Source of the DNA: Caulobacteraceae bacterium
Lineage (GTDB): Bacteria > Pseudomonadota > Alphaproteobacteria > Caulobacterales > Caulobacteraceae
DNA length: 64,000 nucleotides
NCBI GenBank assembly: GCA_965284375.1
Contig: OZ260074.1
Location: 1,904,237 to 1,968,236, forward strand
Direction of reading: 5' to 3'
Of this stretch, positions 1-64,000 are shown piece after piece. How positions within the stretch are numbered: position 1 is the stretch's first letter; each line of letters begins with the position of its first letter. A model generated the notes under the pieces. That model had not been told where the DNA came from. It searched no databases and saw only the letters and a list, made by a program, of their open reading frames with translations. A program made the position numbers and the translations under genes.

Positions 1-40
1 CGACACCACCACCGGCGAATACGTTCGTCGCGCTGAATAG
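1..40 (+). CDS. efp: Elongation factor P, 3' end only (partial)
   Basis: Frame 2..40 reads DTTTGEYVRRAE*, an EF-P-like C-terminus. efp directly upstream of suhB is a common alphaproteobacterial order. Confidence 0.65.
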   Translation, partial: DTTTGEYVRRAE

Positions 41-126
41 AGTGATTAGTGGTTGGTGATTAGTAGTTGGCCGCGTCCTCGATGGTGTCCGACCGGCAAT
101 CACGAACCACAAATCACTAACCACTC
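40..126. repeat. Imperfect inverted repeat built of heptamers (AGTGATT/AGTGGTT type)
   Basis: Left arm gagtgattagtggttggtgattagtagtt (40-68); right arm aatcacgaaccacaaatcactaaccactc (98-126). Confidence 0.8.
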
Positions 127-206
127 GGCTCCATCCGGAGCCGTTGAACTTCTCCGCCTATCCGGGCCAAAGCGCCTTTTCAGGATAGTCGGACCAGGAG
201 ATCCTC

Positions 207-1010
207 ATGGCCCTCGCCTCCGCCCTTCTCACCGTCATGCTTGACGCGGTTCGCAAGACCGCCCGCCCGATGCTGCGCGACTTCGGCGAGGTCGCCCAGC
301 TGCAGGTGTCGCGCAAGGGCCCCGGCGATTTCGTCACCGCAGCCGACATCAAGGCCGAGGACAGCCTTTTCGAACTGCTGATGAAGGCCCGCCCCGGCTA
401 CGGTTTCCTGGGCGAGGAGCGCGGCATGATCGAGGGGACCGACAAGTCCCACATGTGGATTGTCGACCCGATCGACGGCACCACCAACTTCATGCACGCC
501 ATGCCCCACTTCGCCATCACGGTGGGCCTGCAACGCACCGCGCCCGACGGTTCATCCGAGATCGTCGCTGGCGTGACCTACAACCCCGTCATGAACGAGC
601 TGTTCTGGGCCGAAAAGGGCAAGGGCTGCTATCTGAACGACACCCGGATCAGGGTCGCCGGCCGCCGTGATCTTTCGGAAAGCCTGATCGCCACCGGCCT
701 GCCCTTCATCGGCAAGCCCGGCCACGCCCAGTCGATCAAGGACATCCACGCCATCGGCCAGCGCGTTGCCGGAATCCGCCGCCTGGGTTCGGCGGCCCTC
801 GACTTCGCCTGGGTTGCGGCGGGGCGGTACGACGCCTTCTATGAGCGCAACCTCCAGCCCTGGGACGTGGCGGCGGGCATTCTGTTCGTCACCGAGGCCG
901 GCGGCGTAGTCACCACGATCGACGGCGAGGGCCGGCCCGAGACGGGTGCCCAGATCCTGGCGACCAACTCGGAACTGCATCCGCAGCTTCTGAAGGTGCT
1001 GCGAGGCTAG
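207..1010 (+). CDS. suhB: Inositol monophosphatase family protein
   Basis: Motifs GFLGEE, WIVDPIDGTTNF and WDVAAG; 267 aa. Confidence 0.95.
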   Translation: MALASALLTVMLDAVRKTARPMLRDFGEVAQLQVSRKGPGDFVTAADIKAEDSLFELLMKARPGYGFLGEERGMIEGTDKSHMWIVDPIDGTTNFMHAMPHFAITVGLQRTAPDGSSEIVAGVTYNPVMNELFWAEKGKGCYLNDTRIRVAGRRDLSESLIATGLPFIGKPGHAQSIKDIHAIGQRVAGIRRLGSAALDFAWVAAGRYDAFYERNLQPWDVAAGILFVTEAGGVVTTIDGEGRPETGAQILATNSELHPQLLKVLRG

Positions 1011-1047
1011 GCCAACCGCTTCTCTCTCAATCGGAGAAGGGCCGCGG

Positions 1048-2748
1048 TCACCCGATCAAGGAACGCGCCGCCGCCCGGGCCTCGTCCGTCACCACCGCGC
1101 CCGACAGCATGCGCGCAATCTCCTCGCGTCGGGCGTCGTCGTCCAACGTATCGACCGTGGTTGTGGTCAGGCCACCGGCGTCGGACTTGCGCACTTTCCA
1201 GTGGGCGTGGCCGCGCGCCGCGACCTGCGGGCTGTGGGTCACGACCAGAACCTGGGCACCGGTCGAGAGCCGCTCGAGGCGGGCACCGACAGCCGAGGCC
1301 ACGGCCCCGCCGACGCCCTGATCCACCTCGTCAAAGATCATCACCGGCTGGCGCTGATCCTCGCGCCCGGCGAGCGCCGCCTTCATGGCGAGGGCGAAGC
1401 GGGCCAGTTCACCGCCTGATGCGATGGCGTCCAGCGGGCCGAAGGCAGTTCCGGCATTGGTGGCGATCTCAAAGCGGGTGGTCTCGACGCCCAGCGGTCC
1501 CCGACGCCCCTCCGTCACCGGCTCGAAGGCGACGCGGAAGCGGGCGCGGTCCAGCTTCAGCGGGCCCAGCTCGGTCATGACCGCAGTGGTCAGGCGATCG
1601 GCGGCGGCCTCGCGCGCCGAGGTCAGCAGCATGGCGGCGACGTCATAGGCTTCGCGCGCAGCCGAGGCGGCGCGTTCGGCGGCGCTGATGGCTTCGGCCC
1701 CGTCCTCGATCAGCCGCAGCTGGTCGCGGAAGCGGACGCGCAGCACGGGCAGGCTCTCGACCGAGGTGTTCAGCTTGCGGGCGGCGGCGCGCAGGGCGAA
1801 CAGCCGCTCCTCCGCCTTGTCGAGGCGACCGGGCTCGAAGTCGAAGGCATTGGCCGCGGCGTCGACGCAGGCGATGGCCTCCTCGGCCTCGACCAGGGTG
1901 CGGTCGATGGCCTCGGCGGCGGCGGACAGCTTCTGCATCAGGGGGTGTTCGGGGTCCGTGCCCGCCTGCCCTGCCCTTTGCCGGGCGTGTTCGACGGCGC
2001 GCAGGGCCGCCGAAAGTTTCTGGGCCAGCTTGTCGCCGCCCAGCTGGGTGCGGGCATCGGCCAGATCGCCGATGGCCTTTTCCGCCGCCCCGAGGATGGC
2101 GCGCTCGCCGGCCAGGTCCGTTTCCTCGTCGGCCCGGGGATCCAGTTCGTCGAGGTCGGCGAGGTTCTGCGTCAGCTCCTCGGCGCGCGAGGCGGCGTCG
2201 GCGGCGGCGGCCTTGAGATCGGAGACGGCGCGGTCGGCGACCTTCAATCGCTCGGCGGCACCGGCGACGCCGAGAAGCTGGGGCTGCAGGCCCCCGTAGC
2301 TGTCCAGCAGGGCACGATGGGTCTTCCAGTCCAGAAGGCCGACGGTTTCATGCTGCCCATGCACCTCGACGAGGGCCTGGCCGATCTCGCGCAGGGCGGT
2401 GACGCCCGCGGGCTGGTCGTTGACGAAGGCGCGACTGCGGCCGTCAGCGGCCACGGTGCGGCGCAGAATCAGATCTTCGCCCGGCGCGACGTCGAAGCCG
2501 CGCTCGGCGATCATCTCGATCAGGGCAGGATCGTCGGGGGCCGTAAAGACGGCGGTGGCAGAGGCCTGTTTGGCGCCCGCCCGCACCAGGCCGGCGTCGG
2601 CGCGCGCGCCCAGGGCCAGACCGAGGGCGTCGAGAATGATTGACTTGCCGGCGCCGGTCTCGCCGGTCAGCACGGTCAGGCCGCCCTCGACCTCGAGGTC
2701 GAGGGCATCCACCAGCACGATGTCGCGAATGGAAAGGGCGGTCAGCAC
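1048..2748 (-). CDS. recN: DNA repair protein RecN
   Basis: Walker A LTGETGAGKS, signature ASGGELAR, IFDEVDQGVGG, VVTHSPQVAA. Probable GTG start at 2748 (VLTALSIRD). Confidence 0.97.
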   Translation of the reverse strand: MLTALSIRDIVLVDALDLEVEGGLTVLTGETGAGKSIILDALGLALGARADAGLVRAGAKQASATAVFTAPDDPALIEMIAERGFDVAPGEDLILRRTVAADGRSRAFVNDQPAGVTALREIGQALVEVHGQHETVGLLDWKTHRALLDSYGGLQPQLLGVAGAAERLKVADRAVSDLKAAAADAASRAEELTQNLADLDELDPRADEETDLAGERAILGAAEKAIGDLADARTQLGGDKLAQKLSAALRAVEHARQRAGQAGTDPEHPLMQKLSAAAEAIDRTLVEAEEAIACVDAAANAFDFEPGRLDKAEERLFALRAAARKLNTSVESLPVLRVRFRDQLRLIEDGAEAISAAERAASAAREAYDVAAMLLTSAREAAADRLTTAVMTELGPLKLDRARFRVAFEPVTEGRRGPLGVETTRFEIATNAGTAFGPLDAIASGGELARFALAMKAALAGREDQRQPVMIFDEVDQGVGGAVASAVGARLERLSTGAQVLVVTHSPQVAARGHAHWKVRKSDAGGLTTTTVDTLDDDARREEIARMLSGAVVTDEARAAARSLIG

Positions 2749-2876
2749 GGGCCCGCTCCCTCGCGGCTTACGGGACTGACGGCGCAAGGATCAGGGTGAG
2801 GCAAAGCGAATCGATCTCTCTGGCGACGCCGGAGAGTGCTGGCCTTTCGCCCCCCGGGTAAAGCCCGAGGTTAGCG

Positions 2877-2891
2877 GAACATATCGGAAAC
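2877..2891. promoter_or_regulatory. Probable LexA (SOS) box upstream of recN
   Basis: GAAC-ATATCGG-AAAC, one mismatch to the alphaproteobacterial GAAC-N7-GAAC box, located between bamD and recN. Confidence 0.55.
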
Positions 2892-2892
2892 G

Positions 2893-3750
2893 TCAGCCCG
2901 GGATGATCCGGCGCAGCCAGCTTTCACGCTGACCGATCGGTGCGACCTCGGGCTGGCGACCGTCTTCGGTCAGCAGGGCGTAGGCCTCGGCGTACCAGGG
3001 GCTGCCCGGATAGTTGAAGCCCAGAACAGCGCCGTCGCGGGTTGCCTCTTCCTTGAGGCCCAGCATCAGATTGACCTCGACCAGACGGTACAGGGCCTCT
3101 GGCGTGTGGGAGGTGCGTTGGAAGGCTTCATTGTCGATGACCGCCTTGTAGCGGTTGATCGCAGCCAGAGGCTGCCCAGCGCGCTGGTAATAGCGTCCGA
3201 TGGCCATTTCCTTGCCTGCCAGCTGATCATTGACCATGTCGATCTTGACCGTGGCATCGATGGCGTAGGACGTGCCGGGATAGCGACGCTGAACATCCTT
3301 CAGCCCGTCCAGCGCCGCCTGGGCATAGCCCTGGTCGCGACCCACATCGGTGATCTGTTCAAAATTGCACAGCGCCTTCATGTAGAAGGCGTAGGGCGCA
3401 CTCGGGTTACCCGGGAACAGCTGGATGAAACGGTCCGAAGCAGCGATCGCCTCGACGTAGTTGTTATTCTGATAGTAGGCGTAGATCTGCATCAGGATCG
3501 CGCGACGCGACCATTCCGAATACGGATGCTGGCGCTCGACCTCCTGGAAATAGTCGATGGCGTCGGCCCAGCGCTTGCTCTGCATACGCTGGTAGCCTGT
3601 GTTGTAGAGCGCCTCGACCGGCCGCTCCTCATAGGCCAGGCGCGGACGATTGGTGCGGCCCGAACAGGCCGAGATCGTCAGGGCCGAAACAGCCACGGTG
3701 GCCAGGATCAGGCCGGCGCGGAACTTGAAAACAGGCAAGGACGACCTCAA
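2893..3750 (-). CDS. bamD: Outer membrane protein assembly factor BamD (lipoprotein)
   Basis: Lipobox ISAC; TPR-like motifs HPYSEWSRRA, YAFYMKAL, DQLAGKEMAIGRYY. Start is approximate; the track's extension to 4113 overlaps prs. Confidence 0.93.
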   Translation of the reverse strand: MRSSLPVFKFRAGLILATVAVSALTISACSGRTNRPRLAYEERPVEALYNTGYQRMQSKRWADAIDYFQEVERQHPYSEWSRRAILMQIYAYYQNNNYVEAIAASDRFIQLFPGNPSAPYAFYMKALCNFEQITDVGRDQGYAQAALDGLKDVQRRYPGTSYAIDATVKIDMVNDQLAGKEMAIGRYYQRAGQPLAAINRYKAVIDNEAFQRTSHTPEALYRLVEVNLMLGLKEEATRDGAVLGFNYPGSPWYAEAYALLTEDGRQPEVAPIGQRESWLRRIIPG

Positions 3751-3955
3751 AATGATAGCCGGCGGGCGCGAACCCGTCGGCGCCCCCGAAAACGAGACGC
3801 GATCTCTACACCAGCGGACTCGTCTGCGCCAATGCGCGAAGACAGCCTTAAAAACACGCGCCGCGCCTTGTGGCGGAGCCGTCCGCTGGTATGTAGCGCG
3901 CCAGCGCCACGGCAGCATTCTCAGCCCGGCGATGACGGCGAAAGGATGACCGGAC

Positions 3956-4891
3956 ATGAAGCTGCTCTCTGGCAATTCAAACCGGACCCTGTCCCAGGCC
4001 ATTGCGGCCCACCTCGACATGCCCCTGACCAAGGCCCAGGTGAAGCGGTTCGCCGACAATGAGGTGTTTGCCGTCATCGAGGAAAACGTCCGCGGCGAGG
4101 ACGTCTTCGTCATTCAGTCGACCAGCTATCCGGCCAACGACAACCTGATGGAATTGCTGATCATGACGGACGCCCTGGTCAGGGCATCGGCGAGGCGGAT
4201 CACCGCCGTCATGCCCTATTTCGGCTATGCCCGGCAGGACCGGAAGACCGGCGGGCGTACCCCCATCTCGGCCAAGCTGGTGGCCAATATGATCACTCGG
4301 GCGGGCGCGCACCGCGTCCTGACCATGGACCTGCACGCCGGACAGATTCAGGGCTTCTTCGACATTCCGACCGACAATCTCGTTGCCACGCCCGTGCTGG
4401 CGCAGGATATCAGGGATCGCTATCCGCGTGGCGATGAACTGATGATCGTCTCGCCGGATGTGGGTGGTGTGGTCCGCGCGCGGTCGCTGGCGTCGCGACT
4501 CAACGCGGATCTGGCGATCGTCGACAAGCGCCGGGCCCGCGCCGGTGAAAGCGAGGTCATGAATATCATCGGGGATGTCGAGGGCCGGCGCTGCATCCTG
4601 TTCGACGACATCGTCGATTCCGGCGGCACCCTGGTGAACGCAGCGAAGGCCCTGATGGACAAGGGGGCCACAGAGGTTTCCGCCTATATCAGTCACGGCG
4701 TGCTGTCGGGCCCGGCTGTCCAGCGCGTGACCGACGGCCCGCTGAAGGAACTGGTCATCACCGATTCCATCGAACAACCCCACGAAGTCCTGACATGCGG
4801 AAAGATCCGCACGGTTTCGGTCGCGCCGCTGATCGGCGAAGCCATCCGACGGATCGCCAACGAGGAATCGGTCTCCAAACTGTTCGACTGA
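3956..4891 (+). CDS. prs: Ribose-phosphate pyrophosphokinase
   Basis: [38 protein letters not shown]. Confidence 0.98.
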
Positions 4892-4972
4892 CCTGCGAAC
4901 ATTTGTCCGGACCGCCTCAAAATGGCCGGTCGGAGGTTCTCTGCTCCCCGACAGTCAGTTCGAGGAGATGTC

Positions 4973-6130
4973 ATGCATCCGGCCACCATGCGCCAAGGCC
5001 TTTCGCTTGCCGCCCTCTGCGCGGCTGCGGTTCTGGCAGGCTGCGCCTCAGGCAAGGCGGGATCGCAGGCCGAGGCCGAAGCCACCCGCGTCGCCGCCGA
5101 GGCTGCGACCCTGGCCGCCCGCACACCCCCTGCGATCAGCCTCAACGAAGGCGTCGCCCGGGACGCAGCGGTCTATCTGGCGTTCGCCCGCGACCTGGCT
5201 ACCCTCCGCGGCGGCTTCAATAGCCCCGAGGCGATCCAGGCGGCCCTGCGCAAGGGGGCCGCCTATGATACCGGCCAGATCTCCCGGGGCATGGTCGCCT
5301 ATGCCTCCATCGTCGCACTTCAGTCGCCCGAATTCGTGGCCGGCGTGAACCAGTACGGCGTCAATCCGGCCGGCCGGCAGAAGATGATCGCGGACATCGT
5401 CGCCGACCCGCGCACGGCCTCATATCTGCCGGGAGCGGATGTGGCGGCCGGCCTGATCATGGCGACCCTGGATGTCGACATCGACGCCCTGAGCGCCTCG
5501 GCCAACTCGATCGAGAACGACGCCTATGCCGTTCAGGCAGATGGTCGCAGATCCTGGGCCATCGCCCATGTCACGGACCGCGAAGCGCGACTGGCGGGTG
5601 CCAAGGCCCTTTCGGGCCAGCCCATGTCGCCGTCCGCGGCAGAGACGGCCCGGCTGTTCGCCGCCGCCAACACCGGGGGTGGGCTGGGCGTCTACGCCGG
5701 TCGCCGCCGTCAACCTGCCTTTCCGCCCGTGGTGACTAACGCCCTGGCCCTCGCGGCCCTCGCCGCTCTGGGTGCCGGCGGTGAGGACGCGCACGCCAAT
5801 ACGGTTGCCCTGCAGTCCGAGCCGACAAGCCGAAACTGCCTGAACGAGTCAAAGCTCAACCTGTACCAATGCCTCGCCGCGTCGCGACCGAGCTATGAGG
5901 ACATGTTCTGCGTCGGCCGCCATATTGTGCGCGACCTGGCCACCTGCACGCGTGCTGCCGCTCTTCCCGCCGCCACCGTCACGGTTTCGGATGTTGTGCC
6001 GGTGGACGATGCACCGCAGATCATTGTCAGGGTGCCGCTGAACCCGCTCCGGCGCTCGCCAGTGTCCCCGACCGAACAACTGAACATCGGGACAGGGACG
6101 CCTGTTCCGCAGGGTCCATCCGGCGACTGA
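4973..6130 (+). CDS. Uncharacterised lipoprotein, paralog 1 of a tandem pair
   Basis: RBS gaggag before ATG 4973; lipobox LAGC; C-terminal Cys motif CLNESKLNLYQCLAASRPSYEDMFCVGRH shared with the next gene. Confidence 0.8.
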   Translation: MHPATMRQGLSLAALCAAAVLAGCASGKAGSQAEAEATRVAAEAATLAARTPPAISLNEGVARDAAVYLAFARDLATLRGGFNSPEAIQAALRKGAAYDTGQISRGMVAYASIVALQSPEFVAGVNQYGVNPAGRQKMIADIVADPRTASYLPGADVAAGLIMATLDVDIDALSASANSIENDAYAVQADGRRSWAIAHVTDREARLAGAKALSGQPMSPSAAETARLFAAANTGGGLGVYAGRRRQPAFPPVVTNALALAALAALGAGGEDAHANTVALQSEPTSRNCLNESKLNLYQCLAASRPSYEDMFCVGRHIVRDLATCTRAAALPAATVTVSDVVPVDDAPQIIVRVPLNPLRRSPVSPTEQLNIGTGTPVPQGPSGD

Positions 6131-6256
6131 TCCGGCAATCCTCCAAGACGCTGTGGCTGGCGGATTAGTGATCGGCAAACGATTCGCGGCGCGTTATAAG
6201 GCATCTGGAGTTTCGGTGCCCCGCCACGGTGCCGTGCGTGTCCTGGGGAATTTCGC

Positions 6257-7357
6257 ATGTTCATGGCCTACCCGCGCCGCGGCCTTTCGCTTGCCGCCGC
6301 CGCCGCCGCTGTTGTCCTGGCCAGTTGCGCCACGCCCGAGCCGGAACCGGCTCCCGCACCCCCGCCGCCCGTCGCGCCGCCGCCGGCCGTCAGCCTGAAC
6401 GAAGGCGTGGCGCAGGCCGCCTCCATCTATGTCGCCTTCATGCGCGAGGCCGCCACCATCCACGCCGGCTTCGAAAGCGCCGAGGCCATCCAGGCCGCCA
6501 TCCGCAAGGGCGCGTCCTATGAGCCGGCACAGCTCTCGCGCGGCATGATCGCCTACGGCTCGATCCTGGCGCTGCAATCGCCGGAATTTGTGCAGGGCGT
6601 CCGTACCTACGCCGTCGATCCCGCCCAGCGTCAGCAGATGATTGCCCGCATCCTTGCCGATCCCGCCACGGCCGCGACCTTCCCGGGTGCCGACGCCGCT
6701 GCGGGGCTGATCGTGGACACCATCGGTCGCGATTCGGCGGCCATGCTGGTCATCGCCGACGCCGTCGAAGGCGACGCCTATACCATCCAGGAGCGCAACG
6801 ACCCTCGCCGCCGCTGGGCCACGGTGCACATCGCTGATCGCGTCGCCCGCCTCGAAGGTGCCAAGTCCCTGTCCGCGGTGCAGATGCTGCCCTCGGCCGA
6901 CGAATCGGCCCGCCTGTTCGCCGCTGCCAACACCGGTTCCGGGCTGGGACTGGGCGCGGCCCGCTCGGGACCACCCTATACCCCGGCCGTCGTCCGCTCC
7001 CTGGCCATCGCCGCCCTCGCCGCCCTCGGAGCCGGGGGAGAGGATGCGCGAGCCAACACCGAAGCCCTCGCGGTTGAGCAAAACAGTGAATTCTGCCTGA
7101 ACATGTCCAAGCTGATGCTGTTCCAGTGCCTGGCCGCGTCGCGGCCCAGCTATGAGGACATGTTCTGCGTCGGTCGCCACGTAGCACGCGATCTCGCCAC
7201 CTGCACGGCCCAGAACATCACCCCCGCGCCCGTGGATGTGCCCCAGACGGCGGTGGCCGGGGGCGCGCCCGATGCCGCAGCCGTCCAGACACCTGTGGCT
7301 GCGGAAGCGGCGGCAGCGTCCGTCTCGGCGACAGCGGCTTTGAACAACAGCCGCTGA
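6257..7357 (+). CDS. Uncharacterised lipoprotein, paralog 2
   Basis: Lipobox LASC; shares SLNEGVA and QCLAASRPSYEDMFCVGRH with paralog 1. Confidence 0.85.
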   Translation: MFMAYPRRGLSLAAAAAAVVLASCATPEPEPAPAPPPPVAPPPAVSLNEGVAQAASIYVAFMREAATIHAGFESAEAIQAAIRKGASYEPAQLSRGMIAYGSILALQSPEFVQGVRTYAVDPAQRQQMIARILADPATAATFPGADAAAGLIVDTIGRDSAAMLVIADAVEGDAYTIQERNDPRRRWATVHIADRVARLEGAKSLSAVQMLPSADESARLFAAANTGSGLGLGAARSGPPYTPAVVRSLAIAALAALGAGGEDARANTEALAVEQNSEFCLNMSKLMLFQCLAASRPSYEDMFCVGRHVARDLATCTAQNITPAPVDVPQTAVAGGAPDAAAVQTPVAAEAAAASVSATAALNNSR

Positions 7358-7497
7358 GCCGTCGACACGCGGTGCGTCAGACTGTTGCGTCCCGGGGCGC
7401 TTGCGTGTAATGACCCGCGCTCTTGAATTCAGGGTCCCTAGACCCCGCCGCGAGGGCTGACTGGTCAGCGCGGCGTTTGTGTTGTTGAGGCGAGGCG

Positions 7498-8187
7498 ATG
7501 GCCGAGATCATTCTGAACGTGGACGTCCGTGATGGCGTCGGCACCGGTGGCGCACGCGCCGCGCGTCGTGCGGGCATGGTCCCGGGCGTACTGTACGGCG
7601 GCGACAAGGCCCCCGTCGCCATTTCCGTGAACGAGCGCGACTTCCGCAAGTCGCTCTACACGGGCAAGCTTCTGGGTCACCTGGTGACGCTGAAGTACGG
7701 CGACGAGAGCCAGCCCGTGATTGCACGCGACGTGCAGTTCGACCCCGTGTCGGACCGCCCGCTTCATTTCGACCTGATGCGGGTCGACGAGAAGCAGACC
7801 ATCAAGATCGAAATTCCGGTTCACTTCATCAACCAGGACCAGTGCGAAGCCTTCCGTCAGGGCGGTTCGCTGGAAGTCGTGCGTCACTCCGTAGAGGTGA
7901 AGGTCCGCGCGGATCACATCCCGGAAGACCTGATCGTCGACTTGGCCGGCCACAAGATGGGCGACACCATCCGCTGGACCGACCTCAAGGGCACGAAAGA
8001 CGTCGAGCCGACGATCACCGACCGTGACTTCGTGATCGCCTCGATCAAGACCTCTTCGGCCGCCATCTCGGCCGCCGCAGACGAAGCCCACGATGCGGAA
8101 GTCGCCGCTGAAGTCGAGGCCGAGGCCGCAGAGGTCGAAGCCACCGAACAGGGCGAAGCTGCCGCGGAAGACACCGCCGAGGGCTGA
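7498..8187 (+). CDS. rplY: 50S ribosomal protein L25 / general stress protein Ctc
   Basis: VPGVLYGG, DVQFDPVSDRPLHFDL, acidic C-terminal tail. Confidence 0.96.
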   Translation: MAEIILNVDVRDGVGTGGARAARRAGMVPGVLYGGDKAPVAISVNERDFRKSLYTGKLLGHLVTLKYGDESQPVIARDVQFDPVSDRPLHFDLMRVDEKQTIKIEIPVHFINQDQCEAFRQGGSLEVVRHSVEVKVRADHIPEDLIVDLAGHKMGDTIRWTDLKGTKDVEPTITDRDFVIASIKTSSAAISAAADEAHDAEVAAEVEAEAAEVEATEQGEAAAEDTAEG

Positions 8188-8210
8188 TAGCCTCTCAACA
8201 ACCTGCTACT

Positions 8211-8251
8211 GGAACGGCCCCATCCGGCAACGGACGGGGCCGTTTCCTTTT
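8211..8251 (+). terminator. Probable intrinsic terminator after rplY
   Basis: Stem aacggcccc...ggggccgtt followed by tcctttt. Confidence 0.65.
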
Positions 8252-8265
8252 CCGGACCTCGCGCC

Positions 8266-8886
8266 ATGATCATCATCGCCGGCCTGGGCAATCCGGGCCC
8301 CAAATATCAGGGCAACCGCCACAACATCGGCTTCATGGCCGTCGACGGGATCGCCTCGCGTTGGCGGTTCGGGCCGGAACGCGCCAAATTCCAGTCGGTG
8401 ATCCGCGAGGGCGAGGTCGAAACCGCGACCGGACCGGTCAAGGTTCTGCTGATGAAGCCACAGACGTTCATGAACGAGAGTGGTCGGGCGGTCGGCGAGG
8501 CCGCGCGCTTCTACAAGGTCCAGCCATCGGCGGTGATTGTGTTCCACGACGAGATCGATCTGGCCCCGGGCCGGTTCCGCATGAAGACCGGTGGCGGGGC
8601 AGCGGGCCAGAACGGTGTCCGTTCGCTGATCAGCCAGTTGGGCGCAGACTTCCGTAGAGCGCGCATGGGTGTCGGTCATCCCGGAGAGAGCCACCTGGTC
8701 ATGCCGCATGTGCTTGGCGACTTCCACAAGGCCGACAAGGCCTGGCTGGACCCGATGCTTGCCGCTGTGTCCGACGCCCTGCCCTTTGCCCTGGGTGGAG
8801 ACGATGAGCGGTATCAGGCCGAAGTGATGCGTCTGGCTCCGGCCCCGAAATTCAGCCCGCGACAAGCGGCTCGCGGCGAGGACTGA
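8266..8886 (+). CDS. pth: Peptidyl-tRNA hydrolase
   Basis: GLGNPG, RHNIGF, KPQTFMNESG, HDEIDL. Confidence 0.96.
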   Translation: MIIIAGLGNPGPKYQGNRHNIGFMAVDGIASRWRFGPERAKFQSVIREGEVETATGPVKVLLMKPQTFMNESGRAVGEAARFYKVQPSAVIVFHDEIDLAPGRFRMKTGGGAAGQNGVRSLISQLGADFRRARMGVGHPGESHLVMPHVLGDFHKADKAWLDPMLAAVSDALPFALGGDDERYQAEVMRLAPAPKFSPRQAARGED

Positions 8887-8948
8887 CCGCCGCCTTGTCT
8901 CACGCAGTTCGCGCGGATAGACCGCGCCCAGCCTTCAAGGACATCGCC

Positions 8949-9428
8949 ATGTTTCTCCGCCCCCTCGCCCTTGCCGCCGCCCTGCTGACGCTCGCAGCCT
9001 GCAACTCCGGCGACCGCGCGCCCGCGCCCGGCGCACCGACGGTCGAGGTCTCCGACGCCCTGTGCCGACCGACCCCCAGGGGCCGGCAGACGACTGGCTG
9101 CTACATGACGCTGACAGCCAGTGGCCCGGACCGGCTGGTTTCGGTCGAAAGCCCCGACGCCAACATCGTCCAGATCCATGAGAGCCGCATGGAGAGCAAT
9201 ATGATGATGATGCAGCAGATGCGGGACGGGCTGCCTCTGGTCGCCGGACAGGCCACGGCGCTGGCACCGGGCGGCAATCATCTGATGCTCCTGGGCGTCA
9301 AGGAGCCGCTGGCCGTGGGCGACACGGTCACCCTGAAACTGATCTTCGCCACGGCGGCCCCCGTCGAGGTGACGGCGACGGTCGCACAGCCTGTGGCATC
9401 GGAATACGATCCGGCCATCGCCCACTGA
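8949..9428 (+). CDS. Copper chaperone PCu(A)C family lipoprotein
   Basis: Lipobox LAAC; H(E)...M...HLML metal motif (QIHESRMESNMMMMQQM, PGGNHLML). Confidence 0.88.
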   Translation: MFLRPLALAAALLTLAACNSGDRAPAPGAPTVEVSDALCRPTPRGRQTTGCYMTLTASGPDRLVSVESPDANIVQIHESRMESNMMMMQQMRDGLPLVAGQATALAPGGNHLMLLGVKEPLAVGDTVTLKLIFATAAPVEVTATVAQPVASEYDPAIAH

Positions 9429-9565
9429 CAGCTCTGTGACGCCCGAGCCTGACAAACGGGCTGCGACCCGCTAAGGGCTCGCCATCATTCTTTTGCATCG
9501 CCGCCGTCAGCGGAACGGACCCCGCGTCCATCCGCCGATCAGGCTTCAGGAACCGCCCCCCGCCC

Positions 9566-10660
9566 ATGGCCCTTAAAGTCGCGATCGTCGGCCTGCCCAA
9601 TGTCGGCAAGTCCACCCTGTTCAACGCCCTGACCAAGACGGCGGCGGCACAGGCCGCCAACTATCCGTTCTGCACCATCGAGCCGAACACCGGCGACGTG
9701 GCGGTGCCGGAGCCGCGTCTGGACGCCCTGGCCTCGATCGCCGGGTCCAAGGAGATCATCCCCTCGCGCATCACCTTCGTCGACATCGCCGGCCTGGTCA
9801 GGGGCGCGTCCAAGGGCGAGGGCCTCGGCAACCAGTTCCTGGCCAACATCCGCGATTGTGACGCCGTCGCCTTCGTGGCCCGCTGCTTCGTCGATGACGA
9901 CATCACCCACGTCGAGAACCGCATCGACCCGATCAGCGACCTCGAAATCATCGAGACCGAACTGATGCTGGCTGATCTCGAAAGTCTCGAGAAGCGCGTC
10001 GTCAACGTGGAGAAGAAGGCCAAGGGCGGCGACAAGGACGCGCAGCAGACCCTCCGCCTGATCAATCTGGCCTTGGCGCCGCTCCGCGCCGGCAAGCCTG
10101 CACGTGTGGTCAAGGTCGACAAGGAGGACGAGAAGGCCTGGCACATGTTGCAGCTGCTGACCTCCCTCCCCGCTCTCTATGTGTCGAACGTCGACGAGGA
10201 CTCGGCCGACAAGGGCAATGAACTCTCCGACCAGGTCGCCACGCGCGCGGCCGCCGACAACGCCAAGGCCGTGGTCATCTCGGCCAAGATCGATTCCGAA
10301 TTGGCCGTCCTGGACGCTGCCGAACAGGCCGAGTTCCTGGAGAGCCTCGGTCTGGCCGAGCCGGGCCTGAACCGTCTGATTCGCGAGGCCTATGCCCTGC
10401 TGGGTCTGCAGTCCTATTTCACCGTCGGCCCCAAGGAAGCGCGCGCCTGGACCATTCCGATCGGGGCCACGGCACCGCAGGCCGCGGGGGTTATCCACAC
10501 CGATTTCGAAAAGGGTTTCATCCGCGCCGAGACCATCGCCTTCGACGACTTCGTAACGCTGAAGGGCGAGGCGAAGGCGCGCGAGGCCGGCAAGCTTCGG
10601 GCCGAGGGCAAGGCCTATGTCGTCAAGGACGGCGACGTGATGAACTTCCTGTTCAACTAG
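9566..10660 (+). CDS. ychF: Redox-regulated ATPase YchF
   Basis: GLPNVGKSTLFNALT, ANYPFCTIEPN, DIAGLVRGASKGEGLGNQFL. Confidence 0.98.
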   Translation: MALKVAIVGLPNVGKSTLFNALTKTAAAQAANYPFCTIEPNTGDVAVPEPRLDALASIAGSKEIIPSRITFVDIAGLVRGASKGEGLGNQFLANIRDCDAVAFVARCFVDDDITHVENRIDPISDLEIIETELMLADLESLEKRVVNVEKKAKGGDKDAQQTLRLINLALAPLRAGKPARVVKVDKEDEKAWHMLQLLTSLPALYVSNVDEDSADKGNELSDQVATRAAADNAKAVVISAKIDSELAVLDAAEQAEFLESLGLAEPGLNRLIREAYALLGLQSYFTVGPKEARAWTIPIGATAPQAAGVIHTDFEKGFIRAETIAFDDFVTLKGEAKAREAGKLRAEGKAYVVKDGDVMNFLFN

Positions 10661-11138
10661 GCGGTGTCACCGCGGGTCTCGGCACCGGACAGCGCGCCAG
10701 GCTGACGACCGCGCTGTTGCGGTTGAGCCAGGTCAGCCGCATGTCGTCGCCCTGGACATTCATCCGCACCCGCTCGCTGGAGGTCTGGCCTTCGGCGGCG
10801 CAGGCCAGGGAAACCTCATATCCGTCAGCCACCTGGCTGACGGATACAATCCCGCAGCTGTTCTCATAGCCGTCGAAGCGCGTCGTGCTGATCGCGATCG
10901 GCCGCTTCGCGCCGGCGGGATTGATGCACCAGGCGCGATTGGCAGCCCACAGGCCGACGAAGGTCCGGGGACCCGAGCCAGGCATGATCGAACCGACGCC
11001 CGGCGGCGGGGTCGGGGGCGGTGCCTCGGCCTCGGGCGTGTTGATCGGCGCGGCGGGCGCTGTCGGAGGATTGACCCCGGACTGGCCGCAGGCAGCGAGG
11101 GCAAACAGGGTGAGCGGAAGGACGCGATGCAGGATCAT
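10653..11138 (-). CDS. Hypothetical lipoprotein with Pro-rich linker
   Basis: MILHRVLPLTLFALAAC lipobox and four Cys. Its stop overlaps the end of ychF by 8 nt. Confidence 0.7.
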   Translation of the reverse strand: MILHRVLPLTLFALAACGQSGVNPPTAPAAPINTPEAEAPPPTPPPGVGSIMPGSGPRTFVGLWAANRAWCINPAGAKRPIAISTTRFDGYENSCGIVSVSQVADGYEVSLACAAEGQTSSERVRMNVQGDDMRLTWLNRNSAVVSLARCPVPRPAVTPPS

Positions 11139-11267
11139 ACTTGGCAAACGCGGTTCCGCAGCGACGGCTCCATGCCTCGCGTCGATCACGAATTCGCGGT
11201 CACGCTTGCATCCGCTGCAAGAGTTTGCGACCGGTTCGCTTGTGTCGAGAACAAGGGGGCGTCCCGC

Positions 11268-11531
11268 ATGACTCAGAACACCAATCCATGGGCGGTCCAG
11301 GTGGACCCGCTCGCCCAGGACATCGCCGCCGTGCTCAAACGCATGGGTGGTTCGGCCCATCAGCGCGATGTGGTCCAGTGCGTGGCGGCGATGAAACGCC
11401 AGCGCGGCGAGACCGTGGCCCAGGACCTGGCGAACAGGATCGTCGAGGTGTTCGAGAAATACCGCGACCTGTTCTTCCAGCCCTTCGGTGAAGGCTCGAT
11501 GCGCTGGGCGCTGCAACCCGGCGTCGCCTGA
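11268..11531 (+). CDS. Small hypothetical protein (87 aa), possibly winged-helix
   Basis: ATG at 11268, GC-rich third positions, helix-helix-helix-hairpin-like pattern, followed by a terminator. Confidence 0.65.
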   Translation: MTQNTNPWAVQVDPLAQDIAAVLKRMGGSAHQRDVVQCVAAMKRQRGETVAQDLANRIVEVFEKYRDLFFQPFGEGSMRWALQPGVA

Positions 11532-11555
11532 CCCCATCCGGCACGGGCCAACGAA

Positions 11556-11585
11556 AAGGCGCGCATCCGGCAGGATGCGCGCCTT
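11556..11585. terminator. Bidirectional terminator hairpin between convergent genes
   Basis: 13-bp perfect stem aaggcgcgcatcc / ggatgcgcgcctt. Confidence 0.75.
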
Positions 11586-11609
11586 CGTCGTTTCAGATGC
11601 CGTCAGCCT

Positions 11610-12140
11610 TTAGAAGCGGCGAACATAGCTCAGGCCGTAGGTGTCGAGTTCACCGCCGTTGTCGTCGGTGAAGTCGCGGCGGGTCCAGTCAGCGCGGACG
11701 CCGTTGCGGGCATCGAAGAAGTAGTTGGCACCGGCGCCGTAGTTGACGCTTTCGCCGTCCTCGGTGGCCGTGAAGCCCGCGACGTCGGCCTTGATCTGCG
11801 TCGTGCCGTAGCCGACGCGACCGAACAGTTCGAGGTTCGGGCTGATCGGCAGGGTGCCGACCACATAGGCGGCGGCGTCGTATTCATGGGACAGCTTGCC
11901 GTTCACGCCGCCGACGGTGATGTCGTCATCCTTGACGCCGAACGAGGCTTCGCCCTCGACGCCGACATAGCGGTTGAATTTGGCGTTCAGGCGGCCGGTG
12001 ATGGCCCCCAGGTCGGCGTTGTCGCCGTCGAGCACAGTGTAGCCGACCGAGCCGGTTACTTGCGGTGCAGAGATGGTTTGAGCCATGGCCGGCGCTGCGA
12101 GAAGAGTCAGAGCGGCCGTGGCGAGAAGAACGTTACGCAT
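11610..12140 (-). CDS. Outer-membrane beta-barrel (porin family) protein
   Basis: Signal peptide, alternating beta-strand pattern, C-terminal YVRRF. Confidence 0.88.
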   Translation of the reverse strand: MRNVLLATAALTLLAAPAMAQTISAPQVTGSVGYTVLDGDNADLGAITGRLNAKFNRYVGVEGEASFGVKDDDITVGGVNGKLSHEYDAAAYVVGTLPISPNLELFGRVGYGTTQIKADVAGFTATEDGESVNYGAGANYFFDARNGVRADWTRRDFTDDNGGELDTYGLSYVRRF

Positions 12141-12320
12141 TTTTGTATCCTACAGATGTGGCAACCAAGGGCTGCCAGCCCCATCCAGCGGAGACACAAA
12201 TGGGTCGGCACGCTCTCCGTTCCAGAGGCGCCCCGATACATGGCGACAACTGTGTGACGCGAGGCACAGACCGCGTTACATCAAGTCAGGCATCTTCATG
12301 GCAAAGCCAAGAAGGGTCGG

Positions 12321-15011
12321 TCAGCGGTCCTTCTCGCGCTCCGTGCCGGCGCGGGCATGCAGGGCGGCCTGGGCGGCGGCGAGGCGGGCGATCGGCACGC
12401 GGTAAGGCGAGCAGCTGACGTAGTCGAGGCCGACGGCCTCGCAGAAGGCGATCGAGGACGGGTCTCCGCCGTGTTCACCGCAGATGCCCATCTTGATGCC
12501 CGGACGCGCCGCCCCGCCGCGTTCGGCGGCGATGCGGATCAGGTCGCCGACCCCGTCCTGGTCGAGGCGGACGAAGGGGTCGGTCTCGAAGATGCCCTTG
12601 TCCATATAGGCCTGCAGGAAGCGGCCGGAATCGTCCCGGCTGATGCCGAAGGTGGTCTGGGTCAGGTCGTTGGTGCCGAAGCTGAAGAATTCGGCGTGCT
12701 CGGCCAGGTCGGCGGCGCGCAGGGCGGCGCGCGGCAGTTCGATCATCGTGCCGACCAGATAGTCGACGCGCTCTCCGGCCTCGGCGAAGACGGCCTCGGC
12801 CGTGCGGTCGGTCAGTTCGCGCAGGTATTTCATCTCGAGACCCAGGGCCACCAGCGGGTGCATGATCTCGGGGATGGGGGCCTCTGACGCGGTTTTCTTC
12901 ACCTCAAGCGCCGCCTCGAGGATGGCCCGGACCTGCATCTCGTAGATCTCGGGATAGGCGACGCCGAGGCGGCAGCCGCGGTGGCCGAGCATGGGGTTGG
13001 TCTCGTGCAGCTCCTTAGCACGCCGCTTCAGCTTGGCGGCGTCGAGGCCCTGGGCGATCGCCAGGGCGTCGATCTCGGCGTCGGTGTGGGGGATGAATTC
13101 GTGCAGCGGCGGATCGAGCAGGCGCACCGTGACGGGCAGGCCGGCCATGATGCGGAACAGCTCGACGAAGTCGGACTTCTGGAACGGTGCGATCTTGGCC
13201 AGGGCGAGGCGGCGGCCGGCTTCGTCATCGGCGAGGATCATCTCGCGCACGGCGGCGATGCGGGCCTCGTCGAAGAACATGTGCTCGGTCCGGCACAGGC
13301 CGATGCCCTCGGCACCGAAGCCGCGCGCGGTGCGGGCGTCCAGCGGGGTCTCGGCATTGGCGCGCACCTTCAGACGGCGGACCTTGTCGGCCCAGGCCAT
13401 CAGGGTCTGGAAGTCGCCGGTCAGCTCGGGCTCGATCATCGCGACCGCGCCTTCGAGGACCTCGCCCTTCGAGCCGTCGATGGTGATGACCTCGCCGGCC
13501 TTGAAGACGCGGCCGCGGGCGGTGAAGGTCCCGGCGCGCTCGTCGATCGACAGTTCGTTGATGCCGCAGACGCAGGGACGGCCCATGCCGCGAGCGACGA
13601 CCGCCGCGTGGCTGGTCATGCCGCCCCGGGCCGTCAGGATGCCGCGTGCGGCGTGCATGCCGTGGATGTCCTCGGGCGAGGTTTCCTCGCGCACCAGGAT
13701 GACGGCGTCGCCGAGCTGGGACAGGCGTTCGGCCTCGTCGGCGTCGAACACGATCTTGCCCGTGGCCGCACCCGGAGAGGCGGGCAGGCCGGCGGCGACG
13801 ACGGTCCGGACGGCGTCGGGGTCGAGTGTAGGGTGCAACAGCTGGTCCAGCGCCGACGGCTCAACGCGGGAGATGGCTTCCTCCTGCGAGATTACGCCCT
13901 CGGCGGCCAGATCGACGGCGACCTTGAGCGCCGACTTGGCGGTGCGCTTGCCGTTGCGGGTCTGCAGCATCCACAGCCGGCCCTGTTCGACCGTGAACTC
14001 GATATCCTGCATGTCGCGGTAGTGGCTCTCGAGCCGGCCGACGACCTCGACGAATTCGGCGAAGACGACCGGCATGGCCTCTTCCATCGAGGGGGCGGTC
14101 TCGCCCATCTCCTCGCGACCGATCTTCGTCAGCGACTGGGGCGTGCGGATGCCGGCGACGACGTCCTCGCCCTGGGCGTTGATCAGGAACTCGCCGTAGA
14201 GCCGGGCCTCGCCGGTCGACGGGTTGCGGGTGAAGGCGACGCCGGTGGCCGAGGTGTCGCCCATATTGCCGAACACCATCGACTGGACATTGACCGCCGT
14301 GCCCCAGCTTTCGGGGATGTCGTGCATGCGGCGATAGAATTTGGCCCGGTCGTTCATCCAGCTGGCAAAGACGGCCGAGACCGCGCCCCACAGCTGGTCA
14401 TTCGGATCCTGCGGGAAGGGATGGCCGAGCCGGTCCTCGACCACCGCCTTGTAGTCGGCGACGACCTTTTCCCAGTCACGGGCCGTCAGATCGGTATCGA
14501 TGGTGATGCCCAGACGGTCCTTGTGGTCGTCCAGAACCCCCTCGAAATCGTCATGCGACAGGCCCAGGACCACGCTGGAATACATGGTGATGAAGCGGCG
14601 ATAGCTGTCGAAAGCGAAGCGGCGGTCACCGGACAGGGCGGCCAGGCCCTCGACCGTCTCGTCGTTGAGGCCGAGGTTGAGGACGGTGTCCATCATCCCC
14701 GGCATCGAGGCGCGGGCTCCCGAGCGGACCGAGACCAGCAGGGGGTTCTTCGCGTCGCCGAAGGTCTTGCCGACGACGGCCTCGACCTTTGCCAGGCCCG
14801 CGGCGACCTGGGCCGCCAGCGCATCCGGATATGTCTGGCCACTGGTATAGTAGTGGACGCAGGCTTCGGTGGTGATGGTGAAGCCGGGGGGCACCGGCAG
14901 GCCGAGCGAGGACATCTCGGCCAGGTTCGCACCCTTGCCGCCGAGCAGGTTCTTCATCGACGCGTCGCCGTCGGCGGACCCGCCGCCGAAGCCGTACACC
15001 CATTGAGTCAT
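12321..15011 (-). CDS. ppdK: Pyruvate, phosphate dikinase
   Basis: LLGGKGANLAEM, GGMTSHAAVVARG, GIGLCRTEHMF, FFSFGTNDLTQ, ICGEHGGDP. Confidence 0.99.
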   Translation of the reverse strand: MTQWVYGFGGGSADGDASMKNLLGGKGANLAEMSSLGLPVPPGFTITTEACVHYYTSGQTYPDALAAQVAAGLAKVEAVVGKTFGDAKNPLLVSVRSGARASMPGMMDTVLNLGLNDETVEGLAALSGDRRFAFDSYRRFITMYSSVVLGLSHDDFEGVLDDHKDRLGITIDTDLTARDWEKVVADYKAVVEDRLGHPFPQDPNDQLWGAVSAVFASWMNDRAKFYRRMHDIPESWGTAVNVQSMVFGNMGDTSATGVAFTRNPSTGEARLYGEFLINAQGEDVVAGIRTPQSLTKIGREEMGETAPSMEEAMPVVFAEFVEVVGRLESHYRDMQDIEFTVEQGRLWMLQTRNGKRTAKSALKVAVDLAAEGVISQEEAISRVEPSALDQLLHPTLDPDAVRTVVAAGLPASPGAATGKIVFDADEAERLSQLGDAVILVREETSPEDIHGMHAARGILTARGGMTSHAAVVARGMGRPCVCGINELSIDERAGTFTARGRVFKAGEVITIDGSKGEVLEGAVAMIEPELTGDFQTLMAWADKVRRLKVRANAETPLDARTARGFGAEGIGLCRTEHMFFDEARIAAVREMILADDEAGRRLALAKIAPFQKSDFVELFRIMAGLPVTVRLLDPPLHEFIPHTDAEIDALAIAQGLDAAKLKRRAKELHETNPMLGHRGCRLGVAYPEIYEMQVRAILEAALEVKKTASEAPIPEIMHPLVALGLEMKYLRELTDRTAEAVFAEAGERVDYLVGTMIELPRAALRAADLAEHAEFFSFGTNDLTQTTFGISRDDSGRFLQAYMDKGIFETDPFVRLDQDGVGDLIRIAAERGGAARPGIKMGICGEHGGDPSSIAFCEAVGLDYVSCSPYRVPIARLAAAQAALHARAGTEREKDR

Positions 15012-15631
15012 AGACAAGCCCCTGAGCCTTGGTCGTATGCCGCCTGACTAACGTGCTGCGCCCGCGAAGGCGAGGCCGGGGCCGTAACAATCCGTGAGCC
15101 CGTGTGACGTTCCGGGCCCCGGGCAGAGGTCTTCGCCCCGCCGCGCAGGCACGGTAGGTCGAGCGGGAGGCTTGGCAGAGCGCCCGGGCCTTCGCCCGGA
15201 AAAGCGTAGAAAAATACCGTTTCGACGAAGGCAGCACGCTCCGCGCGGACGGTTTTCCGGAAGCTTGCGTCGGGTGGCCGTGTTGGGGCCTTACCGCAGC
15301 GCCTCCGGCGGGCAGGTCGGGCGACGATCCCGATCCCTGGAACGACCTGGGTATCCCCCCGGCCCTCCACCCCGGGCGGGCGGCCCTTAGGAGGCCCCTG
15401 CGCCGGTCCGGCTCCGTCGGCTCGCACCGACGGACCCCGCTCCATCCGCTCCCGCCGCCGCTTCGGTTCGCCGGCCGAGCGAGCCTCCCTGCGACGGGAC
15501 AGGGAGGATTATGGGGGCGGTTCTTCCTGCGGCTGGGAGATGACGCCGGGCCAGCGTCTATATCACGATAGATCAATCGGTTAGCCGAACGAGCCTGTAT
15601 AGCTGAGCGTCTATTGCTCGCACTCAAAACA

Positions 15632-15672
15632 CCGTGCATCCCCGCGAAGGCGGGGACCCAGGTTTGAGCGGC
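15632..15672 (+). repeat. REP-like palindromic element, left arm of island
   Basis: ccgtgcatccccgcgaaggcggggacccaggtttgagcggc; identical over 41 nt to the reverse complement of 51976-52016 in murD. Confidence 0.92.
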
Positions 15673-15745
15673 AACGAGACGGGCTGAACGAACCCCTGCT
15701 CAACCCGACACCGGCGGCGAAGCCAAAAGGGACGCGTGTTCCCAC

Positions 15746-15818
15746 CGGGAGCCGACCTCAGGTCAGACGGCCGCAAGCGGACATCGCCGATGTCTCCTTT
15801 GGGGGGAAAGCGGACCTT
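15746..15818 (+). repeat. Site A: 5'-truncated bipartite site plus an extra 24-bp unit
   Basis: cgggagccgacc...aagcggac (15746-15782), then gtctcct-ttggggggaa-agcggac (15792-15815). Confidence 0.8.
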
Positions 15819-15899
15819 ACCCTTCTCGGAGACGCGCACCTTATCAGGGTGAAATCGGACCTTGGTTTGCGTCCAGCAGTCGCTTCACTGCTTAGACAG

Positions 15900-16118
15900 A
15901 TGCCGGCGTTCGTCGGAGACGCCGATATCGACTTCATGAAACAGATGCGGGGGCACCACCAGGCCGCTATCGCAATGGCGCGGGTCGAACTTGCGCATGG
16001 CAAGGACGTCCAGGCGCGGGCCCTCGCCCGGGATGTGATCACGGCTCAGGAGCGGGAAATCCAGATGATCGACGTCTGGCTTGGTCAGAAGGCGCCGTCT
16101 GCAGCGCCTGTGGCTTGA
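15900..16118 (+). pseudogene. 5'-truncated DUF305 (CopM-like) gene copy
   Basis: [36 protein letters not shown] is near-identical to the C-terminal half of 20657..21082. Signal peptide and N-terminal half are missing. Confidence 0.75.
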
Positions 16119-16343
16119 CGCCGCATCAGCGCACCACCGTCGGACCGGGTGAATGCGCGAAGTCAGCCGCTGATTGGACTTTGTCGCGGAGGTGCCCTTT
16201 TTGGCTCAAGATACCATCGGTCGCGATCGCCTTTCCTGAGGGGCGCGCTTGGCCAGCGCGTATAGAAGGTCGATACGAAGGGTCTTAAGACACCCGCTTC
16301 GTCGTTGGCCCAAAGGCTGGCTCTTGTTGAAGGAGACTACCCC

Positions 16344-16727
16344 ATGATCCGCACGCTCGCCGTCACCACCGCACTGGCCCTCGCCGGAACCGCCGCCGCA
16401 CAGGACCCCCATGCCGGCCACCACACGCAGGCCCAGGCTGCGATGCCGCAGTCCGGCATCATCACGGTCCCCGCTGACGGTGCCATGTTCTCGGGTTCAC
16501 CCGAACGGTTCTCCGCGACCTTCCCGCACCCGATGTTGCTCAAGACGGTAACCCTGACTGCCGAGGGGCAGGCACCCATTGTCGTGACCGCGCCCGTTTC
16601 GCCCGCCGCAGCGACCGTTGGCGTGGCATTGCCTCGCCTTGCACCCGGAACCTGGACAGCCGCCTGGGCCGCCGAGGGTGCCGACGGCCACAAGATGTCA
16701 GGCTCCAGCAGCTTCATGGTTCACTAG
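16344..16727 (+). CDS. CopC-like periplasmic copper-binding protein with His-rich N-terminus
   Basis: RBS aaggag; signal peptide; QDPHAGHH; WAAEGADGHKMSGSSSF. Confidence 0.8.
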   Translation: MIRTLAVTTALALAGTAAAQDPHAGHHTQAQAAMPQSGIITVPADGAMFSGSPERFSATFPHPMLLKTVTLTAEGQAPIVVTAPVSPAAATVGVALPRLAPGTWTAAWAAEGADGHKMSGSSSFMVH

Positions 16728-16732
16728 GGAGA

Positions 16733-16960
16733 ATGGTGATGAAAGTTTCCAACCTGCTGGCCGCAGCCGGCGCGGTCCTGACCCTCAGTGCTGGCGCGGC
16801 GCTCGCGGCCGATGGCTGCGAATGCTGCAAGGACATGGCTACTGATGCCGCAATGTCCTGCTGTGACAAGATGAAGACAGAACCCGCTCCAGCCCCGGGG
16901 CCCACTCCTGGGGCTGAGGAACCCGCGCCCGCTGCACCCGCAATGAGCCATCAACAATAA
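16733..16960 (+). CDS. Small secreted Cys/Met-rich protein
   Basis: Signal peptide, then ADGCECCKDMATDAAMSCCDKMK; RBS gggag. Confidence 0.7.
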   Translation: MVMKVSNLLAAAGAVLTLSAGAALAADGCECCKDMATDAAMSCCDKMKTEPAPAPGPTPGAEEPAPAAPAMSHQQ

Positions 16961-17015
16961 AGGCGGCCGGCTCGACCACCGCAAAGCCGGTTGGCCGCTC
17001 GCTCGGGGGAGTGAA

Positions 17016-18167
17016 GTGACAGACAGTCGCGGTCCCACACGGGTTCCTTTTCCCGACGTGCTCGATCCGCTCACCGGCGTGAGGTTCTTTCTCGCCCTCG
17101 GGGTCGTCCTGTTTCACTACCAGCTTCAATGGACCTTGCCGGGGGACGGGGGACTGCTGAACCGCGCGCGACTGGCGGTGGATGTGTTTTTCATCCTGTC
17201 GGGCTTCATCCTGACCCACGTCTATCTGCGAGGGGACGGAGCGTTGAACTACCGGCGGTTCCTCGCCGCTCGGTTCGCACGGATTTATCCGGCCCACCTG
17301 TTCATCCTTCTGGCCATGCTCGGGCTGGTGCTGGCAGCGCCCATTTTCGGCGTCGGGTTGGAGCCAGGCCGCTTTAATCCCGCCGACTTCGTAGGCAGTC
17401 TGCTGCTTGTTCAGGCTTGGTTTCCGCGCCAGACCTTGGCGCTCTGGAATGGACCGGCCTGGTCGCTGTCGGCGGAATGGTTCGCCTACTTGGCATTCCC
17501 GGCCTACGCCGCCTTGGCTTTCCGGCTGCGGACCAGACCGTGGGTCATCATCGGCCTCGCGGCGATATCGTTCGTCGTTCTGGACGCCATCTATCGTGCC
17601 CAGTTTGGGCGCGTGCTCCCTCGAGCCGAGGACAGCATGGGCATCCTGCGTATCGTCCCTGAGTTTCTCTACGGCATCGGCCTCTACTACCTCGGCCAGC
17701 GCTGGACGCCGTCGCCGCGCGTGTCAGTTGTGAGTGCATTGGCGACCACGGTCGCGCTGCTCTCGCTGATGCAGTTCGGCGTTGACGACCGCATCATCGT
17801 GGCGGCGGCCGGCCCCTTCATCCTGTCGCTCGCACTGCTGGAGAAGGCGGGCGTGCGGACCTTTCTGTCCCATCCGGTCGCCCTGTTCGCGGGCGAGGCG
17901 TCGTTCGCCCTCTATCTCGTCCACATCCCGATCCTGATGGTTTGGCGCAACGGGGCGCAGGCGCTCACTGGCTGGCCCGGTGATTACCGGATGGGCTTGG
18001 GAGAACTGGCTCCCATGCTGGTGTTGACGCTCGCCGCCGCCGCAGCCATCCATGTCTTCGTTGAGCAGCCGGGCCGACGGTGGCTCCGGGAGTGGATGGT
18101 GCCGAGACCCGTCGATCCCGTCGAGGCCAAACGTTCCGCTCACAGCGATCAGGGAGAGCCGTTTTGA
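17016..18167 (+). CDS. Membrane acyltransferase (acyltransferase-3 / OafA-like)
   Basis: LTGVRFFLALGVVLFH, AVDVFFILSGF, WNGPAWSLSAEWFAY, SFALYLVH. Confidence 0.9.
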   Translation: MTDSRGPTRVPFPDVLDPLTGVRFFLALGVVLFHYQLQWTLPGDGGLLNRARLAVDVFFILSGFILTHVYLRGDGALNYRRFLAARFARIYPAHLFILLAMLGLVLAAPIFGVGLEPGRFNPADFVGSLLLVQAWFPRQTLALWNGPAWSLSAEWFAYLAFPAYAALAFRLRTRPWVIIGLAAISFVVLDAIYRAQFGRVLPRAEDSMGILRIVPEFLYGIGLYYLGQRWTPSPRVSVVSALATTVALLSLMQFGVDDRIIVAAAGPFILSLALLEKAGVRTFLSHPVALFAGEASFALYLVHIPILMVWRNGAQALTGWPGDYRMGLGELAPMLVLTLAAAAAIHVFVEQPGRRWLREWMVPRPVDPVEAKRSAHSDQGEPF

Positions 18168-18640
18168 CATCCGTAACACTGAACCGTCGCCTGCTTTTGG
18201 GGGCCGCCCTTCTTGTCGGGTCGAGCGGGGCGGCTTGCGCCCAGTCGCGTCGGCCACGCGACCTCATGGTCTACAAGACGCCGACCTGCCCATGCTGCGA
18301 TGGGTGGATCGCGCACATGCGCGAGGCTGGATTTGCTGTCACGGTCACTGTCCTTCCCGATCTCCGACCGATCCGGATCGCCAGAGGTTTTCCGGATGCG
18401 CTGGCCTCGTGTCACACCGGACTGATCAATGGCTATCTCGTTGAAGGCCACGTCCCGGCGCCGGACGTCATCCGTCTGCTGAACGAACGGCCGTCGGCAA
18501 TCGGTCTCGCCGTCCCGGCCATGCCGCTGGGCTCTCCCGGGATGGAGACTCCGCAGGGGCACAAGGACGCCTTTGATACCCTGCTGGTGCTCCCGGCGGG
18601 CACCTCCCGCGTGTTCGCTCGCCACAACCAGCCGGCCTGA
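18164..18640 (+). CDS. DUF411 metal-binding protein
   Basis: YKTPTCPCCDGW, LASCHT, VEGHVP, GLAVPAMPLGSPGME. TTG start overlaps the previous stop. Confidence 0.9.
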   Translation: MTSVTLNRRLLLGAALLVGSSGAACAQSRRPRDLMVYKTPTCPCCDGWIAHMREAGFAVTVTVLPDLRPIRIARGFPDALASCHTGLINGYLVEGHVPAPDVIRLLNERPSAIGLAVPAMPLGSPGMETPQGHKDAFDTLLVLPAGTSRVFARHNQPA

Positions 18641-18686
18641 CGCAGGCCACACCCATCCATTCAGATCCCGCAACCCGGAGCCCGCC

Positions 18687-19178
18687 ATGTCCCGCAGACC
18701 TCTTGCTCTCGCGCTGTCGATCGCCGTCCTCTCAGCGATGCCGGCCTTCGCCCAGGACCACGCCCACGGCCATGACCACGCTGCAGGCTCGGTCGCCGAA
18801 GAGGCAGCGGGCGCCGCGGTGGCCGTCGACGCTTTCCACGCCGCATTGAAGGCCGGCGACACGGCCGCCGCCGTGGCCCTGATGGCCCCGGATGTGATGA
18901 TCTTCGAAGAGGGTTACGCGGAGCGATCGCGCGACGAATATGCGTCCCATCACCTGGGTTCGGACGCCGCTTTCGCGGCGGTATCACAGTCCGTGGTGGA
19001 ACGGCGGTCGGGCTGGGCGGACGGCGACATCGCCTGGATCACCAGTGAAGGCCGAACGACGGGTCAGGTTAATAATCGCCCCGTTGATCGCCTGACGACC
19101 GAGACCATGGTCCTGAAGCGCCACGCCGACGGCTGGCACATCCACCACATCCACTGGTCGTCGCGCGCTCCTGGCTAG
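18687..19178 (+). CDS. NTF2/SnoaL-like (DUF4440) secreted protein with His-rich N-terminus
   Basis: Signal peptide, QDHAHGHDH, DAFHAALKAGD, WHIHHIHWSS. Confidence 0.82.
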   Translation: MSRRPLALALSIAVLSAMPAFAQDHAHGHDHAAGSVAEEAAGAAVAVDAFHAALKAGDTAAAVALMAPDVMIFEEGYAERSRDEYASHHLGSDAAFAAVSQSVVERRSGWADGDIAWITSEGRTTGQVNNRPVDRLTTETMVLKRHADGWHIHHIHWSSRAPG

Positions 19179-19192
19179 GCGCGTTCACGACG

Positions 19193-20107
19193 TCACATGG
19201 CCGACGGCGGGGCGAGCGTGCCCATGATCGCGACGACGGCAATGAGCACGGCTCCGACAAGCGTCTCCGCGACGATGCTGCGTCGGAGCCGTTGAAGCGC
19301 CCGTCGAGGATCCTCGCCACCCGCCAGAACCGATCCCAACGTTGGCGTCAGGCGGAAGCGGTTTTCCGCCGCGAGGACCAGCATCAGCGCAAACAGCACC
19401 AGTTTGGCGATCAGGAGCTGGCCGTAAAGGCTGGTTCCCAGACCAGCTATGCGCGCGGGTCCGATCATGAACCAGCTGTTCCCCAGGCCACTCAGGACCA
19501 AGAGCACGACGGCCAAACTCCCCAAGCCCGCAAAGCCACGAAGGGCGCGATGGATCGCCGGGTCATCCGGGGTGGTTCGACGCAGCAAGAGCATCGTCAA
19601 GGCCGCGAGAGCGCCCAACCACAGCGAGGCGGAGACGGCATGGATGATGGCGGCGGTCAGATGCAACAGGCCACCCGGCCCCTCCGTCGCGGCCCCGTGA
19701 CCGGTCCAGGCGAAACTGGCCGATACGACCAGGCCGACCATCGCCAGCACGCCCCAAAGCACCTGTCCTGGCTTGAGGGCGACGATCGCGAGAAGCGCGA
19801 GCCCGGCGAGGACGGCCCGAGCGACCAGGGCCATACCGAGAGCCATGCCCGTGACCATGAAGGACAGCAACGCGGGTTTGAGGGCTTCGCTCAGCGACCC
19901 CGCCATGACCGCCGTCTGTGCCACCAGGGCGGCGAGCGATCCCAGGGCGACGACGGTCGCAGCGATGATCAGCGTCGGGCGCGCCCAGACGACGTTCGGG
20001 CCGCCGCCTCCCCTGAAGCTGTAGAGCAGGAACAGCGGTGCGCCGAGAAGGACGACCGCGCCGCTGTATTGAAGCCAGCGGAGCACAATGACCGCGACTT
20101 CGATCAT
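19193..20107 (-). CDS. copD: Copper homeostasis membrane protein CopD
   Basis: About eight TM segments, AWTGHGAA, H...WLGAL, LIAKLVLF; directly downstream of copC. Confidence 0.9.
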   Translation of the reverse strand: MIEVAVIVLRWLQYSGAVVLLGAPLFLLYSFRGGGGPNVVWARPTLIIAATVVALGSLAALVAQTAVMAGSLSEALKPALLSFMVTGMALGMALVARAVLAGLALLAIVALKPGQVLWGVLAMVGLVVSASFAWTGHGAATEGPGGLLHLTAAIIHAVSASLWLGALAALTMLLLRRTTPDDPAIHRALRGFAGLGSLAVVLLVLSGLGNSWFMIGPARIAGLGTSLYGQLLIAKLVLFALMLVLAAENRFRLTPTLGSVLAGGEDPRRALQRLRRSIVAETLVGAVLIAVVAIMGTLAPPSAM

Positions 20108-20111
20108 GCGG

Positions 20112-20474
20112 TCAGCGCACCGTGAAGGCGTAGGAACCCGTCATTCGGTGGCCGTCGCTTGATGCGATGCGCCAGTCGACGCGGTAGGATCCGGCGGCAA
20201 GACGGCGGGCCAGCCTCCCGTTCAGTGTCTTGCCGTCACGAGCAACCGAGGTTCGGACCGCGACCTTCTCGCCCGCGGTATTGACGACATCGAACCCGGA
20301 AAACGCGGGCACCGTGCGCTCACTGAAGGTCAGGCTCAGCGTCCGGGTTGAGGACACGGTCGCGTTCGGTGCCGGCGTTCCACTGACCAGTCGGGCGAGG
20401 GCCGCCGCTGGTCCGGCGGCGAACGCGACGACGGCCGCGACAGCGATGAATGGCGCGGGGTTGAAGTGACGCAT
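20112..20474 (-). CDS. copC: Copper resistance protein CopC (Leu at the usual N-terminal His position)
   Basis: LVSGTPAPNATV, LTFSE, YRVDWRIASSDGHRMTGSYAFTV. Confidence 0.9.
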   Translation of the reverse strand: MRHFNPAPFIAVAAVVAFAAGPAAALARLVSGTPAPNATVSSTRTLSLTFSERTVPAFSGFDVVNTAGEKVAVRTSVARDGKTLNGRLARRLAAGSYRVDWRIASSDGHRMTGSYAFTVR

Positions 20475-20656
20475 ACTCAGTCTCCAAACATTTGGCCGAT
20501 CCGGCCTTCTGGTTCTTTACGCACCTCGCGGGCACTTCCCTGACGGAGTGCGCGCGACTGACGGTGCCATATGCCAAGGGTGGGTCCTCCGCGTGAGACC
20601 CACTGGCGCTGGCTCCACTGGTCTATCCGGCTACGCCGGTGGCCGTGACGTCGAAG

Positions 20657-21082
20657 TCAGGTAGCGGGCATCGCAGACGCTTGCTTCTGAGTAAGCCAAG
20701 CGTCAATCATCTGGATCTCCCTCTCCTGAGCCGTGATCACATCCTGGGCGAGGGTCCGCGCCTCGGCGTCCTTGCCATGCGCGAGTTCCACACGGGCCAT
20801 AGCGATGGCGGCCTGATGGTGACCCCGCATCTGTTTCATGAAATCGATATCGGCGTCTCCGACGAAGGCGGGCATCTCCTCCATCATGGAGTTCATCGAA
20901 GACTTGTAGCCTCGCGTTGCGACGGAGTCGCCGGCTGCGGTCTGAGCCATGCCGCCCATGTTTCCGTGAGTGTCCGCGGTTGCAGCGACTTCAGTCGGGT
21001 CGGCGGCGGGGTCTGCCGCTTGTTGGGGTGAGCAGGCCGCCGAGAGGGCGCAGGCGGCGAGGATAACACTGATGCGGTTCAT
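20657..21082 (-). CDS. DUF305 (CopM-like) lipoprotein
   Basis: Lipobox LSAC; [25 protein letters not shown]...[12 protein letters not shown]. Confidence 0.9.
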
Positions 21083-21300
21083 GACGGCTCCTTGGGGTCC
21101 CGACGTTAGCGACCAGACCGGCAGGTTCGTTCCGTCAAGCTCTACGGCCCGCCCGCGCCAGGAGTTCGATCAGTTCGGCGGCTTTGGGCCAGGTGCCTGG
21201 GCAAACTGAGGCCGACCACCACGCCCGTTTATGGTTGCGATCTACATGCCGGCTCGCAACGTCGAGGCCCCGTGATGGTTTAAGACGGAGAGGAGCCTCC

Positions 21301-21690
21301 ATGACCTACTACTACAGCAAGACCAGCGATCTCCCGTTCGCGGAGGCCGTGGCACGCACACGCGAGGCTTTGAAAGAGCAAGGCTTCGGGATCATCACCG
21401 AAATCGACGTCACCAACACATTCAAGCAGAAGCTGGACCTCGACTTTCGGCCCTACGTGATCCTTGGCGCATGCAATCCGAAGGCGGCGTATGAAGCGCT
21501 CCTGCAGGAAGACAAGGTCGGCGTGATGCTACCGTGCAATGTCATCGTCCAACAGCGAGCCAGCGGAGGCGGCAGCGAGATCGCTGCGGTCGACCCTGTC
21601 GCCTCGATGTCAGCAATCCAAAACCCGGGTTTGAAGGCGAAGGCCGAGGAGATCGGAGCCAGCCTCAGGCGAGCGCTGGACGCAATCTGA
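21301..21690 (+). CDS. DUF302 domain protein
   Basis: LKEQGFGIITEIDV, YVILGACNP, GVMLPCNVIV; RBS gaggag. Confidence 0.9.
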   Translation: MTYYYSKTSDLPFAEAVARTREALKEQGFGIITEIDVTNTFKQKLDLDFRPYVILGACNPKAAYEALLQEDKVGVMLPCNVIVQQRASGGGSEIAAVDPVASMSAIQNPGLKAKAEEIGASLRRALDAI

Positions 21691-21900
21691 TAAGGCGCGA
21701 GCGGATGAGATCGGTTTACTCCATCCGGCAAAGTCACCCCACGAACTGCTGAGGCGTCCCCCAAGGCGCCTCAGGTAACTCGGAGGCGCTGTCCAACAGG
21801 CATAACTTCAGCCCAAAATCGCCGTGCAGGGTTTCGTCGTGCGGCGACCTCGGCCGTTGCCATTGCGAGCGGGTCGCACTATGGCGGATGCAGGAGTCGT

Positions 21901-22353
21901 TTGACCTTGTCTCGCCTGTTTCGCACTCTCTGCGTCAGCCTGTGCGCCGCCCTCGTGGCGGTTCTGAGTCTGCATGGGATCGAGGAGGGTCGGCACCAGA
22001 TCGCCCATGTGTCGGATTGGCCAGCCGTGGCAATCGACCACAACGATCATGTCGAAATCGCTGATGTCGATCACGGGGCGCTGCACATCCATGTCGCCCC
22101 CGGCGCGCCGGCCGATGACCCGCAGGATCAGGCCGAAGGCAGTAATGGCGATGAGGATGCCGGACGGCCCGCCAGCCATCACCACCATTCCAGCGGCGAT
22201 AATCACACCGCGATACCGGTCCTCCACCGCGACCTGAACCCTATCGTCGCCATCAACGCCGCGCTTCTCCAGCCGGCGGTCGATAGCGCACGCCCTGCCC
22301 ACGACGGCGACGGGCCTGAATACCCTCCTAAACGGACGCGCACGATCGTCTGA
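21901..22353 (+). CDS. His-rich protein upstream of czcCBA (CzcI/DUF2946-like)
   Basis: N-terminal hydrophobic segment, many His (SHHHHS), C-terminal GPEYPPKR. Confidence 0.7.
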   Translation: MTLSRLFRTLCVSLCAALVAVLSLHGIEEGRHQIAHVSDWPAVAIDHNDHVEIADVDHGALHIHVAPGAPADDPQDQAEGSNGDEDAGRPASHHHHSSGDNHTAIPVLHRDLNPIVAINAALLQPAVDSARPAHDGDGPEYPPKRTRTIV

Positions 22354-22404
22354 TCCGACGCGACCAGCCGGTCGCGCGCGCACCCCGTTTCCTGGAGATC
22401 TCCC

Positions 22405-23717
22405 TTGAAGACCCCATCGTCCGGCCTTGCCGGGCCGTGGGCGCGACTGACGGCCGTGTCGGCACTCGCGCTCATTCTGGCCGCTTCGCTGCCTCCGACC
22501 CCCGCTGTCGCTCAGGATGTGGCGGCGACCAACGCCTCGCCTGTCCTGTCACTGGACGAGGCACTGCAACGCTCTGCGCATGTCGATCCAGCCCTGGCTC
22601 CAACCCAGGCCAGACGATCGGCGTCGCTTGCAGCCGTGCGCCAGGCCGATGTTCGGCCCAATCCCACGGTGGGGGTCATGGTCGAGAACTTCCCGACTAT
22701 CGGCGGCGGAGACCTGTTCCGCCGCACCGAGACCACGCTCAGTGTCGAGCAGCGTTTCGAGCGTGGTGGTGACCGTCAGGCGCGGGTCTCTCTCGCCGAA
22801 GCCGAAGGGCTGCTCCTCGACGCCTCCGCCCGCATCCGCCAACTGGATCGGCTCGAACAGGTGCAGCGCGCCTGGGCTGACGCTCTGGCGGCCCAGGCCG
22901 AACTGGAGATCGCACGTGAGCGTCTCGACCTTGCCGAACGGTTCCAGACGGAGGTCGGTCGTCGGGTGGACATGGCGCGCGATCCTCTGTTCGCCGGTGC
23001 GCGAGCAGAAGCCGAACTGGCCCAGGCGCAGATCGATTTCGATCAGGCCGGGATCGCCGTTCGGGTCGCCAAAATCTCTCTGGCCCGGTTCTGGGATGGA
23101 TCGGCGGACTTCAGCCTCGGTGCCGACACCTTCGCCGATACCCGGTCATCGCTCACCATTGCGGACGGGGTCGCCCAGGCGGACCTCGACATCTTCGTCG
23201 CCCAGCGGGACATCGCCATCGCCCGCGTGGCCGTGGAGACCGCCCGCGCCCGCTTGGACGCTACGATCAGCGCTGGGGTTCGTCACTTCGGCGATGGCAA
23301 CGACCTCGGGTTCGTCATCGGTGGCTCGATCCCTCTGGGTCGCTATGACCAGAACCTCGGTGCCATCGACCGCGCCCGAGCGGAGGGTCTGGCCGCCGAG
23401 GGGGACCTCGCCGCCGCCCGCATCGATCGGGAGCGCGAGATCGCGCGCTTGCAGGTGCAGGTCATGGCTCGCGCCAGCGAAGCGCGGCGGATCGGGGAAG
23501 AGACCCTGCCCCAGGCCGAGCGCGCCGTCGTGCTCGTGCGTGACGGCTTCAACCGGGGCGGCTTCACCTACAACGACGTGATCTCCGCCCAGACCGCGCT
23601 GCTGCAAACCCGCGCCCGTCGCGTCGCAGTGCTCAAACAGTTCCACATCGATCGCGCCCGCCTCGACCGGCTGACCGGCGCGCACGGCGACCTGATCCTC
23701 GCCCTGGAGACCCAACC

Positions 23718-23721
<4 letters not shown>
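22405..23721 (+). CDS. czcC: Heavy-metal RND efflux outer membrane protein (TolC family)
   Basis: TolC-like helical repeats; first gene of a C-B-A operon. Confidence 0.9.
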
Positions 23722-28183
<4,462 letters not shown>

Positions 28184-28224
28184 CGACAGAGGCTAACATG
28201 ACGGACGGGCCTTACGCCCGTCCG

Positions 28225-29556
28225 TCAGTCCTTGGCCTTGGGCCATCGCGGATGTCTCTCGTCGATGACGAAGGGATGGCTGTGCACCGCATCGTCGGAT
28301 CGGCCTTCTGACAGATGGGGATCGCTGCCGGTCAGTTCGTCGTGATGATGCGGCAGGTCCGCCGGGTCGTTGGCGGGCCAGACCACGAAGCCGAGGACCG
28401 TGCCGACGGCGCATAGGCCCGCCAGCACAAGGAAGGCCGCGCTGGGGTCCGCCGCCGCGCTGACCAGACCCGCGACCGGATAGGCGATCAGCCATGCGGC
28501 ATGCGACAAGGCGAACTGCGCCGCGAACAGGGCCGGGCGATCCTGTGCGTTGGACGACCGGCGAAGTGCGCGGCCCGCAGGCGTCAGGGTCAGGGAATAG
28601 CCCACACCCATGATGGCCCACAGGACCACTAGAACGACATAGCTCGTCGCCAACACTGAGCCCGCCAGGAGCACAACCGTCATGATCGCCGCGCCCCACA
28701 GCATGGCCGTGCGGTCGGCGATCCTGTCCAGCAGGCGCGGCAGGGCGATCGCCGCCGCCATAGACCCGACCCCGAAAGCCGCCAGCGCCCAGGCGGCGGC
28801 CTGACCGGACATGCCGAAGCGCGACTGCACGAGCACCACGGTGTTGACGAAAACCATGGCACCCCCGGCGGCCTCGGCGATGCTGATCGCGATCAGGCCG
28901 CGCAGACGGGGGGTCAGCGCGAACAACCGCACACCGCCGGTCAGCCGCTGCACAAAGGGCTTCTGGATCGTTTGGGTCAGAACCGGCAGGGCGGCGCTGA
29001 CGACGAACGCAGCCGAAATGACGAAGCCGAGTGCGGTGCCTGCGAACAGATTGTTGTAGCTCATGAATGCCAGAAGAACGGCCGCCAGAACGGGGCTTGC
29101 CACGCTCTCCAGATCGGCCGCCAGACGCGAGAGCGACAGCGCCTTGGTGTATTCGCCCTCGTCCGGCAGAAGATCGGGGATCATGGCCTGAAACGCGGGC
29201 GTGAAGGCCGCAGACGCCACATAGAGAACCGTCATCAGGGCGTAGACCTGCCAGGCTTCGCCCACGAACGGCAGGGCTGCGGCAACACAGGCGCGGACGA
29301 CGTCGAGCGATACGAGAAGGGTCTTGCGAGGAAGTCTGGCCGCCAGCGCGCTCGCAAACGGCGCGACGCCGATATAGGCGATCATCTTGATAGCGAGCGC
29401 CATCCCCAGCACTTCGCCGGCGTTGGCACCCGCCAGGTCATGCGCCAGCAAACTCAACGCCACCGTGGCCATGCCCGTGCCGAGCAGGGCCGCGACCTGG
29501 GCGATGAAAAGGTGCCGGTAGCCGGCGTGCCGAAGCGGTGAAATCATGGACAGCAT
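28225..29556 (-). CDS. nreB: MFS transporter, NreB/NrsD-like nickel efflux, with His-rich tail
   Basis: YRHLFIAQVAALLGTG...ALAIKMIAYIGVAP, AAQFALSHAAWL, tail PHHHD...HSHPFVIDERHPRWP. Confidence 0.85.
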   Translation of the reverse strand: MLSMISPLRHAGYRHLFIAQVAALLGTGMATVALSLLAHDLAGANAGEVLGMALAIKMIAYIGVAPFASALAARLPRKTLLVSLDVVRACVAAALPFVGEAWQVYALMTVLYVASAAFTPAFQAMIPDLLPDEGEYTKALSLSRLAADLESVASPVLAAVLLAFMSYNNLFAGTALGFVISAAFVVSAALPVLTQTIQKPFVQRLTGGVRLFALTPRLRGLIAISIAEAAGGAMVFVNTVVLVQSRFGMSGQAAAWALAAFGVGSMAAAIALPRLLDRIADRTAMLWGAAIMTVVLLAGSVLATSYVVLVVLWAIMGVGYSLTLTPAGRALRRSSNAQDRPALFAAQFALSHAAWLIAYPVAGLVSAAADPSAAFLVLAGLCAVGTVLGFVVWPANDPADLPHHHDELTGSDPHLSEGRSDDAVHSHPFVIDERHPRWPKAKD

Positions 29557-29595
29557 CCAGCAGGCGGGGCTTGGCGTATGACGAGCCCTATTCGA

Positions 29596-29652
29596 GGTAA
29601 GCCATCGCGCAAAGCGGACGTTCCCGATGACTTCGATGGGTCAAAGGCGGCC
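29596..29652 (+). repeat. Decayed copies of the 24-bp unit
   Basis: aaagcggac (29611-29619) and gacttcg-atgggtcaaa-ggcggcc (29629-29652). Confidence 0.6.
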
Positions 29653-29671
29653 GTCTTGGCCGTTCGACGGA

Positions 29672-29726
29672 AATGTCCGCTTTGGGTCGGAAGCCGACCG
29701 TCGCTGAACGGTGGGAAGCGGACATT
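29672..29726 (+). repeat. Site B (49-bp bipartite core 29675-29723)
   Basis: aatgtccgctttgggtcggaagccgaccgtcgctgaacggtgggaagcggacatt. Confidence 0.92.
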
Positions 29727-29768
29727 GAAAAGCCGCTTCTTAAGAGGCACCGTGATCTGTCTCAAGGG

Positions 29769-30185
29769 GTGGAGAAGTCTGTCATAGCTACCAAAATCAC
29801 GCCCGCGAAAGCCGTCAGCCGTGGCACCCTGACCGTCAACGGCGCGGTCATGTCGATGATGTTTGGCCTCCCGGCGTTCGCTTTTGCGATGACCCTGCTC
29901 CTTGGGTTTGATGGGCAGACAGCCGCGCCAGTGGCAGGGCTCACCTTCTTCGCAAGCTGGCCGTTGGCTTGGCTCACATGGTCCCTTCTCGTCGTCCGGT
30001 GGAGGGTTTGGGCTTACGAGCGAGTTGACGATCTGGACGAACTAAAGATGCACGCGGTGGCTGCCGGTCTGATCTGGCGCGACGGGCACTTCTTCGAGCG
30101 AACGGAAATCCGCTCGCAGCATCAACGCAAACGCATTCGCGAACTTGAGCAGGATTGGGCAGCAAGGCGTGGAGACCGGGGCTAG
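29769..30185 (+). CDS. Hypothetical membrane protein (cassette 1)
   Basis: Two TM segments, then VRWRVWAYERVDDLDELK...GLIW. Start uncertain. Confidence 0.75.
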   Translation: MEKSVIATKITPAKAVSRGTLTVNGAVMSMMFGLPAFAFAMTLLLGFDGQTAAPVAGLTFFASWPLAWLTWSLLVVRWRVWAYERVDDLDELKMHAVAAGLIWRDGHFFERTEIRSQHQRKRIRELEQDWAARRGDRG

Positions 30186-30202
30186 CCTGCCATCTCGCTA
30201 GG

Positions 30203-30255
30203 AGGTCCGCTTTGGGTCGGGACCGGACGGTCGCCCAACGGCCGAAAGCGGACCT
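30203..30255 (+). repeat. Site C (core 30205-30253)
   Basis: aggtccgctttgggtcgggaccggacggtcgcccaacggccgaaagcggacct. Confidence 0.92.
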
Positions 30256-30315
30256 GTCTGACGGTTTAGCTCCTGCACCCCCAGACGGCGTATCCGTAGT
30301 CGACACAGCTATCGC

Positions 30316-30483
30316 TCAGAGAAGTTTGCGCTCCCAGGCCTCTTGCGCATCGGCGGTAAGGGCCAAGGCAGTCCACTCACGGGCGTGGGTGGCGTAGATT
30401 GCCTTCACGCCTAGGCTTGTTGCCTCCGCCGCCCGCATGAGAGCGTCGGTAGCTTTCGCTCGGCAGGCTTTGGCGTTCATCAT
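30316..30483 (-). CDS. Small hypothetical helical protein, 55 aa (cassette 2)
   Basis: MMNAKACRAKATDALMRAAEATS...AREWTALALTADAQEAWERKLL. Confidence 0.55.
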   Translation of the reverse strand: MMNAKACRAKATDALMRAAEATSLGVKAIYATHAREWTALALTADAQEAWERKLL

Positions 30484-30639
30484 GGCGGCATAGCCATGCG
30501 CCCTATCGCAAGGAATAGCGCAGTCTTTCTGCGGTGTAGCTTGCGACGGGGCCATCGCCACCTTCCGAACCTTGTTCTCAAAGGCGGCTTTGTCCTCGTC
30601 GCACTCTAGCTCGCGGGCTAGGATGACCCTACTCCTTGG

Positions 30640-30716
30640 GTTTGCTGGGCGGGAAAGCCGCCCGCCGCCTGAGGGTCAGAAGCACACCGTCGCTTTAGAA
30701 TGAACGGTGGATGCCG
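30640..30716 (+). repeat. Site D: three decayed tandem units
   Basis: gtttgct..gggaaagccgcc, gccgcct-gagggtcaga-agcacac, then gtcgct[ttagaat]gaacggtgga, which matches unit 2 of site B with a 7-nt insert. Confidence 0.65.
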
Positions 30717-30717
30717 T

Positions 30718-31698
30718 TTAGGTAAGTCGGGCCTCGGGTCGAGTGCCACCTATAAAGGCATGGATGCGTTCAGCGATAGCGTCGTCGTGGCCGAGCCAAA
30801 TGTGGCCACCGGTGGGATAGATCGTAAGTTCTGAGTGCGGGACCACAGCAGCAATTTTGCGTGCGGTGGCGGCGGTGCCAAACCGGTCGTCTTCAGCAGA
30901 AATCACTAACAGCGGCATAGTTAGAGCGGAAAAATCCATCTTCGCCGGATGCCCTGCCTGCACGGCGTCGTTTAGCATGCCCCTTGTTCGCGCGCGTATC
31001 GGCATAATGTCAGACGCGATGGAATATGCCCGCCTGCGCTCGCTCAGGCTGACTTTCGACAACAGACGCGGGTCCGTGGCTAGGAGCGTGCCAATCAGCA
31101 TTTCGGGATTTGCGTTGAGAGCCGACCAGTAGAGAAAGTCCGAGTTGAGCACCGCTCGGACGGCTGCCTGTTGCATGCCGCTCATTTCTACCGGATCGCT
31201 CCCGCTGACGTTCGCTGCAGGGACCAGCAAGATTAGACCGCTGCACCGATCGGAATGCCGCAAAGCGAATGCCGACGCAGACAACGCTCCTGCCGAACCA
31301 CCAATGACGGGAAGCTGATCGATCTGGAGATGATCGAGCAGCGTGACGAAGGCGTCGGCCTGATTGGCCAGGGACGGGTCAACCGGAAATTCGCTCCGCA
31401 GATACCCGAACCGCGAAGGGGCGATGACGCGATGCCCGAGATCCTGGAGCGCCGAACCGAACCGCAGCCCCTGATCGAAGCCACCGCCGGTGCCGTGGAT
31501 CATCAGGACAGGGGAGCCGGTGCCCGCAACGGCATACTCGAGTGCGCCAAATGCGGACTGTATGATCTGGCTTCGACCGGAGATGCGTCGCTCGGCCGCT
31601 TCTACGGCATGCCGGAAGCGCGTTGAGACATATCCGCCGCCCAGCAAGGCGACGGCTCCCGTTCCCAGCAACCACTGTCGGCGGCTAATCCGGCTCAT
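30718..31698 (-). CDS. Alpha/beta hydrolase (cassette 3)
   Basis: VLMIHGTGGG, IAPSRFGY, nucleophile elbow GGSAGA, PTGGHIW. Confidence 0.9.
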   Translation of the reverse strand: MSRISRRQWLLGTGAVALLGGGYVSTRFRHAVEAAERRISGRSQIIQSAFGALEYAVAGTGSPVLMIHGTGGGFDQGLRFGSALQDLGHRVIAPSRFGYLRSEFPVDPSLANQADAFVTLLDHLQIDQLPVIGGSAGALSASAFALRHSDRCSGLILLVPAANVSGSDPVEMSGMQQAAVRAVLNSDFLYWSALNANPEMLIGTLLATDPRLLSKVSLSERRRAYSIASDIMPIRARTRGMLNDAVQAGHPAKMDFSALTMPLLVISAEDDRFGTAATARKIAAVVPHSELTIYPTGGHIWLGHDDAIAERIHAFIGGTRPEARLT

Positions 31699-32096
31699 CC
31701 CTGTTCACGTCTGCCTATAAACACGGGCATCAGAGCGGCGATCATCTGGGCCGAAAGACCGACCAGTCCTGCGGTCGTAGCCAGCGCTGCCCACTGCTCC
31801 GGCACCGATCGTCCGAATAGCGCTGCACCGAGCAGCGCCTCGAACGCGAACAGCAATAGGACGAACCACAGGACCATCGCCCAGCGGATCGAAGCATCAC
31901 GAGGCACCTGCCAGTGCCTGACCGACCAACGGCAGGCAAAAACGGCGGCCACAAGCATCAACGGCACTTCGGCAGCCGTTGCAATGAGCTCACCGAGGCG
32001 CGGCGCGATGTAAATCACGCGGATAGTCCCCAGGCCGAAGCCTAAGGCAAACAGCGCCAAGAAATACATAGTTCCAGCGATCAGGGCGCGTTTCAA
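31695..32096 (-). CDS. Hypothetical membrane protein (cassette 3), coupled to the hydrolase
   Basis: Four TM segments, GTIRVIYIAPRLGE..A..AEVPLML; 4-nt overlap with the hydrolase start. Confidence 0.75.
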   Translation of the reverse strand: MKRALIAGTMYFLALFALGFGLGTIRVIYIAPRLGELIATAAEVPLMLVAAVFACRWSVRHWQVPRDASIRWAMVLWFVLLLFAFEALLGAALFGRSVPEQWAALATTAGLVGLSAQMIAALMPVFIGRREQG

Positions 32097-32307
32097 AACA
32101 GTTCCCTGCAATGTCAAACTTGGCGATACCAGTAAGGCCCCGTATTCGCATGGAGCCATAACGGTGCAGGACCAATACGACCGTTCGCACGGAAGAGCCT
32201 ACTCTTTCTGCGGCGTAGCTTGTTCGAGTCGGCGCTTCTCTCCCTGTGACCGCAGTTCAAGGAGAGAGCGCACGGCCGTTGCAACGACTTCCGCCAACAG
32301 CGGCTGC

Positions 32308-32358
32308 ATGTCTGCAACGGGTCGGGAGCAGACCGTCGCCTAGGGGTGGAAAGCAGCC
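32308..32358 (+). repeat. Site E (core 32310-32358)
   Basis: atgtctgcaacgggtcgggagcagaccgtcgcctaggggtggaaagcagcc. Confidence 0.85.
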
Positions 32359-32442
32359 GGTCAACAAAGCGACGATATGCGCTTGCCGATCCCGCTCGAC
32401 GGGGGCAGTCGGTCGGGCATGAGGCCCAAGAACGCGACCGAT

Positions 32443-33264
32443 TTAGGTGCGTGTACCGACGGCCAAAAGATATTCCACCTCGAAGCGCGCCTTATCAGCG
32501 CCTCCGCGGTTCCAGCGCGCCGTCAACGCCTCAAGCGTCTCGTCGAGCTGACTTTCGCAACCATCCTTTTTCGCGTTGGCGCGGGCAACGATTGTCGGCC
32601 CATAGGAGGCCGACATATGGGCGGCGTAGTCGGCGGGCTTTTCGAAGGCTGTGACTTCGAGATTCTCACGATCCAGCGTTCGCCAATGCACCCGCTCGCC
32701 GAACAGCTTTTGAACGTGCCCTTCACTACCCCACAACGGAGGCGGCTGGGCTCCCGGCGGGGGCGGCGGCGCAAAGGGCCTCATAGTCTTGAACAGATCG
32801 CCGACCATGCCTTCAGGTGTCCAGTTGAGCATCCCAATGGTCCCGCCCGAGCGGCACACTCGGACCAGCTCGTCGGCCACTTTCTGATGATGCGGAGCGA
32901 ACATCGCACCGATCGATGACATGACGACATCAAAGGACTCGTCTTCGAAGGGCAAATTTTCGGCGTCGGCCTCTACCCATTCTAGCTGGACGCCCTCACG
33001 CTTTGCGCGCTCGCGGCCGGCGTCGAACAGCTCGGGAGTGAGGTCGCTCGCGGTAACGTGCGCGCCGATGGCGGCGGCAGGGATCGAAGCGTTGCCCGTG
33101 CCCGCAGCAACGTCGAGAATTTTCATGCCCGATTGAATCTCGCACGCTCGGACCAGGCGGGGGCCGAGCGGCAACAGAAACGTCTCGACCATCTGAGGAT
33201 AGTCGCCCGAAGCCCACATCTGACGATGGCGCATTTTAAGATCTGAATCGGATATCTCAGACAC
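32443..33264 (-). CDS. Class I SAM-dependent methyltransferase (cassette 4)
   Basis: ILDVAAGTGNA, ADAENLPFEDESFDVV, ELVRVCRSGG; RBS ggaggg before GTG 33264. Confidence 0.92.
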   Translation of the reverse strand: MSEISDSDLKMRHRQMWASGDYPQMVETFLLPLGPRLVRACEIQSGMKILDVAAGTGNASIPAAAIGAHVTASDLTPELFDAGRERAKREGVQLEWVEADAENLPFEDESFDVVMSSIGAMFAPHHQKVADELVRVCRSGGTIGMLNWTPEGMVGDLFKTMRPFAPPPPPGAQPPPLWGSEGHVQKLFGERVHWRTLDRENLEVTAFEKPADYAAHMSASYGPTIVARANAKKDGCESQLDETLEALTARWNRGGADKARFEVEYLLAVGTRT

Positions 33265-33360
33265 CGTTGACCCTCCCTCGCGACCCACTGAAACGACACG
33301 CTCAACGGACACGCGCAGGAGCTTAGGCATATCGGGAACCCCGACAATGTTAAACAGCTT

Positions 33361-33413
33361 AGGTCCGCTTTGGGTCGGGAGCCGACGGTCGCTCTAGGGC
33401 GGAAAGCGGACCT
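33361..33413 (+). repeat. Site F (core 33363-33411)
   Basis: aggtccgctttgggtcgggagccgacggtcgctctagggcggaaagcggacct. Confidence 0.92.
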
Positions 33414-33648
33414 TAGCCTAAGGCAAGTTATTGGACTCGGATCTGGTCACTGTCGTCGGAGCACGTGCTTCCTTGGTTCGGGGCGGCAAACGTTCTTGTC
33501 AGCCCAAAATGATCCGATAGCCTAGCCCAACACCTCATAACTTCCTGTTCCGCGCACCGCCTGCTCTGGGCCCCTTATGCGGACCAATCCTCAGAGCGAC
33601 CGGTGCCGGAGGCAACTCAGAAATCGTTTGGGCTAACAACACACATCG

Positions 33649-35139
33649 TCACCGCTGAACGTAGAAGCCTCGGTCATCTTGTGTCAGATTGATCAACGGG
33701 CCGATCGGAAAACTTACCCCTCGCCGGACTAACTCGGTTCTCACCTGTACGAGAGCGTCTAGTTCGTCCTGCGGGATACCGCTCTGCCCCTGCGCCGTCT
33801 CTAAGGTGGCACCGAGGTGGACCGGATCGCCGGCCCAGCCGCGATCTATCAGCCAGACGACCTTCTTCCACTGGCTCATGACCGAGGCTGTCTGCATCAA
33901 GGGTGCGCCCTCCGGCGCAATCCCGTCCGGGTCGGCACCGGCTGACAGAAGGGCGTCCCAGTTCGCCCAAGCCGCCGCCTCAGGCAGTCCGTCCACCCGC
34001 TCCAGACTTGACGCCAGATTCAGAGCAATCTGAAGCGCGGTTTCTCGGTCGTCATAGGCATTGGCGTCGCCGCCGCGATCCAGCAGTTGTTGAAGGATGG
34101 CCGGTTCGCGCGTTTCCGCCGCAACCGTCACCGGCGTCGCGCCGAACTCCTCGCGCCGGTTGGGATCGGCACCCGCGTCCAGCAGGGCTTCGACCCCTGT
34201 CACGCTGCCGCAATCAATAGCCCACAGGAGCGGGGTCACCCGTTGAGTACTCCCTCCCGGCCCGGAGCCCTCGCCGCCTATTGAGTTGGGGTCGGCACCG
34301 GCACCAATAGCCGCGACGACTGCCACCGTATCGCCCGCGCATGCTGCGCGGGCCAAGGCGGCGACCGTATTGTCGGGAAACAGATCGCCTGCGGTCAGGC
34401 CAAACATTGCGTGTTCCCCGCCCGCGCGGTCGAAAGCAACCATTGCCCCCATGTTTCTGAACAGTTGGTTCTGGGCCTCGCCGCAGACCGCATGCGCGCA
34501 ATAATCCGCTTGCGCAGCCGCGATCTGGTTCTGCACCAAATCGACGCCCGCTTCCTTCAGCGCCTCGCTACCTTCGACCCTTACCAATGCCTGTCCCGCC
34601 GCGCTTTCACTGAAGGCTATCGACGTCGGCGAAGGGTCAAAGGGCACCATTTGCTCCAGCCTCTGCTGGTCACCGTTCTCCAGCATGGTCAGATACTGAT
34701 CGAGGTACCCCGCCTTGGCGTTGAGCCCCGCCTGCCCCTCGGGAGAAGTGTAGAAGGCGATGACCGCGCGCATGTCCTCGTCCGTCATCCCGCGGGCATA
34801 TCGATCGACAAAAATCTCGCGGCTCTGTTCTGCCCCGACAGCGGCTCCCATCTCAAAGCTCTGAAAAAGTTGGGCTTCGTCAAGCGCCGGAGCCCCTCCG
34901 GAAAAACCGATCGTGCTGATGAGAGTCTGCTGGATTGCCTGTTCGGACATGCGCAGGACCAAAGAATCGATCACGGGTGGCTGGATGGCCTCCAGCAGTT
35001 CTCGGGCCAACGCCAGCCGATCAGGGCCGGGATCGATCGCGATCGACTGCGCCGATGCGGCCGTCGCCATAAGTGGCAGTCCGACCAGGATCGCCGCCCA
35101 CTTAGTCCAAAAACGCATCACACGCCTCCTCACACTCAC
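33649..35139 (-). CDS. Secreted DUF2059-like plus ankyrin-repeat protein (cassette 5)
   Basis: Signal peptide; YARGMTDEDMRAVIAFYTSPEGQ; ankyrin repeats VTPLLWAIDCG..LLDAGADPN, ATPVTVAA, ETALQIAL. Start approximate. Confidence 0.8.
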   Translation of the reverse strand: MSVRRRVMRFWTKWAAILVGLPLMATAASAQSIAIDPGPDRLALARELLEAIQPPVIDSLVLRMSEQAIQQTLISTIGFSGGAPALDEAQLFQSFEMGAAVGAEQSREIFVDRYARGMTDEDMRAVIAFYTSPEGQAGLNAKAGYLDQYLTMLENGDQQRLEQMVPFDPSPTSIAFSESAAGQALVRVEGSEALKEAGVDLVQNQIAAAQADYCAHAVCGEAQNQLFRNMGAMVAFDRAGGEHAMFGLTAGDLFPDNTVAALARAACAGDTVAVVAAIGAGADPNSIGGEGSGPGGSTQRVTPLLWAIDCGSVTGVEALLDAGADPNRREEFGATPVTVAAETREPAILQQLLDRGGDANAYDDRETALQIALNLASSLERVDGLPEAAAWANWDALLSAGADPDGIAPEGAPLMQTASVMSQWKKVVWLIDRGWAGDPVHLGATLETAQGQSGIPQDELDALVQVRTELVRRGVSFPIGPLINLTQDDRGFYVQR

Positions 35140-35371
35140 CGACCCTAAGTTGATCGCTTGCGAAATGTCGAGCCTGCCGCTCTCCTCCCATTCCCGGCAC
35201 TCCTCGGCCCAATAGTCTCCCCCATGAGCGACGACTCCTACGGGTCTGTCAGCCCAAATTCAGTCGCTCGGTAGTCAGGGTTGCCTACCGTCGCTGCCGT
35301 GGCCAGATCGATCAATTCGTTCCGCTATTTCGAAAGCTCGCCGGGGAAGTGATCAAGCCAAGTCATTTCGC

Positions 35372-35426
35372 AATGTCCGCTTTGGGTCGAGAGCCGACCA
35401 TCGCCTGAGGGTGGGGAGCGGACGTT
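35372..35426 (+). repeat. Site G (core 35375-35423)
   Basis: aatgtccgctttgggtcgagagccgaccatcgcctgagggtggggagcggacgtt. Confidence 0.92.
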
Positions 35427-35459
35427 GAAGTTCTGGCAGCGTTCCGACAAACTATTGTC

Positions 35460-35888
35460 ATGAGCCGCTCACCGAACCAGCGACCGTCGATCAGACAAGC
35501 AGCCTTCGCGCTCCTTATCCTCGTAGTCGCGTTGGCCAACGAGTGGTTTTTGGGGTTCAGATTGGACAACGCGGCGGGTCGCTCCGCAGAACTTTTCATG
35601 GCGATTGCATTGATTGCCTCCGCAACAATAGTTTTTGCCCCGCTTGGCCGCCCCCGGAGAATACTTGCCGCAGTATTGGCATTCGTTTCAGTCGTTTTGC
35701 TCTGGGTGATTAATGCGAAATTCAGCATTAAGTTAGATGTCGCATTTGGCGGCGAGTACGGCTGGAGCGGGACCAAATTTGCCTGGATGGTGGTGCTTGG
35801 ACCAGTCTTTGGCCTGGTTGCGATGATCCTTACGTTCGGTTTCGCGCACCTCCGCGCCTTCAATCGCCCCCCCTTCACCGGAAGTTGA
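35460..35888 (+). CDS. Hypothetical membrane protein, four TM segments (cassette 6)
   Basis: 142-aa hydrophobic ORF with AT-richer codons; stop lies 2-4 nt before site H. Confidence 0.75.
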   Translation: MSRSPNQRPSIRQAAFALLILVVALANEWFLGFRLDNAAGRSAELFMAIALIASATIVFAPLGRPRRILAAVLAFVSVVLLWVINAKFSIKLDVAFGGEYGWSGTKFAWMVVLGPVFGLVAMILTFGFAHLRAFNRPPFTGS

Positions 35889-35890
35889 AG

Positions 35891-35917
35891 GAGTCCGCTA
35901 CGGGTCGGGAGCAGACC
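35891..35917 (+). repeat. Site H: single 24-bp unit (3'-truncated site)
   Basis: gtccgct-acgggtcggg-agcagac (35893-35916); unit 2 is absent. Confidence 0.85.
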
Positions 35918-35987
35918 TTGACTGACCCGCACAAAGCAGACGCCGTGCGGGTCCCTTGCCCCCCGGACCTGCGGTCCAGGGGCGGTG

Positions 35988-36030
35988 GCCAAGCTAAAGC
36001 CCGGGTCCCCGCCTTCGCGGGGATGCACGG
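35988..36030 (-). repeat. REP-like palindromic element, right arm of island
   Basis: Reverse complement ccgtgcatccccgcgaaggcggggacccgggctttagc; matches the arm at 51887 (…cccaggctttggc). Confidence 0.92.
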
Positions 36031-36067
36031 ATGATAGGGGGCCGTGTCGATGCGGATCTGGATCAAG

Positions 36068-37211
<1,144 letters not shown>

Positions 37212-37341
37212 GCGGTCGCTGACATTTCGGATCGTCTAAGTCGCCGGTTTCGCACAGGAAAAAACGGCGGTCAGGGAACTTCGCACCTGCGAGATGGTTG
37301 ATATTCCGCAGCCCGTGTCAGGGGCGGCGGGAGCATGCGCC

Positions 37342-38454
37342 ATGAAGATCGCCCAGGTTACGCCGCTGTATGAGGCCGTGCCGCCAAGGCTGTACGGCGG
37401 CACCGAGCGCGTGGTGGCCCATCTGACCGACGCCCTCGTCGATCTCGGGCATGATGTGACCCTGTTCGCCTCGGCGGATGCCGAGACGCGGGCGCGTCTG
37501 GTGCCGGTTCGGGATCAGGCGATCCGGCTGGACCCCGCCCCGCTCAAGTCCGATCTGGCGGCGCATATGGTCATGCTGGCCGAGGTGCTGAAGCGCGCCG
37601 ACGACTTCGACGTGATCCATTTCCACACCGACATGATCCAGTTCCCGATGTTCGGACGCCATGCCGACAAGACGCTGACCACCCTGCACGGGCGGCTGGA
37701 CATGAAGGATATCGGCGGCGTCTACGAGCGCTGGCCCGAGTTCGGCCTCGTGTCGATCTCGGACGATCAGCGCCGGCCCCTGCCGCTGGCCAACTGGAAG
37801 GCCACCGTGCACCACGGCATGCCCGGCGAGACCTATCGCTTCTCGCCGAAGTCGAGTGGCTACCTCGCCTTCCTCGGCCGGATCTCGCCCGAGAAGCGGC
37901 CGGACCGGGCGATCCAGATCGCGACGGCGCTGAACAGGCCGTTGAAGATGGCGGCCAAGGTCGATGCGGCCGACAAGGCCTATTGGGAGACGGTCATCAA
38001 GCCAATGATCGACGCCAATCCGCTGATCGAATTCGTCGGCGAGATCGGCGACCATCAGAAGTCCGCCTTCCTCGGGGGGGCCGACGCCCTGTTGTTCCCG
38101 ATCGACTGGCCGGAGCCCTTCGGCCTGGTGATGATCGAGGCCATGGCCTGCGGTACGCCGGTCGTGGCCTTCCGCTGCGGCTCGACGCCGGAGGTCATCG
38201 AGGACGGTGAGACCGGCTTCCTGGTCGACACCCTGGAACAGGCCATCGCGGCCGCCAGCCGGGCGCATCTGCTGGACCGCGAGGCCATCCGGGCGCGCTT
38301 TGACCTGCGCTTCTCGGCCACGGCCATGGCCCGGCGCTATCTGGACGTCTACGGCGACCTGCTGGCCAAACGCCCTTTCGCGGAAGAACCGCTGGCGGAT
38401 GTGGTGACGCCGATGCGGGCACATGAGGGCCGCAGCTTCGCGATCACCGGCTGA
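37342..38454 (+). CDS. Glycosyltransferase family 4
   Basis: VPPRLYGGTERVV, FLGRISPEKRPD, EPFGLVMIEAMACGTPV. Confidence 0.95.
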   Translation: MKIAQVTPLYEAVPPRLYGGTERVVAHLTDALVDLGHDVTLFASADAETRARLVPVRDQAIRLDPAPLKSDLAAHMVMLAEVLKRADDFDVIHFHTDMIQFPMFGRHADKTLTTLHGRLDMKDIGGVYERWPEFGLVSISDDQRRPLPLANWKATVHHGMPGETYRFSPKSSGYLAFLGRISPEKRPDRAIQIATALNRPLKMAAKVDAADKAYWETVIKPMIDANPLIEFVGEIGDHQKSAFLGGADALLFPIDWPEPFGLVMIEAMACGTPVVAFRCGSTPEVIEDGETGFLVDTLEQAIAAASRAHLLDREAIRARFDLRFSATAMARRYLDVYGDLLAKRPFAEEPLADVVTPMRAHEGRSFAITG

Positions 38455-38563
38455 TCGCGGCTGAACCGCCTGCAGCTTCGGCCATTACCGTACCGGGGGG
38501 CCATCAGGCGTCCCCATTCGGGTGAAACCTTCAGGGCCTCCTGAAACTACCCATGGAGCCCCG

Positions 38564-40711
38564 ATGGACGACGCCTATTCCGTTCAGACCACCGCCGCCG
38601 AGACCTCGGAAGCCGACGGGCTGGAACGGCTGATGGCGTTGAAGGACGCCGACACCTTCGCGGTCGCCGACGGCTGGGGCGACATGAAGGGCGGGGCCGA
38701 CGGCCTCTTCGACCACGACACGCGCATCCTGTCGCGGCTGGTGCTGACCGTCGGACTGGCGCGGCCGTCGCGGCTGAGTTCCGGAGTCAGCCAGGACAAC
38801 GTCTTCTTCACCTGCCATTCGACCAACCGGCCGCTGCCGCCCATGGGCGGGCGGTCGGCCCCGGCGGGCGTCCTGCACATCGAGCGGCGACGTTTCGTCT
38901 GGGACCGGCGGCTGTTCGAGCGGGTGCGGATCGTCAACCACGGGATCGAGGACGTCCTGCTGCCGCTGGCGGTCGATTTCGGCGCCGATTTCGCCGACAT
39001 CTTCCAGGTCCGGGGGACCTTGCGCGACAAACGCGGGACGACCGAAACGCCGACCCACGACGGTCGGCGGGTGACGTTTGCCTATGTGGGGCTGGACGCG
39101 GTGCGCCGGACGAGCTGCCTCGCCTTCTCTGAGCCGCCCGCGCGGCTGAACGGATCGCGGGCCGAGTTCATGTTCAGCCTGCCCAAGGGCAAGCGCAGCG
39201 ATCTCTATATCGAATGCGGCCCCGACTCCTGCGATCAACCGGACGAACGGCGCTTCCGCCTGAACGCCCTGCAGGCGCGGGTGGCGATGCGGACCCGGCG
39301 ACGGCGCGGGGCCTCGCTGAGGGGGCCGCGCAGTCCGCGGTTCAATGACTGGCTGGATCAGAGCCGCGCCGACGTCGCCCTTCTGACCACCGACCTGCCG
39401 ACCGGCCCCTATCCCTATGCGGGCGTGCCGTGGTTCTCGACGCCGTTCGGGCGCGACGGGATCATCACCGCCTGGCAGATGCTGTGGCTGGATCCGTCCC
39501 TGGCCAGGGGGGTGCTGACCTATCTGGCCATGCGGCAGGCGACGGAACTCTCGGCCTTCCAGGACGCGGCGCCCGGCAAGATCATGCATGAGACGCGCGG
39601 CGGCGAGATGTCGGCCCTCGGCGAGGTGCCGTTCGGCCTCTATTACGGCGGGGTCGACACCACCTGTCTGTTCGTGGCCCTGGCCGGAGCCTATGCCCGG
39701 CGGACCGGGGATTTCGCGCTGATCCGCGCGCTATGGCCCAATCTGATCGCCGCCACAGGCTGGATGAAGGACCATGGAGACATCCAGGGCGACGGCCTGA
39801 TCCGCTATCAGCGCGGGGCCGAGACGGGTCTGTCCAACCAGGGCTGGAAAGACAGCGAGGATTCGATCTTCCACAGCGACGGCCGTTTCCCCAGGGGCCC
39901 GGTCGCCCTGCTCGAGGTGCAGGGTTATGCCTATGCGGCCTGGCAGGCGATGGCGGATCTGGCGGCGACTTTGGGCGATGAGCGGCAGGCGGAATGGGCG
40001 GGTCAGGCCGCGCGGGTCCGGGCGCTGGTCGAGGATCGGTTCTGGATGGAGGACGAGGGCTTCTACGCCATCGCCCTGGACGGGGACGGCGAGCAATGCC
40101 GGTCGATCGGCTCCAACGCGGGCCACCTGCTGTTCACCGGCCTGCCGTCGGCGGAGCGGGCGAAACGGGTGACGAAGCGGTTGCTGGGTGCCGAGTTCCG
40201 CTCGGGCTGGGGCGTGCGCACGCTGGCGACGGGCCAGGCGCGGTTCAATCCGATCAGCTATCACAACGGCTCGGTCTGGCCCCACGACACGGCCATGGCA
40301 GCGGCGGGCATGGCCCGCTACGGCGAGCGGCGGGCGGTGGCCCTTTTGCTGGGCGAGATCTACGCCTCGGCGACCCATTTCCACCTGCGCCTGCCCGAGC
40401 TGTTCTGCGGCTTCGAACGTCAGCCGGGCGAACAGCCGATCGCCTATCCGGTGGCCTGCCTGCCCCAGGCCTGGGCGGCGGGGTCGGTGTTCCTGATGCT
40501 GCAATCGGCCCTGGGCATCAGCATCGACGCCGTGCGCGGCGTGGTCGAGATCGACGACCCGGTGCTGCCGGCCGGGATCGACCGCCTGAATGTGACCCAT
40601 CTGCAGGTCGGGGACGGCGTCGTGGATTTGTCGTTCCAGCAGCTGGGCAACCATACGGTTGTCATTCAGAAGCGCCGCGAGGGGTCGGTATCGGTGCGGA
40701 CCGTCAGCTAG
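38564..40711 (+). CDS. Amylo-alpha-1,6-glucosidase / glycogen debranching family protein
   Basis: YAGVPWFSTPFGRDG, PGKIMHETR, NQGWKDSEDS, YHNGSVWPHD, LPELFCGF, PQAWAAG. Confidence 0.92.
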   Translation: MDDAYSVQTTAAETSEADGLERLMALKDADTFAVADGWGDMKGGADGLFDHDTRILSRLVLTVGLARPSRLSSGVSQDNVFFTCHSTNRPLPPMGGRSAPAGVLHIERRRFVWDRRLFERVRIVNHGIEDVLLPLAVDFGADFADIFQVRGTLRDKRGTTETPTHDGRRVTFAYVGLDAVRRTSCLAFSEPPARLNGSRAEFMFSLPKGKRSDLYIECGPDSCDQPDERRFRLNALQARVAMRTRRRRGASLRGPRSPRFNDWLDQSRADVALLTTDLPTGPYPYAGVPWFSTPFGRDGIITAWQMLWLDPSLARGVLTYLAMRQATELSAFQDAAPGKIMHETRGGEMSALGEVPFGLYYGGVDTTCLFVALAGAYARRTGDFALIRALWPNLIAATGWMKDHGDIQGDGLIRYQRGAETGLSNQGWKDSEDSIFHSDGRFPRGPVALLEVQGYAYAAWQAMADLAATLGDERQAEWAGQAARVRALVEDRFWMEDEGFYAIALDGDGEQCRSIGSNAGHLLFTGLPSAERAKRVTKRLLGAEFRSGWGVRTLATGQARFNPISYHNGSVWPHDTAMAAAGMARYGERRAVALLLGEIYASATHFHLRLPELFCGFERQPGEQPIAYPVACLPQAWAAGSVFLMLQSALGISIDAVRGVVEIDDPVLPAGIDRLNVTHLQVGDGVVDLSFQQLGNHTVVIQKRREGSVSVRTVS

Positions 40712-41747
40712 CCAGCGCGCGCTCCAGCGCCTTGCGGAAGACGGTCGGCAGCGAGTCCAGCGCCGCGTCAGGATCGGTCCAGAGGAAGTCGCCCGTGCCG
40801 GTCGCCGTCTGCACAGACAGGGTCAGGGAGAAATGGGTGAAGACGTGTTCGATCGCGCCCGCGTCCTGCCAGTCGGCGGCGGCCGGCGGCGAGGCGGCAG
40901 CCGCGTCCACGGACCAGTCGGACGTCGGCAGCCCGGTCATCCCGCCCAGCAGGCCCTTGTCCGGCCGGCGGACCAGAGCCACCCGCCCGGCTGCATCGCG
41001 CAGGACCCAGGCGGTTCCGGTGCGGTGCGGTCGATCGGCCTTTTTCGTCTTGAGCGGATAGCGTTCCGGCGCGCCCGACCGGAAACCCGCGCACCAGCGG
41101 GTCAGCGGGCATTTCTCGCAGGTCGGCCTGCCGGGGCGGCAGACGGTGGCGCCGAGGTCCATCAGGGCCTGGGCCCAGTCTCCGGGACGATCGTCCGTCA
41201 CACACGACCCGGCCAGACGCTTCAGCTGGGGCTTCGCGGCCGGGAGCGGGGTCTCGACGGCGAACAGCCGGGCCATGACGCGCTCGACATTGCCGTCGAC
41301 GACGTTGGCGGCCCGACCGAAGGCAATGGCCGCGACGGCGGCGGCGGTATAGGCCCCGACGCCCGGCAGGGCCAGCAGGCCCGCCTCCGTGTCCGGAAAG
41401 ACGCCGCCATGGTCCCGGGCCACGGCGCGGGCGCAGGCCAGCAGGTTGCGGGCGCGGGCGTAGTAGCCGAGGCCGGCCCAGGCGGCCATGACATCGCTGT
41501 CCCCGGCCGCGGCGAGATCCGAAACGGTCGGCCAGCGGGCGGTGAAACTCTCGAAATAGGGCGTGGCGTGGGGTGTGGTGGTCTGCTGCAGCATGACCTC
41601 GGACAGCCAGACCCGGTAAGGCTCGGGTGCCGCTGCGCCGGGCGAGGCGCGCCAGGCGAGGGTACGGCCATGGGCGTCATACCAGTCCAGCAGGGCCGCG
41701 CGGAAGGCGGACAGGTCGGCGGGCGGGTGAACCGGGACGGGGGGCAT
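40704..41747 (-). CDS. mutY: A/G-specific adenine glycosylase MutY
   Basis: PYRVWLSEVMLQQT, WAGLGYYARARNL, LPGVGAYTAAA, VVDGNVERV, Fe-S motif C-X6-C-X2-C-X5-C. Confidence 0.96.
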   Translation of the reverse strand: MPPVPVHPPADLSAFRAALLDWYDAHGRTLAWRASPGAAAPEPYRVWLSEVMLQQTTTPHATPYFESFTARWPTVSDLAAAGDSDVMAAWAGLGYYARARNLLACARAVARDHGGVFPDTEAGLLALPGVGAYTAAAVAAIAFGRAANVVDGNVERVMARLFAVETPLPAAKPQLKRLAGSCVTDDRPGDWAQALMDLGATVCRPGRPTCEKCPLTRWCAGFRSGAPERYPLKTKKADRPHRTGTAWVLRDAAGRVALVRRPDKGLLGGMTGLPTSDWSVDAAAASPPAAADWQDAGAIEHVFTHFSLTLSVQTATGTGDFLWTDPDAALDSLPTVFRKALERALAS

Positions 41748-41768
41748 CGAGCGCGCTATAACCCGGAA

Positions 41769-42335
41769 ATGCGCCGCACGCTGCCCACCGACGCCGAAGT
41801 CCGCGAAATCCTGTCGCGCAAGCGCACGCGTCCGGTGCCCCGTTCCGCGCCCAAGGCCGGCCGGGCCCTGCAGGGGCTGATCAAGGAACTGGATGCCAAA
41901 TTCGGCCGCGGTGCCCAGGCGCTTGAGCCGCGTTGGCGCGAGATCGTCGGCGACCGGCTGGCACGGGTCACCCGACCGCAGAAACTGACCAAGGGCCGCG
42001 GCGGCGCGGGCGGCACGCTGGAACTGCGCGTGGCGGGGCCCGCGGCCCTGCTGGTGCAGCATCAGTCGGAAGACATCCTCGCGCGGGTCAACCTGTTCCT
42101 CGGTGCCGGCAGCGTCGACAAGCTGCGGATCGCGCAGGGACCGGTGAAACCGCCCCCGGACATCGCAGCCCCGCCAAAGCCGCGCCGTGCCGCACAGCCG
42201 CTGGCCGCCCAGGACGAGGCAGCGCTGAAAGCGGCCGTTGCGGACGCGCCCGACAGTCTGAAAGGGCCGCTGGAACGGCTGGGCCGCGCCGTTCTGGGCG
42301 ACCCCTCGAAAGGCCGCGACCGCGCGGGGCGTTGA
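41769..42335 (+). CDS. DUF721 / DciA-family protein
   Basis: RWREIVG..LARVTRPQKL, LELRVAGPAALLVQH, RVNLFLG; usual position between mutY and dsbA-smc. Confidence 0.85.
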   Translation: MRRTLPTDAEVREILSRKRTRPVPRSAPKAGRALQGLIKELDAKFGRGAQALEPRWREIVGDRLARVTRPQKLTKGRGGAGGTLELRVAGPAALLVQHQSEDILARVNLFLGAGSVDKLRIAQGPVKPPPDIAAPPKPRRAAQPLAAQDEAALKAAVADAPDSLKGPLERLGRAVLGDPSKGRDRAGR

Positions 42336-42437
42336 CAAAACTTTGCCGTTTCTGTTCTCGACAGTGTCAGGACACGCGCGATCGCGGGGAATCGCGCGAT
42401 GCTTTCAAAACTCCCACCGCCCGTTGAGGATGACGCC

Positions 42438-43091
42438 ATGAGCGCCCAGACCAAATACGCCGCCATGAGCCGCCGCGCGGCGATGACAGCCGCCGCCATG
42501 GCCGCCATGGCCACACTGGCCGGTTGCGGCGGAGGCGGCGCAGGTGGAACCGCCGAGGGTGACATGGCCCTGGGTGCCGCCGAGGGGGCCAAGGTCACCG
42601 TGGTGGAATACGCCTCGGTCACCTGCCCGCACTGTGCAGCCTGGCAGGAATCGACCTGGCCGGCGTTCAAGGCCGCCTATGTCGACACCAACAAGGTCCG
42701 CTACGTCTTCCGTGAACTGCCGACCCCGCCCGCCAACGTCGCGGTGGCCGGCTTCATGATCGCCCGCTGCGCCGGCGAGGACAAATATTTCGACGTGATC
42801 CACGGCATCATGGCCAGCCAGGCCGAATGGCGTGCGGGCGTCAATCCGCGCGACACCCTGTTCCGCGTCGGCAACGGTGCCGGCCTGACCAACCAGCAGA
42901 TCGAGACCTGCATCAAGGATCCGGCCAATCTGAAGGCGTCGGAAGAACGTTCGAACGCCGCGGTCAAGGCCGGCGTGACGGGCACGCCGGCCTTCTTCGT
43001 CAACGGCGTTCAGGTGATTTCGCCCGGTGAAGAGGGGACGACGATGGCCGATCTGTCGAAGGCCATCGACGCCGAGCTGGCGAAGGGCTGA
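42438..43091 (+). CDS. DsbA-family thioredoxin-fold lipoprotein
   Basis: VVEYASVTCPHCA, GVTGTPAFFVNG. Confidence 0.92.
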   Translation: MSAQTKYAAMSRRAAMTAAAMAAMATLAGCGGGGAGGTAEGDMALGAAEGAKVTVVEYASVTCPHCAAWQESTWPAFKAAYVDTNKVRYVFRELPTPPANVAVAGFMIARCAGEDKYFDVIHGIMASQAEWRAGVNPRDTLFRVGNGAGLTNQQIETCIKDPANLKASEERSNAAVKAGVTGTPAFFVNGVQVISPGEEGTTMADLSKAIDAELAKG

Positions 43092-43099
43092 TCGAGCCG

Positions 43100-43723
43100 G
43101 TGCGCCCGTCGCGTGTCATGCTGATCCTGGCGCTGACGATCGCGGCCCCTGTGGTCGCGGCATCGGTGCCGGCGGTCGCGACCGAACCGGTCGCGGCCGT
43201 GACGGCGGCGGACCGCAGCATCGGCCGCGCCGACGCCCCGGTGACGGTGATTGAATACGCCTCGTTCGCCTGCCACCACTGCGCGGACTGGCACACGTTC
43301 GTCTATCCGGTGTTCAAGACCCGGTTCATCGACACGGGTCAGGTCCGGCTGGTGTTCCGCAACCTGCCGACGCCGCCGGAAGAGATGTCTCTGCCGGCGG
43401 CCGCGCTGGCACGCTGCGCGGTGCCCGACCGCTTCTTCGAGGTCGCGGCCAGTCTGATGCAGGGCCAGCAAGCCGTTCTGAACGGCGGCACAGTGGACGC
43501 CTGGTATGCACCGGCCATTGCTGTCAGCGGCCGGACCCGGGCCCAGATCGACGCCTGTGCCGCGACCCCCGCGACGCGTGCGGCGATCAACCGGGACATC
43601 GACAGTGCCGTCGCCGCCGACGCCACCACCACCCCCGCCTTCTTCGTCAACGGACGCCGGGTGACGGACCGCTCTCTGGGCGGGCTGGAGGTCGCGATCC
43701 GGGCGGCCGCGCCAAGCCGTTGA
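43100..43723 (+). CDS. DsbA-family protein, second paralog
   Basis: VIEYASFACHHCA, TTPAFFVNG. Confidence 0.9.
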   Translation: MRPSRVMLILALTIAAPVVAASVPAVATEPVAAVTAADRSIGRADAPVTVIEYASFACHHCADWHTFVYPVFKTRFIDTGQVRLVFRNLPTPPEEMSLPAAALARCAVPDRFFEVAASLMQGQQAVLNGGTVDAWYAPAIAVSGRTRAQIDACAATPATRAAINRDIDSAVAADATTTPAFFVNGRRVTDRSLGGLEVAIRAAAPSR

Positions 43724-43737
43724 CCGCGTAGGAACCC

Positions 43738-46700
43738 ATGCAGTTCCAGCGCCTCCGGCTTGTGGGCTTCAAGTCCTTCGTCGATCCCGCCGAGGTGCAT
43801 ATCGAACCCGGCCTGACCGGCGTCGTCGGGCCCAACGGCTGCGGCAAGTCCAATGTGCTGGAGGGGCTGCGTTGGGTCATGGGGGCCAATTCGGCCAAGG
43901 CCATGCGCGGTCAGGGGATGGACGACGTCATCTTCGCCGGGGCCGCCGACCGGCCGCCGCGCAACCACGCCGAAGTCCAGCTGACCATAGACAACGCCCA
44001 GCGCCGGGCACCCCAGCCCTTTACCGACAGCCCGATGCTGGAGGTCTCGCGCCGCATCGACCGCGGACAGGGCTCGACCTATCGCATCAACGGCAAGGAG
44101 GTGCGCGCCCGCGACGTCCAGCTTCTGTTCGCCGACGCCTCGACCGGTGCCAACAGTCCGGCCCTCGTGCGACAGGGCCAGATCAGCGAGCTGATCGCCG
44201 CCAAGCCGCAGAACCGTCGTCGCATCCTCGAGGAAGCCGGTGGTGTCGCCGGCCTGCATACGCGCAGACACGAAGCCGAGCTGAGGCTCAAGGCCGCGGA
44301 AGCCAATCTGGAGCGGCTGGACGACATCGGCCGCGAGCTGGAGACGGCACTGACCCGTCTGAAGCGCGAGGCGCGGCAGGCCGAACGGTACAAGAAGATT
44401 TCCGCCGAGATCCGGGCCCTGCAGGCCGCCCTGCTGTTTGTGCGCTGGAACGATGCGCGCGTCATAGCCGAGGGCGCGGCCGAGGACATGGCCCAGGCCG
44501 AGCGGGCCGTAGGCGCGGCCACGACGGCCTCGAGCCGGGCGCAGACCGCCGCGCTGACGGCGCAGGAGGCGCTGAAGCCGGCGCGTGAAGAGGATGCCGT
44601 GGCCGGGGCGCTGCTGCACCGCGCCAGTCTGGAGCGCGACCGGCTGGACATGGCCGAACAGGCCGCGCGGGCCGAGGTCGAGCGGCTGACGGCAGAGACG
44701 ACCCGCATCGCCGCCGACACGATGCGCGAAACCGCCATGTCCGGCGACGCCGACAGCGAACTGGCCCGACTGGGCGAGGCCTTGGAGACCCTGACCGCCG
44801 AGATCGCCGGCGCGCCGACGCGCGGCCCGGAACTGGAAACCGCCCTCGCCGCCGCCGAGGACGCCCGCAAGGCCGCGGACGCCGAGGTCGAACGGGTGGC
44901 GGGTGCCGTGGCCTCGGTCGAGACACGGATCAATGCCGAGAGCGCCCGGAAGCGCGACGCCGAGGCGCGGGTCGCCCGGGCGGAGGCACAGCTTTCTTCA
45001 ACCGAGACCGAGCGCGCGGGACTGGGGCCGCTGGTCACCCCCGAAATCGAGGCCGCGACGGCGGCGCTGGCAGCGGCGCAGGCCGAACTGGCAGCCGCCC
45101 GGGGGGCGGTGGAAGCGGCGGAGGCCGAACGCGGCGACCGTGCGCGGGCCGAGGCCGAGGCCCGTACGGCGGCACGGGCGGCCGAGGATCGGCTGGGTCG
45201 GTTGCAGACCGAGGCGCGGGGACTGGCGCAGCTGCTGGTGCAGGGCAGGCGCGAGCACGCGCCCGCGCTGGACTGTGTGCAGGCCGACAAGGGCTATGAG
45301 GCCGCGCTGGCAGCGGCACTGGGCGACGATCTGGACGCGGCGCTGGACGCGCGGGCGGCGGCCTATTGGGCCGGGGCGGATGTCCCCGCCCCGGTCTGGT
45401 CGGACGGTGTGGAGCCGCTGGCCAACCACGTGTCGGCACCGGAGCAGCTCGCGGCCGGTCTGGCCCTGTGCGGCGTGGCTGCGGTGACCGAAATCGAGCG
45501 GCTGGCGAAGACCCTGCCCGTCGGCGCGCGGCTGGTGACGCGCGAGGGTGACCTGTGGCGCTGGGACGGCTTCGTGCAGCGCGCCGAAGCCCCCCGGCCC
45601 GCCGCGGTCCGTCTGGCACAACGGACCCGGCTGTCGGAGCTGGAAGCCGAGATCGACGCCGGCAAGCCGGCGCTGGAGGCCGCTCAGGCATCGCTGAAGG
45701 CCGCCGCCGAAGCCTTCCGCGCGGCCGAGGAGACGGTGAAGGCGGCCCGTGCGGCCCCCTTCCCGCTGGACAAGGCTGTAACGGCGGCCCGCGACCGGGT
45801 CGAGGCGCTGGGCCGCGAACAGGCGCGCAAGGAGGCCCGGGCCCAGGCGCTGGACGAAGCCCTGACCCGGCTGGGTGCCGAGGTCGAGGCGGCGCGGGCG
45901 GCGCTGGACCAGGCGCAGGGATCGGACGCCCCGTCGGAAACACTGGACGCCCTGCGCGCCGAACTGACGGCGGCGCGGTCGGCGGCGGATGCAGCGCGCG
46001 GCGCGGCGGCGACGGCCCGGGTCGAACGCGACACCGAAGCCCGCGAGGTCGCCGGTCGTCAGGCGCGGCGGGACGGCCTGACCCGCGAACGCGACGGCTG
46101 GGCCGGGCGGGCCCGGGAGTCCAAGGCCCGGATCGGTTCGCTCGGAAAGGATGCGGAAAAGGCGTCCGCAGCGTTGAAGGCCGCAGGCGACGCGCCGGAC
46201 CGGCTGGCGGCGCAGCGATCGTCGCTGCTGGACGCCCTGACCATCGCCGAGACACGCCGCAAGTCGGCCGGCGACGCGCTTGCCCTCGCTGAGGGCGCGG
46301 CCGGCGAGGCGGACCGGGCCGCCCGCGCGGCCGAGGCGGAGGCGTCGGCGGCACGCGAGGCCCGGGCCGGCCTGGCGGCGCGGTCGGACGCGGCGGGGGA
46401 GCGGCTGGCTGAAGCCGAGCACAATTTGCGCGAGACAGCCGGGATGTCTCCGGCGGAACTGGGCCAGAAGCTGACGGACGACGCCATCGCCCGCCCGCCG
46501 GATGCGGCCGGGGCCGAGAGCCTGCTGTTTGGACTGGAGCGCGAACGGGAGGCGCTGGGCGCGGTCAACCTGCTGGCCGAGGAAGAGGCGATCGAATACG
46601 GCGACCGGCTGAACACCATGCGGGTCGAGCGCAGCGACCTGACCTCGGCCATCGCCAAACTGCGTGACGGGATCGACGAGCTGAACGCCGAGGGCCGCGA

Positions 46701-47178
46701 GCGGCTGGTCGCCGCCTTCGACATCATCAACGACAATTTCAAAAGCCTGTTCGAGGCCCTGTTCGGCGGCGGCCAGGCCGAGCTGAAACTGGTCGAGAGC
46801 GACGATCCGCTGGAGGCGGGGCTGGAGATCTACGCCTGCCCGCCCGGCAAGCGGCTGGCGGTGATGAGCCTGATGTCGGGCGGCGAGCAGGCCCTGACGG
46901 CGGCGGCCCTGATCTTCGCCGTCTTCCTGGCCAATCCGGCCCCGGTCTGCGTGCTGGACGAGGTCGACGCCCCGCTGGACGACGCCAATGTCGACCGCTT
47001 CTGCCGCATGCTGGACGAGATGCGGAAGCGCACAGACACCCGCTTCATCGTCATCACCCACAATCCGGTGACCATGAGCCGGATGGACCGCCTCTACGGC
47101 GTGACCATGCCCGAGCGGGGGGTGTCCCAGCTGGTCAGCGTGGACCTGGGGCAGGCGGAAGAAATCGTGGCCGCCTAG
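43738..47178 (+). CDS. smc: Chromosome segregation protein SMC
   Basis: [15 protein letters not shown], long coiled coils, [21 protein letters not shown]; 1146 aa. Confidence 0.98.
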
Positions 47179-47900
47179 CGCGAGCCCATAAGTTCGGTCT
47201 TTACGAACCAGCCGAAGATCGCCGGGCCCTCGATGACATAGCGGCGGAACATGCGGCGCGGCTGGCTCAGCAGGCGGTGAAGCCATTCCAGCGACAAGGT
47301 CTGGAAGATGCGGGGGGCGCGCTGCTGGCGGCCGGTGAGGAAATCCACCGAGGCGCCGACGCACAGGGTCACACCGGTCTTGCGGCCCGCGGCGCGCAGA
47401 GCGTGGGCGAACAGCTCCTGTTTGGGGAAGGAGACGCAGGCCAGCAGGACGTCCCATTCGGCATCAGCGGCGGCCTTGACGGCGGCGCTCCAGCCGGGCG
47501 TCCCGGGCGTCAGCATGGGGGCCTCGATCCAGCACAGGGTCTGCCGCGGATAGCGGGCGGCCAGATCTTCAAAGGCCGCGCGGTCGGGGCCGAAGACGGC
47601 GATAACCAGACCCTCTGCGGCGGGCGAGGCCAGCAGGTCGGCGGTCATGTCCGAGCCCGGATAGACCGGCAGGGCGACGCCACGCAGACGGGCCAGATGC
47701 GAGAGGATGCGGCTGTCGCAGATCTTCAGCCCGGCCGCCTCATAGACATCGCGCGGAACGCGGCCGTCCATCAGCTTGATGACGTGATCGACATTGGGGG
47801 TGACGACATAGCCATAGGTGCCGCGCGCCATGCCGATGACGCGGTTGAGCATCGCGGGCCGGTCGCCGCCGGCGAAGTCGAGCGTCATGAAGCGCGTCAT
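47175..47900 (-). CDS. WecB/TagA/CpsF family glycosyltransferase
   Basis: [49 protein letters not shown]. Confidence 0.92.
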
Positions 47901-47948
47901 GACGATCAGTCTAGTCGCCCTGCGGTCAACGCCGGGTTACGATGGCAC

Positions 47949-48431
47949 ATGAAAAACGCCCTTCAGACGATTGTTGCGGGCCTCATGCTCCTGGCCGGTC
48001 CAGCTTGGGCCCGGGCCGAGGGGCCGCAGGCGGAGAGGCCGCGGCTGGTGCTGACCGGGGTGGGCCGGTTCGCGGTTCTGGCGGACCTGTCGACCGTCTC
48101 GCGGACCGGTGACACGGTCCGGATGCGCAGCCTCCAGGTTACGGAAGAGGCGTTTCAGGCTGCCGGTCAGGCCTATTGGGGCGGATGGTCGTGGTGGGCC
48201 TTCGACTGCGCGGCGCGGACCGCCGACCGGCTGGATTTCGCCGCGGTGCGTGAGGGCGGGGCCGAGGGACCGGCGACTGCCGACACCGCCCCGGCCTATC
48301 CGGCGGCGGCGGGCGGCGATGCGGCGGAATTGCTCGCGGTCGCCTGCGATCCCGCATCCGCCGGCGCGGCGGACGCCGACACCCTGGCCGATGCCGTTCG
48401 CGTGGGACGCGCAGCGCTGGTCGCCCCATAA
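47949..48431 (+). CDS. Secreted hypothetical protein
   Basis: Signal peptide (PAWARA); WAFDCAART...AVAC pattern. Confidence 0.7.
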   Translation: MKNALQTIVAGLMLLAGPAWARAEGPQAERPRLVLTGVGRFAVLADLSTVSRTGDTVRMRSLQVTEEAFQAAGQAYWGGWSWWAFDCAARTADRLDFAAVREGGAEGPATADTAPAYPAAAGGDAAELLAVACDPASAGAADADTLADAVRVGRAALVAP

Positions 48432-48514
48432 CCGCACATTGAATATTGAATTCAAGCGCTTCCGGGACTCGCACATCGCCGTTTTTCGGACATAATCGGC
48501 TGCGGGAGGCTTGG

Positions 48515-48988
48515 ATGAAAACACTCGCACTTTGTCTTGCCGTGGCGACCGCCGTGGCCATGCCCGCGACCGTCCACGCACAGGACGTCACCCCGGGCCC
48601 GGACGAGCCGATGCGGCAGATCTTCCAGGTGCCGGGCGTCGTCGCCTTCATGACCCAGCCAAGGCCGGTCGAGACGGGACACAAACAGGCCTGGACCTGG
48701 CTGTTTCTGAAACAGCCGATCGCCAACGGCGCGAACGCCCTGGCGATGGAATGGGATGTCGATTGCACCGCCGGGACCGTGCACACCGTGCGCACCGCCG
48801 TCTATCAGGATGCGACCCACATGCGGACGGATCCCGGACCGGCGGCGGCGGCGGCCCCTGCGGCCGGCACGCCCGGTGCCATAACCATGGGTGCCGTCTG
48901 TTCGACCGAGCGTCCGCGAACCCGGCCCGTGGCCAATCTGGCGCTGGCGCGTGCTTCGGCTGCGCAAATGTTCGCGGCCCAGCCCTGA
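48515..48988 (+). CDS. Secreted hypothetical protein
   Basis: RBS ggagg; signal peptide (VHAQ); WDVDCTAGT...GAVC pattern. Confidence 0.72.
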   Translation: MKTLALCLAVATAVAMPATVHAQDVTPGPDEPMRQIFQVPGVVAFMTQPRPVETGHKQAWTWLFLKQPIANGANALAMEWDVDCTAGTVHTVRTAVYQDATHMRTDPGPAAAAAPAAGTPGAITMGAVCSTERPRTRPVANLALARASAAQMFAAQP

Positions 48989-48992
48989 CGGG

Positions 48993-50087
48993 TCAGGCCG
49001 GCCGGACCGACGCCTCGACCCTGTCGGCAAGGGCCCGCGTCGCATCCGGCAGGGCGGCGGACCGGGTGCCCGCGCTCATGGCGGACAGGCGGGCGGGATC
49101 TGACAGCAGGGACAGCAGGGCACCGGTCAGGGCCTGAACGGTCACCTCGTCCTCCAGCAGCACCTCCGCGCCGCCGGCTTCCGCGAGGCTGAGGGCGTTG
49201 AAGCGCTGGTGGTCGTCCATGGCGATCTTCAGCGGGATCAGCAGCGACGGCACGGCGGCCACCGCCAGCTCGGAACAGGTCGAGGCCCCGGCCCGGCCGA
49301 TGACCAGATGCGCCGCCGACAGCCGTTGCGCCATGTCGCGGAAGAAGGGCGCGACCTCGGCACGGATCCCCGCCTCCAGATAGATCTGTTGCGCCGCCTC
49401 GAGGGTTTCGGCCCGGGCCTGCTGCTGCACCTGCAGCCGGGCGCGGATCGGCTCGGGCAAGGCCGCCAGAGCGCGCGGGGCTGTCTCGGCGAGAATGCGG
49501 GCCCCCTGGCTGCCGCCCGTGACCAGCACATGGATAGGGCCGTCGGACGTCGGCGGGGTCCAGACGCGATCGTACAGGGCGCGAATGTCGGGACGGACGG
49601 GGTTACCGATCAGGGAGACCCGCGCATCCAGTCCCCGCGGCACCTTCTGCAGATGGGGGAAGGACGACGCGACCGCTCCGACATAGGGGGCCAGCCAGCG
49701 GTTGGTGCGGCCGAGCACGGCGTTCTGCTCGTGCAGCAGGGTCGGGCGGCGCTGGCTGAGCGCGGCCAGCAGGGCCGGGGCGGACGGATAGCCGCCGAAA
49801 CCGACCACCACGGCGGCGTCGAGCCGGTTCAGCGCCTTGCGGGCTTTCAGCACCCCGCGGGCGATGGCCACGCCGGCCTTCGCCATGCCGATCGGCCCGC
49901 GCCCGGTGGCAGCATCCAGCGCAATCCGTTCCTCGGCGGGGAAGTCATGGGCATAGGCCTCGCCGCGATGGTCGGTGGCCAGGACGATCCGCCAGCCACG
50001 CGCCTGAAGCTCGCGCGACAGGGCTTCGGCGGGAAACATATGCCCCCCGGTGCCCCCGGCGGCGACGACGCAGACTTTCGACGACAT
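48993..50087 (-). CDS. murG: MurG glycosyltransferase
   Basis: AAGGTGGHMFPA, GFGGYPS, HEQNAVLG, TGGSQGA, RAGAST. Confidence 0.97.
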   Translation of the reverse strand: MSSKVCVVAAGGTGGHMFPAEALSRELQARGWRIVLATDHRGEAYAHDFPAEERIALDAATGRGPIGMAKAGVAIARGVLKARKALNRLDAAVVVGFGGYPSAPALLAALSQRRPTLLHEQNAVLGRTNRWLAPYVGAVASSFPHLQKVPRGLDARVSLIGNPVRPDIRALYDRVWTPPTSDGPIHVLVTGGSQGARILAETAPRALAALPEPIRARLQVQQQARAETLEAAQQIYLEAGIRAEVAPFFRDMAQRLSAAHLVIGRAGASTCSELAVAAVPSLLIPLKIAMDDHQRFNALSLAEAGGAEVLLEDEVTVQALTGALLSLLSDPARLSAMSAGTRSAALPDATRALADRVEASVRPA

Positions 50088-50095
50088 GACGGCCC

Positions 50096-51271
50096 TTACG
50101 GCAAGATGCGCCGGCCCTGGGGCAGGCTGGCCCCCGGCTCGTAGGCGCCAGGGCGGCGGCGGGTCAAGGCCAGGGCCAGTCCCATGGTCAGCCCCATGGC
50201 CAGCATGGATGAGCCGCCATAGCTGATGAAGGGCAGCGTCATCCCCTTGGTCGGGATCAGGTTCAGATTGACCGCGATATTGATGCTGGCCTGCAGGCCG
50301 ATCAGCATGAACAGGCCCGCCGCCGCCGTCTGCTCGAACGGATCGGTCAGCTTCATCGCCCGGCGCATGCCGCGGACGACGATGAAGGCGTAGAGCGAGA
50401 TCATGGCCAGCGAGAGCACCAGGCCAAACTCCTCGGCCCCGACGGAATAGATGAAGTCGGTGTGCAGGTCGGGCACCGACCGTTTCATCACGCCCTCGCC
50501 GACGCCACGCCCGACCAGACCGCCGGCGCGGATGGCCTCTGAGGCGCGGTCGATCTGATGGGTGTCGGTGGTCTCGGGCGAGAAGAAGCGGCTGAGCCGG
50601 TCGCGCATGTGGCTGAAAGCGAAATACAGGCCGACGACCCCGGCGGCCCCGGCGGCGGCGAGGGCGGCCACCCATTTCAACGGCACTCCGGCCATGAAGA
50701 AGACGGCCATGAAGGTGGTGGTGATCAACAGGGTCTGGCCGATGTCGGGCTGGATCAGCAGCAGGCCGACGGTCAGGGCCCAGGCCGCAAAGGCAATGCT
50801 GACGCCAGGCACGCCCTTGCCCTTCTGGGCCTCGGAGAACATCCAGGCCGCGACGACGATCAGCGAAGGCTTGGCGAACTCGGACGGCTGCAGGCTGAAC
50901 GGGCCCAGGTTCACCCAGCGCGCCGCGCCCTTCACCTCACTGCCGATGAACGGCAGGGCGGCCATGACGACGATGGCGCCGAGCAATCCCAGCAGGGCGA
51001 TCCGGCGGACTCCGCGCGGCGACAACAGGGACGTTGTCATCATGATCACCAGACCCATCGAGGCCCAGATGATCATCCGCCAGGAATAGTGGAAGGGGTC
51101 CGTGATGGACTGGTCCGCGAGAATGGCGGCCGGGCTGGAGGCGAAGCTCAGCGACACGCCCAGCGCCACCAGCGTCAGCGCCGCCGCCAGAAGGCCGCGG
51201 TCGACGGTCCAGAACCATTTGGCCAGCGGGCTCTGGTCGTTGCGCGAAAAGGCGGGGCTGTAGTCGGTCAT
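50096..51271 (-). CDS. ftsW: Cell division protein FtsW
   Basis: KGAARW, QPSEFAKP, QPDIGQ, PDLHTDFIYSVGAEEFG, PTKGMTLPFISYGGSS. Confidence 0.97.
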   Translation of the reverse strand: MTDYSPAFSRNDQSPLAKWFWTVDRGLLAAALTLVALGVSLSFASSPAAILADQSITDPFHYSWRMIIWASMGLVIMMTTSLLSPRGVRRIALLGLLGAIVVMAALPFIGSEVKGAARWVNLGPFSLQPSEFAKPSLIVVAAWMFSEAQKGKGVPGVSIAFAAWALTVGLLLIQPDIGQTLLITTTFMAVFFMAGVPLKWVAALAAAGAAGVVGLYFAFSHMRDRLSRFFSPETTDTHQIDRASEAIRAGGLVGRGVGEGVMKRSVPDLHTDFIYSVGAEEFGLVLSLAMISLYAFIVVRGMRRAMKLTDPFEQTAAAGLFMLIGLQASINIAVNLNLIPTKGMTLPFISYGGSSMLAMGLTMGLALALTRRRPGAYEPGASLPQGRRILP

Positions 51272-52770
51272 GATGCGCTCGCGGCGGTCGCGCCCAAGGC
51301 GAGGACGGCGGCGCGGAACGCCTCGCCCCGCGCCTCGAAGTCAGGGTACTGGTCGAAGCTGGCACTGGCGGGGGACAGCAGAACGACCTCCTCGCGGCCC
51401 GTCGCGGCGGCGGCCTCGGCGGCGGCCTTCACGGCACTGGCCATGTCGCCGCTGATCCGGTGCGGTGTGTCCCCCAGACGGGCGGCAAAGGGTCCGGCCG
51501 CCTCGCCGATCAGGAAGGCCTCAACGACGCGGGGGAACAGGTCTTCCAGATCATCGATACCGCCGGCCTTGGCCCGCCCGCCGGCGATCCAGAAGCTGCG
51601 CGGATAGGAGGACAGCGCCTGCCGCGCGGCGTCGGCGTTGGTGGCCTTGGAGTCATTGATGAAGCGGACGTGGCCCAGGCGGCCGACCTCTTCCATGCGA
51701 TGGGCGAGGCCGGGGAAGGACATGAGACCTTGGACGGCTGCGTCGTGGGGCACGCCGAGCGCACGCGCGGCCGCGTAGGCGAAGGCGGCGTTCTGAGCGT
51801 TGTGGCGGCCGGGGAGAGAGCGGGCGTTGGACAGGTCTATGCCTGGCTCGCCCCCGATCTTCAGCATGCCGTCGCCGGCCTCAATCCCGTGCATCCCCGC
51901 GAAGGCGGGGACCCAGGCTTTGGCCTCACCATCGCTGTCCGAACGTCCGTCAGATACTCGGTCGGGGTCGGCGTCGCCGCTCAAACCTGGGTCCCCGCCT
52001 TCGCGGGGATGCACGGATGTGGAGATGGTCGTGACATGGCGATCAGCGGTGGCGAGGTCAGCGGCGATCGTTTGCCCCCAGCGCTCATCTATTCCCGCCA
52101 GCGCCAGCCCGTCAGGCCCCTGCGCCTGAAAAATCCGCGCCTTGGCCGCGACATAGCCCTCCATGCCGCCGTGCCGGTCCAGATGGTCCGGGCTGATGTT
52201 GGTCAGGATGGCCACGTCCGGGGCGAACGTGCTCGTCAGGTCCAGCTGATAGCTCGACACCTCGATCACATAGACCGCGCCCCGCGTCGGCACCGGCAGG
52301 GCCAGCACGCCGATGCCGATGTTGCCGCCGACGTGAACCGTGAGGCCGGCCTGTCTCAGAACCCAGCCGATCAGGGCCGTGGTGGTCGACTTGCCGTTGG
52401 TGCCGGTGATGGCGACCACCCTGGGCCGCTCGCCTTCCGGCAGGGCCGCGATCGCGCGGGCGAACAGCTCGACATCACCGAGAACCTCGACGCCCGCCGC
52501 CCTGGCCTTGCCGACGGTCCAGTGCGGTTTCGGGTGGGTCAGCGGCGCGCCCGGCGACAGCACCAGGGCCGCGAACCCCGACCAGTCGGCGCCCGTCAGG
52601 TCCTCGACCGCGAGCCCTTCGGCCTCGGCCTGCATCCGGCTGGAGACGCTGTCGTCCCACAGCACCGGCAGGGCCCCGCCGGCCTTGAGCGCGCGGGCCG
52701 CCGTCAGTCCCGACCGTCCCAGGCCGAAGACCGCGATGCGCCGCCCTTCAAAGCCGGGAACGGGGATCAT
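51268..52770 (-). CDS. murD: UDP-MurNAc-L-Ala:D-Glu ligase, with an internal REP-derived insertion
   Basis: VFGLGRSG, ITGTNGKSTT, EVSSYQL, HLDRHG, NDSKATN, LSPASASFDQ. Confidence 0.97.
   Translation of the reverse strand: MIPVPGFEGRRIAVFGLGRSGLTAARALKAGGALPVLWDDSVSSRMQAEAEGLAVEDLTGADWSGFAALVLSPGAPLTHPKPHWTVGKARAAGVEVLGDVELFARAIAALPEGERPRVVAITGTNGKSTTTALIGWVLRQAGLTVHVGGNIGIGVLALPVPTRGAVYVIEVSSYQLDLTSTFAPDVAILTNISPDHLDRHGGMEGYVAAKARIFQAQGPDGLALAGIDERWGQTIAADLATADRHVTTISTSVHPREGGDPGLSGDADPDRVSDGRSDSDGEAKAWVPAFAGMHGIEAGDGMLKIGGEPGIDLSNARSLPGRHNAQNAAFAYAAARALGVPHDAAVQGLMSFPGLAHRMEEVGRLGHVRFINDSKATNADAARQALSSYPRSFWIAGGRAKAGGIDDLEDLFPRVVEAFLIGEAAGPFAARLGDTPHRISGDMASAVKAAAEAAAATGREEVVLLSPASASFDQYPDFEARGEAFRAAVLALGATAASAS
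51887..52016. repeat. Intact REP doublet inserted in frame in murD
   Basis: Perfect 31-bp inverted repeat (51887-51917 and 51986-52016) around a 68-bp spacer; translated as VHPREGGDPG...AWVPAFAGMHG. Confidence 0.93.
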
Positions 52771-52774
52771 CGCG

Positions 52775-53884
52775 CTATCGCAGCTTCAGGGTGGCGAGGC
52801 CGGCGAGCGCCAACATGGCCGAGACGATCCAGAAGCGGATGACGACGGTGGATTCCGGCCAGCCCATCTTCTCGAAATGGTGGTGGATCGGGGCCATCAG
52901 GAAGATGCGCTTTTTGGTAGCCTTGAAATAGGCGACCTGGATCATGACCGAGGCGGCCTCGATGACGAACAGGCCGCCGACGATGCCCAGAACCAGCTCG
53001 TGCTTGGTGGCCACGGCGATGGCACCCAGCGCGCCGCCGAGGGCCAGCGACCCGGTGTCACCCATGAAGATCTTGGCCGGCGGGGCATTATACCAGAGGA
53101 AGCCCGTGCCCGCGCCGATGATGGCGGCGCAGAAGATGGCCAGCTCGCCCGAGCCCGGCACATGGTGGACGCCCAGATAGTCCGAGAAGATGAAGTTGCC
53201 GACCAGATAGCTGATGATTCCGAACGCCCCCGCGGCCATCATCACCGGCACGATGGCCAGGCCGTCCAGCCCGTCGGTCAGGTTCACCGCATTGGAGAAA
53301 CCCACCAGGGTGAAGGCGGCGAACAGGACGTAGAACCAGCCCACGTTCAGCAGCACGGCCTTGAAGAAGGGGAAGGCGATCGAGGTCTCGAGGTTGGGCG
53401 TGGTCGGCGAGGCGGTCATCCACAGCACGGTCATGACCCCGGCGATGACCGAGACGATGACCTGGGCCACCAGCTTCTGTTTGGAGGTCAGGCCGGCCGA
53501 GGTCTGTTTGGTCACCTTGGCGTAGTCGTCGATGAAGCCCAGCACGCCGAAGGCCGCCGTGACGAAGCTGACGATCCAGATGTAGGGATTGGTCAGGTCG
53601 CCCCACAGCAGCACGGCCACGGCGATGCCCGCCAGGATCATCAGTCCACCCATGGTCGGCGTGCCGACCTTGGACAGGTGCGACACCGGGCCGTCGGCGC
53701 GGATCGGCTGGCCCTTGCCCTGTTTGACCCGCATCCAGGCGATGAACCGGCTGCCCATGGCGACCGAGACGATCATGGCCGTGGCCATGGCCAGCGCCAC
53801 CCGCACCGTCTGGTACTGGACCAGGTTGAGCAGCGGGTAGTCCTTCGCGATGTCCGCGTAGTGGAGATAGAGCAGGTAGAACAT
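52775..53884 (-). CDS. mraY: Phospho-MurNAc-pentapeptide transferase
   Basis: [37 protein letters not shown]. Confidence 0.98.
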
Positions 53885-53893
53885 CTTGTTTCC

Positions 53894-55321
53894 CTATCGC
53901 TCCGCGCGCGGCGCGTCGCTGCTTGAGGGGGAGCCGAGGTCTGACAGGGCCTTCGCAACCAGCGACGCCTTCGACCCGTTCGAACCCTTGACCATGACCA
54001 CATCGCCCGGCGCAACCAGCGCCTCGGCCTCGGCGGCCAGTTCGGCGGCGGTCTCGCGCCAAAGACCGCGGCGGTCCGGCGGCAGAATGTCGTGCAGCCG
54101 CTTCATTTCGGGGCCGGCCGTGTGGACGAGGTCCAGCCCGGCGACAGCGATGGCATCGGCCAGGCCTTCGTGCAGGCTGCGGGACTGGTCGCCCAGCTCC
54201 AGCATGTCGGTCAGGACCACGATGCGCCGCCCGCCGGCCGGAACCGGCCGGGCACCGAGGCTGCGGAAGCCCGCGGCCATCGACAGCGGATTGGCGTTAT
54301 AGCTCTCGTCGATCAGGGTGAAGCCACCGCCCGGTGCCGCCACGGTCCGGGTCTGACCCCGGCCGGCCAGCGGCTGGAAATCGGCCAGCGCCGACAGGCC
54401 GGTGTCGAGCGGGACGTCCAGCGCGTCCAGCATCAGCAGGACGCACAGGCTGTTCAGCCCCCAGTGGAAGCCGGACTGACCGAGGGTGAAATCGATCGTC
54501 TTGCCGAACAGCTCGGCCGTCACCCGCGCACCTTGCGGATTGGGCTGGAACTCGATCAGGCGGGCGTCGGCCCCGATGGCGGTTCCAAAGCTGACGCGAT
54601 GCGCGCCGGCCCTGCGCGCAGCGGCCTCCAGCAGCGCCGAATAGCCGGTGTCACCGTTCAGAACCGCGACGCCGTCGGGGGCCAGACCCTCGAAGATCGA
54701 CGCCTTCTCCCGGGCTACCCCGGCCTCGCCGTCGACGAAGGCCTCGATATGCACCGGGCCGATGGCCGTGACGCAGGCGGCGTGGGGCCGCACCATCTTC
54801 GACAGGGGCGCGATCTCGCCTGGCGCATTCATGCCGATCTCGAACACGGCGCGCCGGGTCGAGCGCGGCATCCGGGCCAGAGTCAGCGGCACGCCGATAT
54901 GGTTGTTGTAGCTCTTGATCGAGGCGTGGGCCGGACCCGCAAGATCGAGGCCCGCCTTGACGGCCTGGGTCACGCTGGTCTTGCCGACCGAGCCGGTGAC
55001 GGCCCCGCGCCGGACCTGCGAACTGCGATCGCGCGCGGCGACACCGAGGGCTTCCAGCGCGCGCAGGGTGTCGGCCGTGACGACGCAGGAGCCGCCTTCG
55101 ACCGCGTGTTCGGTGATCGCGCCCGTCGCGCCGGCGGCGAAGGCGGAGGCGGCGAATTCATGCCCGTCGCGCACGCCCTTCAGGGCCAGAAACAGGTCGC
55201 CCGGCACGATCTCGCGGCTGTTGTAGGTGATGCCGTCGGCCACAAACGCAGGCCCGGACAGGCGGCCACCCGTCGCGGCTTCAATTTCGGCGGAGGTCCA
55301 GAGGGGCTGGATGTCAGGCAT
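53894..55321 (-). CDS. murF: UDP-MurNAc-tripeptide:D-Ala-D-Ala ligase
   Basis: VTGSVGKTSV, SYNNHIGVPL, FEIGMN, IDESYNANP, DMLELG, KGSNG. Confidence 0.96.
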   Translation of the reverse strand: MPDIQPLWTSAEIEAATGGRLSGPAFVADGITYNSREIVPGDLFLALKGVRDGHEFAASAFAAGATGAITEHAVEGGSCVVTADTLRALEALGVAARDRSSQVRRGAVTGSVGKTSVTQAVKAGLDLAGPAHASIKSYNNHIGVPLTLARMPRSTRRAVFEIGMNAPGEIAPLSKMVRPHAACVTAIGPVHIEAFVDGEAGVAREKASIFEGLAPDGVAVLNGDTGYSALLEAAARRAGAHRVSFGTAIGADARLIEFQPNPQGARVTAELFGKTIDFTLGQSGFHWGLNSLCVLLMLDALDVPLDTGLSALADFQPLAGRGQTRTVAAPGGGFTLIDESYNANPLSMAAGFRSLGARPVPAGGRRIVVLTDMLELGDQSRSLHEGLADAIAVAGLDLVHTAGPEMKRLHDILPPDRRGLWRETAAELAAEAEALVAPGDVVMVKGSNGSKASLVAKALSDLGSPSSSDAPRAER

Positions 55322-56780
55322 GGAGTCGGAGGGCTTCAGCGGCAACGGTGGCGTCATCGAACGGATGGGTGACCCCGGCGATGATCTGTCCCTGCTCATG
55401 CCCTTTTCCGGCGATGACCACCACATCTCCGTCGCCCATCATCGCGATGGCCTGTTGAATGGCGGCGCGGCGGTCGCCGGTTTCCCGCGCCGTCGGGCAG
55501 CCTGCGCGGACGGCCTTGCGGATCGTGGCGGGGTCTTCCGAGCGCGGATTGTCATCGGTGACGATGGCGACGTCGGCCAGACGCCCGGCGATCTCGCCCA
55601 TCAGGGGCCGCTTGCCCTTGTCGCGATCCCCGCCGGCACCGAAGACGACGATCAGCCGGCCGGTCGCGTGCGGACGCAGGGCCTTGAGCACCGTCTCGAG
55701 GCCGTCAGGGGTGTGGGCGTAGTCGACATAGACCTCGCCGCGGCCGGATCCCTCGATCCTTTGCAGGCGGCCCTGGGCCCCCGTGATCTTCTCCAGCCCG
55801 CCCAGGACACGGTCGACGGTTTCGCCGGCGGCGATGCACAGACCGGCGGCGACCAGGGCGTTCGAGGCCTGGAAGGCCCCGGCCAGCGGCAGCAGCACCT
55901 CATACTGGGTCCCGCGCGCATCGATGGTCAGGCGCTGGCCTTCGGGCGTCGCCTGACGGGCCACCAGAGACAGGTCGCGGCCCCGTTCACCCACGCCCAT
56001 GACGTCGAGCCCCGACATGATCGAGGCCGCAGCGAAGCTGGACCAGGCGTCGGAGTCGGCGTTCAGCACGGCGGTCCGGCCGCGCGGCAACAGGGTCTCG
56101 AACAGGCGCAGCTTGGCGTCGCGATAGGCGTCCATGCTGCCGTGGTAGTCGAGGTGGTCCTGGGTCAGGTTGGTGAAGGCGGCCGCCTTGAGCGTCACGC
56201 CATCCAGCCGCCGCTGGTCAATGCCGTGCGACGAGGCCTCCAGCGCCAGATGGGTCACGCCAGCGGTGGCCAGATCGGCCAGGGTGCGGGCGGCGTCGGC
56301 GGCGTCGGGGCTGGTCAGGCCGGGGCCTGTCAACTCGCGGTTAACGTTACCCGTTTGTGCCAAAACCCCGAGGGTCCCCATGCTCGCGGCATGGAGGCCC
56401 AGAGAGGCCCAGATCTGGCGGCAGAAGGCAGCGACCGAGGTCTTGCCGTTGGTGCCGGTGACGGCGACGCAGGTGGCGGGCTGGCTGCCGTAGAAGCTGC
56501 GGGCGGCGATGGCATAGGCCCGGCGCACGTCGCCCGAGGTCACGAGCACCGGAGCCATGGCCGTATCGGTGTCGATCGGAGCGAGAACGGCGGCGGCCCC
56601 CCGCGACAGGGCCTGCGGAATGAACGCCCGTCCGTCGGCGGCGGTCCCCGGAAGCGCCACGAACAGCGACCCCGGCCCGACCTTGCGGCTGTCGGACGTC
56701 ACGCCGGTGATGACCGGATCCGAGGCCACGTCGCGACGCAGCAGCTCGGACAGTTTGATGCTGACCGGCACGGCGCTCAT
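55314..56780 (-). CDS. murE: UDP-MurNAc-dipeptide:mDAP ligase
   Basis: VTGTNGKTS, EASSHGIDQ, NLTQDHLDYH, VDYAHTPD, DDNPRSED, AGKGHE. Confidence 0.97.
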   Translation of the reverse strand: MSAVPVSIKLSELLRRDVASDPVITGVTSDSRKVGPGSLFVALPGTAADGRAFIPQALSRGAAAVLAPIDTDTAMAPVLVTSGDVRRAYAIAARSFYGSQPATCVAVTGTNGKTSVAAFCRQIWASLGLHAASMGTLGVLAQTGNVNRELTGPGLTSPDAADAARTLADLATAGVTHLALEASSHGIDQRRLDGVTLKAAAFTNLTQDHLDYHGSMDAYRDAKLRLFETLLPRGRTAVLNADSDAWSSFAAASIMSGLDVMGVGERGRDLSLVARQATPEGQRLTIDARGTQYEVLLPLAGAFQASNALVAAGLCIAAGETVDRVLGGLEKITGAQGRLQRIEGSGRGEVYVDYAHTPDGLETVLKALRPHATGRLIVVFGAGGDRDKGKRPLMGEIAGRLADVAIVTDDNPRSEDPATIRKAVRAGCPTARETGDRRAAIQQAIAMMGDGDVVVIAGKGHEQGQIIAGVTHPFDDATVAAEALRLHA

Positions 56781-58510
56781 CGACCGTCGCCTTCCTGGTC
56801 CTCGAAGGCGGGGATCCTGTCGCCGACCGCAGTGCGATAGGGGTCGGCGCGGCGCTGGATGTTCAGGAACGGCGCGATCCGGTCGGCGATGCGGCCCACG
56901 GCGGGTGCGGCGACGAAACCGCCGGTGCGCGGATAGGTCTGGGGCTCGTCGACCAGCACCAGAATCTGGTAGCGGCGCGCATTGACCGGACCGTCGGCCG
57001 GGAAGACGGCGGCGAAGGTGCCGACGGCATGGGCGGTCGAGTAGCGACCGTTGACCGACTTGTTGGCCGAGCCCGTCTTGCCGCCGACCCGCAGGCCCGG
57101 GGCCTCGGCCCGCCCGCCCGAGCCGCGCACCACATTGCGGCGCATCAGGTCCAGCATGGTCAGGGAGGTCGCCGGCGAGATTACCTGACGCGCCTGTACG
57201 TCGGGCCGCCCGCCCTTGCGCAGGGTCAGGGGGATATAGCGCCCGCCGTTGGTCAGGGCCTGCATGGCGGCCGCCATCTGCAGCGGGGTGATGGAGATGC
57301 CATAGCCGAACGACAGCGAGGCCAGGGTCGAGTCCGACCACTCGCGCGGAATGATCGGCATCTCGGAGCGGATTTCGAACGGGGCCCGAGACAGCAGGCC
57401 GAAGCGCTCGAAATAGTCGCGCATGACGCGGGGCCCCATCTCGGTCGACAGGCGCGAGGTGCCGATGTTGGACGAGTGGAGATAGACCTCCTCCAGCGTC
57501 AGCACCTTGTTGGTGGCGTGGAAGTCGGTGATGCGGCGGTTGCCGATCTGCAAAGCCTCGGTGGCGTCCAGCAGGGTGTTCATATCGGCCCGGCCGGTGT
57601 CGATGGCGGCGGCGATGGTGAAGGTCTTGAACACCGAACCCATTTCAAAGGTCGCGGCGGTGGCCAGATTGCGGGAGTTGCTGGACGGCCAGCTGGCCAT
57701 GCCCAGGACCTCGCCGGTCTGAACGTCGGTGATGATCCCCACCGCCCCCTTGGCCTGGGTCTCGGCGGCGGCAGCGGCGAGTTCGTTCTCGAGAATGCCC
57801 TGGATGCGCAGGTCGATGGAGATCTGGAAGCTTTCGCCGCGCGCGCCGGCGGCGCGGATTTCGTCGTTGAAGGCGCTTTCAGCGGCGGACAGGCCGACCC
57901 CGCCGGTGTCGACATTGCCGACGACGTGACGCGCCGACTCGCCCAGCGGATAGACGCGCACGTCCTCGGGCTCGAAGCCGATCCCGCCCAGCGCGAGCGC
58001 GTGGACCGCGACCTTCTCCTGCGGCGTCAGGCGGTTGATCACCAGCAGGCGACGGTCTCCGCCGAGGACCTTGTTCAGCTTGGCCATCGAAACGCGCGGC
58101 AGGGCGCGCTTGATCTGGACGGCCGCCGCCTTGCGGTCCCAGACCTCGGCCGGGTCGATATAGAGGCCATAGTGGGTGATGTTGGTGGCCAGCAGGGCCC
58201 CGTTCCGGTCGATCAGGTCGGCGCGGACCACTGCATTGGGATGGATCGTCGAGCCGACACCGCCCTTGTCGGTCATCAGCGCGGCATGGGCGGCCCCCAG
58301 GGCCAGGCAGCAGAAGACCGCGGAAAACAGCGACAGGATGACGAAGATGCGGACCCGGGTGTCTTCCTCGGGCCGGGCGTCGGCGTGGGCGCGGCCGAAG
58401 GAATGCTCGACCCACCACATGGCCTCGGCCAGCCAGCGCCAGGACGGCATGTAGCGACGGACGCCATAGGAGACCGGGCGGTCCGACGCGAAGGGATCGT
58501 GCGCGCTCAC
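56777..58510 (-). CDS. ftsI: Penicillin-binding protein 3
   Basis: EMGSVFKTF (SxxK), HSSNIG (SxN), GGKTGSA (KTG); position in dcw. Confidence 0.95.
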   Translation of the reverse strand: MSAHDPFASDRPVSYGVRRYMPSWRWLAEAMWWVEHSFGRAHADARPEEDTRVRIFVILSLFSAVFCCLALGAAHAALMTDKGGVGSTIHPNAVVRADLIDRNGALLATNITHYGLYIDPAEVWDRKAAAVQIKRALPRVSMAKLNKVLGGDRRLLVINRLTPQEKVAVHALALGGIGFEPEDVRVYPLGESARHVVGNVDTGGVGLSAAESAFNDEIRAAGARGESFQISIDLRIQGILENELAAAAAETQAKGAVGIITDVQTGEVLGMASWPSSNSRNLATAATFEMGSVFKTFTIAAAIDTGRADMNTLLDATEALQIGNRRITDFHATNKVLTLEEVYLHSSNIGTSRLSTEMGPRVMRDYFERFGLLSRAPFEIRSEMPIIPREWSDSTLASLSFGYGISITPLQMAAAMQALTNGGRYIPLTLRKGGRPDVQARQVISPATSLTMLDLMRRNVVRGSGGRAEAPGLRVGGKTGSANKSVNGRYSTAHAVGTFAAVFPADGPVNARRYQILVLVDEPQTYPRTGGFVAAPAVGRIADRIAPFLNIQRRADPYRTAVGDRIPAFEDQEGDGR

Positions 58511-58926
58511 CGGACGGGCTCCGGAGCCGGAGCGGCGTCTGGCGCAGCCACCCCGGAGTTCGCAGCGGCGACCGGTGCCGGCACCGGAGGGGCGGGTACG
58601 GCCGTCAGGTTCGACAGGTTCTCCTCGGTCGCCTGACGATGCACATCGACCGGGCCCAGCCCCGCGCCGCGCGACAGGGATTCAAGCCGCCCGGGCTGTT
58701 CCAGACGGGCGACCTCGGCCCGCAGCAGGCGGACGCGCTGGCCGTTATCCGTGATCTGGCGCTCCAGATCGGCAATGCGGGCGCTCTCGCGGGCGGCGGC
58801 GGCCTTGGCCAGATAGACCGAGAAGACCATGGCCGCGACCAGCATGACCCCGATGATCTCGACCCAGCGGACGCCACGGATCTTCCAGGCGTAGAGACGG
58901 TTCAGGGTGGCGACGGCCGGGCTCAT
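58507..58926 (-). CDS. ftsL: Cell division protein FtsL
   Basis: One TM segment plus coiled coil ([14 protein letters not shown]); between rsmH and ftsI. Confidence 0.85.
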
Positions 58927-59876
58927 GCGGCGATCCTCCCCCAGGGAGCGGCATCGGTGCGCACGGCGGCGCGCAGCTTGGCGGACCGGGCGCGAGGATT
59001 GGACCCCAGTTCAGCCTGACCGGCCTCCCGCGCGCCCTTGAACGCCAGGGTGAAGCTGGGCTTGCGGGTCTCGATCGCGACGGGGGCGTGGCGCGAGCCG
59101 CCGGGTGCATTGCCTGTGCGCTCGGTCAGGAACGCCTTGACGATGCGGTCTTCCAGCGAATGGAAGGTGACCACGACCATGCGTCCGCCGGGTGCCAGCG
59201 TCGCTTCGGCCGCCTCGAGCCCGGCGCGCAGTTCGCCCAGCTCGTCGTTGACGGCGATGCGCAGGGCCTGAAACACGCGGGTCGCCGGATGGATGGCCGC
59301 GCCGCGCCGTCCGCCGAGCGCTTTTTCGACCACGGCGGCCAGATCCAGCGTCCGTTCGAACGGCTTTTCCACGCGGCGGCGCAGGATGGCGGTGGCGACC
59401 CGGCCCGACTGGCGCTCGTCGCCGTACAGTTTGAAGATATGGGCCATCGGCCCGTGGTCCCAGGTGTTGACGATGTCGGCGGCGGTCTCGCCCTCGTCGC
59501 TCATCCGCATGTCCAGCGGCCCGTCGCGCATGAAGGAGAAGCCGCGCTCGGCCTGATCCAGCTGCATGGACGACACGCCGATGTCGAAGACCACGCCGTC
59601 CAGCCTGGCCTCGCCCGACTGTGCGAAGGCGTCGGCCAGACCCGAGAAGGCCGTGCGGATCAGCTGGAACCGGCCAGGGTAGTCGTTGGCCACCGCTTCG
59701 GCGTGGGGCTGGACCGTCGGATCGCGATCGAGGCCGATCACCGTGGCCCCGGTCGCCAGAATGGCGCGCGAATAGCCCCCGGCTCCGAAAGTGGCGTCGA
59801 TGATCACATCCCCGGCCCGGGGTGCGAGCGCCTCGATCACTTCATCGAGCAGGACGGGGGCGTGGGGCGCGCTCAT
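58923..59876 (-). CDS. rsmH: 16S rRNA C1402 N4-methyltransferase RsmH
   Basis: [54 protein letters not shown]. Confidence 0.98.
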
Positions 59877-60322
59877 GCGCCCTGCCCGTTCGCATCATCA
59901 CCCAGCATCACCTGACGGGCCAGGGCGCGGCGGGCGTCCCGGCGAGCGTTCCAGCGTCCGCGGTCCCAGATCTGGAAACGGGGGCCCAGGCCGACGATGA
60001 CCACGTCCTCGCCCAGACCGGCGTCCTGACACAGGCTTTCCGGCAGGGTGATGCGGCCGCCGCCGTCATACGAGAGCGGGCGCTGGCCGGCGTAGAAGGT
60101 TTCCTCGAGTGCAGTGCGGCGGTCGCTGCCGAACGGCAGGGCCTCGATGCGGGTGACGTATTCGGCCATCAGCTTGTCGCCGCCGGCTTCCAGGCAATCG
60201 GACGCCATGGAGAAGAAGCAGAAGACGCCGTGCTCGGCGCCGTTGTCGGCGGTGCGGAACTCCTGCGGAATCAGCAGGCGTCGCTTGCCGTCCAATTGTT
60301 TCTCGTAGGTCGAGAGAAACAC
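59873..60322 (-). CDS. mraZ: Transcriptional regulator MraZ
   Basis: [37 protein letters not shown]. Probable GTG start. Confidence 0.95.
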
Positions 60323-60408
60323 GCCCTGCCCCAAACTCGGATCTGACGATCCGCCCCTCTGATCCTGTCAACGCCACGCGGCGGCCACCCACCCCAACGC
60401 ACTGTCAT

Positions 60409-60443
60409 TGGGATAGCATGGGATGAAATGGGTCTCAATGGGA
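60409..60443. promoter_or_regulatory. MraZ-binding dcw boxes
   Basis: TGGGA/TGGGA/TGGGT/TGGGA at 60409, 60419, 60429 and 60439: an exact 10-nt period upstream of mraZ. Confidence 0.85.
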
Positions 60444-60494
60444 TTAGTTGACGGAAGTTAACCTCAATTGCGGCACGAAACCGTGCAACGCTCA

Positions 60495-60509
60495 GAACAT
60501 ACAGCGAAC
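60495..60509. promoter_or_regulatory. Candidate LexA box upstream of mraZ
   Basis: Perfect GAAC-ATACAGC-GAAC. Confidence 0.5.
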
Positions 60510-60805
60510 AACCCAAGTATAGACAGGCTGTGGACTGATCCTGCGCCGCATTCCGGGCCAAGAGGTTAACCGCATAGCGTCGATCTTCTGCCCCGTAGAG
60601 GGAGGTCGCGCGGCGCACCTTCTCGCCGTGACGGACGCCGGCGGGGCCCGGTGGATCGCCAATCCCCTCGCGCCGAGTCACCCCCTCCGTCTCGCCGACT
60701 GTCGCCGTCGAGCCACCTCCCCATTCGCGACGCTCATGGGAAGGAGATGTCGGGCCTCAAGCAGTTCGCGACCGCGTCGCGAGCGGTAGGCCCCCAAAAG
60801 TGAAA

Positions 60806-61181
60806 TGTCAGACGGCCTGTAAGCCGGGTTCTGTTCCGTCCGAAGACGGCGACGATCATTCCTCTGGACCGCCCGTTGCCGGACGGTTCTCGCGACCTAC
60901 CCGGACGCCTCGGGCGATGAACCCTGCGAGCGAACCCGCGCGACGTCCCTATTCGGTCTTGCTCCAGGCGGGGCTTGCCATGCCGTCCCTGTTGCCAGGC
61001 ACGCGGTGGGCTCTTACCCCACCCTTTCACCCTTCCCTGCCCCGAGGGGCAGGCGGTTTGCTTTCTGTGGCGCTATCCCTCGGGTCGCCCCGGGCGGGAG
61101 TTACCCGCCGCCTTTTCACCGTGGAGCCCGGACTTTCCTCGACAAGGGCAAGCCCCCGCCGCGACCGCCCGGCCGTCTGAC
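60806..61181 (-). ncRNA. rnpB: RNase P RNA, class A
   Basis: Minus strand has GAGGAAAGTCCGGGCTCC and CAGAACCCGGCTTACAG; terminal P1 helix gtcagacggcc / ggccgtctgac. Confidence 0.97.
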
Positions 61182-61221
61182 GGGGGCTAGGTGGGCTTTT
61201 CGGCCGGCGGCGTCAACGTTT

Positions 61222-61244
61222 ACCCTCCCCTTCGTGGGGAGGGT
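61222..61244. repeat. Short palindrome (REP/CIR-like hairpin or terminator)
   Basis: accctcccc-ttcgt-ggggagggt, just after the amidase stop. Confidence 0.6.
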
Positions 61245-61250
61245 GAAGGC

Positions 61251-62012
61251 TCATTGCAGGACGCCCGTGACACTCTCGGCCGTCGCCAGTTGCAGCACAC
61301 CCATCAGCGTCGCCCGCGTCTCGCCGTCGGCGACGCCATCGACCCGCGACGGACGCCAGTGGCGCTGGAAGGCTTCAACGGTCAGCCGGGTGGCCTCGTC
61401 ATAGTCGCCGCCCGGCGTCAGGGCGTAGCCCAGCCGGTGCAGGCCAGCGCGCAGGACGACGACGCCCAGTCCCTCGTCTCCGACATTCAGCGGCACACCC
61501 AGCGCCGCGATGCGTTCGGCCGCCGGTTCGAACCACAGGCCGTGGCCAAGCGAGGCCAGTCGCTTCCAGGGGAAGCGTTCGCCGGGATCCTGTTTGCGCT
61601 CGGGCGCGAGATCGGAGTGGGCGATGATGCGGGCGTCGGGGATGGTCCAGCGGGTACGGATGTCGCTGACGAGACTGATCACCGCGTCGATCTGAACCTC
61701 GGGAAAGTCGCGATAGCCGAACTCATGGCCCGGATTGACGATCTCGATGCCGATGGAGGCGGCGTTGCAGTCGGTCTCGCCCTGCCAGGCACCCTTGCCC
61801 GCATGCCAGGCGCGTCGCTCTTCCGCGACCAGACGCAGGATCGCGCCGTCCTCGTCGACGACATAGTGGGCGGACACCTTCGCCTCGGGATCCCGCAGGC
61901 GGGCGACGGCGTCGTCCGCCGTCTTCATGCCGGTGTAGTGCAGCACCAGCATGTCGGGCGGGCCACGGCGGGCATCGAAATTGGGGGAAGGCGCGTCCTT
62001 GACGGTCAGCAC
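61251..62012 (-). CDS. N-acetylmuramoyl-L-alanine amidase (AmpD/AmiD-like) with C-terminal PG-binding domain
   Basis: LVLHYTGM, VSAHYVV, RAWHAG, SIGIEIVN, HSDLAPERKQDPG, AFQRHWRP. Confidence 0.93.
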   Translation of the reverse strand: MLTVKDAPSPNFDARRGPPDMLVLHYTGMKTADDAVARLRDPEAKVSAHYVVDEDGAILRLVAEERRAWHAGKGAWQGETDCNAASIGIEIVNPGHEFGYRDFPEVQIDAVISLVSDIRTRWTIPDARIIAHSDLAPERKQDPGERFPWKRLASLGHGLWFEPAAERIAALGVPLNVGDEGLGVVVLRAGLHRLGYALTPGGDYDEATRLTVEAFQRHWRPSRVDGVADGETRATLMGVLQLATAESVTGVLQ

Positions 62013-62019
62013 GGTGCGC

Positions 62020-62337
62020 TTACCGGCCCGGCCGCTCCCAGCCGTAGGCGACCCAGGCGCCGTCGACCTTGCGGGCCTCGATCACGTCATCGGTGCGGCG
62101 GGCGCGGACGGTGACCTTGCGGCGGGCGCCCATGGCCAGGCCGGCGAAGAAGACCAGCACGGCGGCGAACAGGGCGATGACAGCCACCGCGGCGGCGGTG
62201 AACACCGCCAGTACCGCACCGACGGCCATGGCGACCAAAGTCGCGACCAGACCACCGAGCCAAAGGACCGACGCCAGAAGGCCGTTCGTCGGACGACGGC
62301 TGCCGGGACCAAAGATCAGACGGTCGGACTGGGTCAT
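62020..62337 (-). CDS. Small membrane protein
   Basis: Long hydrophobic stretch, then DDVIEARKVDGAWVAYGW. Confidence 0.75.
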   Translation of the reverse strand: MTQSDRLIFGPGSRRPTNGLLASVLWLGGLVATLVAMAVGAVLAVFTAAAVAVIALFAAVLVFFAGLAMGARRKVTVRARRTDDVIEARKVDGAWVAYGWERPGR

Positions 62338-62442
62338 GACTTCACCTTCACAGACGCTGTGAACAACGCCGAACCCTCAATGTCGGTGCATAGGCATGAA
62401 CGGTCAATGACCGGCGCTTCACAGGCGAGTGTTCCGAGGGGG

Positions 62443-64000
62443 CTACCAGGGCTGATCCGCCAGCACGGACGCGCCCGAGGCCCGGGCGCGGTCGGCCTGG
62501 ATGCGACGAACGGTCGCCTCGGCGGCCGGGTCGTTCATGACGCCGCCGATGCCGATCAGGACCTGCGCGGCCTCGCCCGAGACACCAAAGGCCTGGGACA
62601 GGGCCTCGAACGGCGATTCCGGCGTCGGATAGCGTTTGAAGCGCACGGACTCATCCGCCGGGATCCGGGCCAGTTCGCGCGCCTTGGCGATCGCCTCCTC
62701 CATACCGCCCAGCTGATCCACCAGGCCGATGGTCTTGGCCTGGGCCCCGGTCCAGACACGGCCGCGGGCGATCTCGCGCACCCGGGCGGGCGGCAGACGG
62801 CGACCGGCCGCGACCCGGGCGATGAACTCGTCATAGGTCCGGTCGATCTGGGCCGCGAAGGCCGCGCGCTGCGCCGGCGTGAAGGACTGCGAGGGCGAGA
62901 AGGCACTGGCATAGTCGCCGCCGACGGTCAGATTGCGCATGTCGACGCCGAACCGGCCCAGCGCCTCGGCCACCACGAATTTGCCGCCGAACACGCCGAT
63001 CGAGCCGGTCAGGGTCGAGGGCTGGGCCACGATCCAGTTCGCTTCCGAGCTGATCCAGTAGCCGCCCGACGCGGCATAGTCGCCCATCGACACGACCACC
63101 GGCTTGCCGGCCGCCTTGGCGGCGCGCACGGCGGCCAAAATCTGTTCCGACGCCTCGGGCGAGCCGCCGGGCGAGGAGACACGGAAGACGATGGCCTTGA
63201 CCGACTTGTCCTCGATGGCGTCGTAGATGGCCTCGGCCATATCGTCCGACATGATCGACGCGCCGCCACCGAACGGTGAACCGCCGCCGGTCCCCGTATT
63301 GATCGCACCCTCGCCACCGATGATGGCGATGGCGTTGCGGCCGGATCCAGCGCGCTCGCCCTTCGACGCGGCATAATCCGCGAACTCCACGATCTCGGCA
63401 TTGCGGCCCGCGCGGCGTTTGGCTTCGTTCTGGGCGTCTTCCACCTGACCGATCTTGTCGATCAGCCGCCGCTGGCGTGCCTCGGCCGACGAGTAAGGTC
63501 CAGCCTCAATGGTCGTGCGCAAGGCCCGCGGCGTCAGTTTGCGGTCCTGGGCCGCATTGGCGAGGGCCGAGGTGTAGATCGAGGTCATCCAGGCCGTCAT
63601 CGCCTCGCGGTGAGCCGGGGTGTAGTCGCTCTCGGTATATTCATTGACGGCGTTCTTGTACTCGTAGCGCTGCTCGAACTGCGGCGTGAGGCCGTATTTG
63701 GAGAAGGCCCGGCCGAGGAAGACGCCGTCGGCCGAGAAGCCCGCCAGCTGGAAGGCGGCGGTGTTCTGCATCCACAGTTCGGAGGCCGAGGCACCGATCA
63801 TATAGCTGGAGACCGCCGTGCCGACGGGCTGGAAGCCCTGGCTGTGGGCGATGACGACCTTGCCCGAGCGGCGGAAGCGACGGACCGCCTGGCGAATCTC
63901 GTCGGCCGCGGCGGGGGTGATGCCGCCTTCCGGCAGGCGGATAAGCAGCGCCTTGACGCGGTTGTCGGTCTCGGCCTGGGCCAGGGTGTCGACGATCTGC
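62443..64000 (-). CDS. sppA: Signal peptide peptidase SppA, 5' end outside the window
   Basis: VFRVSSPGGS, VVSMGDYAASGGYWIS, TLTGSIGV, GRVWTGAQA; frame remains open to the window edge. Confidence 0.95.
   Translation of the reverse strand, partial: QIVDTLAQAETDNRVKALLIRLPEGGITPAAADEIRQAVRRFRRSGKVVIAHSQGFQPVGTAVSSYMIGASASELWMQNTAAFQLAGFSADGVFLGRAFSKYGLTPQFEQRYEYKNAVNEYTESDYTPAHREAMTAWMTSIYTSALANAAQDRKLTPRALRTTIEAGPYSSAEARQRRLIDKIGQVEDAQNEAKRRAGRNAEIVEFADYAASKGERAGSGRNAIAIIGGEGAINTGTGGGSPFGGGASIMSDDMAEAIYDAIEDKSVKAIVFRVSSPGGSPEASEQILAAVRAAKAAGKPVVVSMGDYAASGGYWISSEANWIVAQPSTLTGSIGVFGGKFVVAEALGRFGVDMRNLTVGGDYASAFSPSQSFTPAQRAAFAAQIDRTYDEFIARVAAGRRLPPARVREIARGRVWTGAQAKTIGLVDQLGGMEEAIAKARELARIPADESVRFKRYPTPESPFEALSQAFGVSGEAAQVLIGIGGVMNDPAAEATVRRIQADRARASGASVLADQPW

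Follow-up and report, generated by a model that had tools for sequence, protein, structure and literature searches.

In a window of 64,000 nucleotides from a Brevundimonas chromosome (Caulobacteraceae; contig OZ260074.1), a 20,253 bp block of cargo DNA (15728–35980) separates two REP arms that are the two ends of one composite repeat copy. This cargo was probably inserted into a resident REP doublet, which served as a passive target and not as a vehicle, by a mechanism that we only infer. Of the two scenarios put forward in the first-pass annotation, the one with cargo entering a resident doublet is preferred, given that the outer flanks belong to the same repeat, the two pieces tile a 128-nt unit, and an intact doublet lies upstream of ccrM in the metagenome contig L147.

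Structure of the island ends

The 28-nt arm core CCGTGCATCCCCGCGAAGGCGGGGACCC was found without mismatches at 15632–15659 (+ strand) and 36003–36030 (− strand). Over 31 nt the two arms are identical at 30 positions, with a single difference (ACCCAGG vs. ACCCGGG). Their inner sides are distinct, being aggtttgagcggc at the left arm (type A, 31 nt, 15632–15662) and gggctttagc at the right one (type B). The exact cores and the two arm types confirm the earlier description of near-identical inverted arms with different inner sides. The sole other copies of the core in the window, where none is expected by chance, form an intact 130-bp doublet of the same family in a murD-like orf (51887–52016). This doublet had been thought to show the same arm order as the island; on the + strand it is in fact flipped, with arm B at the left and arm A at the right.

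The left end of the island (15632–15727) accounts for 96 nt of a 128-nt doublet, namely arm A and the entire spacer up to AAGCCAAA; the spacer (15663–15727, + strand) aligns with intact doublets up to 15727 and is complete up to its ...GGCGGCGAAGCCAAA. At the right end 50 nt are kept (35981–36030), consisting of the distal end of the spacer (35981–36002, + strand) and arm B with its exact 28-nt core. The cargo is therefore located at the junction of the spacer and arm B, 4 nt before the arm B stem strand, and not in the middle of the loop. Thus, the suggestion that the island lies within one doublet stands insofar as its ends are halves of one unit, but the insertion point is not the loop centre, and the left end consists of more than an arm.

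An imperfect duplication of a 15–18 nt spacer segment (GGCGGYG..AAGCYAAA) is present on both sides of the cargo, its left copy at 15713–15727 and its right copy, GGCGGTGGCCAAGCTAAA, at 35981–35998. When the left and right pieces are joined without one copy of this segment, a unit of 128 nt is obtained, which is the modal doublet length; the reassembled unit folds into a hairpin with a 28-bp stem (−52.6 kcal/mol, z = −8.2). The clean junctions allow the break to be assigned to the hairpin base. The duplicated copies differ by two substitutions and a 3-nt indel, whereas the arms are identical. A recent target duplication would not be expected to show such divergence beside identical arms, unless selection or gene conversion keeps the arms uniform. 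We know of no transposase that produces a duplication of 15–18 nt.

The doublet proved to be the 3' module of a larger repeat, present in seven copies and beginning at about 15121. Both island ends are parts of one such composite repeat of ~665 bp, in which a structured RNA-like core (~350 nt), a linker, the 128-bp REP hairpin doublet and a tail of ~40 nt follow one another. The left part (15121–15631, + strand) contains a short leader, the RNA-like core (15165 to ~15520) and a conserved linker ending in ...ttgctcgcactcaaaaca, and has six more copies in the genome with identity levels of 86–96%. The left flank matches the composite copies over 470–600 nt, and the left arm runs directly into 63 nt of canonical spacer. 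On the right, the 42-nt tail (36031–36072, + strand; ATGATAGGGGGCCGTG...GGATCAAG) is similar to the tail of c1403, an uninterrupted composite paralog located at 1.4026–1.4032 Mb of the genome (score 36, attained by 0 of 300 shuffles; shuffle maximum 26). It matches c1403 alone and has no similarity to the flanks of other doublets.

The RNA-like core is distributed genus-wide, with up to ~19 copies per genome. Its consensus structure contains compensatory changes in 15 of 74 pairs, a number equalled by 0 of 500 shuffles (2–5 in slid controls), and its G-U pairs are compatible with the + strand only. Neither the RNA-like element nor the palindromes gave a match in Rfam at gathering or permissive thresholds.

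Could two unrelated solitary arms face each other across the island by coincidence? With up to two mismatches allowed, 68 arms were detected in this genome, and the census comprised about 30 tight doublets, seven single palindromes and six solitary good arms. Solitary arms do exist, but two of the six would have to be adjacent within 20.4 kb, convergent and of one type each, which has p ~0.025; this value covers position, orientation and arm type only, and the matching break points and two composite flanks, which stand outside it, push the probability far lower. We regard coincidence as extremely improbable. Nor are the arms of this genome mostly solitary, as ~60 of 66 good arms are found in tight doublets of 122–134 bp. 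Of 61 Brevundimonas genomes, 53 contain arms of this family (1–156 each), and 20 of 22 doublet copies from metagenomes measure 124–130 bp.

Several other arm pairs were considered as split doublets and rejected. With a looser arm model the pair at 102908/116055 turned out to be two ordinary doublets, and the arms 4.9 kb apart on G066:C46 belong to two separate doublets. Pairs 248–369 bp apart contain a nested MITE (L159) or a GIY-YIG orf (L160, L161).

The ppdK–ccrM region in related strains

The island lies between two core genes, ppdK for pyruvate phosphate dikinase (12321–15017, − strand; Pfam PPDK_N, PEP-utilizers and PEP-utilizers_C), which is 88–94% identical among other members of the genus, and ccrM for an adenine methyltransferase (36132–37211, + strand; 86–96% identical in the genus). 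Homology with Brevundimonas sp. BR2-1 (L050), L052 and G005 ends after gtgacgttcc (15113) and restarts at atcaagctaacc (~36062). The whole difference from an empty ppdK–ccrM spacer is thus 20,948 bp (15114–36061); it begins 518 nt before arm A and ends ~31 nt after arm B. Comparison with the empty sites revealed no target duplication outside the arms.

Empty sites of 174–320 bp with neither arms nor cargo were found in BR2-1, L052, L055, L057 and G005. In other relatives the site carries unrelated inserts (catalase, HAD hydrolase, alpha/beta hydrolase), and none of these sites, empty or occupied, contains homologs of the cargo; the alpha/beta hydrolase of the island has no homology with the hydrolase at the same site in G014. 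The ppdK–ccrM intergenic region is variable in content among Brevundimonas strains.

A short doublet between ppdK and ccrM in relatives had been proposed as the sign of insertion into a resident copy. This expectation was borne out in part: L147, from a more distant relative, contains an intact doublet directly upstream of ccrM, but the closest relatives have neither doublet nor cargo at this site. A doublet of a sister subfamily is located upstream of ccrM in G001. In L147 and G001 the doublets come without the RNA-like element, and the sequences around them show no clear orthology to the island flanks. An unsplit composite repeat between ppdK and ccrM was found in no relative, and a metagenome scan with the ppdK-side junction for such an intermediate gave 0 matches. 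The composite could have arrived first and the cargo later, or both could have come together. The split may have occurred in the lineage of this strain, or in a donor strain from which the whole block would have entered by homologous recombination in ppdK and ccrM.

An alternative that we consider unlikely is that two independent repeats bracket a variable region, one being a composite copy that lost arm B and the other a ccrM-upstream doublet reduced to arm B and a small part of its spacer, and that the island grew between them. The doublets of L147 and G001, standing upstream of ccrM without the RNA-like element, agree with it, as do the overlapping 15–18 nt copies, which are not identical: the right one shares T variants with L147 and c1403, and the left one has the C variants of the c2010 copy. 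This alternative nevertheless requires two complementary truncations that tile one unit by accident. A search to the left of 35981 for the remains of a second arm A also gave no significant similarity (192 of 500 shuffles reached the score), and the right tail matches the c1403 tail and not the L147 flank, so that both copies would have to be composite. Insertion into a single doublet remains the preferred reading.

Composition of the cargo

Pfam and NCBIfam scans of the cargo revealed a CopC-like gene, an acyltransferase, CopD, CopC, DUF305 and DUF302 genes, followed by a CzcCBA-type RND pump (22405–28183) and an MFS transporter (28225–29556). A fragment of a DUF305 gene forms a 222-bp inverted repeat (15898–16119 vs. 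20656–20877). Six cassette-like units bounded by 58-nt palindromes are located at 29672–35947, and the G+C content of the right third of the cargo falls to 59–63%. No recombinase, integrase or transposase was detected in the cargo by the same scans.

The cargo is present as a single copy in the genome and has a mosaic structure, its modules occurring separately and without arms in other genomes of the genus at 72–93% identity. In G004 and G049 the flanks of these modules contain neither arms nor attC-like sites. In the plasmid collection only CzcA was matched, with 72–75% identity, and hence no plasmid source for the island was revealed.

These data bear on the second scenario of the first-pass annotation, in which the doublet moves as a composite carrying cargo, its arms being a pair of transposon ends. 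The inverted identical arms around the cargo and the empty sites, which lack arms and cargo alike, speak in its favour. Against it, the repeat unit runs 510 nt past the left arm and 42 nt past the right one, which means that the inserted DNA does not end at the arms, no target duplication is seen outside them, and neither a RAYT nor any other candidate transposase was found in the genome. The lack of a second copy, the absence of a cargo transposase, the arm-free modules elsewhere (G004 and G049 among them) and the mosaic structure of the cargo also contradict it, and we consider such movement very improbable.

The right third of the cargo resembles an integron cassette array, as it is a row of small units ending in imperfect palindromes of ~58 nt, single units of which recur elsewhere. 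Arrays of this kind and attC clusters without an integrase are known. The island differs from them in that its sites have no clear R''/R' boxes and neither the genome nor the genus sample yielded an integron integrase. In this genome the IntI model (TIGR02249) gave only Xer-like matches far below the cut-off, and in the 61 Brevundimonas genomes there was none at E ≤ 1e-40; the control genomes of this search were also integron-free, so the search is unvalidated. Both attC-like sites nearest the junctions are on the + strand; within the cargo, the partial one (15746–15785) lies 18 nt from the left junction and the full one ~35 nt from the right junction. They could be the mark of a different insertion chemistry. 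Additional attC-like clusters were found elsewhere in the genome, including at least 13 sites at 2.4588–2.4712 Mb. The sites of the 2.46 and 2.84 Mb clusters have the form AAC-GTCCGC...GCGGAC-GTT, whereas the island copies have AAT/ATT, AGG/CCT and similar ends.

It may be supposed that these palindromes acted as recombination sites, that a circle or array recombined at a site within the doublet and that further cassettes were added later, the doublet being only the neighbourhood of the event. The position of such sites just inside both junctions in the same orientation would fit, as would the clusters elsewhere and the single bounded units found alone in G035 (90–93% identity) and G004 (87%). 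We nevertheless find this scenario rather improbable: besides the failure of the searches to find an integrase and the apparent lack of the AAC...GTT boxes of the other clusters, the 18 nt and ~35 nt between the sites and the doublet pieces match nothing elsewhere, no such sites delimit the copper and RND modules, and the duplicated spacer segment is left unexplained.

Arm-associated nucleases and related repeat systems

The first-pass annotation attributed the spread of the doublets to RAYT/HUH-type enzymes. This does not hold here: the Y1 transposase domain of RAYTs (PF01797) gave no match in the complete genome, although control genomes gave matches, and it was found in just 2 of 61 Brevundimonas genomes. 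The DEDD transposase of IS110, an element that might target REPs or have supplied the RNA-like module, is also absent from the genome.

REPINs associated with RAYT transposases have been described (Bertels and Rainey, 2011, PMC3116915; PMC3337134). The repeats studied here are like them in being short and palindromic, in forming inverted doublets with a uniform spacer, in their dispersed intergenic location and in folding into long hairpins. They differ in that no RAYT is present, the arm-flanked genes encode a GIY-YIG nuclease and not a Y1 HUH transposase, and the arm CCGTGCATCCCCGCGAAGGCGGGGACCCAGG does not contain on either strand the GTAG tag of REPs (PMC3733652). Thus, the assumption that a REP doublet is a RAYT-driven REPIN fails for this large alphaproteobacterial family. 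Another comparable group is the CGTC-tagged REPs of alpha-Proteobacteria, a class reported to have no dedicated transposase and to include copies inside genes (Di Nocera et al., 2013, PMC3733652); the host group and the copy within murD are shared features. The tetranucleotide before the hairpin is tag-like, CGTG or CGCT in this genome and exactly CGTC in some copies (e.g., L042), but the tag here is non-canonical; the comparison covers host group, tag, transposase and location of copies.

ISPpu9 of the IS110 family inserts at REPs, with a small-RNA gene travelling beside the REP (PMC12288879). In both cases a REP is the insertion site of other DNA; in contrast to ISPpu9, the insert described here is a 20-kb mosaic without a transposase, no IS110-type gene is present in the genome, and the junctions carry a 15–18 nt duplication. 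REP-type repeats are usually taken to mark old and stable parts of the chromosome, and acquired DNA is looked for where REPs are missing (PMC3390384). In contrast, here an acquired 20-kb resistance island free of recombinases lies within a single REP doublet. The division of its 128-bp repeat into two pieces suggests that such hairpin repeats may be landing sites for foreign DNA rather than its carriers.

At 28 of 30 Brevundimonas loci, small GIY-YIG nuclease genes (domain PF01541 confirmed) are flanked on each side by arms of this family, within 50 nt and mostly in the order arm(+), orf, arm(−). For a mini-element of this kind, a GIY-YIG gene with REP arms, the literature searched contained no counterpart. 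It can be proposed that the doublet would extrude as a hairpin or cruciform and receive nicks close to the stem base; a candidate enzyme for this step is the small GIY-YIG nuclease encoded between the same arms. Foreign DNA might then be captured during repair of the break, and staggered nicks would give the short duplication. From this a testable hypothesis follows, that foreign DNA enters the chromosome at hairpin repeats, which the associated GIY-YIG nuclease possibly cuts. In its broadest form, in which RAYT-less alphaproteobacterial REP doublets cut near the stem base by Slx1/YhbQ-like GIY-YIG nucleases are landing pads capturing recombinase-free DNA and the island is a preserved example, we advance it only as a speculation with a small chance of being correct.

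A GIY-YIG copy with arms on both sides is also present in the genome studied here (116105–116431). Across the order, inverted repeats flank 19 of 30 GIY-YIG loci, compared with 1 of 60 shifted controls.

The composite unit at the island ends

The island, a 20,253-bp cargo (15728–35980) with its bracketing arms, is located between the core genes ppdK (12321–15017, minus strand) and ccrM (36132–37211, plus strand) of a complete 2.95-Mb genome assembled in a single contig, of which the window covers C1:1904237–1968236. Comparison of CcrM sequences showed that its relatives belong to Brevundimonas, the nearest named one being Brevundimonas sp. BR2-1 (96% identity). Four exact copies of the 28-nt arm core CCGTGCATCCCCGCGAAGGCGGGGACCC were found in the window, where the chance expectation is 0: at 15632 (plus strand), at 36030 (minus strand) and in both arms of an intact 130-bp doublet at 51887–52016. 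The two island arms are identical over 31 nt except for a single base; judging from their inner sides, the left arm is of type A (aggtttgagcggc) and the right one of type B (gggctttagc). The first-pass annotation had described them as the same two arm types, in the same order, as in the intact doublet; the types are indeed the same, but the order is flipped on the plus strand. The intact doublet sits within a murD-like ORF (51268–52770, minus strand), and the same flanks in metagenome copies L136, L139 and L143 indicate that this intragenic location is conserved in relatives.

A survey of the whole genome with a relaxed arm model revealed about 30 doublets of 122–134 bp, seven single palindromes and about six good solitary arms, two of which are the island ends. 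Thus, the arms are not abundant and mostly solitary, the situation in which, according to the first-pass annotation, their pairing would be expected by chance: tight doublets prevail (~30 vs ~6). In simulations, two of six solitary arms neighboured each other within 20.4 kb, in convergent orientation and with different types, with p ~0.025. The matching break points and flanks described below push this estimate further down, and we regard a chance pairing as extremely improbable.

The left end is not a solitary arm. The segment 15632–15727 can be aligned to 96 nt of the 128-nt intact doublets and comprises arm A and the entire spacer up to ...GGCGGCGAAGCCAAA; the sequence to its left (15121–15631) is part of a repeat with six further copies in the genome (86–96% identity). 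Three of these composite copies (c2010, c1403 and c1610) are terminated by a full doublet and two (c2941 and c2826) by a single perfect 32-nt palindrome, CCGTGCATCCCCGCGAAGGCGGGGATGCACGG; c1037 contains neither. Copies c2941 (palindrome at genome 2940931–2940962) and c2010 (doublet at genome 2011189–2011316) are paralogs with both flanks in common, in which the palindrome of the former occupies the place of the 128-bp doublet of the latter; therefore, the doublet interior (~96 nt) acts like a segment inserted into, or deleted from, a single hairpin.

At the right end the reliable extent is 35981–36030, consisting of GGCGGTGGCCAAGCTAAAGCC and arm B; leftward of 35981 the similarity is not significant. 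Beyond arm B, 42 nt (36031–36072) find their match in the c1403 tail (score 36, against a maximum of 26 in shuffles, 0/300) and in no other doublet flank. Both island ends belong to a composite unit of ~665 bp, and c1403 (genome ~1402570–1403235) is its uninterrupted paralog. When the left piece is joined to 35999–36030, a unit of 128 nt is obtained, which is the modal doublet length; as DNA it folds into a hairpin with a 28-bp stem (-52.6 kcal/mol, z = -8.2). The break follows position 96 of the unit, 4 nt ahead of the 3' stem strand, and where the pieces overlap they share an imperfect direct repeat, 15713–15727 (GGCGGCGAAGCCAAA) vs 35981–35998 (GGCGGTGGCCAAGCTAAA). An origin of the ends from two independent truncated units is unlikely.

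The first-pass annotation had left open whether the cargo was inserted into a resident doublet or the doublet moves as a composite carrying cargo. We favour, as reasonably probable, the reading that foreign DNA entered a single composite unit at the hairpin base of the doublet and split it, the doublet being the target. As for the origin of the break, one possibility is that the extruded hairpin would have been nicked, perhaps by a GIY-YIG nuclease (see below), and would then have captured DNA, a staggered cut giving rise to the short duplication of a spacer segment.

The ppdK–ccrM site in relatives

Adjacency of ppdK and ccrM was seen in only part of the genus. The gap between them is 185 bp in BR2-1, 174 bp in L052, 245 bp in L055 and 281 bp in L057; in genome G005 it is 320 bp long and contains a different REPIN-like doublet. 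Elsewhere it is filled with a catalase gene (G017, L053, L054, L059), a HAD hydrolase gene (L067) or an alpha/beta hydrolase gene (G014). Neither arms, nor the RNA-like element, nor homologs of the cargo proteins were found at these sites. Homology to the empty sites stops at 15113 and restarts at ~36062; therefore, the difference comprises the entire composite unit together with the cargo. An unsplit composite unit was not found at the ppdK–ccrM site of the relatives examined. The split may date to a donor strain, from which homologous recombination within ppdK and ccrM would have brought in the block.

A metagenome scan for exact matches to arm A yielded 22 loci, 20 of which carry intact doublets of 124–130 bp. 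In another of the 22, L145 (Ga0136639_10069414), the doublet spacer is interrupted at about position 58 by an IS5-family element. In L147 (Ga0247719_1008465), also a locus of this set, which aligns to 35981–37403 of the window at 87.5%, an intact 128-bp doublet (A left, B right) lies immediately upstream of ccrM, and in genome G001 a sister-subfamily doublet precedes the ccrM promoter by ~75 nt. Thus, the region upstream of ccrM is a recurrent home of such doublets.

In a further doublet of the same family (L159, G031:C1:758219-758491) the spacer is interrupted by a nested MITE that is ~120 nt long and has TAGAGC... ends. In relatives (L031, L032, L033, L050–L059, L067, L147, L009), the region separating the divergent promoters of ppdK and ccrM is a hot spot for variation in content: it may be empty, encode a catalase, a HAD hydrolase or an alpha/beta hydrolase, or carry one of three different REP doublet families.

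Cargo modules and attC-like palindromes

According to Pfam and NCBIfam scans, the cargo encodes, in order, CopC-like, Acyl_transf_3, CopD, CopC, DUF305 and DUF302 proteins, a Czc-type RND pump (OEP/HlyD/AcrB), an MFS transporter, an alpha/beta hydrolase, a methyltransferase and an ankyrin/DUF2059 protein, besides several ORFs without a family match; the same scans revealed neither integrase nor transposase. The cargo is a mosaic. Its RND and MFS block is 84–88% identical to G048 and G049, and the copper block is 72–80% identical to many genomes, where its internal order is different. No plasmid source of the island was found. The modules in G004 and G049 lack surrounding arms, and the doublet as a vehicle of the cargo appears very improbable.

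A 222-bp inverted repeat with 85% complementarity (15898–16119 vs 20656–20877), the left copy of which is a DUF305 gene fragment, brackets the copC-acyltransferase-copD-copC segment. The orientation of this segment is unlike that in homologous copper regions of other genomes.

Palindromes of 58 nt, (AAC)GTCCGCTTTGGGTCGGGAGCCGACC...AAGCGGAC(GTT), are present at 29672–35947 and 15746–15823 of the window and are clustered genome-wide (2458851–2471151, 2836001–2845184, 526284 and 558842), with at least 13 at 2.4588–2.4712 Mb. They separate small cassette-like units, and single units bounded by them stand alone in G035 (90–93% identity) and G004 (87%). The palindromes look like attC sites, but neither the genome nor the genus sample yielded an integron integrase, and recombination at these sites as the true chemistry is quite unlikely.

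The RNA-like core and a candidate partner enzyme

The RNA-like core of the composite repeat (15165 to ~15520, plus strand) is a multi-copy non-coding element of ~350 nt with six other copies in the genome; it is found genus-wide at 1 to ~19 copies per genome (also at loci L039–L049). A 12-copy alignment gave a multi-helix consensus structure with compensatory changes at 15 of 74 pairs, a signal reached by 0/500 shuffles (slid controls, 2–5), and several G-U pairs are compatible with the plus strand only. The core has no Rfam match. A REP-type hairpin invariably follows it at 110–150 nt downstream, in other genomes one of other REP families, and therefore the REP may be its 3' hairpin module. 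The core may represent a new structured RNA or a mobile RNA-like module. An ordinary RNA feature of the window is the class A bacterial RNase P RNA at 60804–61180 (minus strand; 305.7 bits).

The Y1 HUH transposase of RAYT type (PF01797) is absent from the complete genome, as is the IS110 DEDD transposase; PF01797 was found in only two of 61 Brevundimonas genomes and the arms in 53 of 61. According to Di Nocera et al. (PMC3733652), the CGTC-tagged REPs of alphaproteobacteria have no dedicated transposase. Arm pairs with unusual spacing provided another lead: in G032 and G049 the doublet spacer contains an ORF of ~95 aa of the GIY-YIG family (PF01541). Its homolog in the genome studied lies outside the window (genome 116105–116431, minus strand), and arms abut both its ends. 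Of the 30 best Brevundimonas loci, 28 have arms ≤50 nt from the GIY-YIG gene, mostly in the arrangement arm(+)-ORF-arm(-). In Caulobacterales the gene is present in 64 of 101 genomes and is flanked by inverted repeats at 19/30 loci vs 1/60 shifted controls, the flanking arms being co-varying versions of the same REP. We found no paper connecting GIY-YIG with REPs or REPINs. The nuclease can be proposed as a candidate partner enzyme of the REP family. The GIY-YIG genes (loci L160, L161 and L162–L221) are of the small, Slx1/YhbQ-like nuclease type.

Follow-up and report, generated by a model that had tools for sequence, protein, structure and literature searches.

A 49-bp tandem-core site bounding putative mobile gene cassettes in a probable Brevundimonas genome, with a small tyrosine recombinase as its candidate enzyme

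Between ppdK and ccrM of a Caulobacteraceae bacterium lies a row of small genes set between repeated 49-bp elements, and the question raised by this locus is what these elements are and which enzyme, if any, moves the genes between them. The stretch analysed (“the window,” 64,000 nucleotides) comes from a 2.95 Mb genome, probably of Brevundimonas and referred to here as G000. An earlier note had described the locus as an integrase-less system for capturing and shuffling cassettes, and the features on which it drew were re-found at the same coordinates (Table 1): five full sites, all on the + strand, each made of two 24-bp units 1 nt apart; stop codons at 30185, 30718, and 35888 that adjoin sites; and partial or decayed copies, comprising a truncated site and a lone core at the left, the half-decayed site H at the right, and a decayed copy within cassette 2. 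No recombinase gene is encoded within the window, so that any enzyme would have to act in trans. We put a probability of roughly 0.65 on the reading that the 49-bp element is a double-stranded site of two tandem tyrosine-recombinase cores, with a small recombinase encoded elsewhere in the genome as its proposed enzyme.

Table 1. Features of the cassette array and adjoining island in the window.
Feature	Position	Strand	Evidence or content
Truncated site, island left end	15746..15783	+	weak profile match
Single 24-bp core GTCTCCTTT-GGGGGG-AAAGCGGAC	15792..15815	+	unit motif match
Metal-resistance mosaic	15816..29674	.	DUF305, CopC/CopD, acyltransferase, czcCBA-like RND efflux, MFS; Pfam scans
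Full site B (a-O1-b n c-O2-d)	29675..29723	+	motif and profile
Cassette 1, 170-aa membrane ORF	29724..30204	+	two copies in two other arrays of G023
Full site C	30205..30253	+	motif
Cassette 2	30254..32309	-	alpha/beta hydrolase 30718-31698 and 154-aa ORF 31695-32159
Decayed site within cassette 2	30652-30716		profile
Full site E	32310..32358	+	motif
Cassette 3, SAM methyltransferase 32443-33330	32359..33362	-	Pfam; also in G004:C16, 87% identity
Full site F	33363..33411	+	motif
Cassette 4, 496-aa DUF2059/ankyrin protein 33649-35139	33412..35374	-	Pfam
Full site G	35375..35423	+	motif
Cassette 5, 142-aa membrane ORF 35460-35888	35424..35892	+	
Site H, array right end	35893..35941	+	unit 1 intact 35893-35916, unit 2 decayed

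The site follows a 24+1+24 = 49 bp layout in which the 1-nt joint between the paired cores is invariant. Each unit has inverted arms of 9-12 bp around a 6-bp centre, GGGTCG or GGGTGG; this is the core geometry of tyrosine recombinases, as had been suggested for a single unit. A full site reads a-O1-b, n, c-O2-d, where O1 is GGGTCG and O2 is GGGTGG; the outer arms are near-perfect inverted repeats (a, (AAN)GTCCGCTWT; d, AAAGCGGAC(NTT)), and the inner arms are weaker variants (b, GGAGCNGAC; c, GTCGCCTNN). Twelve columns of the site alignment are invariant and a further 16 nearly so. With up to two mismatches allowed, the unit motif matched the window 20 times against 3.7 expected, a count reached in 0/100 shuffles, and whole sites scored E = 1e-13 to 1e-19 in a profile search. 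The incomplete copies fit the same scheme: the truncated site begins at the right edge of O1 (..CG, then GGAGCCGAC C TCAGG..GCAAGCGGAC), leaving unit 1 with no left arm; the decayed unit 2 of site H retains a terminal AAAGCAGAC with the expected spacing; and the lone core is of the same kind as one found 3' of a recombinase stop codon at four loci. The window also holds a second, unrelated repeat family that is REP-like.

The island of 20.8 kb is missing from nine other species, where the gap between ppdK and ccrM measures 0.3-4.4 kb. The comparison of this locus proposed in the earlier note shows the island to be an insertion, but gives no readable cassette-by-cassette polymorphism, because all relatives are other species (ccrM identity at most 89%). 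The metal module of 13.9 kb (15.8-29.7 kb), which reaches from the left core up to full site B, had been counted as one cassette; this is unsupported, as the module is pieced together from cop, czc, and MFS blocks that are widespread in the genus, and the shared blocks do not end at sites.

Throughout the genome we found about 27 full sites in seven arrays, co-oriented within each array and mostly ~0.4-2 kb apart. The array genes are low in GC3 (0.63-0.75, against a genome median of 0.79), and their ORFs lie either way round, with the same orientation as the site in 9/24. Units scattered genome-wide had been named as an outcome that would count against a cassette system; this locus is not the only one with sites, but they are confined to about seven accessory arrays.

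A structural origin of the repeats was also considered. For both strands of the site, strong single-stranded folding is predicted (z = -2.3 to -5.4), and this, together with the placement of sites at the ends of genes and the presence of another REP-like family in the window, would suit a structural repeat of the REP/BIME type, acting as a terminator or mRNA-stabilising hairpin and spread by an unspecified route, with cassettes shared through homologous recombination between repeats. We consider such an origin improbable. The Rfam scan of the window matched RNase P alone, and the site belongs to no known RNA family. Compensatory covariation was not above chance (82.0% of cells paired, versus 81.4% in shuffles); a flank covariation that seemed present in 26 G000 sites was gone when 44 sites from several species were taken (p=0.16). 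Nothing in these alignments indicates that single-strand folding of the site is under selection. We could not identify a RAYT/Y1_Tnp gene (PF01797) in the genome, which also makes a HUH/RAYT enzyme, one of the actors first suggested, unlikely. Further points against a REP-like repeat are the restriction of sites to the accessory arrays instead of intergenic regions at large, the mixed orientation of ORFs relative to the site, the sharpness of breakpoints at the two hexamers, and the joining, at some junctions, of a half-core to non-site DNA, a product that homologous recombination cannot generate.

These breakpoints come from five cassettes that are common to different arrays or species, with 10/10 boundaries inside sites; the boundaries at O1/O2 lie 9-34 nt into the site, and those that are sharply resolved fall at hexamer edges, not at an attC-type GTT. 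All compared genomes are different species, and recent events within a species lie outside the view of this comparison. In G000, the cassettes at 2459k and 558k have their left boundary at c/O2, and in G023 the copies at 340k and 2110k (98.7% identical) are bounded at a/O1 on the left and O1/b on the right. Cassette 1 of the window, compared with its two G023 copies, has its left boundary in O2 and its right at O1/b, the shared part spanning O2/d to a/O1; one of the upstream sites in this comparison is a collapsed single core, a-O-d. For the methyltransferase cassette (cassette 3), the sequence shared with G004 runs to the end of O1, beyond which G004 has non-site DNA; the fifth case is a pair within G005. 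That cassettes recur in other arrays and species and break at the 6-bp centres bears out the claim of cassette capture and shuffling. The claim that the sites are neither attC nor dif likewise stands, given boundaries at the central hexamers and not at G/TT, and 49-bp double cores in one orientation.

The same evidence bears on whether the arrays could be the remains of a classical integron, with diverged attC sites in clusters (CALIN). Here the AAN...NTT flanks of the ~60-nt element recall R''/R' boxes, cassettes measure ~0.4-2 kb, and several arrays are without an integrase; some G000 copies even carry AAC...GTT flanks, although a crossover at GTT is ruled out by the breakpoints. We regard this origin as very improbable: breakpoints fall at the central hexamers and not at the G/TT of R', conservation is in sequence rather than structure, the ORFs are not co-oriented, and no IntI was found, the best genome matches to TIGR02249 being two Xer-like genes at 82 and 68 bits where the cut-off is 265. 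Integrons are, moreover, extremely rare in Alphaproteobacteria (PMC9024848).

The description “integrase-less” proved to hold for this locus only. A single-copy gene at C1:2469929-2470555, 530 kb from the window, at the end of the largest array and flanked by the same cores, encodes a 208-aa tyrosine recombinase that consists of the catalytic domain only and that co-occurs with site-rich genomes. It matches PF00589 (E=6e-15) from residue 47 onward, and its catalytic set (R59 K87 H156 R159 H182 Y191) is invariant in 23 members from alpha-, beta-, and gammaproteobacteria. In the predicted structure, residues 1-27 are disordered and the fold begins at 28; a Foldseek search with this predicted fold returned XerA, XerH, Cre, and lambda Int (E=1e-8 to 1e-5). 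By its catalytic set and predicted Phage_integrase fold, the protein is a member of the tyrosine recombinase superfamily. Neither the Pfam match nor the predicted model includes the ~100-aa N-terminal core-binding domain of simple tyrosine recombinases (Smyshlyaev 2021). Among integrase models it reaches 49 bits to those of XerC, far below the Xer cut-offs, and has no match to the integron integrase. The 14 subgroups set out in section 7 of PMC8138268 include no such family, and our literature search found no description of either the recombinase family or the site.

The association of this gene with the cores is positional as well as statistical. The array begins at the 3' end of the recombinase gene, and a core is found within ~50 nt 3' of the gene in G000, G023 (two loci), and G004, with homology between the loci of these three genomes stopping exactly after this core. 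Judged by position, the gene adjoins sites also in G056, G090, G045, and G116, to give at least seven species in total, and in both G000 and G056 it lies between inverted sites. The co-occurrence of sites and recombinase, a check proposed with the original description, was addressed in 101 genomes of the genus: 10 or more sites were present in 5/17 genomes with an intact gene versus 1/84 without (Fisher p=4e-4; p=0.002 leaving out G000), so that an intact recombinase is found in 5/6 of the genomes having this many sites. At least one site is nevertheless present in 43/84 genomes without an intact gene (G005 has 13), and four gene-bearing genomes have no site scoring against the G000-trained model. 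The link between enzyme and sites is thus correlative, and that the 208-aa protein acts on them is what its neighbourhood and distribution suggest.

Beyond the genus, a homologue search scored at least 8000 candidates, all with E<=1e-10, and across alpha-, beta-, and gammaproteobacteria the family members share 57-95% identity. Arms of the form GTCCGC..GCGGAC also adjoin recombinase homologues in beta- and gammaproteobacteria, and a strict d-arm pattern occurs no more than 140 nt after the stop codon in 20/79 homologue loci across classes, against a background of 6.5%. Motif searches for arrays in other genera gave partial support only; a self-BLAST of 80 homologue loci, a method too insensitive for diverged 50-nt repeats, found little.

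The many genomes that retain sites with no intact small recombinase raise the question of whether these are genuine recombination sites served by the host XerC/XerD or by some other protein, the small recombinase then being either a passenger cassette or an invertase that does something else. The arm-6-arm geometry resembles that of dif and pdif, and G000 has XerC- and XerD-like genes (at 814 kb and 2786 kb), the sole other tyrosine recombinases detected. This assignment is unlikely in our judgement, though less so than the two origins considered above, since the recombinase gene has its own cores at conserved positions at every locus examined, with inter-locus homology ending right after the core; since it is enriched in site-rich genomes; since the arm sequence stays conserved along with the recombinase from class to class; and since each array keeps to one orientation, where pdif modules alternate.

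Taking the small recombinase as the candidate enzyme, we propose that it would bind the arms, with strand exchange taking place where O1 or O2 meets its arms. Two sites in the same orientation would recombine through their like cores to release a circle that carries one full site along with at least one cassette, and this putative intermediate could re-enter any full site through either core, in the same array, another array, or another genome; the choice of either core would unlink the middle piece b-n-c from the cassette. A rare exchange between core 1 and core 2 would yield a site collapsed to a single a-O-d core. O1 and O2 may be partially incompatible. An alternative in the manner of attL x attR, where a single-core a-O-d circle enters an empty c-O-b site, was rejected: the genome has no c-O-b core with a GGGT centre, and for this reason circles carrying the full double site are preferred. 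The window array would have no recombinase of its own and either be served in trans or be what is left of an array so served. More tentatively, and with slightly less than even confidence, Proteobacteria may carry a second, integron-independent system for cassette capture and exchange, made up of highly conserved 208-aa, catalytic-domain-only recombinases and 24-bp cores with GTCCGC..GCGGAC arms; the Brevundimonas form would fuse two heterospecific cores in a 49-bp site, allowing insertion, excision, or swapping at either crossover, and since the arms are preserved from class to class, a cassette from one host would be usable in a distant one.

Integrons offer the closest comparison. As in integrons, small and mostly uncharacterised accessory genes form cassettes between co-oriented sites of ~50-60 bp, a tyrosine recombinase is involved, a given cassette can turn up in more than one array or genome, and a single recombinase-linked array exists beside others that lack a recombinase. 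The enzyme differs, however, in being 208 aa long, with the catalytic domain only and without the IntI-specific insertion; the sites are sequence-conserved, contain two tandem cores each, and behave as double-stranded cores with crossover at 6-bp overlaps instead of at G/TT of a folded strand; and the array extends from the recombinase gene's 3' end. The ORFs lie in either orientation, so that a shared Pc promoter logic does not apply. Like the pdif modules of Acinetobacter plasmids (XerC/XerD), the cassettes lack a recombinase, are bounded by short arm-6-arm cores, and are shared between replicons; pdif sites, however, are single 28-bp dif-like sites in alternating orientation served by housekeeping Xer proteins, whereas the 49-bp double cores share one orientation, appear unrelated in sequence to dif, and are matched by the cores of a dedicated recombinase gene. 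FimB and FimE of the fimS switch are also tyrosine recombinases of ~200 aa without a full core-binding domain, a likeness of size and layout, to which the placement of the recombinase gene between inverted sites in two genomes may be added; but the Fim enzymes flip a single promoter segment that lies between two 9-bp inverted repeats, and here mostly direct repeats bound mobile cassettes in long arrays. Finally, identical arms around overlaps one base apart (GGGTGG left, GGGTCG right) recall the heterospecific lox/FRT pairs of engineered cassette exchange, a layout that permits swapping and discourages loss; here the arrangement would be natural, with O1 and O2 putatively incompatible.

To our knowledge, integrons are the only well-established natural platform for stockpiling and shuffling single-gene cassettes. 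The system described here looks like an undescribed, integron-like double-strand cassette system using tandem double cores, in a class of bacteria from which true integrons are nearly absent (PMC9024848). If a second cassette platform of this kind is real, it would explain the movement of small accessory genes between islands in such genomes, and its cores would provide a sequence signature for cassette pools in metagenomes. The very small recombinase and the naturally paired, near-identical sites may also serve genome engineering, and they raise the mechanistic question of how a tyrosine recombinase without a core-binding domain recognises its arms.

The five 49-bp sites that the earlier note had described in the window were confirmed; they are listed in the table with a partly decayed sixth site and further remnants. 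The motif GTCCGCT-N10-AGCNGAC, with at most two mismatches, matches 20 times in the window against 3.7 expected, a number reached by none of 100 shuffles. The consensus from an alignment of 26 copies (alignment A1), AAN GTCCGCTAT GGGTCG GGAGCCGAC N GTCGCCTNN GGGTGG AAAGCGGAC NTT, can be written as a-O1-b, n, c-O2-d: each unit, or core, has inverted arms of 9-12 bp around a 6-bp center, the same geometry as in the cores of lox, FRT and dif. Arms a and d, on the outside, form near-perfect inverted repeats; b and c, on the inside, are weaker variants, and O1 and O2 differ by one base (GGGTCG vs GGGTGG). Some full sites in other species of the genus carry an alternative unit 2, the center of which resembles the CGGCCA overlap beside beta- and gammaproteobacterial recombinase homologs, suggesting several overlap classes of site.

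Coordinates of sites, recombinase and other features (C1, contig containing the window; L017, L119, L124, L132, extracted loci, the last three from other species of the genus)
Feature	Location	Strand	Remark
Five full sites	window 29675, 30205, 32310, 33363, 35375	+	two tandem 24-bp units, 1 nt between
Sixth site	window 35893-35941		unit 1 intact, unit 2 decayed
Decayed site copy	window 30652-30716		
Truncated site	window 15746-15783		left island end
Single unit (core)	window 15792-15815		left island end
Single cores	C1:516055, 526713, 558449, 1489972, 2470586; window 15792		type a-O-d or c'-O-d
Sites with alternative unit 2, e.g. TTTGGCATCTGGCCCGAAACCGGAC	L132 3492-3540; L119 5758-5806; L124 18925-18973		
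Small tyrosine recombinase	C1:2469905/2469929-2470555		single-copy; 208 aa
Palindrome GGGTCCGCCAGAAAGCGGACCC	C1:2470556-2470585; L017 about 7483-7520		
REP-like element GTGCATCCCCGCGAAGGCGGGGACCC	window 15634-15659, 36003-36028, 51889-51914, 51989-52014	+, -, +, -	26 bp, perfect copies
Repeat next to ppdK	window 15165-15715; C1:1610324-1610877 (-)		95% identity
Inverted duplication, 194 bp	window 15898-16091 and 20684-20877		88.7% identity
RNase P RNA, class A	window 60804-61180	-	305.7 bits

The concern that the units might be scattered genome-wide and unlinked to accessory genes was borne out only in part: they are found beyond the window locus, but are tightly tied to accessory genes. The genome is a single 2.95-Mb contig of 67% G+C, of which the window covers C1:1904237-1968236. 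An iterated nhmmer profile gave 27 good and about 14 weak copies, clustered at about 525k, 558k, 859k, 1490k, 1933-1940k (the window), 2458-2471k (12 copies, the largest array), 2769k and 2835-2845k. Within each array all sites are co-oriented, with a spacing of mostly 0.4-2 kb, and of 24 intervals only 9 have a longest ORF that points the same way as the site. GC3 is low in the intervening genes (0.63-0.75; genome median, 0.79), most of which encode small proteins without a Pfam match, many apparently membrane-embedded; among the others are genes for a hydrolase, a methyltransferase, an ankyrin protein, sensor kinases and a large secreted protein.

When arrays from this genome and other species of the genus were compared all against all, five shared cassettes (genes between two sites) were identified. 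The copies at C1:2459263-2459677 and C1:558449-558864 are nearly identical, with identity starting at O2 of the upstream site and different left arms of unit 2; beyond the single core that ends the 558k copy, the DNA is unrelated. Two arrays of genome G023, at 340k and 2110k, share a cassette (98.7% identity over 709 bp) with different a arms, and identity extends from exactly the upstream O1 to exactly after the downstream O1. Window cassette 1 (29672-30231) is 90-91% identical to two G023 copies, themselves about 98% identical; the common stretch is O2/d to a/O1, the b-n-c middle pieces are unrelated, and one of the upstream sites has collapsed to a single core, AACGTCCGCAAC-GGGTCG-GAAGCGGAC. 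The methyltransferase cassette (window 32316-33378) has an 87% counterpart in G004:C16, where identity stops directly after GGGTCGG and non-site DNA follows, and a 73% pair within G005 ends at model positions 51-52 (just before O2) and 36 (the end of O1). All ten boundaries thus compared lie inside sites, which occupy far less than a tenth of the arrays, and those sharply resolved are hexamer edges. Judged from these alignments, the sites are the crossover points, and the boundaries behave as the overlap region of a tyrosine recombinase. The boundaries at O1/O2 hexamer edges are unlike crossover at an attC R' box, and the half-core joined to unrelated DNA is unlike homologous recombination, which is not known to make such a junction.

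Either strand of the site, taken singly, has a good predicted fold (z = -2.3 to -5.4) with an outer stem and two small hairpins. Pairing does not exceed that of column shuffles (82.0% vs 81.4%; covariation score 0.097 vs 0.099), nor do the flanks covary in 44 sites from several species, which argues that the palindromy reflects conserved protein-binding arms; the pairing and covariation tests gave no sign of selection for a folded single-strand form.

The description of the array as integrase-less is true only locally, as the genome encodes one small tyrosine recombinase at the end of the largest array, though no IntI; an HUH enzyme acting in trans is unlikely, there being no Y1_Tnp/RAYT gene in the genome. 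The recombinase has PF00589 (residues 47-200) as its sole Pfam match, scores far under all curated Xer and integrase models and has no sequence-level relative in the PDB. Across 23 alpha-, beta- and gammaproteobacterial members of the family, R59, K87, H156, R159, H182 and Y191 do not vary. In an AlphaFold2 model (pLDDT 78, pTM 0.74) residues 1-27 are disordered and the remainder has the catalytic-domain fold, with XerA, XerH, lambda Int, Cre and Tn1549 Int as Foldseek neighbors (E = 1e-8 to 1e-5). A protein of 208 aa has no room for a normal core-binding domain, and the simple tyrosine-recombinase subgroups of PMC8138268 include no such catalytic-domain-only family.

The recombinase gene sits where site orientation flips, with a minus-strand array to the left and plus-strand sites to the right; 35-90 nt upstream of the gene there are inverted cores, and just past the stop come a hairpin and a core. 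The conserved short palindrome immediately 3' of the stop consists of site arms just 6 nt apart; it could act in termination or bind an autoregulator. When the loci of this genome, G023 (two copies) and G004 are aligned, homology begins about 90 nt 5' of the start codon and stops exactly after the downstream core, GTCTCYTTY-GGGKGG-RRAGCGGAC; the single core at the left island end is of the same kind. Cassettes directly follow the locus in G023 and G004, and coordinates place the gene 0.5-3.5 kb from co-oriented sites in G056, G090, G045 and G116. An intact recombinase is present in 17 of 101 genomes in the genus, and in about 12 others the gene is fragmented or interrupted by stop codons, so its inactivation is frequent; the second G023 copy (G023:C1:1704523-1705146, locus L020) contains one in-frame TAG. 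At least 10 sites occur in six of the 101 genomes, five with an intact recombinase (Fisher p=4e-4; p=0.002 without the genome studied here; Mann-Whitney p=0.001), and 43 of the 84 genomes lacking an intact copy retain at least one site. The link between recombinase and sites suggested by these data is correlative.

The start of ppdK lies 0.3-4.4 kb from ccrM in nine other species of the genus (about 300-370 bp in four), with no sites in between, and the roughly 20.8 kb at window about 15.2k-36.05k are therefore an insertion. The left junction of the insertion starts at a site's O1|b edge, which is consistent with a circle carrying a site having entered a secondary target via core 1. The 13.9-kb metal-resistance part, treated in the earlier note as the content of one interval, is a mosaic; its blocks are common across the genus and end outside sites, and it is not counted as a cassette. 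The 194-bp duplication within it overlaps a DUF305-type ORF (15849-16118) and the ORF 20657-21082. The REP-like element is separate from the sites: one inverted pair flanks the whole island, and the other is a doublet 75 nt apart further downstream. About 550 bp between ppdK and the left island end are repeated elsewhere in C1, with an 88% counterpart in G070:C62.

The recombinase family is very large, with at least 8000 candidates, all at E<=1e-10, and 547 stretches confirmed in one-genome-per-species contigs. Members from Brevundimonas, Caulobacter, Phenylobacterium, Bosea, Methylobacterium, Sinorhizobium, Zoogloea, Massilia, Paraburkholderia, Pseudomonas, Pseudoalteromonas and Methylomonas share 57-95% identity; some are plasmid-borne (e.g., on pMOL30), annotated only as 'tyrosine-type recombinase/integrase'. 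Several beta- and gammaproteobacterial homologs adjoin cores with the same arms and a different overlap (for example, GTCGCTAAC-CGGCCA-GAAGCGGAC), in some cases flanking the gene as inverted copies, and a d arm follows the stop in 20 of 79 homolog loci (strict pattern; background 6.5%). Generality beyond the genus is suggested by these sequences, not established. A full-text literature search found no account of the recombinase family or the 49-bp site. Integrons are extremely rare in Alphaproteobacteria (IntegronFinder 2.0; PMC9024848). The cassette-site system is a real feature that works like integrons yet stands outside the integron family, its nearest mechanistic relatives being core-type systems such as pdif and lox.

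We propose that like cores of two direct sites would recombine to give a circle with the cassette(s) and one full site, which could integrate into any full site via core 1 or core 2. With mixed use of the cores, only d...a would move with the cassette and b-n-c would be left behind, and exchange between core 1 and core 2 would yield single cores. One-base overlap differences lower cross-reaction between lox or FRT spacer variants, and by this analogy the two cores of a site may be partly heterospecific, which would stabilize sites and could permit cassette swapping.

What the first reader, a model, noticed from the sequence alone, without database searches (positions are those of the whole stretch)
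51887..52016. Palindromic REP doublet translated in frame inside essential murD
Seen: a perfect 31-bp inverted repeat encodes VHPREGGDPGLSGDADPDRVSDGRSDSDGEAKAWVPAFAGMHG (about 43 aa) in the MurD central domain, just before the LPGRHNAQNA motif, and the frame is preserved. Established: Rickettsia palindromic elements add peptides to surface loops of housekeeping proteins in this way. Inference: a recent, tolerated insertion by an element family that is active in this genome and also bounds the island.
Basis: partly seen in the sequence, partly recalled or inferred. Interest (0 to 1): 0.72.

Follow-up and report, generated by a model that had tools for sequence, protein, structure and literature searches.

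The report
Old palindromic repeat translated inside murD
A 130-base hairpin-forming repeat (two inverted REP units) sits in frame in a floppy surface loop of the essential cell-wall enzyme MurD of a Brevundimonas; the kind of event is already known, but this insert is old rather than recent, and the same loop holds such repeats in about half of the genus.

Summary
Window 51887-52016 holds two perfect 31-bp inverted arms with a 68-nt spacer. They lie in frame in codons 253-295 of an otherwise intact, single-copy murD (Brevundimonas, dcw cluster).

The unit is a dimer of alphaproteobacterial CGTC-type REPs, so it resembles a REPIN or MITE. The genome holds 8 dimers with these arms and about 17 related ones, but no Y1/RAYT transposase. 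The encoded 43 aa are predicted to be disordered and lie between two beta-strands of the central domain.

The "recent insertion by an active family" reading is not supported:
- The same insert is present in two sister species and in at least 10 further MurD clusters.
- In those, the arms are invariant and the spacer varies freely, changing length only by whole codons.
- Its spacer is only about 60-65% identical to the spacers of the other copies in this genome.

Across 80 Brevundimonas-like genomes the same loop holds this element type in 19 and an unrelated palindrome in 18. The element copies in murD are polyphyletic, and the states are scattered on the gene tree.

My reading is an old, tolerated, translated insert in a loop that acts as a hot spot. 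It has been reshaped by recombination, by replacement from other copies, and by loss.

The parts
51268..52770 (-). murD CDS (500 aa), single copy, intact, in the dcw cluster between mraY and ftsW
   Evidence: (TIGR01087, 335.8 bits). One search found no second murD; the next hit in this genome is about 30% identical over residues 12-210.
51887..52016 (.). 130-bp REP dimer (resembles a REPIN or MITE), subfamily i
51887..51917 (+). 31-bp REP arm. On the gene strand it encodes AWVPAFAGMHG.
51986..52016 (-). 31-bp REP arm, the exact reverse complement of the other. On the gene strand it encodes (S)VHPREGGDPG.
51894..51911 (.). local hairpin within the arm (7-bp stem, loop GAAG)
51992..52009 (.). 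local hairpin within the other arm
51918..51985 (.). 68-nt spacer. It varies between species and is only 0.49-0.65 identical to the spacers of the other copies in this genome.
51886..52014 (-). codons 253-295, the 43-aa insert peptide, predicted disordered (pLDDT below 50 for 254-292)
52021..52038 (-). beta-strand (residues 245-250) just before the insert
51874..51888 (-). beta-strand (residues 295-299) just after the insert
15632..15728 (+). left arm plus spacer of another subfamily-i dimer, cut off where a roughly 20.3-kb island begins
35985..36030 (-). right end of that same dimer, on the far side of the island

Best explanation
What it is. The element is a dimer of two inverted 31-bp REP units of the alphaproteobacterial CGTC-type class. 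Each unit has a head CGTGC/CGCTC, a GC-rich 7-8-bp stem, a 4-nt loop and a CCA tail. The heads face outward and the units are joined by a 68-nt spacer. It lies in the turn between two beta-strands of the small sheet of MurD's central domain. The insert is translated as a roughly 43-aa disordered loop rich in Gly, Asp, Pro and Ser, and the enzyme tolerates it.

Age. It is an old resident, not a fresh insertion. The lineage of this genome inherited it, together with at least two sister species and about 10 further MurD clusters.

What is shown:
- The frame is kept and no stop occurs in any carrier.
- The spacer changes length only by whole codons.
- The arms stay invariant while the spacer drifts.

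What is inferred:
- Selection acts only to keep the reading frame open.
- The arms are kept uniform at the DNA level. The likely causes are ectopic gene conversion from the genome's REP population and arm-to-arm correction. Selection for the hairpin is a less likely cause.

The genus-wide pattern. The same codon junction holds subfamily-i elements, subfamily-ii elements or an unrelated type-B palindrome in other Brevundimonas. I attribute this mainly to replacement of a resident element by conversion, plus homologous recombination of the loop segment between lineages and repeated loss or decay (about 55%). Repeated de novo site-specific transposition is the alternative (about 30%).
For: Anatomy and family:
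- Anatomy of the element.
- This genome holds 8 dimers with the same arms and about 17 related ones, falling into three subfamilies.

Insertion in an intact gene:
- The insert lies in an intact murD.
- AlphaFold2 gives pLDDT below 50 for residues 254-292, between strands 245-250 and 295-299, with mean pLDDT 82.9. The fold matches MurD.
- In E. coli MurD the insert maps just before residue 243.

Age:
- L041 (95% identical MurD) and L042 (91%) carry the insert at the same position.
- The arms differ at 0/63 and 1/63 nt, while the rest of the gene differs by 8.2% and 11.8%.
- In 11 MurD clusters the arms show 100% and 97% column identity, the spacer 68% and the rest of the protein 94%. Spacer length changes by 1-2 whole codons.
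- The murD spacer is only 0.49-0.65 identical to spacers of other copies in this genome.

Translation constraint:
- Only 11 of 48 readings (24 intergenic dimers, both orientations) are in frame and free of stops.
- All 23 type-A murD copies are in frame and free of stops.

Hot spot:
- Among 80 genomes the loop states are: type A 19, type B 11 plus 7 halves, type C 11, none 32.
- On the MurD tree built without the loop, type A needs at least 13 changes and all states together need 34.
- Well-supported sister pairs differ in state.
- murD copies are polyphyletic among the copies of this genome, with at least 3 origins forced by well-supported branches.

Recombination:
- Identity falls in the flanks of the loop in sister pairs that are otherwise 96-98% identical.
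- Between L001 and L041 a tract of 93-100% identity runs from the element to about 25 codons downstream of it, where identity drops to 78%.

Arm covariation:
- 92.6% of cells are paired in the long hairpin model, 9 pairs change on both sides, and 0 of 500 shuffles reach this.
- The local stems are 97.7% paired.

No transposase.
Against: - No reads, RNA or proteome data could be consulted, so translation of the insert rests on frame conservation alone.
- Perfect arms would also fit a recent insertion if only this genome were considered.
- Conversion versus repeated insertion is not resolved. The G019 murD copy is closer to the G002 murD copy (86%) than to any other copy in its own genome (81%). 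That favours descent, but the margin is small.
- Arm covariation could come from whole-element turnover rather than selection or correction. The counting tool itself warns that related sequences can inflate the shuffle test.
- The tree used for mapping states comes from the same, possibly mosaic, gene.
Confidence: 0.78

Rival explanations
1. Recent insertion by a currently active element family. The element jumped into murD in this strain or species and is merely tolerated.
For: - Both arms are 31/31 identical to the family consensus, and several other copies have arms with 0-1 mismatches.
- A copy has been split by an island, which shows the genome is dynamic.
Against: - The same insert, with a homologous spacer, occurs in L041, L042 and at least 10 MurD clusters whose MurD is 87-91% identical.
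- The spacer is 0.49-0.65 identical to spacers of other copies, so there is no near-identical donor.
- No Y1_Tnp gene is present in the genome, and only 2 of 61 genomes of the genus have one.
- No target-site duplication is recognisable.
Confidence: 0.05
2. Recurrent, independent, site-specific insertion. The MurD loop DNA is a preferred target, and each lineage acquired its element de novo, which gives the patchy distribution.
For: - At least three element lineages (subfamily i, subfamily ii, type B) sit at the same junction.
- At least 13 state changes are needed on the tree.
- The L001-clade copy groups with subfamily-i copies of its own genome.
Against: - All 23 type-A copies share the same junction (within one codon) and the same frame.
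- The flanks of the loop are also replaced in sister pairs with different states, as expected from recombination of a segment.
- No transposase is known for this REP class (PMC3733652).
- murD copies from different species are each other's best match.
Confidence: 0.25
3. The insert is maintained because it does something. One option is a very stable mRNA or DNA hairpin inside the dcw operon, for example an RNase III or RNase E processing site or a translation pause that sets the murD/ftsW ratio. The other option is a protein loop under diversifying selection.
For: - The predicted RNA hairpin has -100.2 kcal/mol, z = -9.
- The arms are more conserved than the rest of an essential gene.
- The arms covary.
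- The loop is hypervariable, and allele classes are shared across species.
Against: - Intergenic copies show the same arm conservation, so it is not specific to murD.
- About 40% of species lack any insert, and the 5 aligned MurD proteins from other families of the order lack it too, so it is dispensable.
- The spacer peptide is unconstrained.
- No Rfam family matches; the only hit is a far sub-threshold match to a plant miRNA hairpin.
Confidence: 0.1
4. Artefact, pseudogene or untranslated segment. This covers a mis-assembly, a dead murD, or an insert removed by splicing or ribosomal bypass.
For: No read or RNA data could be checked.
Against: - Independent assemblies carry the insert.
- All invariant Mur-ligase motifs are intact and the gene is single copy.
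- Frame and absence of stops are preserved in every carrier, and indels are whole codons. Neither would be needed if the segment were removed.
Confidence: 0.02

Closest known systems
Intragenic CGTC-type REPs of alphaproteobacteria (Di Nocera, De Gregorio & Rocco 2013, PMC3733652)
   Same: - GC-rich stem of about 8 bp, 4-nt loop, CCA tail.
- Mostly inverted dimers with spacers of 20-100 bp.
- No dedicated transposase.
- Occasional in-frame copies inside known genes that add tens of residues.
- The paper even notes different REPs at about the same site of recB in two Xanthomonas species.
   Different: - The head is CGTGC/CGCTC rather than CGTC.
- The murD copy has a 7-bp stem with an A·C mismatch at the position of the eighth pair.
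- Brevundimonas and murD are not among the reported cases.
- Here one loop is occupied across a whole genus by several element lineages.
Rickettsia palindromic elements (Ogata et al. 2000, 2002, as cited in PMC10969869)
   Same: Palindromic repeats of about 100-150 bp, inserted in frame in housekeeping genes and translated as extra surface peptides compatible with fold and function.
   Different: - RPEs are numerous inside genes of reduced intracellular genomes. Here only one clear in-gene copy exists in a free-living 2.95-Mb genome.
- Sequence relatedness to RPE families was not tested.
REPINs with RAYT transposases (Bertels & Rainey 2011, PMC3116915)
   Same: - Two inverted REPs with a spacer of about 70 nt that fold into one long hairpin.
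- The REP parts are more conserved than the spacer.
- The population persists for a long time within a lineage.
   Different: - No RAYT/Y1_Tnp gene.
- No GTAG head.
- REPINs are described as extragenic.
Bacterial MITEs that make in-frame fusions (ERIC, BOX, Anabaena MITEs; review PMC10969869)
   Same: Short, non-autonomous, with terminal inverted repeats and multiple copies. They can be read through as a peptide.
   Different: No target-site duplication and no parent IS with matching ends was found.

Membership tests
CGTC-type REP (Di Nocera 2013) | Terminal CGTC tag (the paper accepts TGTC and CCTC variants) | tested here: inconclusive
   The head reads CCGTGCAT in this genome and CCGCTCAT in most other species. 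This is similar to the published tags but is not one of them.
CGTC-type REP (Di Nocera 2013) | 8-9-bp stem with A·T pairs at the first two positions, and a 4-5-nt loop | tested here: met
   Subfamily iii has ATCCCGGC-GAAT-GCCGGGAT, an 8-bp stem. The murD copy has a 7-bp stem plus an A·C mismatch, with loop GAAG.
CGTC-type REP (Di Nocera 2013) | Short unpaired tail fitting CCA | tested here: met
   ...GGGGA CCCAGG. The CCA follows the stem in all copies.
CGTC-type REP (Di Nocera 2013) | Mostly inverted dimers with spacers of 20-100 bp, and no associated transposase gene | tested here: met
   About 25 dimers with spacers of about 60-70 nt. Y1_Tnp is absent from this genome and present in only 2 of 61 genomes of the genus. 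I could not map the paper's HH/TT naming because its figures are not held.
REPIN | Two inverted REPs that fold into one long hairpin | tested here: met
   -100.2 kcal/mol, z = -9. Arm-to-arm pairing is 92.6% across species.
REPIN | A cognate single-copy RAYT (Y1 transposase) flanked by the same REPs | tested here: not met
   No PF01797 match in this genome, while the control genomes do give matches.
MITE | Terminal inverted repeats, small size, no ORF of its own, multiple copies | tested here: met
MITE | Target-site duplication and a parent IS with the same ends | tested here: not met
   The flanks of the 8 dimers show no consistent duplication. No arm pair encloses an IS-sized segment; the only distant pair encloses a 20-kb island.
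Rickettsia palindromic elements | In-frame insertion in a surface loop of a housekeeping protein, compatible with the fold | tested here: met
Rickettsia palindromic elements | Sequence membership in RPE-1 to RPE-10 | not tested
   No RPE sequences were compared. Di Nocera et al. equate RPE-4 and RPE-6 with CGTC REPs.
MurD (TIGR01087) | Equivalog score above the cut-off, three-domain Mur ligase fold, conserved motifs | tested here: met
   335.8 bits against a cut-off of 212. TM 0.82-0.84 to MurD structures. The invariant GTNGKST, DHLDRH and NDSKATN motifs are present.

The most novel reading that the evidence does not exclude
The MurD beta-hairpin loop of Brevundimonas could be a dedicated landing pad or exchange site where REP dimers are repeatedly captured, overwritten and swapped between species. 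On this reading the resulting perfect 35-bp mRNA/DNA hairpin, or the variable surface peptide, is itself selected. Possible roles are a processing or pausing signal inside the dcw operon, or a moving target for some MurD-binding antagonist. That would make transposase-less REPs a templated, conversion-driven system acting inside an essential gene.
Probability: 0.1. Interest if true: 0.7.

Novelty: new member of a known kind. Interest (0 to 1): 0.42.

Why it matters
- In-frame palindromic repeats are textbook for Rickettsia but rare in free-living bacteria. This is a clean case in an essential peptidoglycan enzyme.
- Because the copy must stay translatable, it works as a natural time-stamped reporter for how REPs without a transposase persist. 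The arms stay perfect for as long as it takes MurD to diverge by about 10%, while the spacer drifts.
- The genus-wide polymorphism (three element lineages at one codon junction, with states scattered on the tree) gives a tractable system. It can separate gene conversion, recombination and transposition.
- It also identifies a MurD loop that accepts more than 40 foreign residues, which is useful for tagging the enzyme.

Tried and rejected
- **Transposase search.** Y1_Tnp/RAYT was absent from this genome and found in only 2 of 61 genomes of the genus.
- **Other in-gene copies in this genome.**
  - Frame analysis by GC3 (G+C content at third codon positions) and Pfam searches on 10 spanning ORFs found none.
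  - The apparent cases are spurious high-GC ORFs or elements upstream of the true start codons of thiC, greA and a type 2 IPP isomerase.
- **Is the roughly 30-aa non-palindromic 'type C' loop of other species, or any short remnant, a decayed type-A element?** No nucleotide similarity to the arms beyond shuffled controls was found, so this is unsupported.
- **Rfam.** The only hit is a far sub-threshold match to a plant miRNA hairpin family, 43.9 bits against a threshold of 197. It simply reflects a generic long hairpin.
- **Target-site duplication.** None is recognisable.
- **Proteins of other families carrying this peptide.** All 11 hits among 5.8 billion proteins were MurD. The sensitivity of that search is limited.
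  - The first DNA alignment mixed strands, because loci from the genome search are not re-oriented. It served only as a first look.
  - The first pair counts were one column out of register and were redone.

Full report
**Observation**

- Window 51887-51917 (CCGTGCATCCCCGCGAAGGCGGGGACCCAGG) and 51986-52016 are exact reverse complements, separated by 68 nt. None of 100 shuffles of the window gave any match to the arm.
- Each arm also contains its own 7-bp stem with a 4-nt loop.
- The minus-strand ORF 51268-52770 (500 aa) reads through the element.
- The ORF is murD. TIGR01087 scores 335.8 bits against a cut-off of 212, in one stretch. The gene lies between mraY and ftsW (gene names from their motifs, my knowledge).
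- No second murD exists in the 2.95-Mb, 67% G+C, single-contig genome.

**What the element is**

- The genome holds 8 dimers of 127-130 bp with the same 31-bp arms (0-2 mismatches in most arms; the 1393635 copy is more diverged). It also holds several solo arms and about 17 further dimers with related arms (CCCGGCGAA[A/T]GCCGGG stems).
- A tree of the elements separates three subfamilies. The murD copy belongs to subfamily i.
- Head, stem of about 8 bp, 4-nt loop, CCA tail, inverted dimers with spacers of 60-70 nt, and lack of a transposase all match the CGTC-type REPs described mainly from alphaproteobacteria by Di Nocera et al. 2013 (PMC3733652).
- That paper also lists in-frame REPs in known genes of several species. 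It does not list Brevundimonas or murD.
- No Y1_Tnp/RAYT gene is present in this genome, and only 2 of 61 genomes of the genus have one. The element therefore works like a REPIN but is not one in the strict sense.
- As RNA, the 150 nt around the element fold into one long hairpin of -100.2 kcal/mol (z = -9.0).
- Rfam gives only a meaningless sub-threshold match to a plant miRNA hairpin.

**Where it sits in the protein**

- An AlphaFold2 model built on 30 orthologues has mean pLDDT 82.9. Residues 254-292 have pLDDT below 50 and no secondary structure. They lie between strands 245-250 and 295-299.
- The model matches solved MurD structures with TM 0.82-0.84.
- In the HMMER alignment to E. coli MurD, residue 297 aligns with E. 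coli residue 243. The 81 residues 216-296 face 38 E. coli residues, so the surplus equals the insert.
- From my memory of the E. coli structure, this is the turn of the small antiparallel sheet of domain 2, away from the catalytic residues. I could not measure distances.
- All invariant Mur-ligase motifs are present.

**It is an insertion, but not a recent one**

- The genus is Brevundimonas.
- The two closest species, with MurD 95% and 91% identical, carry the insert at the same codons.
- Against L041 the 129 aligned element positions differ at 1 nt, while the rest of the gene differs by 8.2% (16.6% at third codon positions).
- The arms differ at 0/63 nt (L041) and 1/63 nt (L042). About 5 and 7 differences would be expected, giving Poisson P of about 0.005 each (my arithmetic on the counts).
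- In L042 the centre of the spacer has 16 changes in 36 nt.
- A search of 5.8 billion proteins with the insert region found only MurD proteins: 10 further clusters of 498-504 aa.
- In their alignment the arms show 100% and 97% column identity, the spacer 68% and the rest of the protein 94%. Spacer length differs by 1-2 whole codons.
- The murD spacer is only 0.49-0.65 identical to the spacers of the other subfamily-i copies in this genome. No donor copy is evident.
- murD is the only clear in-gene copy in this genome.

**Evidence for translation**

- I read the 24 intergenic dimers of this genome in the murD frame, in both orientations. Only 11 of the 48 readings are both in frame and free of stops.
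- All 23 type-A murD copies and all 11 clusters of the L001 clade are in frame and free of stops.

**The loop is a genus-wide hot spot**

- Among 80 Brevundimonas-like genomes the same inter-strand turn carries:
  - a type-A dimer in 19 (HP[GR]E..DP ... WVPAFAGM[SH]G);
  - an unrelated type-B palindrome in 11 (CCTTCTCCCC-N4-GGGGAGAAGG, encoding PSPLGGEGG...PPSPPRGEG), plus 7 half copies;
  - a roughly 30-aa non-palindromic segment (type C) in 11;
  - nothing recognisable in 32.
- Four more type-A carriers were in the first sample.
- All type-A copies share the same junction within one codon and the same frame.
- On a MurD tree built without the loop, type A needs at least 13 changes, type B at least 15, and all states together 34.
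- Strongly supported sister pairs differ in state. One example is two genomes both named B. vesicularis: one has type A, the other has none.
- In such pairs, nucleotide identity also drops in the codons flanking the loop (to about 0.6-0.8, against 0.96-0.98 elsewhere). L001 and L041 share a tract of 93-100% identity that runs from the element to about 25 codons downstream of it. Both patterns point to recombination of a segment.
- In the element tree, the L001/L041/L042 murD copies group with subfamily-i copies of this genome. The other 19 murD copies group with subfamily ii. Well-supported branches force at least three origins.
- Conversely, the murD copy of G019 is closest to the murD copy of G002 (86%), rather than to any other copy in its own genome (81%).
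- The two arms covary. In the long-hairpin model 92.6% of cells are paired, 9 pairs change on both sides, and 0 of 500 shuffles reach this. The covarying positions include loop and head positions that are unpaired in the local hairpins. The local stems are 97.7% paired.
- Within one tight clade, the stems switch between CCCCGC and CCCGGC in both arms together.

**Reading**

- A REP dimer entered this tolerant loop long ago. Where it survives, it must stay translatable.
- Its arms are kept like those of the genome's other REPs, which suggests DNA-level homogenisation: ectopic conversion and arm-to-arm correction. Its spacer is free to drift.
- Replacement by other subfamilies, exchange of the loop segment between lineages, and loss or decay would then generate the mosaic seen across the genus.
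- Repeated de novo insertion into a preferred target remains possible (about 0.25-0.3).
- A selected role for the hairpin or the peptide is unlikely (about 0.1). Intergenic copies show the same arm conservation, and many species lack any insert.

**Comparison with what is known, and verdict**

- The phenomenon is established. Examples are Rickettsia palindromic elements (Ogata 2000, 2002, via PMC10969869) and intragenic GTAG and CGTC REPs, including different REPs at about the same site of recB in two Xanthomonas species.
- Earlier notes of this scan report similar in-frame REPs in other phyla, including murD. I treat those as leads only.
- I found no report for Brevundimonas murD.
- The finding is real. 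The 'recent, active' interpretation is wrong. The case is a new member of a known kind, with an unusually rich genus-wide polymorphism.

Noticed in passing
window 15632-15728 and 35985-36030: The two 'solo' arms that flank the neighbouring island are the halves of one subfamily-i dimer. The left piece aligns to positions 1-96 of the intact copy at G000 C1:2011189, and the right piece to about 83-128. About 14 nt (GGCGGCGA[A/G]GCCAAA-like) are present on both sides. A segment of about 20.3 kb therefore seems to have integrated into a REP dimer next to its inner right arm.
   Followed up: partly
window 15607-15631; G000 C1:2011164, 1402739, 1610408, 2940963: A 25-bp repeat (GCGTTTATTGCTCGCACTCAAAACA) abuts one end of several REP dimers or solo arms. 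Some copies therefore belong to a longer composite unit.
   Followed up: partly
other Brevundimonas MurD loci, e.g. L009, L011, L013, L044, L091 (same loop): A second, unrelated palindromic family (stem CCTTCTCCCC/GGGGAGAAGG, dimers of about 130 nt) is translated in frame at the same MurD junction in 11 species, with half copies in 7. G000 itself holds about 24 such hairpins, none of them in murD.
   Followed up: partly
L092, L100, L104, L105, L107, L108 and L051, L066, L075, L077, L098 (same loop): Eleven species carry a conserved, non-palindromic segment of about 30 aa in the loop, of two kinds (TRTPPEFVDPTGGVP...AAFEAGRFIIVDA, and VVGGGKRGG...AFHDGH). No DNA similarity to the REP arms was detected. 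The origin is unknown.
   Followed up: partly
L052, L059, L063, L078, L116 (MurD, just downstream of the loop): Another allele class has an extra segment after the next strand (for example ...GWLTYNVRPQPDGPIERCKIV). The whole small-sheet region of MurD is unusually variable in this genus.
   Followed up: no
G000 C1:728769-728794 (outside the window): A solo REP arm lies directly at the 5' end of a type 2 IPP isomerase-like gene (Pfam FMN_dh). The arm's own ATG (…GGGATGCACGG) is in frame 10 codons before the conserved ITARKDQHL motif and could serve as the start codon.
   Followed up: partly
G000 C1:102912-102999 and 2474335-2474449 (outside the window): REP dimers lie in the 5' leaders of thiC and greA, inside long spurious upstream open frames. 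They might affect leader structure; thiC leaders usually hold a TPP riboswitch.
   Followed up: no
G000 C1:1393635-1403933 (outside the window): A 10-kb stretch holds an unusual concentration of REPs: at least three type-A dimers, one solo arm and two type-B dimers.
   Followed up: no
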